In this document: positions 1 through 64,000 of the stretch, piece by piece | How the letters are laid out: each line of letters opens with the position of its first letter | How positions within the stretch are numbered: position 1 is the first letter of the stretch | Position numbers and translations under genes: made by a program | Notes under the pieces: model-generated | Database searches by the model: none | The model's input: only the letters and a program-made list of their open reading frames with translations | What the model was told of the DNA's origin: nothing | Origin: Sminthopsis crassicaudata | Lineage: Eukaryota | Assembly: GCF_048593235.1 (NCBI RefSeq) | Contig: NC_133619.1 | Location: 614,646,558 to 614,710,557, forward strand | DNA length: 64,000 nt | Direction: 5' to 3'

Positions 1-96
1 GGTTCATAGAAATGTGAGAGCTGGCCAGACAATATGGAACATAGGAACAAAGAAAGCTGGAGCTGGAAGTTATGACACAGGATGTGAGAACAGAGA

Positions 97-1029
97 GAGA
101 CTTTAGAACACAGAATGTCAGATCTGGGAAAGGCCTTAGAAAAAAAGGATGTCAGAACTGTGAGGGCCGTTAGAACCCAGGAGGTCAGATCTGGGAAAGG
201 CCTTAGAAAAAAAGGATGTCAGAGCTGTGAGGGCCCTTAGAACCCAGGAGGTCAGAGCTGGGAGGGCCCTTAGAACCCAGGAGGTCAGAGCTGGGAGGGC
301 CCTTAGAACCCAGGAGGTCAGAGCTGGGAGGGCCCTTAGAACCCAGGAGGTCAGATCTGGGAAAGGCCTTAGAAAAAAAGGATGTCAGAGCTGGGAGGGC
401 CCTTAGAACCCAGGAGGTCAGAGCTGGGAGGGCCCTTAGAACCCAGGAGGTCAGAGCTGGGAGGGCCCTTAGAACCCAGGAGGTCAGAGCTGGGAGGGCC
501 CTTAGAACCCAGGAGGTCAGAGCTGGGAGGGCTCTTAGAACCCAGGATGTCAGAGCCGGGAGGACCCTTAGAACCCAGGAGGTCAGAGCCGGGAGGGCCC
601 TTAGAACCCAGGAGGTCAGAGCTGGGAGGGCCCTTAGAACCCAGGAGGTCAGAGATGGGAGGATCCTTAGAGCCCAGGAGGTCAGAGCTGGGAGGGCCCT
701 TAGAACCCAGGAAGTCAGAGCTGGGAGGGCCCTTAGAACTCAGGATGTCAGGGCTGGGAGGGCCCTTAGAACCCAGGAGGTCAGAGCTGGGAGGGCCCTT
801 AGAACCCAGGAGGTCAGAGCTGGGAGGGCCCTTAGAACCCAGGAGGTCAGAGCTGGGAGGGCCCTTAGAACCCAGGAGGTCAGAGCTGGGAGGGCCCTTA
901 GAACCCAGGAGGTCAGAGAGGAGAGGGCCCTTAGAACCCAGGAGGTCAGAGCCGGGAGGGCCCTTAGAACCCAGGAGGTCAGAGCTGGGAGGGCCCTTAG
1001 AACCCAGAAGGTCAGAGCTGGGAGGGGCT
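97..1029 (+). repeat. 33-bp minisatellite array A (~28 units; unit CCCTTAGAACCCAGGAGGTCAGAGCTGGGAGGG)
   Basis: Direct reading. The unit translates as the 11-aa repeat PLEPRRSELGG in the ORF track. Units become degenerate toward position 1. Confidence 0.97.
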
Positions 1030-1147
1030 TAAGTAAATCAGAAAGACCTTATAGCATAGAATGTTAGAGCTAGAGTTAAGATCAGAAATTGAATGTCTAA
1101 AACTAAAAAGATTAGCAACTATGTCCTTTAAATTCATCCTTTTACAG

Positions 1148-1671
1148 NNNNNNNNNNNNNNNNNNNNNNNNNNNNNNNNNNNNNNNNNNNNNNNNNNNNN
1201 NNNNNNNNNNNNNNNNNNNNNNNNNNNNNNNNNNNNNNNNNNNNNNNNNNNNNNNNNNNNNNNNNNNNNNNNNNNNNNNNNNNNNNNNNNNNNNNNNNNN
1301 NNNNNNNNNNNNNNNNNNNNNNNNNNNNNNNNNNNNNNNNNNNNNNNNNNNNNNNNNNNNNNNNNNNNNNNNNNNNNNNNNNNNNNNNNNNNNNNNNNNN
1401 NNNNNNNNNNNNNNNNNNNNNNNNNNNNNNNNNNNNNNNNNNNNNNNNNNNNNNNNNNNNNNNNNNNNNNNNNNNNNNNNNNNNNNNNNNNNNNNNNNNN
1501 NNNNNNNNNNNNNNNNNNNNNNNNNNNNNNNNNNNNNNNNNNNNNNNNNNNNNNNNNNNNNNNNNNNNNNNNNNNNNNNNNNNNNNNNNNNNNNNNNNNN
1601 NNNNNNNNNNNNNNNNNNNNNNNNNNNNNNNNNNNNNNNNNNNNNNNNNNNNNNNNNNNNNNNNNNNNNNN
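1148..1671. other. Assembly gap (N); other gaps at 2722-2858, 15361-15500, 22209-22395, 24899-25055 and 27843-27970
   Basis: Runs of N, each adjacent to repeat or GC-rich sequence. Confidence 0.99.
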
Positions 1672-2329
1672 CTCTGTCCGTTAGTTTATCTGTCTCTCTC
1701 TGTCTCTGTCTCTTTCTTTCTCTTGTCTCTGTCTCTGTGTCACTCTTTCTTTTTTTCTGTTTACTCTTTCTTTGTCTCTCTCCACTCCACCTTTTTTCCA
1801 CCAAAAAGCCAGTCATTTTTTTATATCCTTTAAATAAAGAGACCAGTAAGGGGCTTTGAAATCCTGCTCCTCATTCTTAACCAAACCGGAAGAACCCTCA
1901 TCTCTAGGTAGAGGACTGGCAAGTCTGTGTACTTCATGTTACTCTCTCTTAGGAGTTCCAGTCCCACATCGACACCCACTTGCGGGACATCCTTCCCTGA
2001 GTGTCTCACAAACCCAACACAGCTCATTTTCTATCCCCTAAACCTGATTCTCCTCCGAACTTTCCTATTTCTGTTGAGAACAAAACCATTCTCCCAGTCC
2101 GCAGGCCTGCAAACATATCATGTTCTTGCCTCTTCGTTCTCCCACAATCTACGCCTACAAATGGGACCACCCATGAACAGTCCTTTGCAGCCCTCAGAGC
2201 AACCTAAGTTCTGATCAGTGTCACCATTCTTATTCCATCCAGACACTTGTGGATTGCTGTTGATCGGATGGACCCCCACATCTCTCACATCTCACATCTA
2301 GTTCAGGCTCTGAGCACTGATTTTCCTTG

Positions 2330-3010
2330 TCACTTGACTGCTCAAGTAGTTTCAATGGCTCCCTACTACCTCTGGAGTAAAATCCAAACTTCTTAACTTG
2401 GCATTTGAAGCCCTCCCAGCCTGACTCCCACTAGTTTATTCGGCAGATTACCTATTCACTTGCCACCTTCCAGACCGGTCTATTTTATTGTCCCTTGAAC
2501 CTGACCTCCTGCCTCTGAACTTTTTGCTCAGGCTCCTTCCTATAATTATTTTTTCCCCTCACTCCAGTCTGCATTAGGAGCCCTAACTTCCTTTACAACT
2601 CCACTCATGTGCCGTCTCCTACAAAAAACTTACCCTGACCCTAACAGTTTGTCTCTCCTTGCTAGGTGGTGCCATAGTGCACTGAGCACCTAACCTGGAG
2701 TCAGGAAAGCCTGAGTTCAAANNNNNNNNNNNNNNNNNNNNNNNNNNNNNNNNNNNNNNNNNNNNNNNNNNNNNNNNNNNNNNNNNNNNNNNNNNNNNNN
2801 NNNNNNNNNNNNNNNNNNNNNNNNNNNNNNNNNNNNNNNNNNNNNNNNNNNNNNNNNNCCACATAATAGGTACTGTATAAATACTAGCTATTATTATTAT
2901 ATGTTGCATTCTTTTGTACATTGTAAACTCCTTGATCACAAGCACTGTTTCATTTTTGTCCCGGTATCTCCAGGCTTAGGAAGTAGTTATTCAAAAATAT
3001 TTATTGAATT
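2330..3010 (+). mobile_element. L2 3' fragment interrupted by a SINE head (2660-2721) and an N gap
   Basis: caatggctccctactacctctggagtaaaatccaaact...; ends tattcaaaaatatttattgaattgaa. Confidence 0.65.
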
Positions 3011-3582
3011 GAAATGAACATGGTGCTAATGTAAAAAAGATTAAAGCTTTAGACAAAGACTCCTATTCCATCTATAAATTGGTAATCAAGAAAATATAGT
3101 CTGACAAGCATTTTAGATTAGGGGAGTTTAGATTTAAAAAGCTTCAAAAAAGGAAAAGTAGAATCCCATCACTAAAATTCTATAGGGCAAATCAGTGTAG
3201 TTTACTGCTACAAAAGAATAAAATTTTGAAGATACAAAAAGGAAAAAAAATCCCAATTTAGAGGGAAAAGGGACTGAGATAAATACCCTCCTATTGATAT
3301 TTTATATGCATACCTTAATCCAATCACTCAGACTTTTCAGAGAGTCTCCAAAGGTATGCAAAATCTCTGAAAAGGTCCAATTTTCTTGCTCTGCCCAATT
3401 CAGTTTTTTCCCCTTACTTTCCCTTCTCTATATAAACCTTCAGCTCATTCTACAGGGACAATTCTGTCCCTTAAGAGGAGGTGGGCAAGGTGTGTCACCC
3501 TTATCCCAAGTAAATGCTCTAATAAATGCCATGTTTGATTTGGTAATGGGTTGAACTTTTAAAAAAATTTTTATTTCATCTC

Positions 3583-3735
3583 TCTTTTTTTTTTTTTTTA
3601 CTGAGGCAATTTGGGTTAAGTGACTTGCCCAGGGTCACACAGCTAGGAAGCATTAAGTGTCTGAGACCAGATTTGAACTCAGGTCCTCCTTATTCAGGGC
3701 TAGTACTCAATCCACTGCACTATCTAGCTACCCCC
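3583..3735 (-). mobile_element. Marsupial short CORE-SINE (WSINE1-like)
   Basis: poly(T) then gaggcaatttgggttaagtgacttgcccagggtcacacagctagg...tccactgcactatctagctaccccc. Confidence 0.85.
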
Positions 3736-4971
3736 AGAGATGTCACCTAAACTATTGCCCTAGAACTCCACCATCTTTGGCAACCTTAACAATATTTCAT
3801 CTTCCTATGTTCTAGTCAGAACTCAATTAGAATGCTGCATTCAATTTAGCATACCTTTTGAGGAATGATACTGAAATGCCAGGAGATTTGACCCAGATAA
3901 TCAAAGTTCTGGAGATCATTCTATATGGGAAATTTAAGAGATTAACTCTAAATGATTAACTTGAGGGGAATATTTAGAGGAAACATTTTCAGACAGTTGA
4001 AAAGAATTTATTGTTTCTACGGTAGCACAAAGCAGAACACCTCCCCAAAACTGGCAATTTTCTGGAATGAAAAGGAATGAAAACTGCACATGAAAAACAC
4101 TAAGAAAGTACCTCACAGAGAAAAAGCAGTTGCATGGGCAAAGCCTGTCATACTGACTTATTTCCTAGTTACTCTTTATAATCAATAAGTTATGTAGCAT
4201 ATAATCAATAGAAGCTTTGAGCTAACAACCAGAAAACCCAGAACCCCTGAAATGTTTTCTGATTATGAGACACATGTATACTGCTTGGTTGTGGCTTAGC
4301 CAACAGACAAAAAAATGGTATTGTATTTCTTGGTTATTATAAGTTAGGGGAGGTCCTTCCTTCAGGATACTCAGCTCCGAACTAGGAAGACTGGATCTAT
4401 GACACTTTAGGTCTATGCAGAAGAAGCAATGCTTCTACAACCGCAGCTGCTACCTGGAAAAGATGATTAACAAAAGGAAAACTGGTCATACTGGGCTTCC
4501 TGGGAGGTAGGAACTCCTCGGAGTTGAGCCAAGGAAATAAAACTGGAGAAGCTTCGGGAAATCCCAACCTCAGGGTTTTTGAATTATTCCAAGAGGATGA
4601 GCCAGCCCAGAAGTCTCTGGGAGCAGTCTGGTCCAATAGCAGAACAGCTTTACATTGGAACAGTCCAGCATAGCTTCTGGGCAGCCAATCTTAGCTGTGG
4701 AATCACCCTTCCAACACAAACACATACTCATTAGTGAGCTTTTTCATGGACAAATATTTTGAAGAAAAAGCATATCAAAGCTCAGAGCTGTGAGTTGCCC
4801 GTGTCACCTATTCCCTCCGTGTATGTTTTTATTAGCAGGGTACTTACATTTATGAATCCTTCTCCCAGATGCTGAGTGCATTGATTACAGTGTTCTCTGC
4901 ATCTATGGGTGGAATGCTTACTTCTTGTTCTGCCTTTTTAAATAACTCTTTTTTATTAAGAGTTAAGTCAG

Positions 4972-5458
4972 GCTTACAGGATCTGATGCTGAGTGAAGTG
5001 AGTAGAACCAAGAGAACATTGTACACGGCAACAACAAGATTATACGATGATCATTTCTGATGGTCATGGCTTCGAGATGATTCAGGGTAATTCCAGTGGT
5101 CTTGTGATGGAGAGAGCCATCTGCGCCCAGAGAGAGGCCTGTGGGTACTGAAAGTGGATCACAACATAACATTCTCACTCTTTTTGTTGTTTGCTTGCTT
5201 TTTTGTTTTCTCTCGTTTTTTTCCTTTTTAATCTGATCTTTCTTGTGCAGAATGATCAATGTGGAAATATGTATAGAAGAATTGCTCATATTTAACATTT
5301 ATTGGATTACTCACCATCTAAAAAAGAAAATCTGGGGGGGAAGGGAAGGAGAACAAATTTGGAATACAAGGTTTTGCGAGGGTGAATGTTGAAAACTATG
5401 CATATATTTCAAAAATAAAAAACTTTAAATACTTTTTTAAAAGAAAAAAAAAAAAAAA
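4972..5458 (+). mobile_element. 5'-truncated marsupial L1 3' end
   Basis: ORF2-end/3'UTR motif gatgctgagtgaagtgagtagaaccaagagaacattgtacac..., G-rich tract, A tail. Confidence 0.85.
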
Positions 5459-7385
5459 CCAGGATGTGATAATCCAAAGAACAGATTACTTGCAACTTCC
5501 AATAGGAAGACAAATAAAATAAATGATCTGAAAAAAAAAAAAAAAGTTGAGTCAGATGTTCGAATTGCAATGGAAACCCTTCCTTGTGGTGGCTCAGTTG
5601 GTACAATGATAATGGAGTAGCTACCTAACCCTTAACTCTTCAGAGTAGTTGTACCTGATGCCAGTCTGGGAAACTCCAATTTGCTAGCCCGGGTGGGATA
5701 AATAAGCTAAAATGGAGAGCCTGGGGAGAGTTTGTACAGTTGCTACAGTAGGATTAATTTATTCATTCTGCTTGATCTCCAAGAGCAGTTGGGAATGATG
5801 ATAGGTGTTGCAGAAAAACAGTTTTAGGCTGGATCAAAGGGGGAAAGAATCCTAGAAATTAGATTTATCCAAAAGGAAAATGGTTACTTTGGAAATCAGC
5901 AGCAATGATATGTTAGGTGAACACAAATTGGGCATGTTGGGAAAAAGATTTCTGTTCAAGTATTAATGAATTCAATGCATTCTGTTCAGGTACTAATGAA
6001 TTCCAAACAAGATTCTTCACTGTGTGGCTAATTAATACTTAAGGCAAGTACTTGGTGACTGGTGAGGATTTGTTTCAATCCCGAATGTTTTAGGTACATC
6101 CACAGAATATTCTGAGTTAAACCACACTCCATGGGATTCTTAATCCCTGCCCCACCCCACTGATTGCTTTTCTATTTTGTGCTTGTCTTCCTGGGTTTTT
6201 GTGTTTTTCATTTGGTAATATGTTCCTTTATAATCACATTTCTGTTGTTTGGTGTACAATCCTGCCTTCCATTCTGGGCTTTCTCTTGCCTTATAAAGGT
6301 GTGTTCCACCCTTGCCTACCTCTAACTTGCCATGACATAGTCCAGCAGGTTAGCCAAGACAACCAGGGAATTTGCACCATGACCAAATATCAAGTCTTAT
6401 CAACTTTATTATGAAATGTTTAATAAATGTTTCCTCATGAGGAGGAGAAAAATTGGGTTACAGAGAAACATGACCCATTTAAGGACTTTCTTTTTAAAAT
6501 TCTAAATTATTTTCCAGAACTCTGGGACTGATCTCTGCAACTTCACCAACAATGTATTAGAGTACTAGTTTTCCCAAAGTCCTTTCAGTATCAACTGTTT
6601 CCATTACTATTCATCTTTTCCTATTTTCCTATGCTTTACTTCACACATAAAACCTTGGAGATGTTTTAATGTTTATTTATTTTATTTATAACACTTTGGA
6701 ATATCTTTTTCATTTGGTTGTTCATTTCCATTTTTTCTTTTGAAAACCATTTGATCATATCTTCTCGCTGCGTATCTATTGAGGAATGCTATCTCTAAAT
6801 CTGGCCTTATATTCCAATTTAGTTAACAGCAGAGTAGGAAGGGGGGAGAGTAAAGAGAGAATTAGTCTACCCATTTGTTTGATTCTGTGTGGTTGGAAGA
6901 TGAGGTTTATTGTATGAAATGTTCTAATGTAGCTTCCCAGGTTAATAGTTCTTCTCTTCCTCTTCCTCCTCTTTCTCTTTCCTCTTCTTTGTTTCTCCTC
7001 CATCCTCTTCCTCTCTCTTTTCTCCTCCTCCCCTTCTCCTTCTTTTTCCTCTCCTTCTTCCTCTTTTCTTTTATCTTCCTCCCTCTCCCTCTCTTCTTTC
7101 TCTCCTCCTCCTTATGTTTAAGTTATCTTGGTTTTGTACAATCACCATGAAAAGAGCACTCAGCACAATGTCAGGATCCCTTGGCTTGACTCCCAGTTCT
7201 GATACTAGCTATGTGGCTCTAGGTATAACACTTCTCCATGGAACTTCAGTTTCCTCATTTGTAAAATGGACTTCCTAATGTCTACACTCCTCACTTTTTT
7301 GTGAGGAAAGTTTGACAAACTTCAAAAACTCCCAAGGACTATGAAAAAATGAACTATTATTAGCAATAAGATATAATGGCTTTCT

Positions 7386-7527
7386 TTGTTTTTCCCCCGA
7401 GGCAATTGGAGTTAAGTGACTTGCCCAGGGTCACACAGTTAGAAGTGCTAAGTGTCTGAGGCCAGATTTGAACTAAGGTCCTCCTGACCAGGGCTGGTGC
7501 TCTGTCCACTGCACACCTAGCTGCCCC
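7386..7527 (-). mobile_element. WSINE1-like SINE
   Basis: Same consensus; TSD ATATAATGG(C)TTTCT at 7371-7385 and 7528-7541. Confidence 0.85.
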
Positions 7528-7633
7528 ATATAATGGTTTCTAGTCATACAAACCATTGTCTATTGGCTCCATTGATTATCTAACAAAGTTCACATTTTCT
7601 ATAGTGTTTTAAAGCATGCAAAATACCTCACAG

Positions 7634-8395
7634 TGTTATGCCACAGTTTCCTTTTATTGTCCTTCCTCAGTTTCCCTAAATTGTCCTGCCTCAGTTCCCT
7701 GAATTGTTCTGCCTCAATCCCCCGGTTGCTACCCCCCTCCCTGACCATTAGGACTGAGATAATTAGGGCTGGGACCCCTGACCATTAGCATTCCATAGAG
7801 CAGTGGTCCTCAAACTTTTTAACTAGGGGGCGAGTTCCTTGTCCCTCAGACTATGGGAGGGCCGGACTATAGTAAAAACAAAACCTCACACTCTATCTCC
7901 TCCCCTCAGCCCATTTGACATAACCCAGTGGGATCATAAACGTCCTCAGTGAGCGGCATCTGTCCCATGGGCTGTAGTTTGAGAACCCCTGCCATAGAGC
8001 CATAAATTGCAGATGAGTTACTGGGAGATAGCTTACATGTCTCTAAGTTCCAGACTTTCTGTCTCTAGCTGACTACCCCCTTCACTCCCAGTTTATCAGA
8101 ATTTAAAGTGCTATCCCCATCCTGTAGGAACCAAATTGATGGTCCCTGCCTGGAAAGTCCCCATTCACCCATGCTCGGACTTCACCCCTTGGCTTTGTCT
8201 CCCCTGATCTTGGAGCCACGTATAAAAATTGAATCTCATATTTGATATGGAATTTTTTAAGACAAAAGTCCAATTCAGCCCTGGAGGGAGAATGGATTCT
8301 GCTCTGCTTCCAGACTATCTCTCCCTCTCAGAAACCCAAATAAAATATTAAAAACTCTCTGATCTCTATCTTGCCTCAGTTTCTCCGGCATTACA
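7634..8395 (+). mobile_element. Probable ERV solo LTR, interrupted by the hAT MITE
   Basis: TG...CA termini (TGTTATGCC ... GGCATTACA), TATAAAA at ~8221, AATAAA at ~8338, near-TSD ACAG/ACAT. It splits a MIR-like sequence. Confidence 0.7.
7801..7991 (+). mobile_element. Non-autonomous hAT (Charlie/OC1-like) MITE
   Basis: TIRs CAGTGGTCCTCAAACT ... AGTTTGAGAACCCCTG. Perfect 8-bp TSD CCATAGAG (7793-7800, 7992-7999). Confidence 0.9.
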
Positions 8396-10533
8396 ACATA
8401 TATTTTCTCATCTGACCCCAGCCCTGTGAAGTAGGATCCATCTTATAAAAGAAGAAACTGAAGAGAACAGAGGTAAAGTGGATCACACAGTAAGTGTCTA
8501 AGAGGGGATTAAAAACAGGTCTTTCTGACTCCAATTCCAACATTCGATCTGCTCTGACACCTAATGAACCCCAAAGTGAAGTTGTAGAGTCAAGGAACCT
8601 TTATTAAGCACTTACCTTGTGCTAGGCACTGTGGAAAGTGTTGGGAATACATAGAAAGGACAAAACATGGTCTTTGTTTTCACATTCTAATGGGGGACAA
8701 AATATGCAAAGACTGGATAAATGCAAAATATATATACAGGATAAATTGGAGGTATTCTCCAAGGAAAGGAAGCCCTTTCCTCAAGTTCTTGAGTCCTTAA
8801 TTGCAAAAGAAATTTGGTACGGCTCACCCTTTCATCTCATAATAACCCTCCAGTTCTTTGTCAAATCTGTGATTAATTTATATTTCCTTCCCTTCCTTCT
8901 GTCTCAAAAACATTTGTCCCTATCTGCCAGTCCTGGGGGAAAGCAGTTTTCTGGGTTTTATTTTCTGCTTTCAGTGAATTGCATCCCTTCAGTGCAGTTC
9001 ATTGAGACTCTCAGAATGTTCAAAGGCACAATGAAAACTTCACGTCTGATGATCAGGGGGTCTACTATGGGGGATTTACAAGAGGACATGAACAAGAACG
9101 AGCGGCAGGGACTGCAAATGTGTCGTTCGGGGTGTGGAAGTCTTCTACATCAAGGAGATCCTAATGATTGGACAGGGATAAGATATTTGGTGGATGTAAG
9201 TAAGAATGGATGGAGAAGATGTCTATGGGAATCATGGTCTTCTGGAGAGCTAGAACCAAAATGTAAGTGACCAAAAGGAAGAAGAGAGAGGTAGAGTGGG
9301 GCAAAAGGGATGTGTCCAGAATAGTAGTTCCTACTTCTAAATGATGTATTTGGTGTTCAGCAAACCGAACGCTGAGACTGACATGAGCACCAAATGTTGG
9401 GGTTCGGTCATGTGAAGGATTCACAGTGGCCATTCTCTTTGGCCAAAGGCAGGTTCATTTAGAAGAAGAGATTACTGACAAAATGAAGAGATACAATAGA
9501 CACCAGGAGTGGTAAATATGAAATAGGGTTGGGAGAGGACACCAATTAATAATTAATTAGACACCAAGAGGTTTTTAACAATTAACAATGGAGAAGATAA
9601 GTTCCCTAATGGAACTCACAACCAGGAAAAAGAGCATATTCCATGAGGTGAGAATATGTCCTTAACTAATAGGATAAATCCATAGAGGAGTTTAGTACCC
9701 TAAACTTGTTAACTATAAGAAGGAAAAAGACACCATGAGGCATGGAGAGAAGGGGAGGAGGAAGACATTGCCATGATGAGCTTAACCTAAAGAGATTCAG
9801 CAAAGATGTTGTGAGCCAGGGACAGATTTATTGGGGAAAATTTAATCTTGGGGTTTGATATAACTTAGATTTCTGGCTGGACATAGCAAGACGGGGCTAC
9901 CCATGACACTAATCTCATTCAGGGCCTTCCCTGCTTGCCAATCTTATCAGTATTTCAGTCTTTCTCTGCCAACCCCACCTAGTAACCCAGATATACTTCA
10001 GCTCATTGCCATTGACAATCTGTGAGCAAGAAGACATCATCAAGGATAGGAAAAGGAAGTGGGCTGGTTATGAGAGAGAGCAGATGAGCAGCTCAAGGAT
10101 TATACTGTGCCTTAGTTTCCTTCTCTATGAAATGGGCTACTATTATTATTGGATTGGGTATCATTTCTTCCTGTTCCCCCTTCTTCTTTTTCTTCTTCTC
10201 CTTTTCTCCTCGTTTCTCTGCCTCTTTTTTCTTTCAAGATCTCTTCCTCCTCCTCCCCTTCCTTCTTCCTATTTTTAAAAGTCATTTTGATATCAAGGAA
10301 GATCATGAGGTCACAGATCAAGTACAGGAAGGGCCTATCTAGTCTATTCTTCATTTAATATAAGAGAAAACTAAACCCTAGTAGTATGTTCAATGTCCTA
10401 CTACTAGAGTGTCACTGAGGCAAGATTTACATCTACATCTCCCTGACTCTATGTTCTATATTCTGTCAACTATAACATACATAGGACATTTTGCAAGTTT
10501 TAAAACTACAATGCAGTCAACATTCTCTAGTTT

Positions 10534-11751
10534 GCATGCCCAAAGGGCTATCAAACCCTTTATCCAGCAGTATTTCTATTGGGTCTGTATTCCAAAGAGA
10601 TCTTAAAGGAGGGAAAGGGACCCACATGTGCAAAAATGTTTGTGGCAACCCTTTTTGTAGTGGCTACAAACTGGAAACTGAGCGGATGTCCATCAATTGG
10701 AGAATGGCTGAATAAGGTATGGTATATGAATGTTGTGGAATATTATTGTTCTGTTAAGAAACGACCAGCAGCATTCTCCAATTGATAAACGGTCAAAGGA
10801 TATGAACAGACAATTCTCAGATGAAGAAATTGAAACTATTTCTAGCCATATGAAAAGATGCTCCAAGTCATTAGAGAAATGCAAATTAAGACAACTCTGA
10901 GATACCACTACACACCTGTCAGATTGGCTAAGATGACAGGAACAAATAATGATGAATGTTGGAGGGGATATGAGAAAACTGGGACACTGATGCATTGTTG
11001 GTAGAATTGTGAATACATTCAGCCATTTTGGAGAGCAATTTGGAACTATGCTCAAAAAGTTTGGGCTTATATCCCAAAGAGATTTTAAAGAAGGGAAAGG
11101 GACCTGTATGTGCAAGAATGTTTATGGCAGCCCTTTTTGTAGTAGCCAGAAACTGGAAACTGAGTGCATGCCCATCAACTGGAGAATGGCTGAATAAATT
11201 GTGGCATATGAATATTATGGAATATTATTATTTTATAAGAAATGACCAGGAGAAGGATTTCAGAGAGGTCTGAGGGGACTTACATGAACTGATGCTGAGT
11301 GAAATGAGAAGAGCCAGGAGATCATTATACACAACAACAATACTATATGATGATCAATTCTGATGGACGTGGCTCTTTTCAACAATGAGATGATTCGGAC
11401 CAGTTCCAATTTTCAATGATGAAGAGAGCCATCTACACCCAGAGAGAGAACTGTGGGAAAAGAACCACAATATAGTATTTCCAACTTTTTTGTTGTTGTT
11501 TGCTTGCATTTTGTTTTCTTTCTCATTTTTTCCCCTTTTTGATCTGACTTTTCTTGTGCAGAATGATAAATATGGAAATATGTATAGAAGAATTGCACAT
11601 GTTTAACATATATTAGATTGCTTGCTTCAAGGGGTGGGGTGGGGGGGAAGGGAGGGTGAAAATTTTGGAACAAAGAGTTTTGCAAGGGTGAATGTTAAAA
11701 ACTAGCTTTGCCTATATTCTGAAAATAAAAAGCTATTATTTTAAAAAATAA
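10534..11751 (+). mobile_element. L1 3' portion made of two non-colinear pieces
   Basis: ORF2 C-terminal motifs (CPSIGEWLNK, EKCKLRQL-type DNA) and 3'UTR with A tail. Near-TSD A(T/A)TCTCTAGTTT at 10522-10533 and 11752-11763. Confidence 0.85.
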
Positions 11752-12943
11752 AATCTCTAGTTTACTTTGCCCAGAGCCAGACAAGTGACACCTTCCTTTA
11801 CAGGTCCTAGAATACCATGAGTAGGGGGAAACATCTCTTCCTAGACTTGAAGCCCTATCCATTGTGTTCTCTCTATTGTTAGGTGTTAAACTAGTTCTGT
11901 TTAGTTACTTAACATAGAGACAATACTTTTGAAGTTACAGCAAAAATAAATGTTCAACCATTTTCCTTTCCCTCACCCACAACACTTTAGGGGCACTCTC
12001 TTAGCTCAGTTCCCATATAACATTGGGCCCAACAAGTTTATGCCCAGATGCATCATGGTTGCTAAATAAATCCTTAATCTGACCACTTCTGAACTAGATT
12101 TTAAAGGTCATTCTTTGCTCCTTTGAATACCAAAGTTGAATTGAATGCAAGACTCAAATGCTGGGAATTTGGGGGAGGGGATCTCTCTCTGATTAAATAC
12201 TTCAATCCCTTCACCAATAATGGAAAAGAAGAAAGACCTAAATCAAACACCAAAGAAGGCTTTTTGCTACCGAGCCACAGCCGTCATCCTGGGAAGCAAT
12301 TCCTCTGGAGATGCAGTCCAGCAACTGCCCCTGCCAATGCTACATTTACTAAAGATCCAGAAGAGAAAGTTCCAGTCATCAAAATTCTTGGCCTTGTCAC
12401 ATGATTTAACATCAAAAACTGAGATAATTTTATCAGTGGAAAGAGGAATAACCATCTGATTTCTCACTTGCAGTTGAAACTATTAATATGTGTGGTTTCC
12501 TTCATTAGAAGATGGACTTGGGAAAAGGAACTTTTTTTTTAAGTCTAGCATCTTATTCACTAAAACAAAGGTATTACATGAAATGTTTTCCATGAAGGAT
12601 TTATTTTTAATATTTTTGGGCACATAGATTTTCTATGTAATGAATATTAACAAACAAAAACTCTCTCAGCAATTATTAAAAAATAATCAGAAACAAAACA
12701 ATAATAGAAAAAGATAACTTCTTCAAAGAAAATTCATACACAGTAATTATTTTTTGTTATCATCAGAGACTTATCTGGTTAACTGAATAAAGTTTAATTT
12801 TCAAAAATTTCAAATTCAAATTTAGATCCATCAGTGACAGATTTGCTCTTGACAGAAAGATATGGTCTTCATTACATTGTTTATAATAACTTATATTCAT
12901 GGTTACTGTTAAACTAAATGAAAGAATGACCAATTTTCTTTTT

Positions 12944-13410
12944 TTATTAATTAATTTTATAATTATAACTTTTTATTAACAGAACATATGTATGGGTAAT
13001 TTTTTACAACATTATCCCTTGCACTCACTTCTGTTCCTAATTTTCCCCTCCTTCTCTCCACCCCCTCCCATAGATGGCAGGCAGTCCCACACATGTTGCA
13101 TATGTTATAGTACATCCTAGATACAATATGTGTGCAGAACCAAATTTCTTGTTGCACAGGAAGAATTGGATTCAGAATGTAAAGATAACCTGGGACGAAA
13201 AACAAAAATGTAAACAATTTACACTCATTTCCCAGTGTTCCTTTTTCTGGGTGTAGCTGATTCTGTCTATCATTGATCAATTGGAACTGAATTAGATCTT
13301 CTCTATGTTGAAGATATCCACATCCATCAGAATACGTCCTCATACTGTATCGTTGTTGAAGTGTATAATGATCTCCTGGTTCTGCTCATTTCACTCTGAA
13401 TTCATCCTGC
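12944..13410 (-). mobile_element. 5'-truncated L1
   Basis: L1 3'UTR in antisense. Perfect 16-bp TSD GACCAATTTTCTTTTT (12928-12943, 13411-13426). Confidence 0.9.
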
Positions 13411-13963
13411 GACCAATTTTCTTTTTAAAAAATGTTTTTATTAAAGCTTTTTATTTTCAAAACTTATACATAGATAATTTTCAGCATTTACCCTTCCAAA
13501 ACTTTGTGTTCCAATTTTTTTTCCTTCCTGAAAAGGGACTGTCTTTTGCCTTTCTTTGCCCTTCCAGCACTTATTACAATATTTGACACATAGTAAGTAT
13601 TTATTTATTTATTGAATGATTCATTTTTCACAATGCCATGATGCTGCATCCTGTTCTATAATGAGATAGGAAGGAGCCCCACTGGATGAGATGAGGACTC
13701 CTTTGCAATATATATTTAGACTATGCCTACCCAATTCTGAATGAATATAATTCCCATGCTACTGATGGAAAAGTAGGTTGACAAAATTTGTTATTACAGA
13801 ACACCATGGCAGTCAGATGTAATGGGAATGCTTTAGATTTAAAAGGGGACCCAACTCAAAAATCGAGTGGCAGAAATAAATCCCATTAATTAGTATTACA
13901 CAGATTTTAATTTTCTTTTCCCTTCTTGCATTTCACCCCCCCCCCCCACCAATTGTCATATGA

Positions 13964-14078
13964 ATTTTTTTTTTTTATTTTGGTAGTTAAATGACTTGGC
14001 TAGAGTCACCCAGCTAATATGTACCTCAGGCCAGATTTGAATGTGCTCTGATCCTTGTGCTACTTAGCTACCCCTAGG
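13964..14078 (-). mobile_element. Degenerate WSINE1-like SINE
   Basis: Perfect 12-bp TSD ATTGTCATATGA (13952-13963, 14079-14090). Confidence 0.75.
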
Positions 14079-14649
14079 ATTGTCATATGATTCCCAAAAT
14101 ACTCTGGCATGCTGGGTCTAAATGGTTTAAGCAAGAGGCCATAGGACTGACCAATGGAAAAATTTGTTTCCCTCCCTTCCCTTTGTTTAGCTAATTAACT
14201 TTGTACCTCTGTCCTCTAACCTTCACTCCCCAGTAGGTTCACAAGTTAGGATTTTTAATTTTTTTTAAGTCAGTAAAAAGTTGCCTTCTCTTTCCCACAT
14301 CTACTTTCTTCCCTTAGTTGAAAAAGAAAAAAACAAAACCCCTGTTACAAATGTCATATGTGCAATATTATAGAAGTTTGAGCTAAAAAGGATCAACTTT
14401 ATACAAAGGATTGTGCTCCTGTCCAAAGGAAAGAAAGAATTTAGATAAGATTTTTTTCCCTATCCCCATGAAGCTTTCAGTCTAGAGGGATGATATATAA
14501 ATGAAGGGAATTGCAATATACATTATTACATGAAAAGTGTATTAAAGGTTATTATATATATATTATATGTGTATTACATATAATGATGTATAGTTATTAA
14601 AATTAGTATAATTTTTTAAAATTAAACAAATATAGTCTCTTTTTTAAAT

Positions 14650-16330
14650 CAATTTTATCTTATTTTCAAATCCCCATTCTCTATGACTCCCCTTTTCCCT
14701 TCCCTCTCTTCTCTCTACCAATTGAGAAAGCAAGAAAAACAAGTCCTTTGTAACATACACAGATAGTAGAGCAATACAATTTCTTCCATTGGCAGAGTTC
14801 ACGAAAGAAAAGTATGTCTCAATCTGCTCCCAGAGTCTTATCACCTCTATCAGGAAATGGTAGCATTGTTCATGCTCTGGAATTGTGCTTGGTCACTGTG
14901 TTAGTCTTTGAAAGTTGCTTGAGTTTATCTTATTGTTGTGATTATATAAACTGTACTCCTGGTTCTGTTTAGTTCACTCCGCATCAATTCTTTCCAGATT
15001 ACTGTGAAATGCAGATTTAGTCCCTAAAAGCAGCCCCTTCATCATTTCTTACAGCACAATAGTACTCCAACACATTATACATTATAACTTTTATTTAATT
15101 TTTTTCTGAACATTTTCTCTGCTCCCAACCCAATCCTCCTCTACTTAATTGAGAAGATATGAACACAAAACGCATTACAAATATGATATCTTGCAAAAAC
15201 AAATTTCTACATTAGCCATGTTGTTTAAAAATAGTACCGAAGGAGGAGAATGAAGAGAGAAAGAAGAGAAGAAGGAAGAATAGGAGAAGGTGGAGGAGAA
15301 AGAGGAGAAGAAGGAAGAGAAGAAAGGAAGAGGAGGGGGGGAAAAGAAGGGAAGGATGAANNNNNNNNNNNNNNNNNNNNNNNNNNNNNNNNNNNNNNNN
15401 NNNNNNNNNNNNNNNNNNNNNNNNNNNNNNNNNNNNNNNNNNNNNNNNNNNNNNNNNNNNNNNNNNNNNNNNNNNNNNNNNNNNNNNNNNNNNNNNNNNN
15501 ATATTCTAAGTCTGCCATTTTTCTATTGGGGATAGATTTTGTGTTTCCTTATAAACTGTGGTTGGTCATCATGCTAAGTAAGGTTTTATTGTGTTATAAG
15601 AAATGAAGAAGGGCATGGTTTCAGAAAAACCTGGGAAGCGATGATGAGTATGATGTATGAGATGATGAAATGAATAGAACCAAGAACACAGTGTAACACA
15701 TGTTACTATGGCAACGGTAATATCATTTCTTATAGCACAACAGTTCTCCATCACATTCATACATCATAACTTGTTCAACTACATTGCAGTTGATGGGCAT
15801 CCCCTTGGTTTCCAATTCTTTGCCACCACAAAAAGAGCCCCTGGAAATTTTTTAAAATCTTTTTTTCTTTGATCTCCTTGGGGCATAGACCTACTGTGTG
15901 TATTGCTGGGTCAAAGGTTATACACAGCACAGTACCTTTTGAAGGCATAATTCCAGATTGCTTTCAAAAATGACTGCACTGGATTCCTATAGATTTGGGA
16001 TAGAAAATAGCCATCTGCATCCAGAGAGAGAACCATGGAGATTGAATGTGGATTGAAGCATTATAGTTTCACCTTTTGTTGTTTTACTTCTAGTGGGTTT
16101 TTTTCCTAGTTTGGTCTGATTTTTTTGACAAATATGAAAATATGTTTAAAAGAAATGCACATATTTAATTTATATCAGATTATTTGCTATTTTGGGGAGG
16201 GGAGGGTAAGGAAGAAAGGGAGAAAAATTTGAACACAGAGTTTTACAAAAACAAATATTAAAAATTATCTTTACATTTATTTGGAAAAATAAAAATATTA
16301 TTGGGAAAAACAAAACAAAATAAAACAAAA
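14650..16330. mobile_element. Cluster of older L1 3' fragments in both orientations, with a GA-rich tract and an N gap
   Basis: Antisense L1 3'UTR at 14650-15230. Sense piece ~15590-15720, antisense piece ~15722-15970, sense tail ~15980-16330. Confidence 0.7.
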
Positions 16331-17051
16331 ACTCAAAATGACTGGACCAGTTCATGGTTTCACTAACAATTTATTAAAATGAGGGCACCTGTTTTCCCAA
16401 AGCCCCTCTGACTTGTCTTTCCATTTTATTTTTTATTTTTTGCTATTTTTGCCCATCTGAGAATTATGAAGAGGAACTTCTGAGATGTTTTAATTTTAAT
16501 TCTCCTACTTATCAGCAATTTAGACTCTGGAGCATTTTCTCATATAGTTATTGATGGTATAACCTTTTGGGAAACTATAATGATAATATGCAACAAAGGT
16601 TCTAAAGCTGTTTCTAGCATTTTATACAGGAATGTTTCCACAAGCCTACATCCCAATAGTGTTATTGAAAAGAATAGCTAGCATTTGTTTATAAATTTCT
16701 AAAGTACTTCACAATTATTATATCATTTGATTATCATAACAATTGAGGGAATAATAATACCATTATAATACTATTATTCCTATATGAGGAAATTGAGGCA
16801 GACAGAAGGGAAATGACATCCCAGGGTTCACATAGCTAGTAAATGTCTGAGGCTGTATTTGAACATAGGTCTTCCTGGCTCTAGACCCAAGGATATATTC
16901 CTTAATTTGCATAGCTGACTCTAGGTTTTTTACTACAAAAATGAAAAGGAAATAATTTTAGCAACATTATTCAGCAAAGAAAATAACAACATGATAAACA
17001 ACAAAATGTGTTTTCCAACAACTGGGGAATGGCCAAACAAATTGAGGTTTA

Positions 17052-17254
17052 ACATATATCGTATCTGGGCTGTACGGTAACACATTTAACATGTATGGGA
17101 TTGCCTGTCATGTAGGGGAGGGAGTAAAGGGAGGGAGGGGAAATTTTGGAAAAGAAGTGAATACAAGGGATAATGTTGTAAAAAAAAAAAATTTACCTAT
17201 GCATATGTACTGTCAAAAAATTATAATTATAAAATTAATAAAAAAATAAAAAAA
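17052..17254 (+). mobile_element. Short 5'-truncated L1 tail inserted in an older L1 remnant
   Basis: A-rich tail. Perfect 17-bp TSD AAACAAATTGAGGTTTA (17035-17051, 17255-17271). Confidence 0.9.
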
Positions 17255-17274
17255 AAACAAATTGAGGTTTATGG

Positions 17275-17520
17275 ACACTCTGTTGTATTGTTTTCAGTCA
17301 TGTCCAACTCTTTGTGACCCCATTTGGATTTTCTTGGCAAAGATTGTAAAGTGGTTTGCCACTTCTTTATCTGGCTCATTTTACAGATAAGGAAACTAAG
17401 GGAAATTGGGTTAGGTGACTTGCCCAAGGTCATATAGTGATTAAGTGAAGGGGTCAAATTTGAATTCAGGTCGTCCTGACTCCAGGTCCAGCATTCTATC
17501 CACTGCACCACTTAATTGGA
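17275..17520 (-). mobile_element. Mar1-like marsupial SINE; related partial copies at ~19790-19960 and ~25685-25905
   Basis: ttcagtcatgtccaactctttgtgaccccatttgg..ttttcttggcaaaga..gtggtttgcc followed by the CORE ctcattttacagat.aggaaact. Confidence 0.8.
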
Positions 17521-18059
17521 CACCCTATACAATTGGGGTGTTAAAAAATTGGATATATGATTTCAGTGGTATATTTATGCATCAGGAGAAGTACTGGAGT
17601 GCAAGTCTTCCTGGGTTCTGGGCCAGCTTTCCATCAATAATGTTGTGTTTCTTCTCCATTAAACGAATCGAAATACAAATGCTAATAATAATGCTAATAA
17701 AAATACAAAGAAAAATTGGAAGACTTGCAAGAAATAACGCAGAATGAAAAAAGTAGAATAGAACATGGTACAATACTGACTACAATTATGTAAAAGAAAA
17801 AAAATCACCATTTGAAAAAATGCACAGAAAAATGATTCAGAAGGGGGTGTAGAAGGAAATGGGATGATTTTATAATATTGTTGCTAAAATTAATGTTTAC
17901 CTTTTCAAAATAAAATAAAGCACATTATTATTTCATGAATTATCATTTAAAAAACATTTAGTGGATTGGAATGTTGACTTTTATTGATGATTATAATAGG
18001 GCAAAAACTTATCAAAAAAAGATGTATTCTATAGGGTCTGAACAAAGTGGTATATGAAT

Positions 18060-18182
18060 TTCTATTGCAAACTCCTTGAGGGCAGGGGATGCCTTTTGCC
18101 TCTTTTTGTATCTTAGTGCTTAGCACAGTGCCTAGAACATAGCAGGTGTTTAATAAATGTTCATTGACTGATTATTGATTGA
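18060..18182 (+). mobile_element. L2 3' terminus; similar tails at ~13520-13625, ~26330-26470 and ~38990-39080
   Basis: aaactccttgagggcaggga...ttagcacagtgcctagaacatagcaggtgtttaataaatgttcattgactga. Confidence 0.75.
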
Positions 18183-19104
18183 ACTCTGAGAGAAGAGGTT
18201 GGGAGGGATTTGTCCAGGCTTCCTGAAACAGCCCTCTTCTTGCCAATTTTGGCTTCCTACTTGGATCTGCCTTCCTTTGGTATGACCTCAGGTTCTAAAG
18301 GTCTAATTCCTCCTTAAAACTTCCATGACTTCAATGCCCATTTATTTGAAAAAAACAATTTACATTAAGTTATGATGATAACTAGTTAGACTAGTTAGGG
18401 TTTACTCAGAAGCTCACCAACCCATAGGGAAAGAATAGTGACTCTTGAAAACTAAATTTTATAATGTAGCCACAGCCACTCATAAAATCTTAGAAACAGG
18501 GATTCTTAGAATCATAGGCTCATGGAATTTTGGATTCATCAAATATTAGGATTAAAAAAAAAAAAGATACAGTTCTGACTGTGAACTTCCTAGTTAGGGG
18601 ACCATGGGCATATTATTCAGCATTTCTGAGCTTCAATACCCTCATTCATCTACAGAATGGGGATAAGGATGCCCAGACTCCCAAATTTACAGAGCGGTAG
18701 AGGAAAATCAATTTGTGAAACCTCAGAACTCTGTGGATCTATGGGGTATTATTAAAATCAGATGCACAGGATTTTAGAATCTTAGAATTTTACATTTTGA
18801 AAGATGCCTAGACAGTCATTTAGTCTAACCCTTTAATTGATGCTTGGTGGGTTGATGAATAGGGGGAGCCCCTCCTCTTTCTATCCCTCCTTCCAGAGGA
18901 TAGGGGAATCAGGTGGTTTGGTTTTAAAGGCAAACAAACATTAAATGTTTTAAGGCCTAAAGAAGACCAAGAAATCTTTGTTTATTTTTAAATTTTTTTT
19001 TTCTTTTTTTTGCTCCTTAGAGGGCTCTGTACAGAGAAGGAACAGATAGGAATAGATTCTCTATGAAGAGTTTATTTGGAAGCATTCAGAAGCATAGTCA
19101 ATGG

Positions 19105-19245
19105 AATGTTAGAGCTGAAAGGGACTTTAGACCGCAGAATGTCTGAAGATAGAATATCTGAACTGGGAGAGGCTTCAGAATATAGAATGTCCAAGCTGTA
19201 TTAAAATAGAGAATGTTAAAGCTGAAAGTGACCTTAGAACAGAGT
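19105..19245 (+). repeat. Degenerate relative of the 33-bp repeat (AGAATGT.AGAGCTG.AAGGGAC.TTAGA), ~4 units
   Basis: gaatgttagagctgaaagggactttagaccgcagaatgtc ... gaatgttaaagctgaaagtgaccttagaac. Confidence 0.7.
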
Positions 19246-20069
19246 ACCATGTTACAACTTCAGAGGATCTCAGAGAGAACATCTAGCCCAATTTAGCTTT
19301 TAAACTCTTGGTCAGATCGGGCTCAGCTGGTAGTCACCAATATGGTATGGCTTAGTTCTGGCACTGACTGTTCTGTATGATCTTAGGCATGTCATTTCCT
19401 TCCCTGGGACTCAATTATTTATAAAAAACGAAGGCATAACACTTAGACAATCTTCAGTAGCTCTTTTAGGAAGAAAATAGTCAGCGTCTTATGAAACTCA
19501 GGGCAGTTCATTTCTACTTTTAGAATATTCTAAAACCATTTCCTAATTTTATTTTATTTTATTTTATTTTTTTAGGAACATGATCTTTATAAGCAGAAAA
19601 CCAAATATTTTAACAATGATGTGTCCCAAATGAGACTCAGTGTGGTGTAATGAACAGGGTGGTCAACCCTGGATCAAAAGCAGGGTTCAAGTCCTGATAC
19701 TAGTGTAACAATGAAAAATTGAAGCCTCTCGGTGTCCTAGAAAACTCCTTAAAACCTTAAGTTGCAGAAGAATTTGCCCTTTCAGTTTGGACAAGCTGCC
19801 AGAGTGCTTTGCCATTTCCCTCTCCAGCTCATTTTATACATGAGGAAACTGAGGCAAACAGAATGTAGTGACTTGTCCAGGATCATACAACTAGTAAGTG
19901 TCTGAAGCCAGATTTGAACTCAGGAAGATGAGTCATCCAGGTCCAGTGCTTGGCCCATCATGTCTCTATGGCATTGGTAAATTTAAAAAAAATATATGTT
20001 TTATTCTGAATTTAAGAAATAAAACAAGTCGTTCCATAATTGCACATGAAAATGCAAATTTATCATGTG

Positions 20070-22208
20070 TAACTTATTATTCCTTTTAAAATATAATAAA
20101 GTTTTCATGTAATTTTTCCCCTTTTTTCCTTCCTTCCTACCTTTTTCCCTTTCCCTCTCTCTAGCTATCATTAAGCACATATATACATATATGTGCCTAA
20201 TATATATATATATAATGTATATATATACATATATGTATGTATATGAGTATATGTGTAAGACCATTCTATATATACTTCTATTTATCAGTTCTTTCTCTGA
20301 TTACAGATACTATCTTGCTTCATAGGTCCTTGTGTAGCTAATCTGGATATTTATAGTAGCCAAATTGACTTAGTCACTCAAAGTTGTTGTTAAAACAATG
20401 TTATTGTCACTGTATACAACATTCTCTTGTGTTCATTTCATTCTTCATTATTTTGGGCAAGTCTATCCATGTTTTTCTAAGATCATTGAATTCATCGTTT
20501 CTTATAGCAGGGTAGTATACCATCACAAATATATTACACTACTTGTTCAGCCATTCCCCAATTTGGGGGCATCCCTGCAATTTCCAGTTCTTTGCTACCA
20601 TAAAGATAGTTGTTATGAATATTTTAGAACATATAGGTTCTTTTTCTTTTCCCCTAATTATCTTGGGAAACAGACCGGTAGTGGTATTTCTGGGTCAGAG
20701 AGTATAGGCAGTTTAATAACTCTTTGGGCCTAATTCCAGATTGTCTTCCAAAATGTTTGGATTGGTTCACAGTTCCAATAATGAATTAGTGTCCCAATTT
20801 TTCCACATGCCCTCTAACATTGTCATTTTTTCCTTTAATCATTTTAGGTATAAAATGATATTTCAAGGTTGTTTTAATTTGCATTTTTCTAGACAATAAT
20901 AATTTAGAGCATTTTTTTATATGATTTTTTTTCATTGGAAAACTGCCTATTCATATCCTTTATCATTTACCATTTAGGGATGACTCATATTTTATAGATC
21001 TGGCAAAGTTCTTTATATATTTGAAATGTGAGACCTTTATCTGAGACTGTCTATGAAATTTTTTCTCCAAATTTTCTGCTTTTTTTCTGATTTCAGCTAC
21101 ATTTGTCCAAAACCTTTTTAATTTAGTGTAATCAAAATTATCTATTTTATACCTTATACTGTTCTCTATCTTGTTTATTCATAAATTATCCATCTATTCA
21201 TAAGTCTGATAGTATATTCCATGTCCTTCAAATTTATTGTAACATCTCCCTTTATATATGTAGCCATTTTGATCTTATCTTGGTAAATGTTGTAAGACAG
21301 TAGTCCACATCCAATTTCTGCCAGATAACTTTCCAGTTTTTCCAATAATTTTTTTAAGCAAATAATGAATTCTTACATTTATCAAATACAAGCTGACTAT
21401 ATTTGCTGCTGTAAAATGTATGTCTACTCTGTTCCACTGATCTACCATTCTATTTCTTAGCCAGTACTAGATAGTTTTGATAATTATAGCCTTATAATAT
21501 AGTTTAAAATCAAATGCTGCTAAACATTTTCTCTTTACACCTTTTTATTCATTAGTTCCTTTGAAATTCTTGACTTTTCATTCCTTCAAATGAATTGTTA
21601 TTTTTTTTTTCTAATGTCAGTAAGATTATTTGTTGGTAATTTAATTAGAATGGTTTCAAGTATATAAATTAGGTGAAGTTGTCAATTCATTGAATTAAAT
21701 ATATTTAATTATATTGACTCTGTTTAACCATGAACAATTAAAATTTCTCCAATTATTTAAATCTGATTTTATTTGTATAAAGTGGTTTTTTATTTAAATA
21801 ATTTTGTTCATATAATTCCTGGATTTGTTTTGGTAGGTATATTCCAGGATATTTTATATCACCTAGAGATATTTTTAAATGGGGTATGTTTTGCTATTTC
21901 TTCTTGCAGGATTTTGTTTGGGATATATAAGAATGCTGATAATTTATGTGGATTTACTTTATATCCTGCTACTTTGCTAAAATAATTGTTTCAACTACCT
22001 TTTAGTGGAGTCTTAGGGATTTTTCAAGTATACCATCATATCATCTGCCAAAAAAAAGATAGTTTTATTGTCTCATTTCCTATTCTGATTCCTTCAATTT
22101 CTTTTGCTTTTCTTATTGTTATTACTAGGATGTCCAATACAATACTGAATAATATTGGTGACAGTGGAAATCTTTGATTTACAACTGATCTTATGGGGAA
22201 GAGTTCTA
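20070..22208 (-). mobile_element. Old L1 ORF2/3'UTR fragment (~2.1 kb, disrupted), ending at an N gap
   Basis: Antisense L1 motifs (ttcagccattccccaatt..ggcatccc; gggtcagagagtata; gtataccatcatatcatctgc). No long ORF. Confidence 0.8.
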
Positions 22209-25055
22209 NNNNNNNNNNNNNNNNNNNNNNNNNNNNNNNNNNNNNNNNNNNNNNNNNNNNNNNNNNNNNNNNNNNNNNNNNNNNNNNNNNNNNNNNNNNN
22301 NNNNNNNNNNNNNNNNNNNNNNNNNNNNNNNNNNNNNNNNNNNNNNNNNNNNNNNNNNNNNNNNNNNNNNNNNNNNNNNNNNNNNNNNNNNNNNNATATT
22401 TCCTGTGAAGAGTACTGATGGTAATTTGGTAATGGACTCAAACCAGTTTACAAATGAAACTGGGGATGAGAAAAATGAAAGAACTTCCACAAAGTCACAT
22501 GGCAAATTGGTTGGCAGGATAAAAATCTACTCTTTTTCCATCTGAAACCCTATATTCCTCATCCCACCCCACTCATCCCACCCTCCAGCACTCAGCAGGC
22601 ACATCAACAGAATCCAAAAGTTGCAAGGGACCTCAGAGTGTATTCAGGTTAGCTTATACCTGAAGAATGACTTCAATTACATTCCTCCCAAAGGAGACCC
22701 CATGCATCTGGGAGCTCCCTATCTCCCAAGGTCTTCTATGACACTTTAGTACAGCTCCATCTGAAAGTTTTCTGAGGTGAAATCCTTGTGCAGTTTTCAT
22801 CCGTTACGTCTAATTTCTGACCTCTGAGTTCAAGTGGATCAAGCCTCCTCCTTTTCCCATGATTGCTAGCAAGAGTTCTCCTGTCCTCCCTAAATCATCC
22901 AAACAACAAACCAACAAACATTTATTGAGTTCATATTAGGTGGGGACCATAGTGCTAGGCACTAGATATATAAAGACTTAACAAAACAAGGAAACAAGCA
23001 AAAGATCCATTCCCTCCTTGAGTTTATACTCCATAATTCCTTCAACATCTTTGCCCAGCATCTTCCCCAGTCCTATCTCCATCATAAGAGAAGTTACGTG
23101 GTTAAAATTAGATTTAGCAATCATCGCTTTGGAGTAGGAACTGGCATTTCCACCTCATCCATGTAGATGAACTTCAATTTGCTTTTTCAAGTGTTATGTA
23201 ACAACCCAAATGACACACCTCCCTGTGCATGGATGGGGGGACACTCCTTTTGGGAAGGAAAGGAGCTTTGGCCTTTTCTAGATGAACGGTTGCACAGGAG
23301 GGAGACATGTCCTAGCAAAAATTGCTTGGCTGGCAGGACGAGTAGGGCCAGTCTTCTGCTATTCCTGCAGAGGTGTCGGACTGGTGCATCTCCCTCTCCA
23401 GAAAAACCAGTTTGGAGAGCACCACGCCTAGAAGATCATATGATGCAACTGTCTGTTAGTGTCCAATTGCATCAGGGTTTAAGAGATGTCCTTCCTTTAC
23501 ACCAGTGGGGGGTGGGGGAACATTATCCATGGGAGAAAAAGACCTCTCACCAGTGATAACCTGAAGGTTCTCTCTGAAGGTTGTACTGGTTGTTTGGGAG
23601 TAAACACATCTTGGGGACAAGTATCAACATGCCATTTCCTGAATGGCCCTTGATGCTAGAGGTTCAGCTGAATTCTAGTTTATGCTGCTTTTATTTTCTA
23701 TAAGGTATTTTGGTTGGTGTCTCAGGCAGGGGTTCCCATGACCAAAGTTTCATTACCAAGTGATCTGACTGCTAAAGGAGGGGGGGCAAGTGGTGGGGTG
23801 AAGTCTCCCTTAATTAGCCTGGTCCTTGGAAGTGGGATACAGTATAGGATTGTAGTGAATCCTGTGCAGGAAGGCAGAACCTGCTGGAGCTAGCCTTAGG
23901 AGCTCAAGGAATCAGCTCTCTGTAGCTGCTTTCATATCATTTCTTCATGAAAGGGATCAGAAAAAGGTTTTCCTAATTCAGCTTCCGATTAAAAAAATGT
24001 AGGGACACTCTAGTAGAGATACAACACATGTGGCTGTTTATTGTGTACCTTCTACAGGCAGAGAAGATACTAAGTTTCTACAAGATACAGTCCCTCCCCT
24101 AAAAAAGCAGTGGGATCTACATAGTTAATTACAGCCCGAAAGATCACAAGATGAGTCCATCAGAAGTTACAAAATAAAGAGCTTAGCAGAGTGTGGTTTG
24201 AGCAGAAAGATCCTGGAGGAAGTGGCATTTTGTGGAAGGGACTGCAGTTTTGCTCTGCTGGGAGAGAGATTTATCTAGGGTATGATGCACTTGGCTGGAA
24301 AACTGGAGATTAGGGAGGACATGTTGGATTTCAGAGAATTCTAAGAGTAAGGGCTGGTAGTCAGGCCATAAATGTTAATTAAGTGCTTGCTATACACCAG
24401 ACACACACAGAAAGGTAAAAACAGAGCTGGCAGGACTGATGGAGAAAATCAGAAATTGATTGGAGGTCAAAGTCCTATGCAGGTCTGAGGAATTCTGTCT
24501 CTGTCTCTGTTTATGTGAGTGTTTCTGTCTCTCTGCACGTCTTTCTATCTCTGTGTCTCTGTTTCTCTCTCTGTGTCTGTTTCTCTGTGTCTTCTGTCTC
24601 TGTCTCCCTCTTCCCTCTCCACACATGTGTATACAAACATATACATATACATTTATACAATACACTAATAAATCTATCACTTCTCCCCTTTTCCATCAGC
24701 ATTTTACACTTATTGTTGGAACTTGAGCTTTTTTTGTCAGTCACTTCTGAGTTCAAGTGGATCAAGCCTCCTCCTTTTCCCATGATTGCCAAACATGCCA
24801 AACAGTGCCAAACTCCCAAACAACCAGTACAACCTTCAGAGAGTACCTTCAGATTATCACTGGTGAAAGGTCTTTTTCTCCCATCACCCTCGCTGGTGNN
24901 NNNNNNNNNNNNNNNNNNNNNNNNNNNNNNNNNNNNNNNNNNNNNNNNNNNNNNNNNNNNNNNNNNNNNNNNNNNNNNNNNNNNNNNNNNNNNNNNNNNN
25001 NNNNNNNNNNNNNNNNNNNNNNNNNNNNNNNNNNNNNNNNNNNNNNNNNNNNNNN

Positions 25056-25212
25056 GCCAGATCTATACATGGGTAATTTTACAACATTGACAATTGCCAA
25101 ACCTTTTGTTCCAACTTTTCCCCTCCTTCTCCCTCCCCCCCCCCATGTGGCAGGTTGACCAAAACATGTTAAATATGTAAAAATACAAATTAAATACAAT
25201 ATATGTATGCAT
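25056..25212 (-). mobile_element. L1 3'UTR fragment continuing from the N gap
   Basis: Near-identical to the L1 copy at 40139-40336. Confidence 0.85.
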
Positions 25213-27339
25213 GAAGGACGTCTCTTAAACTCTGATGCAATTGGACAATAAGGTAAAATTTTAGTTTCTTCCATATGACAGAGAGGCTGCTTTCTTCCCA
25301 ACTCCCCTTTGGCATCAAGGATTCATCCAGCCAGCCAGCCACTCACTCAACAAACTATTCAGAGAGAGGGTTACTAATCAAGTTCAACAAAACTAATAGA
25401 ACTCTCTTTTGGGGAGACATCCAGAAAGTTTCTGCCTTCAAGAAGCATCTTTTCTAGCAAAAGGTTTTAGGGCTTCGACTGGTAAGGAGCTTAGAGGTCA
25501 TTAAATCCAACTCCATTAATTTACTGAAGGGGAGATGGAGCTCCTGAGAATAGCTGTACCCAGGCAGGGACAGGTAGGATTCAACTCTGGCCCTCTGATG
25601 TCAATCTCCCTTCCCCGTATGTCACAAAGATTCCATAGACATTTTAAAGGTCTGTGACTGTTAATAGGGATTAGGACAAAACCTCCATTTGTTTAGTCAT
25701 TTCACTCAGGTTTAGTCACTGACTCTGTTACCCTATTTGGGGTTTTCCTGGCAGAGATACTAGAGGGGTTTGCCGTTTCCTTCTCCAGCTCGTTTTACAG
25801 ATGAGGAAACTGAGGCACACAGGGTGCAGTACTTGCCCAGGCTCCCACATCAGGCCAGATCTGAACTCCTGGCTCTAGGCCCGGCGTTCTACCACGGAGC
25901 CTCCAGTGTTTTGGCTGTTAGATCTGAGGCAGTCCATCACTTGGTAGTCACCTCAGGGATCCAAACTTTTGGGCTCCGTCCTTCACAGAGAGCTGGCCTT
26001 GCTCTTGCCCTTCCATAGCCTGGGAGAACCTCGCTGCCAATCTTAGAGCGGTGGTCCCGACGAGAAACCTGAGCAAGGCTCGGAAGTGGTGGCGGGTTAT
26101 TAAGGGAGCTAGTTCAGCTCGATAACCAGTGATTCTTGGTTGCATAGGTGGGCCGGCTGGGAGCCTGAGGCACAAAATGACTAAAGACACAGTTGTTGCC
26201 CTGAAGGAGCTCTCAGTCTCGGAGGTACCAGGAGGACGAGAATAAGGACGCTGCCACGGTTAAGAGATTCTGTTTCACAATCCGGTGCCCTCCTCCTAGG
26301 GATCCTGCCAGATTTGCCCTCTATCTTGCTCATACCTCGCCGTATGCACCTTGTCTCCCTTATTAGACCGGGAGCGAAGGAAATGATTTTTTTTCTTTGT
26401 ATTCCCAGAACTTAACACTGAGTCAGGCACATAGTAAAACCCATTCCAATCACTTAATTACTGAATGCTCTCCTGGTATAGTGGAAAGAGCGCTGGGTTA
26501 GCAGCCAGGACACTTAGGTCCAAGTCTTAGGGGATGCGGCGCCGGACCTGCAGTCAGGAGCCTCAAGCTGCCCGCCTCAGTTTCCCCATCTGTACATTGG
26601 GCATAAGATCCATCACCTCCCTCCCAGAGCGGTGGGGCCAGTGTCAGACGCCATTACTGCGCGGTGCTTGCTGTGTAACGTTGTACATCCCAGTTATCTC
26701 CCGCTGCAGGCTGAGCCTGGGAGGAAGGAGGGCTTCGCCTCCGGGACCAAAGGGCGCTGACGGAACCTTGGGCCAGTTACTGGTCTCTCTGGGCCTGGTC
26801 CTTCCACCAAACGAAGGCCGGCTGACCTCGGGTCCCCTCTGCTCTGTCATCACCTCTGGGTGACCTCCGGAGTCCTCTCTCGGCTCTGCCCCTCCCCGCC
26901 CCCGACCCTCCCGCGTCCTCACACAACGCCCCCGCAATGACCCGAGCAGAGAGACCGGTCACTCTCTCCCGGGCCGAACAGGAGCCATTTTCCAGCACGA
27001 GTCCTGGGAGACCCGGAGCGCCAGACCAGCTGCTTCGGGCCGTCGCTGCCCCTTGGCGAGGCGCGAGAGGCTGGACGGGCCGGGGGCGCTTTGTCACTCT
27101 GGGGGTTTTGGACTCCCGTTCCCGGGGATCCCCCTCCCCCCAGCCGGATCCGCGTGGGACCCCCCGGAGACAGACAGCCCTCGGAGGGAAGGTTCGCAAA
27201 GTTTCTGGAAGAACTCAGACACGGTGGGCAGGGGGGGAGGGAGCATCCTCGGCCTAGTCCGTCCGGTGCCGAGCGGGGCTGGCCGTGGAGCGGGTGCTAG
27301 CGAGGGGGCGGGGGCGGCCCGCGCGGTCCGCGCGGTCCG

Positions 27340-27550
27340 CCGAGGGAGGGGAAGGGGAGGGGGAGGGGGGGAGGAGAAGAGGCCGACCTCCCGGCCCTCT
27401 GGTCCTCCAGACCTGGAGAGGGCGCGGTGAGGAGCTTCGCTCCCTCGGCTCTCCTCTAGCTCTCTCATTTTCTGCTGCTCGTCCATGTGTTTCTGTTTTG
27501 TAGTGAAGCATTTGTCCTGGAAGCTCGTATTTACATTTTAAGTGTATCTG
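27340..27550 (+). other. Candidate non-coding first exon(s) of RCC2 (donors GCG|gtgagg at 27426 and CTG|gtgagt at 27550); start position unknown
   Basis: Two good 5' splice-site matches just downstream of the GC boxes. The ATG exon has its own acceptor at 28891, which implies an upstream exon. Confidence 0.5.
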
Positions 27551-28829
27551 GTGAGTGGGTTGAAATCCTTTTCTTTCCTGGGATGAGGAGGGGGGGTGCG
27601 GGAACGGGAGGGGTGCGGTTTAGAGACGAGCGGTCCGGGTATCTCTTTAATGGGAGAGGGCTTAGTTTTTTCATCACTTTTAGTCCAGGTGGGGGGCGGG
27701 GGGGCTGCAATTGAAGCGCGATCAGTTTTGGGAGCGAGGGGAAAGTTTGGTTGTTTCCTTCTCTTTAAAGAGAAAAGGTTAAAAAAAAAACCACCACCCA
27801 ACCTGGGGAAAGGGAGGGGGGGGGGGCTAGGGGGAGGTTTGANNNNNNNNNNNNNNNNNNNNNNNNNNNNNNNNNNNNNNNNNNNNNNNNNNNNNNNNNN
27901 NNNNNNNNNNNNNNNNNNNNNNNNNNNNNNNNNNNNNNNNNNNNNNNNNNNNNNNNNNNNNNNNNNNNNNNAAGCGCCGGAGGAAGGCGAGGGTAGCCCG
28001 GAGAGCTCTGCAGCCTGGGATCGGAGAACGAGCCGCCCCGAGGGGCATCCGCTGCGGGGACCGGGCCCTAGAGTTGGGGGCACCCAGCAAAGTTGCGTGT
28101 TTTTTTGGTTGGAAGAAAAAAAAAAAGCCAGGTGGTGTTTTTTTTTTTTTTTTTAATTTAAATGGAGAGGGGTAGCATTTTTTTTTTTTTTTTTTTTATG
28201 TCTCTGGGAGAGAGGGCTCTTCTTTTTCACCGGCACCCCTCCCTCGTAGGGTCCGCCTCGCCCAGAACCCCCGGGGCCTGACTTCCCTTGGGGATGGAGA
28301 AGGCCGGAGACTTGGCTTTGGATAGACCCTCCAGCCGTTTGAGGCGGGGGAGGGAGGGAGCTGGGGGAGAGGGGGAGGGGAGGGGAAGATAATTGCCATT
28401 AATTTCACTGTGGGCTTTTAAACCGGATAGGAGGGTGCTGGCAGGCGGCTCTCAGACAAAAGCAGCAGGTGGGGGAGAGGGGCGACACGACCCCCCTTTA
28501 AACGGGAGAACCCCCAGGGAGACTGCTGGACTCCTTACAAGTATTTCCAAACCCTTTGCCGCCAGGATTTCGGGGTTATTTTTGGGGAGGGGAGGTGCAA
28601 TCTTGGATGCCCTCCCCGTTTTTTACTTTTTGGAGGACGCCTTTGGGGACGCGGGGGTGCACTTGTGTACTTTGGGGGGATCTTAAAGCGTTGCATGGCT
28701 TTTCCCAAACTTGCCCCTGTGGGGCCGGCTCGGGGACTTGGGTGGGTTCGGGTCGGGCTGGTTTCGCTTTCTCCCTTCCCTAAATTGACCCCCGCTTCTA
28801 TTGTGTCGTGGATGTGCCCGCCTGACTGC

Positions 28830-28834
<5 letters not shown>

Positions 28835-28884
<50 letters not shown>
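28835..28884 (+). repeat. (TG)25 microsatellite abutting the acceptor of the RCC2 ATG exon
   Basis: Pure TG run followed directly by TTCCTAG. Confidence 0.98.
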
Positions 28885-28886
<2 letters not shown>

Positions 28887-28943
28887 CCTAGCCGGGAGAC
28901 CCAGCGCGGCCGGAGCGGGAGCAGGACGCCCATCGGGACCAGG

Positions 28944-29297
28944 ATGCCCAGGAAGAAGCTCGGCGCTGGCCTCGGAGCCGGGGCGAAGACGGCCGCCGCC
29001 GCGGCCTGGGAGCAGCAGAGCTCGGGCAACGGGACGGCGGCGGCAGCGGCGGGGGCCCGGGGCGGCCCCCCGAGGAAGGCGCGGGGCGGCGCGGCCGCGG
29101 GCAGGAAGCGGGAGCGGCCCGACCGCGGGAGCTCCAGCGGCGGCGGCAGCAGCGGGGACGAGGACGGCCTGCCCGAGCTGGACGGCGGCAGCCTCGGCCC
29201 CGGGGCCAAGCGGGCGGCCAAGCCGGCGCCGCCGGGCAAGGCGGGGGCGGGACAGGCCGTCGTCATCACGGAGCCCGAGCACACCAAGGAGCGGATA
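28944..29297 (+). CDS. RCC2: RCC2 first coding exon, coding part (MPRKKLGAG...TEPEHTKERI); exon acceptor probably at 28891/28892
   Basis: accaggATG with A at -3. Ends ATA|gtgagt (phase 0). Acceptor ttcctag|ccggg at 28891. Confidence 0.95.
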
Positions 29298-32200
29298 GTG
29301 AGTGAGGGGCCCGGGGCGGAGGGGGGGGCGCCGCGCGCGGCCCGGGCTCCTTTTCCCTCCCCATCACCCCCCCCCCATGCTGGCGGCGGGGGCGGGGGGG
29401 GCCGAAGCCCGCGTGCTCTGGGGTCCGGGGGGGAGGGGGAACGGAACGGAGTGGAACGGGGAGCTTGGGGGGGGTCATAGCCCCGCCCCCGCCGGCCGCT
29501 GGGAGCTGCCTTCTCCCTTCCCCCTCCCTTTGGGGGAATTGAGAGTTTTTAAGTTCGGTTATGAAGGGGGGGAGGAGCAGGCGGCGCCTCCGGGCGGGAA
29601 GCTAGGGGGAGTTGTGGGGGGGAAGAAGCCTCCCCGACTCCCTCCCCTCCTGCGCGCGGCGGGTTAGTCATGGCGGGGTGGGGGAAGGGGAAAGGAAGGG
29701 AGGGAGAGGCGGGGCCGGCCGCCCGCCCGCGAAGGCTCTGCAGGGAGCGGCGATTTTGCCGGGGCTTTGAGGTTCCCGCCGCCTCGGCTCCGGCGCTCGA
29801 CGAAGGGGAGGGGCCGGCGAAGCTCGGCACCGCGCATGCTCCCCCCGCCTTGCTCTCCGCCCCTTCTCCGTCGTCCTGGAAGCTGGGGGAAGCCCTGCTT
29901 TGGGGAGGGGAGGGACTGAGCCGACAGGACGCATGCCCCGTAGGACTCGCTGCCTTGAAAGTTGGGGGAGGCGGGGGCGCCGGGCCGTGAGGTGTTCCGA
30001 GCTTTGTTTCCTGTTTTGTCCTTGCCACGGGCGTGGGAGGTGGGGCGGGCGGACCGGGGGACCCCGCCCTTGGGGGACTGACTGCTCGGGGCCAGGTGCC
30101 GAACTTGTCTGGAGGGACTGTCCCTCTTCTCGGGAGGGATGAATGAGAAACACTTCATTATTGGCCCTAATAGGTGCTTAGTGCTGTAATTAAATAATAA
30201 TGGCAGCTCTCTTTTATGTAGATGTTTTTGTGGTGTGTTTACCTTCCCCTCCCCCCCACCCACACACCCGGGGTGGCCCCGGCTTAATTATCCTTTTTTT
30301 GGGCCTTTGTCTTTGGCTCATTAATTCTGGATTGGCTTGTTGGCTTCCTTATCCCAAAAGAGGCTCTGGTGGGCGCCTCTGGAGGAGCGAGCTTCCCCCA
30401 CGAGGTCCTGGGCCTGGCTAGTGAAAGAAAGCGCTTTCATACCCATTTTACGGAGGAGAAAACCGAGGCCCAGAGTGGGAGAGTTCATGATCGTTACTAA
30501 GTAGCAGAGCCGGGCCTGGAGTCCGTGTCTTTTACAGAACTTGTGCTCAGAGGAGGAGGGGGCCACAAGAACAATGATTCTTCCTTCTGGAGTCCCAACA
30601 TTCTGAGGGGCTTAAACACAGCATGAACGATTTTCACAGAGGCATTAACGGTCACTTGTCGCAGTGCAGAGGGAGGCTGGGGTGCGGAGCAGCCCGGGAG
30701 GTCCTGCTCCGCCGGCGCCTGGCCGGCCGCCGGCTCTCCCAAGGGCCCTCGGGATCCTCTGTTCTAAGGCAGACTGGATCTTTAGGATGGTCCCCTCCTA
30801 TCGGAAGGTGGTGTTGGCGTTGACACTTCAGGGAGAGCCAATCGATCCATCTCCCCATTGCTGGGTGCTTGGTTAAGGCATTAAGTCAACTGGTCTCTTT
30901 ATTTTAGATTTTTTTTTTCTCCTAGAGGTTCTTAGGGACATAGGCTAATTCAGATAGTTGCCCTGGAGATACTTCAGTTGCTAATTTTCCAACTTCGTTT
31001 TCACCTGCACGGACAGCTCAGCCAGAGCAGAATGATTTGCACCACCCCCATTTAAAGGGGCCAAATGAATTCGAGCAGCTCTTTCCCGGCCCATTCCAGG
31101 GAGCATGTTAAAAACATGACACTGATCAGAGACGCAAACTGAACCCAAAGGCTACTCATACGGGACTTCATTTGACCAAGTGATCTTCCACCTTTACTAA
31201 GATCTTATTTGGTGAAGAGACTCTTAGTTTGCCTGTTGGATAAATTACTGGGTCTGAGGACACTTGAATTCAAATTTTGCCTCAGATGGTTACTCACTGA
31301 GGAAGTCACTTAACCCCCCTGACTTCTATTTCCTCCTGTGTAAAACAGGAGCACTTACTTCCAGACTTGATTGTTGGGATTAACTAGATAACTGTAATGT
31401 GATTAGCGCAGTGCAGGCCTAGAGTACTCACAACTCTGCCACGTGTAAATGTGCATTTGACTAATTTCAAAGTGTTATATATAACTATTGACAAAGTTTT
31501 CAACTTTTCTGGGGCAAAGGGAGGGGAATCAGCATTTAGAAAATATCTTTTCAAGTTAGGTGACCTTTAGGAAAGTTGAGGGTCTTTGCAGTTAAAAACG
31601 CAAATCAATAGGAGTCAGAAAACTTTTGCTCTAGGGATATAGATGTGAAAAAAAGCCAGGCTCTGCCCCTCAGAGCTTATAAATCTAATGGGGAAGACTA
31701 TAGAAAGGGAAACTGAAGTAGAAAAAATGGTGGGAGAAGATAGCCTGTAGAGAAGGGGCATGATAAAAAAAGAAAGAAAGAAATTGATCAAGGTGGGAAA
31801 GGAGCCTCCTCCTTAAGTGGAGGTTTTGGGGCTCTTGACTCTGCCCTTTAGAGGCAGAGAGGGAGGTGTGAGGACCTGGGTTAATTGGATCTTGGAGAAT
31901 GAGATTTCCCAATGATAGGACCATCCTGGGCATGGTCCTTTTTTTTTTTTTTGAGGGGGGGCGGTTGGTGAAGCAGTTGGGGTTAAGTGGCTTGCTCAGG
32001 GTCACACAGCTATTAAGTGTTAAGTGTCTGAGACAGTTATAGACTTATTAAGTTTATTTAAGTCTGTAAGTTATAGATTTAACTATCAGGTTCTCCTGAT
32101 TCTAAGGCTGGTGCTCTATCCATTGCACCATCTAGCTACCCTCAACTTTAGTGTCTGGTATCTTATGACTTCTTTTCCCCTTGATGGTTCATTCAAAGTG

Positions 32201-35200
32201 GAAGGCTTACTAAGGAATCCATAATAAATTGTCAAGGGTTAGAATTGTGATTATATCCATTTATACCAGTGGGAGCTGTCATTTTTTAGTCCTTTGGCCA
32301 TTGGCTATTTTCTAGAAAAAGTGCTAACTTGACAGCCCAGACTTGGGAAGGCAAGAAAATCCTAATTAATTAATTAAGTCATCTTTGCCCATTTGAGTGT
32401 GAGGTGAGACGAGACCTCGTGGCTGTATTTGCATGCTTCTGATTATTAGTGATTTGGAGCAGCAGTTCATGTGGTCATCCATGGCATGGATGTTTTCCTT
32501 TAAAAACTCAGGTCCTTTGACTGCTAGAACAAGCCCTTCCCATCAAGCCAGATTAAGTGAACACATCCTTCTGTCATTGGTGGAACAGTTCAGAAAGTGG
32601 TTTTTTTTGTTGTTTTTTTTTTAAAGAACTCAGAAGTCCAGAAAAGGGGAAGAGGGGCCATTCCCAGAAACGATTTCTGTTTAATCAAGCTGGGGGAGCA
32701 GGATTGGTGGGACTCTCTCTCCATTAACCCATAGTGTAGGGGTTCTCAAACTATGGCCTGTGGGCCAAATGGGGCTGCTGAGGACGTGTATGCGGCCCCG
32801 TTATGACAAATGGGCTGAGACAGTGTGAGGTTTAGTTTTTACTCTAGTCCGGCCCTCCAACAGTCTGAGGGACAGTGAACTGGCCCCTATTTAAAAAGTT
32901 TGAGGACCACTGCCATAGTGTCTCGTTTCCCCTGGCAGTCCTTTGGAAACATGTCTAGCTATGTACTCAAAGAACTATAAAAATGTGTGCTTGTATTGTT
33001 GTCATGTCCCTGGTGATGACAGATAATGGATGTGTGTGATTATAGGCAAAGAAATTTCCTTCATTTTATTAAGTGCTTGTTTTGTGTCAAGCATGGAGTT
33101 AGGTTCTGGGGATAGAGAAATGATTCTGACTTAAAATAGAAAATAAGAAGCAGTTGTTAAACACCTACTGTGTGCCAGATTCCTACTCCAGATTCAGAAA
33201 TGACAGCCCTTTGGGGCTATATGAAAAAATTAACATGGAATCTTCATGAGATTAGCAGAAAACAATACAGATTAGTAAATATGAAATTGCTGCACAGCTT
33301 CCTGAGGGATGGAGCGAGCCCACAGCTGGAGCTTAGGATAGATAGTCTTGATAAGGGAAGGAAGCATGTCAATTCTTTCTTCCCAAGCTTAGCTCAAGGG
33401 TTGTGGGAGTCCTGGAAAGGGACTATGGGGTTTGGAGTCTACTATGACCTGGTTTCAAATCATTCTCCCACTTCCTATCTGTGTGATCTTGAGGCTCTTC
33501 TCCCTCAGGCTCAGTTTCCACAGTTATAAAATGTGTGTTGGGATTGGATTGGTCCTGAATCTGTGATGACTCGAATGCCATGTAGGGGACACGCAGGATG
33601 GCCAGTGTGATTACCCAACAGAGTTAAGTAGGTCTAATGAGGGAGGCCAGAGCCAGAATGTCAGTTTATCCTTGTTAATACTGTTAACAAGAGACAGTGT
33701 TAGAACTTATGCCTTCATTATCTTCACCTCTCTGAGCCTCTGTTCCCTCCTCTGTAAAATGGGAATAATAATAATCCTTGCCCTGTCTTCCGTGAAGGGA
33801 GCATATAGCCTGTGCCACTATTAAAAGGTTAGACATGGTCTTCAGCCTAACCCTTCAGTCCAGAGATGTCCTCCAGGGACTGCTGCTGCTGCTGCCTATT
33901 TCCTTGGCCTGAGGTCGGGACAAGCTTGGTGCTAGCATTGGTATATGGGAGGAAGCTCTCTCTGCTATGGTAGGAATTTGGTACACCCAGAATGCCTTGG
34001 GCTTGATTTATCCTCCACAGCCACACAGCCACTGTGGGTCAAGGAACCCAGACCTCGTCTTCAAGGCTAGCTCTGTCTGTTCATCCACATTGTCTCTTTG
34101 TTTCTCCCAGCCCTTCAGAAATACGTTCTCGGCAACTGAGTATCAATTTTGCTTTCATACAGACCTCACTTCCCATCTTATCGTCTCTGATTTCTCCTTG
34201 GTCCCCGGGGGCCTCTCCATTAGGGTACATCATATCTGCCCTGTGGTGGCTCCTCATGAACATGGGACATATAAGTTGGCCAGTAGAACTTGGACTCTAA
34301 TGTTGCTCCAACCTCACAACTATGGCGATTGTTATTGGGTGTGGTGGGGTGGTTTTTGGTAGTCTAGATGATCTTTAAATTTTTCATAGTGTGGAAAATT
34401 ATTTAATTGGTCAACACTGTGAGGAGGTAAGGAAGGGGTTGGGGAGAAGGGACCTCTGTGTTGATGAACTATTTATCAAAATTTTAAAAATTTGAACAAA
34501 TATGTATACTGTAAGATGACTTAAATATAGTTTTGATAGAGTAGAAGAAACATCAAAAGTCTCTGGAGCAGTTCCTGAGCCTTCTTATATGGCTGCCTTC
34601 CCTAGACAGTATTATTAAAGATAATAATGATAGCTAGCATTTATATAGGTGCCTGGTACCACATGTGCTAAGTACCCTCTAAATATTGACTCATTTACTC
34701 TTCAGAACAACTCTGCTAAGTCCATGCTGTTATTATCTGAGACCACCTGAGAAACTTGGCCAGGATCACACAGGCTAGATTCACACTCAAATTTTCCTGG
34801 CTCCAAGACCAGCGCAGTATCCCCTAGCTGTGTTATAAAAGTGGAAGCATTTGGCTGGAAATGTATTTATGAAAATATATTTATATTTATGAAAATTACT
34901 GATACTTGTATTATTTTTAATTTTTTTTTTATGCTGATAAGCTTGTGAACTAGCTCTCTTTTCCCCCCATCCCCACAGAAGTACATTCCCTGAAATACTG
35001 ATTAATTAAAAAGAAGGAATGGGTCAGTGAGCCCTTTGACTTTGGTCTTGATCCTACCTGAGTCTGGCTTCCTCCCCATAGAGACTATCTCCATTGCTGT
35101 GCCCAATATTGAAGTCCCCTCTGGGTACTCTGGCTTTATGCAAATTGTCCCATTTTTTTTCTCCTGAATTCTTCATGGTTTGTCCTTTTTAAATATGCAG

Positions 35201-38200
35201 CAACACTTCCTGACCGTAGTTTAGTTAGCTTTTTTCTAGTCCATGGAACCCGGTTTTCCCAGTCACAAAGAACGCTGCTATGAACACTGATCCATACGGG
35301 CTGAGTCCCAGATGGAGAGCTAAGAAGGACCTCGGCACCCATGGAATCCAACTCTTTCATCAAGGAAACTGAGACCTGGGGAGATGATGTGACTTGGTCG
35401 GTCAATCATATAGTAAGCTAAGAGGTAGATTTGAAACCCAGTCCTCTGATGACAACAGACAATACTCTTCCCTACTGGAGAACCACTGGACCACACTATT
35501 AAGTCCTAGTAAGAGAATCTCTAGGCCAGAGATTTTGGACAACTTTCTTTGTACCACAGGAGTGCCCTCCTTTCCTCTCTCCTTCCCTTTGTCATTTTTT
35601 TCCCTTTTTAATTTCTTGTTTTCCTTCTTTTCTTTTTTCTTTTCTCTTGTCATTTCTCTTGCTCTCTTTCCCCTCCCTTTCTTTCTCTTTCTTTTCTTTC
35701 TCCCTCTTCCCCTTTTCCTTCCTCCACTTCAGAACCTTGCAATATCATTATATAGTTTGGGGTGGTAATAAAATCATGTGAATAGTTGGCTCAAATAATA
35801 TCAGGGTTTTTTTTTGGGGGGGGCAATTGTAGTTTGTCTGTAGTTTTACATGCTAAGTCTTAATACTTTGTCTTTTGAAAAAGGGGCCAGTAGCTTTTAG
35901 CCATTGCAAAAATGGTTTTGCTTTAGGTTCATAAATGTTGGTACAGAACCCTGAGGGCCTTGAAGCCCAATTATTAGAGCTGAGTGGGGGCCTTGGAGCT
36001 CCTCTGGTACAACCTCTCTCACTTAGTAGCAGAGCAAACCGAAGGCCAGCTAGCTAATGGCAGAGTAGGACTTCTGACCTCTTGGCCAGCCCTTTCTCCA
36101 TTGTAGCAGGTTGCCTTGAAAGCATGAGATGTCAATTTTTATGGAGCTGATCAGTAGCAGCCATATATTCTTTTAGACAGAGAAAATCATTCTTGCCCTA
36201 AGTACCCAAGGCTCTTTGCCAGGGAAACAGACTACCTTATTGTGGTTAATTATGTCATTTTGCTTCCATCTGAATTAGCAGGGACCTTCCTAAGGTATTT
36301 CTCTAAGACCAAGTATCCTTGACTGTATAGCGGCTCTAAGGTAGATGTAGTCGGCCAGATCACAGAGGACATTTCAGTAATTTTTCCCGGATAGGGTTGC
36401 TGAAGGTTTAGTGGACCCTGAGACAAATTTGTCCAATCGGAAAGGAGCAAATAAATATCTTGGAGAACTGGGCTTGAAGCCTGTTTTAGTTGATAGCCCA
36501 TTAGGGAATTTATTGTGGAAGGCATTTTCTGAACAGCCTAGGAGAGACTCAGTCTTCTAAATGAATGTATGTTAAAAGGTTGACTCTCAAACATGCTTCT
36601 TGAACTTGTATAATAATTCAAAAGTCACTTTATACCAGAAATCCCATTTTGTTGATTGAATAAGCTCGGTGTATTTTTTTTGCTATCGCTGTGCATCTCG
36701 GCCCAGATTATGTGACCAGGGTGTTGGCAGACAGCAAGATGAAATAAAATTCATAGAGTGTTTTTGTTTTTTTTTAAAGCTATCCTTCTTTGATCTTTGA
36801 TTATGAGCAGCAATATTACAGAATTCAGCATCGTCCCAATCTATAGGCCCATCAGTGGAACCAGAATTAAATATATCTAAGGGTCGAACATCATATATTC
36901 CCTCTTCCCCCTTGCCCTGCTTTGACTACCCTGACATTCTCTTTCCCCGTTCATCTTGTGGGAGGCATATAGTCATCTGGGATAGCTGTTCCGTATGAGA
37001 TGACTATTTCCAGGCTCTAATGAATAGCTGATGGTCATGGTGTGCAGTTAAAGTAGCCAGTTTCTTACTTGGAACAGGGTAAAAATGTGAAAAAAGGAAG
37101 TGAAAGATAAATTGGAAGAAGTAGGATAAAAAAGAAAGCTCTTTTGTAGCAAATAAGGGTTTAGGTAATGCACCTACTATGTGCCAGGTGCTAGGGATGG
37201 ATGCAGAGGCTGAAATGATAGTCTTAAGCATGAAGAAATGAATGTTGAAAGCTGCCCTTACATTGAAGTGGAAAAAATATTATTAAGTGAGGGAGAAAAA
37301 ATAATTGGTTTCCTTTCAAATTCTCTATTTTATTTGGCTATGTGGGAGCCAGCAGGTTGATAATTAGCTCCTTAGTTATTAGACCACCTAAATTAATATA
37401 AGGAATGATGTGAAATTTATTTCTCTCTGTGATTTACTTTTTTGTATTGATGCTAAGGCCATAGCTCAGGTAATGGTTTGATCTATCAAGAGATGTTCAG
37501 GCTACCAAACGTTCATTTTGGCTTCCTTATAGTAGGTTGAGAAATCAGGGAAATCCTTGCCATGAGTGTTGTAGCCCACCCGAGTCAGGATGGCCCACAT
37601 TCAAATCCTGCCTCAGATACTGGCTGGGATCCTGAGTAAATCACTTCAGTTTCTGTTTGCTTCAGTCTCTTCATCTGTCATCCTCTGTCATCGAAATAGC
37701 ACTGATCTGCCGAGCTCTTGAGCATCAGGTGAGATAGTACTTGTGGGCCCAGAACCCATTACCTAATAGCTCTGAGTAACTGTTGGCCATTATTCCAAAG
37801 GAGGGTTGAAGTTAAGGGAATGATTGGCTGTTCCGTGTTGGGAGCCCGGGCAAGATTTTTCCCATCATCCAGCCTTTCTCTCCCAAGTACCTGGTTCAAT
37901 AAAGGTCCTGGCCCCAACTGGGTGCTTTGTGAACACTTGGTACAGGAAAGAATTTGTTTTCTGCTTGTCTTGTGGCTTAAGTGAGTGGTGAGGGTGACTT
38001 TTGGGAGGTGCATCTCAAACAGCAGGGTCTGGTAATTGATTCACTCCCCTCCTTCTTCCCCCCACTCCCCACCCCCCAGTCTCCCTCTGTCTAGAACCTC
38101 CAGTCAAAGGCAAAGGCCTTTTCAGAGACCCTAATTAGCTCAGTTCAAGTGCCTCCTGTGTTGTAGATTTTTTTTTTTTTTCTGATGAAACCTCAGAATG

Positions 38201-41200
38201 TTTTTTAATGTAGGAAATAAAATTGAGAATTCTAAAGGAAACCAATTATTTTGTCCCTCCCCCCCACTTAATAGTATTTTATTCTTTCCACTTAAATTAA
38301 GTAAAGATGGCTTTCAAGATTCATTTTTATTAGGTTTTAAATTTCAAAATTTTTTCCCATCCTTCCCCAAGATGATAAAGCAATCTGATGTTATATGTGT
38401 GCAATCATTTTAAACATATTTACACATTAATCATGTTGTGAAAGAAGAATCAGTAACCCCTCCCTTTCCCCCCACAAAACCATCAACAACAAACCTAAGT
38501 AAAAATAGTATGCTTCCATCTGCATTCAGATTCCATGGTTTTTTCTCTGGATGTGAATAGCATTTTTTATCCTGAATCTTGGAATTGTCTTCGATCATTA
38601 CTTTGCTGAGAAGAGCCAAGTCTATCACCAGTGATCATCGCACAATCTTGCTGTTGTTCTCTTGGTTCTGCTTGCTTCCCCTAGCATCAGTTCTGTAAGT
38701 CTTTCAGGACTTTCCTGAGATCAGCTTGCTCATCATTTCTTGGGGTGCCATGGTATTCCATTCCCCAATTGATGGGCATTCCCTAAATTTCCAATTCTTA
38801 GTTAATCACAAAAAGAACTGTTGTTTTTATTTTTGAACTTTTGAAACCAATTATTTTGAATTAAAACATGTAATTTTTCTTTCATTTAAATACATGGAAG
38901 CCTTGAAATCTATAGGGGTTTGGGATACCAAGTAAAAGGAGACTTGGTTCTACTTGAGATCTTTTGGACCCTGCCCTGCCCTTATCTGTTAATCTCTAGA
39001 TTTGAAGTTCCTAGAAGGCAGGGAATCTGTCCCTGTATCTTTAGTACATACGTGTTTAATAGAGAAATGCTTACTTGCTTAATTAATCTTTGTCTAAATC
39101 AGATTATCTGGAAAAGAAGCATTGATCCATCTGCCCCAGGGTTTGTTCCCTTCCTCTTTTGCTAGATAGAAAAGCTGATCTCTTCAGACGACAGGTTCAG
39201 CATCCTCTCTGTACTCTACTCTCTTTTAAGCCAAGGCCTACCATTTTATTGTTTAAAAAAAATTTTTTATGAAAGATTTTTATTTTCAAAACATATGCAT
39301 GGATAATTTTTCAACACTGACCCTTGCAAAGCCTTGTGTTCCAAAATTTTCCTTCCTTTCCCCTAGATGGCAAGTAATCCAGTATGTTGAACATGTTAAA
39401 ATACATATTAAATCCAATATATGTATACATATTTATACAATTATCTTGCACAAGAAAAAGTCATTGGAACTAGTCTGAGTCACCTCACTGTTGAAAAGTT
39501 TGTCAGAATTGATTGTCACACAGTCTTGTTTTGCTCTATACAATGTTCTCTTAGTTCGGCTCACTTCACTCAGCTTCAGTTCATGTAAGTCTTTACAGGC
39601 CTTCCTGCAGTCATCCTGCTGATTGTTTCTTGCAGAACAACCATATTCCATGACATTCATGGACCACAATTTATTCAGCCATTCTCCAATTGATGGGCAT
39701 CCGCTCAGTCCAATTTCTTGCAAGGCCCACCATTTTAGCCAAAGAAGGGCAGACAACCAGGGGAAACTGGGCTCAGAGTCAAGTAATCTGAGTCTTGGAT
39801 GCAGCCAGAGTTCTGGGATCTCTGATTAAGGTCTCTCTCTAAATTATTAAGTGCAGTGAGGTCCCCTTCTGGCGGCACTTGTGCTCCCACGTTCACCATC
39901 CTCTTGGCCCCTGCCATTTATAAGAGAGTGGACCTGTGCTGTAAATGGGCTTGTTCTCTCATGCCCTGTGACTCCGGACCACTGAGAGAACCTGTTCATG
40001 TCAGATTTGGGAAAGAAATTTACTTTACCAATTACTTTGAAAATGAGCTCTTACAGCTTCCTGGACAGAGAGGAGCGTTGTGTAGTGGAGATGGAACTTA
40101 GATTGAGTCTGGCCTCTGACACTACATGTCAGTAATCTTTTTTTTTTTTTTTTTTTTAATAGTTTTTATTTACCAGATATATGCATGGGTAATTTTACAA
40201 CACTGACAATTACCAAGCCTTTTGTTCCAATTTTTCCTCTCCTTCCCCCTCCTCCCCCCGCCAGATGGCAGGTCAACCAATACATGTTAAATATGTTAGA
40301 GTATAAATTAAATACAATATATGCATACATGACCAAACATGTCAGTCATCTCTTACCAGAAGGGGTTGTGAATGTTTGAATGAATTTGGTTTTTCTCATG
40401 CAAAATCAGGGAAGTTGGTCCTTTTCCTTTTATGATCCATCCTCTGATGCTTCTAGCTGTATGGAAAGCACTTCATGAACCTATGGAAATGTCAGTTAAT
40501 AATTAACTGGATTGTCAAACCTTTCTAGGTTGGAAGTTGCCATAGAGAGGCTAAAAGGGTTTTGTTTCCGAAAAGGGGAGGGAGGCATAGTGGGTAAAGA
40601 AAGGAGCCGTGGATACAAGACCCTTCTACTTCCAGTGTCCCTGGCAGCTCTCTGAAGGGGCCCTATCCATCTGATCACTGACAGGGAGAGTTTCCTCAGT
40701 GGAAGTTTCAGACATCAATGAAATCACAAGTCTGGGCCCAAAAAAACTTTTCTCCCTTTGAACTTTCAGAAAATATAAGTAAAAGGATGTCAGTTAATTT
40801 CTTGCAAATGTATTCCTATTGCCTTTAATGAATAGTAGTAACCCTTATAACTTAGTCCTCTCTTCTCCAGTGGTCATAGAATGTTTTTCTCCCCAGGGCC
40901 TTCCAAACCATAGGTGCCTGCCTGCATTATTAAAGATGGAACCAGTTTCCATTCTTTGCCATTTCACCCCTGGAACAGACAGGTTTTCTTTTTTACTTAA
41001 ATCACCTTATCTGTCCCCTGTTTCCCTTCCCTTCTTCCAGGGAGCCATCGTGGGGAAGGGAGGATGAAATTTTAAAAACACAACAGTTAGGCTAAAGTCA
41101 CTTAATTAGCCAAGTCTGCCATAGTGCCTGATGTTAGGGATCTCCCATAGAGATGTGATAGAAAGGAAGGGGATGCATGTCCGGATCTCTGCTTTGTTCC

Positions 41201-44200
41201 CAATGCTGTTGGTCTTAATTTCCCATCATGAACAGATTGTTCAGTAAGGGATTTTATGTCCTGGAGCTGGGAGGTGGGGGGACCCCTTAAAGGTCTGGTC
41301 TACCCTGCTTGTTTTACAGATGAGGAAACTGAGTTCTAGAGAAGCTGATATACTTTTCCATCTATAGATACTGAAATGGGAAACAAGGGGAATCCATGGC
41401 CACAAATCATTTGCATGATACCAGCAATAGACTGGGTCAGAATGTGCACTGAAATAAACTGGCTAGAAATTCTGGCTTCTCACTTACACATCTGCGCCCT
41501 GGGGAATAGCCTCATTTCACTCATCATTGATTCCTGTTGACTAATGGAAGTGCAGAATGAATGGCCTTTGAAGGAAGGCCTGTCCCGGACCTTCGGTGCC
41601 CTCTCTGCCGCTCTTCCTTGAGGATTTTGGAGTTGAGAAAAGCTTTAGGGGATTTAGAGGGCATTAGGGGGCGTCTCCCTTCGCTCCCCTCCACAGTTCC
41701 CTCCCATCCCCTTTTCCCTAGTCAGTGATCCTTGATCCCTACTAGGTAGTGAGAGGTAAGAGCAGTAGGAGAGGCTGCTCAGGTTTAATCACTGTGCAGA
41801 AGTAAAGCCTGGTTCCAGCACTGGAGATCTGTGTAGGGCTATGTGCATGCTGATAGGAACACGTGGGTAGGTTTGGCCCCGAGGACAAGTCAGTTTTAAT
41901 ACTCTCTCTACAGGGGTCTTGCAAATACCTGTGTTGAGTCATTTTGCAAGGTGGGAGGGAGGGGATGTAATTTGATGGGTCTCTTGGTTCTTGTAGTGTT
42001 TTGCAAAATATATTTAAATTAGAAAGATAAAAAATGAGCCCTGGGCATAGCAAGTGAGGTGCTGTGCGCAGGAATGGGATAACGCCTGTCCAAGCCCCTC
42101 GATCAAGTTGCAGGATTGCTGAGGGCCATTTCAGCAGGGCCCCGAGAAGCGGCCAGTTGGGTGCCAGTAACTAACGAGGCACCATTCCCTCGGCTTCCTG
42201 CTGTCTGCTGGCGAGTCCCGCAGAGCCTGGGAGGTCTGCCCGAAGAGATGGCATTAAATGCTGATGCTTTTCTCCTTTCTCCTCCCCCTCCTTTGTAGAA
42301 ACTTGAAGGCTCTAAGTGCAGAGGACAGCTTTTGATTTTTGGGGCGACCAACTGGGACCTCATTGGTCGGAAGGAAGTGCCTAAACAGCAAGGTAGGAGA
42401 AACAAAGCTTGTGTAAAACCTCTCCCTTGGGTTCCCTTTCCTTTATGAACAGTAACAAGACGGGCCTCTACCTGTGGGGTGTTTGTTTTAATCAAAAGAA
42501 CAAGGGGCCCTGTGAGGTTGTACCCCAGCAATTCCAACATAAAGCAGCTACCATAAAACACCTGCATTGTGGAGGGGGGCTTGTCTGGATGAGTCAACAG
42601 GAGGAGGAGAGCCTCCGACTGGCACCTTCCTCCCTGCTTCCCCGCCCCCAGTCACTTCCAGAAAATAGGTATCATTCCTCTTGAGGACACCAGCTGGATT
42701 ACGCACAAACCCTTGAGAAAAAAAGCCCACTTGGCCCATTTCCATGTTTTATGATGACTTGCTTGCACTTGGAAAAATCCCAAAGTACTCTCCAACACTG
42801 CTTTCTCCCAGTGGGCAAATATTTGCACGCCAGCACTCCCAGGCAGGGTGAGATAGGGAGTGAAGAAGGGCTACCCTTGACCCAGGGGTCAGAAAGGTGT
42901 CAGGAGGGAGCCCTGGGGTCATTAGTGGAATGTATAGGCCTGGACTCTGCCCTGAGCACCCACCCATCCCTTTGGGGGAAGACTCCTTACCGCCAAGCTA
43001 CTTGACTCTTTAATCCCGACCCAGAGCTGGGGGCCTTGGTGGCAAATGGCCTTTGTTGTGCCCGTTTACCAGGCCTTTGGCTCATGACTGATTCAAGAGG
43101 GCAAAACAGGACATTCTGTCCGGCCGTGCCTGAGGTTCCCTTTTTTCCCGCCTTGAGACGGGGCCTCTTGGCAAGAGCCTCCAACAGAATGGCCGCCTTT
43201 TCTTTGAGTGCAGCCGCCCTTGTCTGGATACACCCTGGGGCCTCCTGGTTTTGCCCCCATGCTGTGACATCTCTGTGTCTCATCTTGGGTTGAGATATGG
43301 GCACTGGTTACATTCTTCTGGATGATCTGGAATTAGGTTCCAAGGGAATCCCTGCTGCAATGGGAAATGAGACAAAGAAGAGGGGGACAACCTTCCCATC
43401 TAGGCTGCATGAGATTGTAAGTTGAGGACTGGAATTTGCTGACCTTTCTGGTCCTCTGTTGGTCATCTGTAACCTGAAGGCATTGGATCACACCCTTGAT
43501 AACTAAATCTTGGCCCTCATTCCTGATAAGCTCCTCCTCCAGGGCTCTGAGGCCTCTGGATCCAGCCCTCTTGTATAAAGAAAACCATTTGTTTTCTGCT
43601 GCCTATTGTTGCCCCTATCTGTGAAGGGCTGACCTTGGGTATGCAGCACCTGGAATCTTGTCCAGGCTTTGTTAATGCACAAGATAACACCTGGATTCCT
43701 GATGTATCTCCATGATTAGGATCTGACCTATCGAACTGGGAGCCTCTGTAATTCCCCTCCAGCTAGTGTGCCTCTCATCCCTTTTTTTTTAAACTAGGCT
43801 TTCTCAGGGGCCAGCTGGGGAGAACTTCTCCTCTCCCCCCAGCTGATGGAATTCTGCTAGTTTGTATTCGTGCCATTGCTGGGGAGAGGGATGCTTTGGC
43901 AGGGCCGTGATAGGCCAGCCTGCCACCTATGAAGCAATTGGACTTGGCAGCTCCTGTGCCAGTTGAGCACCTTTGCCCCCACGGCTTTCTGGGTGCTCTT
44001 GGCTCAAACTTGGTCAAGACGTGTTGAAGGAAAGGAAAACTCACACTGATGTGAACATTCTTCCTATTACTCCCCCTTCAACCTTTGTCTGGAGATTGGT
44101 GACTCAAACTTTGGGCAAGGGGCCTCCGTTTATTCCTTGGTCCTCGGGAGGGGCTAGATGAGATAATCCCTAAGGTGACCTTTGGCCAAGGAGAATGGGA

Positions 44201-47200
44201 AGAGTCTCTGCTGGGGAAGGCTTCTTGCAGTTGGGACCATGTCCTCAATTTCCCCTCCCCACCAGCACCAGTAGTTTGCAAGTCCTTGCACTCTGTGTTA
44301 CCTTGGTGACCCACATTGACTCAGAAGACTTTTTATCTAGGAGAATGTAATGGGCAGCTACTCATTCCTTTTTATTCTTTGCATCTACAGAACCTAGCTT
44401 AACACTTCACTTAGTAGGTGCTGCTTAAGTGGTGGTTAAATGAATGTAACTAATACAGTGCTGTGCACTTAGTAGGTGCTGCTCTAATGTTTGAATAAAT
44501 GATACCTAGTACCTTGCTGTGCACTTAGTAGGTGCTGCTAAAGTGTTTGGGTTAGTGTTACCTAGTAAGGTCCCGTGCACTTAGTAGGTACTACTCAAGT
44601 GTTTGTTGAGTAACTTATCTGATAGAGTGCCATGAGTGTGGGAGGTGCTGGCTAAGTGGAGAATGAAAGTATTTTCCTAATAACCTTTTGATCTAGGTAG
44701 AATAACACTTCCCATTTTTCAGAAGAGTTGAAACTTGGGGCCAGAGCCAGGTGCTCTTGTCCCAAAGAACATTCATTTGCAGGGCACAGCTGTCCTTTGG
44801 TAATTTATTTCCTTCATTGGTAGGGTTTGGGAATCCTTGTACATGAAACAACCTAATCTGTCACCCGTTTGTTGTTCCAGCTGCTTACCGCAATCTGGGG
44901 CAGAACTTGTGGGGGCCACACAGATATGGCTGCCTCTCCGGGGTCCAGGTACGGACAGTGGTCTCGGGCCCCTGTGCTGCTCACAGTCTCCTCATCACCA
45001 CAGAAGGAAAACTCTGGAGCTGGGGTAAGTGAGAAAGGAGCTCTGACTCCTTCTGTCCTTGGGTTACCTGGCTCACTTGCAGAGCAGGCCCCTCATAGGT
45101 GGGACCAGAGCCTTCCTTTGAAGTTGGCAGCCTTTTTTCCCCCAGTAGGTTTATTTGGGAGAGACTTCACTATGAGCCCTTTTGCTTCACCTTTCCTTTA
45201 TAATCCAGAATAAATAAATCTTCTTTTTACTTTTTGGCCTGCTGGCGGATGATCAGATGTTTGCCTCCTTTTGTTATCTGGAGGGCAGGGCCCTCCCTCT
45301 GCCTCCTCTCTTAATGTGACTTCACTTCATTTCACCTTGGTTGCATCTGCAGCTTCCATTTGGGCGGCGCCATACAATTGGATTCCCGTCTGAGGGGGTT
45401 CTTCTCCGCCAGACTGTCACCTTCTTGCTTCGTTGCACAGCGTGACAGAAGAACTCTGTTCTTGGTGCTCCTCCCTCCCCCCCCATGTTGGCTTTTTGCT
45501 CTCCTTCCCCTTCCGCCACATCCCATTAGAATACAATCCACAAAGCATCCTTCTCCTGCCACCATCAGCCACCTCATTTCACTCCCAGGCAGTACCTTGC
45601 TCAGTGGTAACAGTCCCAGGTCCTGCACTCCAGTGTTCTGTGATTGTGGCAGAATGCTTGCTGGGCCCCTTGGAGCGGGCCTCCGGACGGCCTGTTCTGC
45701 AGGGAACCGTGTTCCTAAGAGTAGAGCTGGGACTGGTTCACCTGCTCTGCCCCCCAGGTGTTTGAGTTTGCCTTTGGCTCCTCGGTTTATTTTCTGAATT
45801 GATTCTTCTCCTTTTGCCTTTGTTTCTTGTCCCTGAGTAGGAAAGACAGCTATTGTTGTGGGAATGGGGGCTAGACTTGGAGATTCTACTGCAGGCACTG
45901 GTTATAATGCTGGGAAAATCTCTTGGCCTCTGCCAGCCTTGATTTTCTCATCTATTAAATGGAATCATTGTAGCTCCTATCTGTCAGAATTATTCTGGTT
46001 ATCAAATGAGATGGTACCTGGAAAGTGTATGGCACACAGTACTTGACACATAGTGAGAGCTATACATGAAACTGCGATAATAGTGATGATTGTTGTTGTT
46101 GTTATTTGTTGTTTTTTCATGGATCCTTTGGAAGTATTGGTGCAGCTTACAAAACCTTTCTCAGAATAAGGTTTTAATTGCATAAAATAACATCTTCCAT
46201 ATTTTATGCAATTCTATGGATTGCAAAGGAAACCATTTCTTTCACATTAAAGATGTAATACCTGGTTCCATCCTACCCCCAGCCAAATTCACAAACTCTT
46301 TATTTTCAAAACCATAACAGGCGGCCCCTGGTCAAGAAGCCCTAAATCAGACAACCACAAAGGTCCATCCCAGTACCCAGATTTTGTAACTTCGCTGGTG
46401 TTGCTCTATTTTAATTCATTTCTTTATTATATATTAGTGAAGGTATTGATGGCCAAGATATGTCCCTGAAAGTTCCTGGGATTTCCCAGACCCTTTCCTT
46501 TCTGATTCTTAAGTCCGCCAGCATTGCTCACCACCCTTTGTTGTTAATCTTCTGGCCAGCTTTTCGTCCAGATGATGCTATTTTTGTTTCAGTCTATTTG
46601 AACCATTTTTTGCAGTTTCATGAGATGCTTCACCAAGGTCCAAATACAAGAAACATCTGTTGTGTTCCTTTGGCTGCTAATTTTGTAGTTCCGCTGAAGG
46701 AAAAAAAAAGCCAACAAGTTTATTTGGCCCAAATTTATACTTTATGGCCTCATGATGACATACTTAGACTGCTTACGGTCCCAGTGTCTCTTAGTTGTTT
46801 TGAAAAAAAAAAAAATCCCTTCAGCAGTCATCAGCCCCTTACTCGGTCCAGATCTGTGTAAAATCATTTTATATAAGATTGGACACCTTAGGCCTCATGC
46901 ATTTTTAAAGTCACCATAAATAATCTGGTGATTTTGTTGTTATTATTGTTTCTTTGGTCATATGAGAGCTAGCAAGGATTTCACAGGCCATCCAATCCCA
47001 ACACCCTTTCCAAATGAGGAAACTGAGACCCAGAGCAATGAAGGGGCTTACCCCAGGTAACGAATGGTGTCAGAGGTGGGATTTGGGGACAGCCAAATGG
47101 TGCAGTGGACAGAGCCTTGGAGTCAGGAGGAGCTAAATTCAAATCCATCCAGACACTTAATGCTTACTAGCTGTGTAACCCTGAGCAAGTCACTTAACTT

Positions 47201-50200
47201 CAGTTGCCTCACTGAAAAAAAAATGGGATTTGAATCCATTTCTGTCCAGTGATCTTTCAAATCTGTGGACTGAGGGCAAACTTGCTCTCAGTACAAGGAA
47301 GCTGACAAAGATCAAAGAGCCGTTAATCTAACAGCATTTGGACAGGAATTCACTTCCCCACATCCATCCTCCATTTGAATATTTCCTCATGATGGAGAAC
47401 TCGTTACTTTATAAGGTGTTTGAGGTTTTTTGGCAGTTCTGGTTTTTAGGAAGTATAGAATGAATACTTTTGATGGAACCTAGGATTTGTCTCATAAGGC
47501 ATTTATTGTTTCAGGCTCCCCACACTGGATTCCCTGTAGATAAACGTAACTGTTTGGCGACTCTCTTTGGTGGCCATTGACCACACTTTGGGCCCCATGG
47601 GATAATTCAGAATCCTGGGTTTTCTCCCAGGCAGACTGGATGCCATGCCAGGTGGACACATGGTTGGTTGTACTTGGGTTAAAGCTTTCCAAAAGAAAAA
47701 TTTCAAGGCCTGGACCAGGCCTTAATTCTGGCGTATTAAATTCATTTCTTGAATGTTAGGATATCTGAATTGAAAACACCTTTAACTCAACCCTATTGCT
47801 GAGAACAGTTTCTTTTTGTCCATACGGTAATCATTCACACATCTAAAGACCATCATTCTATCTTGATGTTTTCTGCTTGGCTCTCTTGGAATGTTTTCCT
47901 TTCAGAGACTGGGAGTATCCCAGCTTTCAAGCTGTAAGGCACTGACTTATACCCTCTGCTGTGATAGATGAGGGAAAAGAGGGAGGTTATGGACCAATGA
48001 GTGGATTTTGACCAATTAAAGTGGATTTTGAGCTCAGATCCTATGACTTCAGAGTAAGGGCTTTTCCATTGCACCTACACTATCCTCTTCACAGTTTTAG
48101 CTAATTCCAATTTAAGGACAAGGTTAATATTCCCCAGGAATAAAAAAATCCCCATTTTGGTTTTTTCTTTGTATATACAGAATATGAGAGCTTGAAGGAA
48201 CCTTAGAACTCAGGAGGTCAGAATTGGGAGGGCCCTTAGAACCCAGGATGTCAGAGCTGGGAGAACCCTTAGAACCCGGGAGGTCAGAGCTGGGAGGGCC
48301 CTTAGAACCCGGGAGGTCAGAGCTGGGAGGGCCCTTAGAACCCAGGATGTCAGAGCTGGGAGAACCCTTAGAACCCAGGAGGTCAGAGCTGGGAGGGCCC
48401 TTAGAACCCAGGAGGTCAGAGCTGGGAGGGCCCTTGGAACCCAGGAGGTCAGAACTGGGAGGGCCCTTAGAACCCAGGAGGTCAGAGCTGGGAGGGCCCT
48501 TAGAACATGGGAGGTCAGAGCTGGGAGGGCCCTTAGAACATGGGATGTCAGAGCTGGGAGGGCCCTTAGAACCCGGGATGTCAGAGCTGGGAGGGCCCTT
48601 AGAACCCAGGAGGTCAGGGCTGGGAGGGCCCTTAGAACAAAGAATGTCAGAGTTGGCAGGGGCCTTTGAGGTAATTTAATTCCATTTTCCTGGATCTTCA
48701 TTAAAAGGAGACAGGCTCAGAGAAATGAAGATAGACATTTAGTAGGGGGGGGGGGGGATATAACCCCAGTTCCAAATCTACTATATAGGAATGCTCATGG
48801 CCCCTTAGGCCAGTGTTGTCAAACTCCTGTCATTAGGCCATATCAAACTACACATAAATTAAGAAGTGCAATGCTATTTATGTTATTGTATTTTTATTTT
48901 GTTATATTTCCCAATCACATTTAATGTAGTTTGGGCACTTGAGAGTGTTGCCGGACAGGTGTGTCTGACAGCTGCCAAAAGAACATTTTGTCTAGCTTTA
49001 TCCCACACTTTATCTCTTGATTAGCTTTTAGGGAAGGGGATAGGTGCCTGTGGACGAAATTCTGATCTGTGGTGGCTGTTTACAGGTTACTCAGTAGTTA
49101 AAGATTTCTATGGCAGGGGATTTGAGCTCCGTTTATTAAGTGGATAAAAATAAGAAAAATGACAGACATGATCCCCGTGGGCCGTGGAACAGGCTGAAAG
49201 CACCAAGATCAAATGCTTTAGAGGCAGGTGTCAAAAAATACCATTCATGAAAACATAGTTATGACATGGCGGTGGGATGCATCCAGACAGTGAGTGTTCT
49301 GATTACACCTGCAGATGCTGGCTGGATGTTATTTTTACATTAGCTTTTTATATATTTTGTATGCATTTCTACATTGATGTTTCCCTGGCTGGCTGATGAT
49401 TGATGAATGGTTGGAGTAGGGGGAAGCATTTAGTGCTTAATATGTACAAAGAGCTAAGGATACCAATTGCCACTCCTTTTGGGGAACTCCCCTCCCCATG
49501 TGGAAAGACTGCAGCTAGAGGAAGTTTAGTTGGACACAGGAAAGTCCCTGAGGGTGAGTGGCAAAGCAGGATGACAATAGATCTTCCTTTAGTGAATTTT
49601 CCTTTCCTGAGACCATAGGGACTCCTATGTTAAGCCTCACTTTGCATCTCTTCCCTGTCTTGATTTTCTCTTGGTCTTCTCAGGTCGAAATGAGAAGGGG
49701 CAACTTGGACATGGAGATACCAAGAGAGTGGAAGCCCCCAAACTCATTGAAGTCCTCAGCAAGGAAGTGATTGTGTCCGCCGCATGTGGGAGGAACCACA
49801 CTCTGGCTTTGACAGGTATGCAGGATGATCCTTTTTGGACAGAGTGAGCCCTGAGGTGCTTCAGTGGCAGACTTGAGGGTATCATGACGTTTCCAGATGG
49901 CCAGCTGGGGAGCAGGCAACGTCTTGGAGACCTTTGGAAGAAAGGCCTCAGAAACAGGAAGTACCTCTAGCAGGGTGAAAATGAAGATTAACTGTTTCCA
50001 TTTGCAAATGGGAACAAAGCATTTCTTTGTGCTCTCATTTTTTGATAAGAGATGGTGATTCTGGAAAGTATCAGTTTATTCCACCTTTGGAACACTCCAT
50101 CTTCAGCAAATGAGCAGCATATTTAATATTTCTGTGTTTGAGATAACTTTGTTGTCATAACATTCAGAATGTTCACTCTCTTCCCTTTTTATTTTATTCC

Positions 50201-53200
50201 CTCCTAGAAACTGGCTCGGTGTTTGCATTTGGAGAGAACAAGATGGGGCAGCTTGGCCTTGGCAATCAGACCGACGCTATCCCCAGCCCTGCGCAGGTAA
50301 TTAGCCACTTCTTTCTCATGGCTGATGGAGTTGGAGCTTTTTAAATGCCCCTCTTTTGGTTTTGCTTCTTAGAAATGGGAACCATGCTCTTCGATTGATG
50401 TGTTGGTTGACCTACTGGAAAAGGGCAAGCCGGATTTGGGTGGGATACAGATTTCACATCCCTGGGCTTCTCCCGTTATTTTGTGAACGTAGCTGAAGAC
50501 TTCTTCCTTTGTAGAGATCCTACTTTTATTTTTCTCTTTATTTTCAACCTTCATCTAATAGGCAGCTAGCTGGCAGAAGGGATGGAAGGCTGCCCCTTAA
50601 ACAAGGTGGCCCTGGGTTCAGGTCTGCCTCTGATAATTTGCTGACCTGGTCCCTGGGGACAAGATATCCCAGTGTAAGCTGCAGAGGGTGTTTGAGTTCC
50701 CTATCCCACTGTAAATCCCCAGTGGAGTCCTTTTTTCTCCTTTCCCAGTTCTTGAGACCTGGGGTGTGAGCATTCTCTCCACCTGTGTCCTCAGGAGCCA
50801 TCCCATGTTGTGTAACTCGGGGCTATATAGTCCAGGCTTTCTCACCATAAGGATTTAAGCCCGCTGCTTGAAGCCTTCCTCTTTGCTATAGCTATGTGTG
50901 ACTTAGAGAGCTTGAGCGAGTCTCTCCTCCTTTGGAACCCAGAGTCCCTTTTGTGGACTTGGGTGGCCCATGAGCGCTGCTGCCCTTAGTCTGTGGGCCC
51001 TGGAGCCTCACGCACGCCAGTACTCTAGCACAGCTAATAGGCACATGCAGCCGGTTCCTGCTTCTGCCCCTGGACCTTGGGAGGCAATGGTGGTCCATGA
51101 ATTGCACTGTGTACAGGCCTGGGAATCTTGGCTTCCGAAGGGAAGGCCTTGCCTGGTTTCCCTGTGGATCCTCACCTCCTTTTAGATCGTTTTGACCTTA
51201 CATCATTGTCTGTCCCTGGGGCTTCCTGAAGAGAGAGGTACCTGAGGATGCTTCTTTAACCTCAGAACCATAAGGTGGGAAATGCACCTCCTTTTTGTCT
51301 CTTTTCTCCATGTAGACGGCTAAGGTGGGCTCTTGGGAGTAGCCAGGACTATTGTCAAGGTGACCCTCTTATCATCATGGACTTTAGGATTGGCGGTTTC
51401 CCCTGAGCTATGGTTTCCTCTTTACTATTCAACTGTTCCCCTTCTGTTCTGGTGTTCCTGTGTGCATGCAAGTCCTACAGGTTGCCGAGGAGGAGAAGGA
51501 GATTTTTATTTTTAAATTAAAAAGCAATTGTTTGGCAGCCCCTTTGCCTTGTTTTTAAAATTGGTCAAGAAACCATTCACTGAGCCTCTGCAAAGTGCCC
51601 ATTTCATTGATAGGAATGTAGAGCCATTTGTGATATGGTCCTGTACACAAGCAGCTTAAAGTCAAATTGGAAAGAAAAACAGCATACAGATAAAAATAAA
51701 ACCTTTTTTTTATAACTTATGGTTATGTAGCATTTTCCTTTCCTTAAAAACCACCCTTTTGCACTAGGTAGTGTAAATGTTATGCACATTTTGCAGATGA
51801 AGATTGTAGTGCTCACTGAGGTCGCTGGAGGAACTATCACAACTGGGGCTCCAAAGTCCCATTAGATAATGCTGGCATACTATGTTGGCCCATCCTCCAT
51901 GCCTACTGAGTAGCGCATATAGGGAAGGGATAAAGGACAGGAGCTATTGATGTTGTTTTTTTGAATCTAGAAAAGTTAAAAACTATCTGAGGGAAAATAG
52001 TATTAAGTGGGGGAGGGGAGTTAAATCTTCCCAAGTTCATCTTTGGATCAGTTTGAAGATAATTTCTGCAGTGGTCTTTTTTCCTTTTCAACAATATTTT
52101 ATTTTTCCAAAATTTTTTTCTCCTTCCGCTACCTCCTCCAGATAGCAAGCAGTCTGATATATGCAGCCATTTAAAGCATATTTCTATATTAGTAGTATTG
52201 TGAAAAAAAGAAAAAGCAAATAAAAAAAAAAGGTAGAAATAGCATGCTTTGATACGCATCAGTCTCCATGAGTCTTTCACTGGATATGTATGGCATTTTC
52301 CAGGCAAAGTCTATTAGAATTGTCTTGGACTGCTGTACTGCTGAGAAGAGCTAAGTCTTATCATAGTTGCTCATCACACAGTGTATTATGTAACAGTATG
52401 TTCTCTTGGTTCTGCTAGCTTCACTTAGCATCAGTTCATATAAGCCTCTTGAGGCCTTTCTGAAACTGTTCTGCTGATCTTTCCTTATAGAACAATAATA
52501 TTCCATAGCATTCATACACCATAACTTACTTAATTATTCCCTGACTTATGGGCATCCATTTAGTTTCCAGTTTCTTGCCACTACAAAAGGAGTTGTTACA
52601 AACATTTTTGCACACGTGGGTCCTTTTCCCTTTTTTATGATCTCTGGAATACAAATCTAGTCGCCACACTAGAAAAGTTTATTTTTGGATGCATCTTAGC
52701 CCTTCTACTCTGGATTATAAACTGCTTGAAAGCAGATCTAAGGACATTGTGTGGTTAATAGATATTTAATAAATTTTGGTTGCATTCCACTGCATTTTCA
52801 ACCAGTTGCTTTTAATTTACCTCCCTGGGCAATCTGATGCCCCTTCTCTTTGGTTGTCAGTTAGTCATTTTCTAGCTTCTTTTTCAGAGGGATTTTCATA
52901 TCCTGGAGTAATAAACAGCAGGGAGAACTATTGATTTCTTCCAGATACCACACAGTTGATACCAGAAAATTCAAAGGTAGTGGCTTTAGGCCTATTCTTC
53001 CTCCCATTCTTTGCCCACTAAAAGGTACCATTTTATTCCTCATTAGTGCTACAGTGGCTAAAAGACAAGATCAAGCTGGAAGAGTCTTGCAAAAGCTTTT
53101 TGGGTGACACATTTAAATCCAAGGGCTAAAGCAGTGGGTGTTTTTCTTTTAATTTCCTGTGCATTTCACCTAGTTATTTTATCTTTCTGTTCTTCTGTGA

Positions 53201-56200
53201 TCATGTTATTTAGTTCCTCTTCTTTCTTCCTAAAGGCCTTTTCTTTTTTTTGTATTCTCCTGACCTCTTTCACAAAGAATAGTTGAGCCCATTAAGTTCC
53301 CTTGATGTCCTTGTAAATTTTTCATGCTCCATTGCAAAAGGATGAGCAGGGGTTGGTTTATTTTGTTAGTCATCTTTTTTTCCCCCTTTCCCTTCCCCAA
53401 CTTCTCTCTTCTCTGTCCTCCTTTCCTTTCATTCTTCCTTTTCCCCTCTCCTCTTCTCCTCCTTTAGTTTCTCTTTGTGTCTCTTTTTTCTCTCCCCTCT
53501 TCCCTTTTTCTCTTCCTCTGTTTCTCTTTTTCTGTGTCTATCACCTTTTTTCTCCCTCCTCTTCCTTTTTCCTTTTTAGTTCCTTTCCTTTCTTCCTTCA
53601 TCCTTCTATTTCCCTTTCTTTCCCATTCTCTTTCCTTCTCTCACTTTCTTTCTTCCTCTTCTCTTTCCTGCCTATTCCTTTTCTCTTTTAATTTTAAAAC
53701 ATTACTATTGTTTTTTTTCTTTTTAGATAATGTACAATGGCCAGCCAATTACCAAAATGGCTTGTGGGGCTGAGTTCAGCATGATAATGGACTGCAAAGG
53801 AAACCTGTACTCCTTTGGGTGCCCTGAATATGGTCAGCTGGGTATGGCAACCTATTCTTGTTAAAAGCTTCTGTTATTTCAACTGCACATTGTACACCAG
53901 AATTCAGTAGAGGCTAAACATACATGTTTTCAAAGTGTGGTCCATTGATCTTAGATAATAGCTGGTCACGACTAAGTAATTGTAAACTTTCACCAGAATG
54001 TGAAACATGGAGGGTGGAGCTCTCCCTGTAGCCACAAGTCACAACTGGGCAGGGGAGTGATTTTCTGTAGTCCTCCATCACTCATAACCCATTGTATTTT
54101 TCACCCTCACCAGGAAAGGAAAATTAGGAACCCGAGCTCAGAGTTAGGAAGGAGATACCTGGGCATTTTCCTTTCTTTCTCATTCTTTTCAGTTATTCAG
54201 TTGTCTTCTACTACACTAGCCAGGACATTTTTTTCATTCCAAAATCCTCCCCCCACTGAAAAGACTCAAAACATCACTTTCCCACAGGGCTCAGAATGAT
54301 CACTTGTCCTCCACGCACCAGGCCGTAGCTCTGCTGTCTCTATCATTCTAACGTAACCATCCTGGGCAGTTGTTGATCAGGCCCTAGATCTTCAGCTCCC
54401 CAAACTGTGGAGGAATGTGGAACTACACTCATCCCAACACCAGGCAGAAATGAGCAATAAAAGGGAATTGTATTGTATTGGAAGGGGATTCTTAGTAATA
54501 AAAAGATCACCCAGGAGACTCCTTCATCTTTCATCTAATGATATGTTTAGAGCTTGGTCAAAATAAGTATGTTTTCCTGCCCTCTGTAAACATGACACCG
54601 AGGAAGATTTGTCTCTACTTTCATTCCAAACAAAAGCCTTCATTCAATATGAAGTCCACAAAGTACATGGAGAGCTTTAGGGCTGGAGGGGAGGGAGGGT
54701 CCACAGAGTATATGGAGAGCTTTAGGGCTGGGGATTCACAGAATACATGGGAGCTTTTGGGCTAGGAGGGGTCCACTGAGTATGTGGAGAGTTCTGGGGC
54801 TGGGGATCCACAGAGTATATGGGAGAGAGCTTTAGGGCTGGGGGGGAAGGTCCACAAAGTATATGGAGAGTTCTAGGGCTGGGAGTGGGGAGAAAGGAGG
54901 AAGTAGGATAAGATGAGACTTGGTCCGTACCATACAAAACAGTAATAGGCATATAGTGATAATTGCCACCTTAGGCCTGTGGGGAGGGCTTGTTCTCATG
55001 GAGACCAAAGAAGTGTCTTTTGAGCTGAACTTGTGAGAATCCTTTGAAATTCAAGCAAAGAGGAAAGACAGAAAAAATAAGAATATAATTCCATGGGAAG
55101 CATGAGGAAGGCACTAAACAGCCAGGGCATGTTATTGAAGGGGAGCAGTAAGCTCTCCTAGAAAGCTGTTGTCACCACCTAGACCCTGAGATAGAGACTG
55201 GACTGAGATGGCCTTGGGCTAGAGAAACAAACAGGGCCCAAGATTAGGGAGCACAGGGCTGCCTATATGACCGGACTGGATAGAGATATAGAAGAAACAA
55301 AATTGCATGGTAACAATTGATTTTCCTCCAGTACAAACTAATTTGTGTGGTCACCTACTCTATCAACAATGTCCTGACCCTCCAAGCTTATTCTGAACTA
55401 CTTGGGGGTTCCAAGCAGGCTCACTTTGCCTTCATTGGCCAAATCGGGTCAGCCAGTCAGTCTGCAGACATTATGAAATCCTTTGGATCAGGTCCTGGGA
55501 TCAGAGAAGGGAGGGGTTCCTGCCCTCAGGGAGCTGAGAGTCAGGCAGGCCCCTGGAGACCCAGACACCTGCCTCTCCCCAGCCCAGTGAGGCTGCTCGT
55601 CTCCGGTTCTTGATGAATAAGTGGGCCGTGGTCATTCTGCTTTTAAATCTTGGCTTTCTGCTTGGTGACAGGACACAATTCTGACGGGAAGTTCATTGCC
55701 CGGGCTCAGAGGATAGAATATGACTGTGAGCTGGTCCCCCGCAGAGTAGCCATCTTCATTGAAAAGACCAAGGATGGACAGATTTTGCCCGTCCCCAACG
55801 TGGTGGTCCGAGATGTTGCCTGTGGCACCAATCACACGGTAAGGGTGCGCCTTTGGTGGCTCTGTGTGTCGGGGGCATTTTTGGTGTCCTCACCGTGGGA
55901 AAGAGGAGAAGTGAGTGAGGGTAGCCCATTACTGTAAGGAGCGAGCCCACGGGGTTGGGGTGGTCCAAGGAGCCCACGGCCGTGAGCTCGTCAGGTGGCC
56001 AGCACAGTCTCTGGGCCCTCTGGGTCTGCAGGAAAGGCATCTTGGATCATGAGGTTCAACTTCCCCTCAGGAGATGGAGAGAGAGGCCGATGAAATCATT
56101 TGTAAGTGGCAAAGTTGGGGTTTTTACCTTGACCCCTTCTGGAGTCCAAGTGCAGTTTTCTTTGCATTGTGTCGTACTGGGGCATGTGGGGTCAGTGTTT

Positions 56201-57264
56201 GGGATTCCCAAAACAACTTTGCTGTGCAGCTCCTTGGGACTTAGCGTGAGACTGGATCGGTCCCGGTTCAGAGCTGGAGGAGAGTCGGGGGCAGTGAGTA
56301 TAGAAGGAAGATAGTAGAGCTGAACATACCACAGAAAACACTGCTCAGCTGCCTCTAGGAGAGATCGCTGCAGGTACAGAGAAGTCAGTGCCTTGTCTCA
56401 GGCACCAAGACGCTAAGACCCAGGCCAAGTTCAAGGCCGGGCCCCTGCCTCCCAGTCTGACATGGTTTCTACTCTCTCCCCCATGACTCTTTCCTCCGGC
56501 CCAGACATCCTGCACTGGGACTGGTTCAGATTTGCATCAAGTCCCAAGGAGCTCCATGGCCAATCTTGCCATAAATGAGTGGAAATTAATCCTGTTATCC
56601 ACCAAATCGTTACATATGGCGGAATATTTTTGCATAATTATGCATGGTGCCTGCATATTTTTATATTGACTATTTTAGGGGAGAATACCTGCTGTTATGG
56701 ACAGTTTTCCCTAAACCAACCCTTCCATATTCATAAAGTATAGAGCATCATGGGCTTGGGTAATGTTCATACTTAATGAGCTGTGTCATCAGCTGATCAG
56801 CAGGCACTTAAGAAGCGCCTAATAAGGGTGCTGTGTAAAGAACAAGAATGGAACAGTCCCCCCTCTCTGGGGAAAGCACTGAGGACCGTGTAAGGACGGG
56901 CAGCCTCTGGCAGCTGGCCTTGGAGCCTCTTGTCCTGCCTGCCTTGTGTGGGGCTCTGGCTGGATCACTTCTTGTCCTGCTGCAGGCATGGGGACATGCT
57001 GAGGTTTCCACGGGCTCCTAGCTCTGGAAATTACACAACTGCTTTGTCCTCCTTAGGCTGCATTAGGCGGAGGTTGATTGATTTTTTAAAAATAGGCCTT
57101 ATTGGGTAGTTTTTGCTTTGCATCACCTGAATTCTCTCTTTCTCCCTCCCTCTCCCCTCCATTTCCTTCCCGAGCACAATTGATCTGTAGATTGATACCT
57201 GATTACTGGTAACATATAACACTGGTGATAGGACAGTCTTTCTAGGAAGAGGTTAACTACAAAG

Positions 57265-57340
<76 letters not shown>

Positions 57341-60300
57341 AGGATCCCTAGAGTTTTGGCCTTGTTCCGTTTCTTTGCGCTTTCTGCAGTTTAATCAATA
57401 TTGTGATATGAATTGAATGAGTTACTTTGCTGTCTGGAGACATAAGCCTCTTGCTTTCAGATAGGGGAAGGGAAAAGCATGTGACTTTAAACAATTAAGA
57501 TGAGAGCAGGAAAGTTGGCAGAGAAAGGTGTCTTGGGTTCCCAGGGCCTGTGTCTCAGTTCCTGTCTCGGTTGCCATTCTCCACCCGCGGTCTCTCTTCC
57601 GGCCCTTCGCTGACTTACCTGGAGCTCCAGATCCCTTTGGGAGCTCGCCCCATCCCGTACCGGTGGGCTTCTAACTTGAGTTTTCGGTTCTCTCCTCTCT
57701 GTATACAGCTGGTTCTAGACTCTCAGAAACGTGTCTTCTCCTGGGGCTTTGGAGGCTACGGCCGGCTGGGCCACGCAGAGCAGAAGGACGAGATGGTCCC
57801 TCGCCTAGTGAAGCTCTTTGACTTCCCAGGGCGTGGGGCAGCACAAATCTATGCTGGCTACACCTGTTCCTTTGCCGTCAGTGAAGTGGGTTAGTGGATA
57901 TTCTTCCTGATTTTAACTCTGGGTTTTGAAGGTATTAAAAACAAGATAATTTTCCCTTTGATAATCCAGTGCTCCTGCAGGGGGACAGGAAGAGATATTT
58001 TCCATTTTCACTTAATAGTTGTTGTTTTTTTTTCCCCAATTACATGTAAAGATAGTTTTCAACACTCATTTTTGAAAGATTTTTGAGTTCTAATTTTTTT
58101 TCCTACCTTCCCTCCCTGCTGCCCAAGAGCGAGTAATCCATTATAGGCTATATAGGCGCACTCATATTAAACATATTTCCATTAGGTTTTGCATTTTCAA
58201 TGTCCCGGAAGTTACTTTGCTTCCATTCTTATGTTTGTCTAAAACAGGTTAACTGCTACATGGTATATTCAGAGCTGGCCTAGATAGAAAGGCAGGACAC
58301 ATGAACGTAGGCCCTGCTTTCTTGTTACACAGGGGTCTTAGAACACACAATGTAAGGGTTGGGAGAAGGGCCTGCTCTTAGAACAGTTGGTCAGACCTGG
58401 AAGGGGCTTAGAACAGAGCGTCAGGAAAGGCCCCTAGAACACAGAAGGTCCCTCAACTCTCTGACATTGTATATTCCCTGAAAGGTGCAGATAGGTATTG
58501 TTGTAATAGTTTTCCATGCCAAAGAAATCACAGATCTTGTTCCCATTCGTTATTCTTTTTCTAATGGAATCCATTCCTTTTTTTTTTTCCTCAATAATAT
58601 TTCATTTTTCCAATTACATATAGATAATTTTCAATGTTCACTTTTTGTAAGATTTTGAGTTCAGATTTTTCTCTCTCCAAGATAGCAAAAAAATCTGATA
58701 ATAGCTTATACGCATGCAATCGTTGGAAACATTTCCATATTTCTAATGTAACCCATTCTTTTTCTCCTGGTAGTAGTGCCAGGTCTGCTCTCCTCATTGG
58801 ATGACTCCTTTGGATTAATTAGTTCAGAGCTTTTTATTTACTGCCCACTGTGTGCCCCACGCTAAGCATTTAGTAGACAAAGAAAGGCAAGAACAGTCCT
58901 GGCCCTAATGTACCTTATCATCTGCTGATGGGGCGGGCGACTTGTACAGAACTAGATTGTGCAGAGTAGGCGGCAGGCACTTTGTAGTCCTAATTTCCCA
59001 GGATTGGACCATGGGGATTTTCTAGTTTTTCATATCCTTGAAAGAATTTTTCTTACCAAGATTCCTTAGGAGTTTTTGTGTTTTCTTTAGGTGGCCTGTT
59101 TTTTTGGGGTGCTACCAACACTTCTCGGGAGTCCACCATGTATCCCAAAGCTGTCCAGGACCTCTGTGGCTGGAAAATTAGAAGTTTAGCTTGTGGGTAA
59201 GTGACTGGTGGTACTCAAGGCAAAGTCCTCCTGTCCGGCAGCATACCAGAAGTGGTCCGTTCACTTGGGCTGGATGGGAAAGGCTGTGAAGTAGTAGTAA
59301 GAGGGTGTCTGCCGTGGGCATATCTACATAAGCTATATCTATATCTATGTATGTATGCATTTATTTGGTCCTCGCAACAATTCTGGGAGACAGGTAGGTA
59401 GCATTCCTATGTTGCAGATGAGGAAACAGAGGCAAACAGGTTAAAGTGACTTGTCTGGGGTCATTCAGCAGGTGTCTAAGGCTGGATTAGACCGAGCTGC
59501 CCAGTAAAGTTCTTGTCTTAATAAAGAAAGTCATGAAGGGTTTGATGCTTGAGCAAGGTTTTCTGTTTGTTCCTAGAAGTAAGTTGGGAGGCCCTGGAAT
59601 AGTGACCTAGTGAAATCTGGTTTAGAAATTCTCTTTGACAGTATCATGTGAGGTGGGGAGGAACAGGGGACATTGAGGAAAATTTGGGGTGTGAGGTCTA
59701 GGCGAAGGTGCTGTTGGAGTAGACAGAGGGGATGATTGTGAGAAATTGGGTGGTGGTAAGACAAAAATAGAAATGATGTAGATGCAAGGGAGGAATCCAG
59801 AGGTGACACGACTGTGGTGCAGGAGCATGTGTAGGACTGAAGAATATATAGGGCTCAGATAAAGTCACTGAGGAAAATTTACAGCTGGAAGGGCCTTCAA
59901 AACTCAGGAGGTCAGAGCTGGGAGGGCCCCTAGAACCTGGAATGTCAGAGTGGGGAGGGCCCTTAGAACCCAGGAGGTCAGAGCTGGGAGGGCCCTTAGA
60001 ACCCAGGAGGTCAGAGCTGGGAGGGCCCTTAGAACCCAGGAGGTCAGAGCTGGGAGGGCCCTTAGAACCCAGGAGGTCAGAGCTGGGAGGGCCCTTAGAA
60101 CCCAGGAGGTCAGAGGTGGGAGGGCCCTTAGAACCCAGGAGGTCACAGCTGGGAGGGCCCTTAGAACCCAGGAGGTCAGAGCTGGGAGGGCCCCTAGAAC
60201 CTGGAATGTCATAGTGGGGAGGGCCCTTAGAACCCAGGAGGTCAGAGCTGGGAGGGCCCTTAGAACCCAGGAGGTCAAGAACTGAAAACAAAACCTCAGA

Positions 60301-61367
60301 ACCTGAAGTCTTAGGAGTCCTGGTTAGAGAGTAGGGCCTCAGACACATTTCTGTGGCACGTCTACATTGAAGAGAAATGGCACAGGAGATGCAGTAGGGG
60401 AGCCTGGAATGCCCACCCAGAGATCTCGTGGGCCCCAGCGAGCAAGGATCCTCTGAGCTGAGATACAGAATCAGAAGCAGGATGGTGTTAAGAACAAAGC
60501 AAATAAAGAAGTTCTTTGGTAGGGACTCAAAAATCAGAATACTTCTAGAAGATCCCTTCAAGGTCTTTTCTTGTGTGGTGGGAAGAATTGAGAATTCTGG
60601 GATTCAGGTTCAAATCCTGCTCTAACACTCATTAGCCATCAAGGCTAGACCTTTGACACCTCAATTTCCTTTTGATTTTGTACCATGAATATAAGTCACA
60701 ATTACAAGTTGTTTGGCCTTTTTGGGTGTGTTTTGATCTTAGAGTAGAATTTATGGAATTTCCCTGTAGAAAATCAGGCTCTGGTCGTGCTTGTTGCACA
60801 GCTAGAATCCCAGCTTCTAGAAAGTTGGAAGGTGGTGGAGGCTCTTGAGCGGGGTAGTTGTGAGCCACAGCAGATTAAGCCAGTTGGGTGTCTGCAACAA
60901 GTCTGACCCCACTGTGGCGAGCCCCAAAGAGTCAGGGGTGCTTGGGTCCCTGCTGTGGGGTAGCTTGGTCCTGGGTAGAACAGAGGCTGTCCAAAGTTCT
61001 GGACTGATCAGCAAGCTGCCCTTCCTGCCTGATCTCGGGACAAAAAAGCCAAGACAGACAGAAAAAAGGAAATACAAAGGAAAGCGACTAGGAGGCGGCT
61101 TTTTTACATCTTAAATCTTTTCCTTTTTTCTTGGAACATTAGTTCCCGCTGTTGCTGATGATCTGAAATGCTGATTTGAAGCAGTGCTCTGGTCAGCATC
61201 ACGGAGCCCACAGCTTGCAAGGACCCAGGATGGGGGTCAGGGCAGTGGAGGAGGCCCTCAGGCCAGCAGTGACCCCTTCTCTCTCTGTTTTCAGGAAGAG
61301 CAGTATTATTGTGGCTGCAGACGAGAGCACCATAAGCTGGGGCCCATCGCCAACCTTCGGCGAACTG
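28944..61367 (+). CDS. RCC2: RCC2 / TD-60 (RCC1-repeat beta-propeller protein), spliced CDS of 10 coding exons, 3'-incomplete in this window
   Basis: Ten GT-AG exons (354+94+144+132+89+115+167+181+106+73 = 1455 nt, 485 codons) join with compatible phases into one frame matching the human RCC2 sequence as I recall it: MPRKK...VVITEPEHTKER / KLEGSKC.GQLLIFGATNWDLIGRKEVPKQQ ... SWGPSPTFGEL. The C-terminal GYGDHKPK...YNPRTL exons were not found before 64000. Confidence 0.98.
31939..32143 (-). mobile_element. WSINE1-like SINE carrying an internal insertion of ~35-45 bp
   Basis: SINE consensus interrupted at ~32035-32080. Confidence 0.8.
32737..32912 (-). mobile_element. Second copy of the same hAT (OC1-like) MITE, opposite orientation
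   Basis: TAGGGGTTCTCAAACT ... AGTTTGAGGACCACTG. Perfect 8-bp TSD CCATAGTG (32729-32736, 32913-32920). Internal sequence is homologous to 7801-7991. Confidence 0.9.
38254..38842 (-). mobile_element. 5'-truncated L1 in the RCC2 intron 29298-42298
   Basis: Antisense L1 3'UTR. Perfect 16-bp TSD GAAACCAATTATTTTG (38238-38253, 38843-38858). Confidence 0.85.
39249..39720 (-). mobile_element. 5'-truncated L1 in the RCC2 intron 29298-42298
   Basis: 17-bp TSD CAAGGCC(T/C)ACCATTTTA (39232-39248, 39721-39737). Confidence 0.88.
40139..40336 (-). mobile_element. Short 5'-truncated L1 with poly(T) tail on the + strand
   Basis: 15-bp TSD ACATGTCAGT(A/C)ATCT (40124-40138, 40337-40351). Confidence 0.88.
42299..42392 (+). 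CDS. RCC2: RCC2 coding exon 2 (KLEGSKCRGQLLIFGATNWDLIGRKEVPKQQ)
   Basis: Pyrimidine tract + tttgtag|AAA; CAAG|gtagga; 94 nt. Confidence 0.97.
44408..44660 (+). repeat. Degenerate ~56-bp tandem repeat (core CACTTAGTAGGT at 44408, 44466, 44522, 44578), resembling an L2 3' tail
   Basis: Four clear cores spaced 58/56/56 bp plus a weak fifth. Resembles the L2 end gcacatagtaggtgcttaataaatgtttg. Confidence 0.8.
44881..45024 (+). CDS. RCC2: RCC2 coding exon 3 (AAYRNLGQNLWGPHRYGCLSGVQVRTVVSGPCAAHSLLITTEGKLWSW)
   Basis: gttccag|CT; TGGG|gtaagt; 144 nt. Confidence 0.97.
47086..47223 (+). mobile_element. WSINE1-like SINE inserted into a MIR
   Basis: A tail; TSD TGGGATTTG at 47077-47085 and 47224-47232. 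Confidence 0.85.
48185..48670 (+). repeat. 33-bp minisatellite array B (~14 units), in the RCC2 intron 45025-49683
   Basis: Same unit and orientation as array A. Runs out into MIR-like sequence at ~48670-48725. Confidence 0.97.
48811..48974. mobile_element. Possible old hAT MITE
   Basis: CAGTGTTGTCAAAC ... GTCTGACAGCTG imperfect TIRs; no matching TSD. Confidence 0.4.
49684..49815 (+). CDS. RCC2: RCC2 coding exon 4 (GRNEKGQLGHGDTKRVEAPKLIEVLSKEVIVSAACGRNHTLALT)
   Basis: cttctcag|GT; ACAG|gtatgc; 132 nt; RCC1-repeat signature GQLGHG. Confidence 0.97.
50208..50296 (+). CDS. RCC2: RCC2 coding exon 5 (ETGSVFAFGENKMGQLGLGNQTDAIPSPAQ)
   Basis: ctcctag|AA; CAG|gtaatt; 89 nt. Confidence 0.97.
52090..52670 (-). 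mobile_element. Older L1 3' fragment in the RCC2 intron 50297-53726
   Basis: Antisense L1 3'UTR/ORF2-end motifs; no clear TSD. Confidence 0.75.
53380..53690 (+). repeat. CT-rich low-complexity tract just upstream of RCC2 coding exon 6; similar tracts at 6952-7110, 10170-10270, 15241-15360 (GA), 24488-24620 and 35568-35730
   Basis: Almost pure pyrimidine on the + strand. Confidence 0.9.
53727..53841 (+). CDS. RCC2: RCC2 coding exon 6 (IMYNGQPITKMACGAEFSMIMDCKGNLYSFGCPEYGQL)
   Basis: tttttag|ATA; CTGG|gtatgg; 115 nt. Confidence 0.97.
54656..54890 (+). repeat. G-rich 35-45 bp tandem repeat (CCACAGAGTATATGGAGAGCTTTAGGGCTGGGG), 6 units
   Basis: Unit starts at 54656, 54701, 54736, 54773, 54808, 54852. 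Confidence 0.85.
55672..55838 (+). CDS. RCC2: RCC2 coding exon 7 (GHNSDGKFIARAQRIEYDCELVPRRVAIFIEKTKDGQILPVPNVVVRDVACGTNHT)
   Basis: gtgacag|GA; ACG|gtaagg; 167 nt. Confidence 0.97.
57271..57336 (+). repeat. (TG)33 microsatellite in the RCC2 intron 55839-57708
   Basis: Pure TG run. Confidence 0.98.
57709..57889 (+). CDS. RCC2: RCC2 coding exon 8 (LVLDSQKRVFSWGFGGYGRLGHAEQKDEMVPRLVKLFDFPGRGAAQIYAGYTCSFAVSEV)
   Basis: gtatacag|CTG; GTGG|gttagt; 181 nt. Confidence 0.97.
58330..58450 (+). repeat. Degenerate relative of the 33-bp repeat, ~4 units
   Basis: Recurrent (c/t)ttagaaca...gtcag...ggaagggg; ends cccctagaacacagaaggtc. Confidence 0.6.
59091..59196 (+). CDS. RCC2: RCC2 coding exon 9 (GGLFFWGATNTSRESTMYPKAVQDLCGWKIRSLAC)
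   Basis: ttctttag|GT; TGTGG|gtaagt; 106 nt. Confidence 0.97.
59881..60277 (+). repeat. 33-bp minisatellite array C (~12 units), in the RCC2 intron 59197-61294
   Basis: Same unit and orientation as arrays A and B. Confidence 0.97.
61295..61367 (+). CDS. RCC2: RCC2 coding exon 10 (GKSSIIVAADESTISWGPSPTFGEL)
   Basis: gttttcag|G; CTG|gtaaga; 73 nt. Confidence 0.96.
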
Positions 61368-62744
61368 GTAAGAAGGCAGCATCTTGGCTGATGTGAGGGG
61401 AGGGGAAGGGAAGGATCAAAGGCCCGGAGCAGCTGCTAGTCTAGAGGGCCACTCACCAGGCTTTCTGTCCAGCTTTCTGTGTCCCCCTGCAGTCAAATCC
61501 CCAGTTATCTCCATCTGTAAAACCAAGGGGCCATCCAAGATCCCTTCTTTGCAGTTCTCGTGTTCTAGTCTCCTTGGTCTCCCCATCTGTTCGATGTAAG
61601 TGTTTTCCCCAATTTTCTTGAAACCTTCATTCGTTTAGAGAATAGACGTTTACCGAAGGTTTGGATGTGCCCAGACTTGAGCCCGAGAGCTTTGAGGATC
61701 CTCGATGAAGGGCCTGGTCCCTCTGGAGCGTGGTTGTGATAAAACAAAGGCAGGTTAGCGAAGCAGGTGGAGTCTCAGACTTGGGAATACCAAGTTAACT
61801 CCCCAGCTCTGTTAGCATCTTTGTGTTCCTGGGTCTATACTTCAGGTTACTCCTTGATATAAAAAGTTCCCACTCCAGAACTTTCTCGTGCTTAGATCCT
61901 ACAGATAAAGACCGGACACGGAGGACTGAAGTACAGAGTTCTCCTTTATATATTTCTGGATTTTATAGTCTTGGCTATTCGCCTCCAGGTCTATTCAGAT
62001 ATGGCCATGGGCTTCTTCTGGTGACTGTTCCTGTAAACACGGGTTGAGTTGGGATTTTCTAAAAATCAGTTCTCCCTAAACTCCATAAAAGATGTTTTTT
62101 TCTATGGCAAGGGACAGCTCCATGTCTCCCGTCTGTCTCACTGCCTATTTTCCCATGACAATTAGTGGGTTAGGATTTGTCTCCCTTTTAAAACAGAGCA
62201 AATAAATACCCTTTGGACTCTCACTTTTCCAGGCCCATCAAAGCCTTTTCAGATGCTGACGGCCCATAAGGACTAGTGGGGAAGGAGTCATTAGCAGATG
62301 TCACAAAGTGGTGGCCCTCGGCTCTCTCGGGAGCTCCCCCACTTTACTAAATTGGCTTGCGTTCTGTCTTCTCCATTTTTAGTCTCAATTACTCGAGTGA
62401 TTAAGGCAGGGCTAATGGACCATCACTACCCTGATCGGGTCCCAGAGGGGCCCATGAATCAATTCCCTCCTCTGTCTATTTCCCTGGCGGCACAGGAACG
62501 GAGCACGGCCAAAATGAGACCTGGGTGCTCGCGCCTTGGCCTTGGAAGGTCGCTGCGACTGGTCCCCCGCATTTACAGGTGTGGAAACTGAGGCACGGCC
62601 AGTAGAACGTGGCTGAGCCGGCATTCAGACCCAAACTCCTCTGCTTTTCCCAGGGTACCATCGTCCTCCTGAGCCTGATACAAAGACAGTATGACACAGT
62701 GGTTAGTGCGGGACCTGGGTTAAGGCAGGTCTCTGATAGATTTG

Positions 62745-62912
62745 ACCCAGGTTCGTGACCCAGGATCTGTGAACTTTTGATAAAACTGCGTTCTCTGTAA
62801 CTGGTTTCCTTTTAATCTTTATTTTTATGCATTTAATAGCATTTTTCTGATGAGAATCCATGGGTTTTACTAAAGTTCCTAGGGAAAAAAACATGGTTGG
62901 GAAAACTGCTAT
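62745..62912. mobile_element. Possible old hAT/Charlie-type MITE remnant
   Basis: ggatctgtgaac...ttggtttcct...ttttatgcattt...ctgatgagaatccatggg...aaaaaaacatggttgggaaaactg resembles marsupial Charlie MITEs as recalled; not verified. Confidence 0.4.
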
Positions 62913-63310
62913 AAAGGCTCCTAAGTTGCAGCCTAGCCTAGGCATCTGTAGACATTTGCATACCTGAAGCTTCCTATTTCGGCGAGTTAGTGGTTGGATT
63001 TAGAAGGGGAAGTAGAGGGAGAGTTGTCTTGTCTGACTCCCTCAGTGATTTTAATACTAATAATGGCCAGCACTATACACTCCGTGCTGTGTGCCGGACT
63101 CTGTGCTAAACAGTTTATAAATATTCTCTCTCTTGCTCCTCACAGCAACCCCAGAAAGTATTGTTAACCCCATTTTATAGATGAAGAAACTGAGGCAAGG
63201 AGCTTGCCCAGTACATGCTTATAAGTTAAGTGTCTGAGATCAGGTGCTTTGGGTTTCCCTGACTGTAGACTTGATTCTCAATCTGCTGAGCATTTTGAAA
63301 ATGGGCTTTA

Positions 63311-63577
63311 CATGCTATTTGTGGAACTATGAATAGAAAAATTGCACGTGTTTAACATATATTAGGGAGGGGGAAGGGGTAGGGGGGAGGAAGGGAATAA
63401 ATTTAGAACAAGATTTTGTAAAGGTGAATGCTGAACATTATCCATGTATATATTTTGAAAATAAACTAATTAAAAAAAGAAAGAAGAAAAAGTGGGCTTT
63501 AAATGGTGGCCCATTTGTGGAAAGAAGGCCGAAAATTATCCATGTATATATTTTGAAAATAAAAAGCTAAAAAAAGA
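63311..63577 (+). mobile_element. L1 tail with a locally duplicated 3' end
   Basis: Flanked by GAAAATGGGCTTTA at 63297-63310 and 63578-63591. Confidence 0.75.
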
Positions 63578-64000
63578 GAAAATGGGCTTTAAACAGTAGC
63601 CCTTCTGTGGAAAGGTTTCTCATCCTTGACTACTGCTTCTTGACTGAGAGATTTCTGAATCCCAGTGCCACCGCCTTTAAATTGGGGGTGAGCTTACTAC
63701 TGGGACCTCCTGAGGCTTTGGGGTGGGCCTCAGCCCCTGAGCTGGGCCCCGGCGCTTTCCCCTACCAGTCATGTGCCTTACTCCTAGAAATGTGACCCTC
63801 TTTGTCTCCCTCTTATCTTCCCTCCACAATCAGAGCTGAAAGCACCTGAACCCCAGCAGCAGGGGAGGGCCCGCTGCAGCCTTGCTATCTGCTGAGCCCC
63901 CATCGGTGAGCTCCAGGCTCCTCCGTCTCCAAGCTTTCCATCCTGATTACTCTTATTTACTCAGGAGGAATACGAGCTGGGGATTCCCTCCTGTCAATCA

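What the first reader, a model, noticed from the sequence alone, without database searches (positions are those of the whole stretch)
97..60277. One 33-bp minisatellite unit shared by three separate, co-oriented arrays around RCC2
Seen: arrays at 97-1029, 48185-48670 and 59881-60277 share the same dominant unit CCCTTAGAACCCAGGAGGTCAGAGCTGGGAGGG, all on the + strand, 47 kb and 11 kb apart. Each array's edge units are more diverged and closer to AGAA(C/T)..AGAATGTCAGAG.TGG.AGGG. Established: that edge form resembles the MIR/MIR3 segment AGAATGTTAGAGCTGGAAGGGACCTTAGAG, and array B runs out into MIR-core-like sequence. Inference: SINE-seeded minisatellites that expanded independently should not all reach the same derived unit. 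This suggests ectopic gene conversion between loci, or a dispersing minisatellite family. This is the strongest unexplained pattern in the window.
Basis: partly seen in the sequence, partly recalled or inferred. Interest (0 to 1): 0.72.

Follow-up and report, generated by a model that had tools for sequence, protein, structure and literature searches.

The report
Dispersed SINE-head minisatellite family, dunnart
Three stretches around the RCC2 gene of the fat-tailed dunnart repeat the same 33-base unit because they belong to a repeat family present at very many places in this and at least five other coded organisms, not because these three places recently swapped sequence; how the family gets into old jumping-gene remnants is still open.

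Summary
There are three + strand arrays (about 28, 14.5 and 12 copies) with an identical 33-bp consensus unit, unrelated flanks and more diverged edge units.

The shared unit is not local. Exact words of it occur in runs of five other coded organisms. In each of four organisms, thousands of assembled contigs lie on the array, against single-copy flanks. Array C sits at the same place in a relative whose flanks differ by about 10%.

Each array carries its own duplicated variants. None is shared between arrays except ancestral states and two single-site changes, so recent exchange among the three loci is not supported.

The homogeneous tract lies in phase between very degenerate old units, next to dissimilar sequence. 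That argues against both independent growth in place and retroposed copies of one array-bearing master.

Best reading: these are members of an old, dispersed minisatellite family. Its unit is a GC-enriched derivative (six changes, all AT to GC) of the tandem 33-bp head unit of MIR3/Ther-2-type SINEs. It was probably seeded into old SINE heads by homology-directed copying, which is inferred and not shown.

This is a new member of a known kind, of moderate interest. No genome-wide census or repeat-library check was possible.

The parts
1..101 (+). Old, degenerate 33-bp-period units to the left of array A. The element runs off the window start.
   Evidence: Read directly. The nhmmer alignment of the old element at 19.1 kb reaches 81-247 with E 4.1e-08. 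Positions 1-80 were judged by eye only.
102..1026 (+). Array A: about 28 units, 13 of them exact consensus. Its private variant blocks are a 34-bp AAAAAAAGGATG unit three times, GATCTGGGAAAGG three times and GCCGGG three times.
   Evidence: TRF 103-1026. Unit tables.
1027..1147 (+). Degenerate old units to the right of array A, cut by the assembly gap at 1148.
   Evidence: unit 1027 has 16-17 differences in 33. The nhmmer alignment of the 19.1 kb element reaches 1078 with E 2.8e-05.
19101..19260 (+). Old element with about five degenerate ancestral-type 33-bp head units and no young tract. It serves as the in-window reference for the ancestral state.
   Evidence: nhmmer hits to arrays A, B and C have E from 4e-08 to 1.5e-04, with one weaker hit at E 0.012.
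48167..48199 (+). Old unit in phase at the left of array B.
   Evidence: 11 differences from the ancestral type and 14 from the derived type. The nhmmer alignment starts at 48180.
48200..48661 (+). Array B: 14 units, 3 of them exact. Private variants are CCCGGG (position 13 G) in four units, ACATGGG in two, and GGATG..GAGAA in two. The last unit, 48629-48661, is of ancestral type.
   Evidence: TRF 48187-48666..
48662..48830 (+). Presumed old SINE body following array B in phase.
   Evidence: Read. The nhmmer alignment of the 19.1 kb element runs to 48697 with E 5.9e-08. Calling it MIR3 rests on a recalled consensus, and the test against an in-window CORE copy was not significant.
59861..59893 (+). 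Old unit in phase at the left of array C.
   Evidence: 14-16 differences in 33. The nhmmer alignment starts at 59875.
59894..60277 (+). Array C: 12 units, 6 of them exact. It has a private composite variant, CCCCTAGAACCTGGAATGTCA.AGTGGGG, at 59927 and 60191.
   Evidence: TRF 59883-60277.. Contigs of coded organism B run from both diverged flanks about 30 nt into the array ends (records 26 and 32).
60278..60330 (+). Degenerate unit-like sequence to the right of array C. The evidence is weak.
   Evidence: unit 60291 has 14-16 differences. The reciprocal nhmmer hits between the B and C right flanks have E of only 0.02 to 0.046.

Best explanation
The three arrays are members of an old, abundant, dispersed minisatellite family of dasyurid-type marsupial genomes. 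Its 33-bp unit is a GC-enriched derivative of the tandemly repeated 33-bp head unit of an ancient SINE, which I take to be MIR3/Ther-2. It differs from that unit by six changes, all AT to GC.

The identical dominant unit is the family consensus, inherited from a common source. It is not the product of recent exchange among these three places. After each array was founded it evolved privately, by point mutation (mostly GC to AT) and by duplication of blocks of one to several units.

At each locus the homogeneous tract lies in phase inside a much older, independently inserted and independently decayed run of head units. I therefore infer that the tract was copied in by a homology-directed DNA process. 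Candidates are ectopic gene conversion or synthesis-dependent repair from another family member, or reintegration of excised array circles at a homologous head. It then expanded by unequal exchange or slippage.

Shown: the family is genome-wide and present in several organisms, the variants are private, array C is orthologous in a relative, and the young tract sits in phase within old units.

Inferred: the naming of the SINE and the copying mechanism.
For:: runs of organisms B to F (8 other studies) hold 0.14-0.17 of the sampled words. That share is the size expected if only the unit's own words are held.

- 7783, 5927, 10202 and 4279 contigs of organisms A, B, C and F lie on 59000-61000.
- Of these, 6347, 4357, 8506 and 2955 fit the stretch at two or more places.
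- 1482, 639, 1598 and 530 are at least 99% alike.
- Summed contig depth on the array reaches 9.1e5 in the dunnart run against 21 on the flanks. The tool warns that this is not a copy number.
- Organism B contigs cover both flanks with about 10-11% substitutions and enter both array ends.
- The loose-end consensus in front of the unit in all four organisms reads AGAGCTGGAAGGGACCTTAGAACATAGAAT. This is the ancestral-type unit in tandem.

each array has private multi-unit variants. Tract units show 0-4 differences in 33, against 11-18 in the flanking in-phase units.

flanks and bodies are not alike between loci.

an old five-unit element at 19.1 kb is homologous to all three arrays and aligns across their edges.

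the six ancestral-to-derived changes are all W to S (P about 0.002 under equal rates). Of 35 variant classes inside the arrays, 24 are S to W.

Literature:
- MIR3/THER-2 has 678,295 copies in the Tasmanian devil and the longest activity period of the marsupial SINEs (PMC3403934).
- A satellite that spreads by inserting into older repeat clusters through microhomology, and is abundant on circular DNA, is documented in Drosophila (PMC7403614).
- Gene conversion between SINE copies is documented for Alu (PMC8230782).
Against: No census of the assembly was possible, so the number, size and placement of family members are unknown. Many of the laid contigs are ancestral-type SINE heads rather than derived-type arrays.

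Only one or two distinct 31-mers may underlie the cross-organism word sharing.

The copying mechanism rests on three loci, and no donor is known.

The MIR3 assignment could not be tested, because no Dfam or Repbase was on hand and one search was not significant.

If arrays turn over and drift neutrally, three identical consensus units after at least about 5% per-lineage divergence are somewhat unlikely (roughly 0.01-0.03 by my estimate). Some correcting force or later founding may be missing from the account.

Three arrays in 64 kb seems dense for the family. That could still point to a local process.
Confidence: 0.6

Rival explanations
1. Retroposition. Each array is the head of a separate insertion of a late MIR3/Ther-2 subfamily whose master copy already carried a derived-unit array. 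The shared unit is then the master's sequence.
For: MIR3/THER-2 had the longest activity period of the marsupial SINEs (PMC3403934). Intermediate unit forms appear among the loose ends, for example GCTGGGAGGGACCTTAGAACATGGAAT, as expected of subfamily succession. All three arrays have the same orientation relative to the sequence that follows them.
Against: The units bordering the tract on both sides are very diverged (11-18 of 33) and differ between loci. The downstream sequences of A, B and C are not alike. Copies of one master should share edges and body and be about as old as the tract. No derived-type head with a young body occurs in the window.
Confidence: 0.2
2. Local ectopic gene conversion. 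The three co-oriented arrays near RCC2 homogenised one another.
For: The arrays are co-oriented and close together. Three of about five recognisable head elements in the window carry the tract. That looks denser than the family-wide contig counts suggest.
Against: No private variant block is shared between arrays. Only ancestral-state T17 and A15 and the single-site T11 and G23 recur. The same unit is in five other coded organisms and in thousands of contigs. Array C predates the split from organism B. A's linkage depends on scaffolding across six gaps.
Confidence: 0.08
3. Independent in-place expansion at three old SINE heads, converging on one unit through biased mutation or GC-biased repair.
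For: The edges grade towards ancestral states. All six derived states are W to S.
Against: The consensus units agree at 33 of 33 positions, although the local founder units are 30-50% decayed. Current variation within the arrays runs S to W. The unit is present in other organisms.
Confidence: 0.03
4. Assembly or polishing artefact. Multi-mapping reads pulled three different arrays towards the commonest genomic unit.
For: The scaffold has many gaps. No contig spans any array, so the internal sequence is unverified. Runs of a second sample of organism A hold fewer of the words, 0.67-0.74.
Against: Private variants survive in every array. Exact contigs of the dunnart run enter both ends of array C (records 2 and 8). 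The unit itself is abundant in raw-data contigs of four organisms.
Confidence: 0.05

Closest known systems
MSR1, the human dispersed 36-38 bp minisatellite family (PMC6112826, PMC4725990)
   Same: One minisatellite unit of similar length recurs as short arrays at many separate loci, often in or near genes. [quoted passage not shown]
   Different: A SINE-head origin is not part of what I read about MSR1. The present unit lies in phase inside old SINE head repeats and is shared by several marsupial organisms. No effect on gene expression was tested here.
Rsp-like satellite spreading into older 1.688 satellite clusters on the Drosophila X (PMC7403614)
   Same: A younger tandem repeat appears at many euchromatic loci inside pre-existing clusters of an older repeat. 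The proposed route is microhomology or repair plus circular DNA, with later local expansion by unequal exchange.
   Different: Here the recipient is the tandem head of a SINE, and the young unit is a derivative of the old one. Full homology rather than microhomology could therefore guide it. No circular DNA data exist, and the organism is a mammal.
Gene conversion among Alu SINE copies (PMC8230782) and Alu-derived minisatellites (the latter from my own knowledge, not read here)
   Same: Dispersed SINE copies exchange sequence non-allelically, and SINE parts can seed minisatellites.
   Different: Alu conversion replaces diagnostic sites and does not install a multi-unit array. Alu-seeded minisatellites are usually locus-specific in their derived unit.
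SVA-type composite retroposons with an internal VNTR (PMC6928650, listed in a search but not read in depth)
   Same: A tandem array of 30-50 bp units is associated with a SINE-type element and present at many loci.
   Different: SVA copies share common flanking modules and are spread by retroposition. Here the sequences bordering the arrays are old and unlike one another.

Membership tests
Minisatellite (tandem repeat, unit about 10-100 bp) | Head-to-tail copies of one unit, with several copies. | tested here: met
   period 33, with 27.9, 14.5 and 12.0 copies and 89-90% matches.
Dispersed minisatellite family (MSR1-like) | The same unit at many unlinked loci with unrelated flanks. | tested here: met
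   In the window, the three arrays have unrelated flanks. Genome-wide, 6347 dunnart contigs fit the array at two or more places and 1482 are at least 99% alike. No exact census was made.
Dispersed minisatellite family (MSR1-like) | Regional clustering of family members. | tested here: inconclusive
   Three arrays in 64 kb seems dense, but no genome-wide map was available. A's placement crosses six gaps.
MIR3/Ther-2 CORE-SINE derivative | The unit is homologous to the SINE's 5' head sequence. | tested here: inconclusive
   Homology to an old five-unit element at 19101-19260 (E 4e-08) and to a high-copy ancestral-type unit seen in four organisms. Equating that element with MIR3 rests on a recalled consensus, since no Dfam or Repbase was on hand.
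MIR3/Ther-2 CORE-SINE derivative | A CORE domain follows the head in the same orientation. | tested here: inconclusive
   By eye, the right flanks of B and C resemble the core. Alignment to the in-window CORE copy at 59370-59500 was no better than shuffles. A's flank is cut by a gap.
Retroposon-borne VNTR (SVA-like, or array-bearing SINE subfamily) | All copies share the same bordering element parts, of about the same age as the array. | tested here: not met
   The flanks are not alike. The bordering units have 11-18 differences in 33, against 0-4 in the tract.
Retroposon-borne VNTR (SVA-like, or array-bearing SINE subfamily) | Target-site duplications around array plus body. | not tested
   The 3' ends of the old elements could not be defined.
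Locally homogenised repeat cluster (ectopic conversion among neighbours) | Derived variant blocks shared between the neighbouring arrays. | tested here: not met
   The variant blocks are private to each array. Only ancestral-state and single-site variants recur.
Annotated satellite or repeat-library entry | The unit equals the consensus of a curated entry. | not testable with these tools
   No repeat library was available. Full-text search for four unit substrings found no paper, and no dasyurid satellite paper describes it.

The most novel reading that the evidence does not exclude
The 33-mer is a self-propagating tandem repeat that is not a transposon. It colonises the tandem heads of the several hundred thousand old MIR3/Ther-2 SINE copies by homology-directed copying, either ectopic conversion or reintegration of array circles. 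Exchange with the rest of the family keeps it on one consensus across tens of millions of years and several marsupial lineages.
Probability: 0.3. Interest if true: 0.6.

Novelty: new member of a known kind. Interest (0 to 1): 0.42.

Why it matters
Dispersed minisatellite families are few, and how they spread is poorly understood.

A family whose young arrays sit in phase inside old SINE heads, in a genome with several hundred thousand such heads, would be a clean natural system. Filled and empty orthologous sites across the sequenced dasyurids could separate homology-directed spread from retroposition.

In practice, the family will confuse assembly, read mapping and variant calling in marsupial genomes, so it should be in their repeat libraries.

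For RCC2 itself, nothing suggests a function. Two arrays are intronic and one lies upstream.

Tried and rejected
- **Other copies in public metagenome contigs:** two exact-pattern scans (35 and 25 bases of the derived unit) found nothing. These collections probably hold no marsupial host DNA.
- **Retrieving other arrays through translated ORFs:** a word search with the 124-aa open frame of array C gave no hit at E of 0.001 or better. I did not repeat it.
- Searching by words gave only a first-reader note on other MIR-seeded arrays.
- **Common element around the arrays:** blastn and local alignments of the flanks were at shuffle level.
- **CORE-SINE body test:** alignment against the in-window copy was not significant.
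- **Hairpin-driven slippage:** three units folded as DNA gave z of -1.86 only, with 8 of 200 shuffles as good. I dropped this.
- **Continuing GC-biased drive inside the arrays:** rejected, because within-array variants are mostly GC to AT.
- **CTCF-like or G-quadruplex readings of the unit:** considered by eye and dropped as poor fits. They were not tested.
- **A coding role:** dropped. Four of six frames are open simply because the unit lacks stops, the arrays are intronic or intergenic, and one search was blank.

The single reads call showed contigs only, so depth is not a copy number.

Organism names stayed coded, so I do not name the relatives.
Full report
**1. Observation**

Tandem Repeats Finder reports three arrays of period 33 with the same consensus in rotation:
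- 103-1026, 27.9 copies, 90% matches.
- 48187-48666, 14.5 copies.
- 59883-60277, 12.0 copies.

I read all three directly. A scan with the 33-mer found 52 copies with 9 or fewer mismatches on the + strand. All lie inside the three arrays, and none lies on the - strand.

An indel-aware parse gives 13 of 27, 3 of 14 and 6 of 12 exact consensus units.

**2. Gaps**

The six N runs are at 1148-1671, 2722-2858, 15361-15500, 22209-22395, 24899-25055 and 27843-27971.
- None interrupts an array.
- B and C lie on one gap-free stretch.
- A is separated from them by all six gaps, so its distance and even its linkage rest on scaffolding.
- A's right flank is cut after 121 bases.
- I filled no gap and could not test continuity across them.

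**3. Context**

Earlier notes of this scan name the genome as the fat-tailed dunnart.

RCC2 lies on the + strand.
- The exon at 49674-49820 matches PDB chain 5gwn_A residues 92-135 (E 5.7e-32).
- The exon at 57706-57891 matches residues 260-320 (E 1.4e-47).
- An ORF around 28989 begins like the RCC2 N-terminus. This identification is from my own knowledge.

B and C are therefore intronic and in the sense orientation, and A lies upstream.

**4. The unit is not local**

The look-up of sequencing runs on 59700-60480 lists six runs of organism A that hold 0.67-0.93 of the sampled words. It also lists fifteen runs of five other coded organisms, from eight other studies, that hold 0.14-0.17. That share is about what the array's own words would give.

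I laid four runs, of organisms A, B, C and F, on 59000-61000 at 80% likeness.

| Measure | A | B | C | F |
|---|---|---|---|---|
| Contigs laid | 7783 | 5927 | 10202 | 4279 |
| Fit the stretch at two or more places | 6347 | 4357 | 8506 | 2955 |
| At least 99% alike | 1482 | 639 | 1598 | 530 |

The contigs that fit two or more places are those that lie on the repeat.

Summed contig depth reaches 9.1e5 on the array against about 21 on the dunnart flanks. The tool warns that this is not a copy number, so I use it only as a sign of very high multiplicity.

A 2285-base contig of organism C holds four units with 6 differences inside other sequence (record 10).

**5. Age of array C**

Contigs of organism B cover both flanks of array C with about 10-11% substitutions. 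Each runs about 30 bases into the array from its side and ends there (records 26 and 32). The derived-type array was therefore already at this place before organisms A and B split.

**6. Ancestral unit**

In all four organisms, the consensus of the loose ends in front of the unit reads AGAGCTGGAAGGGACCTTAGAACATAGAAT. This is a high-copy, tandemly arranged ancestral-type unit.

In the window, the only other unit-like copies are old. One is a run of about five degenerate units at 19101-19260 and the other is a single copy at 22609. Both are on the + strand. nhmmer aligns the 19.1 kb element to A, B and C with E from 4e-08 to 1.5e-04, and across their edges to 1078 and 48697.

From memory, this head matches the 5' end of MIR3/Ther-2. 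I could not test that, because no repeat library was on hand and an alignment of the right flanks to an in-window CORE copy was not significant.

MIR3/THER-2 has 678,295 copies in the Tasmanian devil and the longest activity period of the marsupial SINEs (PMC3403934).

**7. Derived versus ancestral unit**

The two units differ at six positions, and all six changes are AT to GC. GC content rises from 45% to 64%, and the probability under equal rates is about 0.002. Neither unit contains CpG.

Inside the arrays, variants run the other way: 24 of 35 variant classes are GC to AT. The GC gain therefore happened in the source lineage. The arrays now decay in the ordinary direction.

**8. No recent exchange among the three arrays**

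Each array has its own duplicated variant blocks:
- A has a 34-bp AAAAAAAGGATG unit three times, each next to a GATCTGGGAAAGG unit, and GCCGGG three times.
- B has CCCGGG in four units, ACATGGG in two and GGATG..GAGAA in two.
- C has a seven-to-eight-site composite unit twice, 264 bases apart.

None of these occurs in another array. What recurs is T17 and A15, which are ancestral states, and two single-site changes, T11 and G23.

**9. Young tract inside old repeats**

At every locus the homogeneous tract (0-4 differences in 33) is bordered in phase by units with 11-18 differences. The sequences beyond the tracts are not alike between loci.

This argues against retroposed copies of one array-bearing master, which should share edges and body of the same age. 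It also argues against independent growth in place, because local founder units were already badly decayed and would have left private changes in each consensus.

A DNA-level, homology-guided transfer from another family member, followed by local expansion, fits best. This is inference. Precedents are a Drosophila satellite that inserts into older repeat clusters and is abundant on circles (PMC7403614) and conversion among Alu copies (PMC8230782).

**10. What stays unexplained**

- Array C is older than the split from organism B, yet half its units are exact consensus. This needs recent renewal from unmutated units. I estimate the chance at roughly 0.2-0.3 per array under drift, and about 0.01-0.03 for three arrays if all are that old. 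Otherwise it needs correction from other loci.
- Three arrays in 64 kb looks dense.
- The first derived-type unit at the left of both B and C carries the same C-to-T change at position 11.

**11. Comparison and novelty**

The nearest analogue is the human MSR1 family, a 36-38 bp minisatellite dispersed over many loci and clustered on 19q13 (PMC6112826).

I found no paper that contains the unit or describes such a family in dasyurids. That search covers open-access text only.

I class this as a new member of a known kind. An unseen repeat-library entry could make it already known.

**12. Limits**

- There was one reads call, and it showed contigs only.
- Organism names are coded.
- No census of any assembly was possible.
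- The arrays' internal maps are unverified.
- Only short motifs were typed.

Noticed in passing
window 54655-54883: A tandem array of period 35/72 (3-5 copies, 71-77% matches). Its unit, TCCACAGAGTATATGGAGAGCTTTAGGGCTGGGGA, faintly resembles the 33-mer (GAGAGCT...GGGCTGGGG). It may be a much older array of the same origin or unrelated.
   Followed up: no
window 44408-44605: A 56-bp tandem repeat of 3.5 copies with 79% matches. By eye it looks SINE-derived, so it may be another small SINE-seeded array in an RCC2 intron.
   Followed up: no
window 59402-59468: A very high-copy CORE-SINE fragment. Summed contig depth is 16,000-50,000 in four organisms, and the loose ends read CCCAGGGTCACACAGCTAGTAAGTGTCTGA.
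   Followed up: partly
window 19101-19260 and 22609: All recognisable head-type elements in the window (A, 19.1 kb, 22.6 kb, B and C) are on the + strand, that is five of five. The number is too small to call this a bias.
   Followed up: partly
window 48200 and 59894: The first derived-type unit at the left edge of both B and C has the same C-to-T change at unit position 11. Unit 730 of A has it as well. This could mark the original 5' end of the transferred tract or be recurrent mutation.
   Followed up: no
window 28830-28885 and 57270-57337: Long pure dinucleotide runs, (GT)28 just upstream of the RCC2 start-codon exon and (GT)34 in an intron.
   Followed up: no
window 48745-48757: A run of 13 G inside the presumed old SINE body to the right of array B.
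   Followed up: no
window 1-27971: The upstream 28 kb is broken by six assembly gaps, with some contigs of only about 1 kb between them. The order and distance of array A relative to RCC2 are therefore uncertain.
   Followed up: partly
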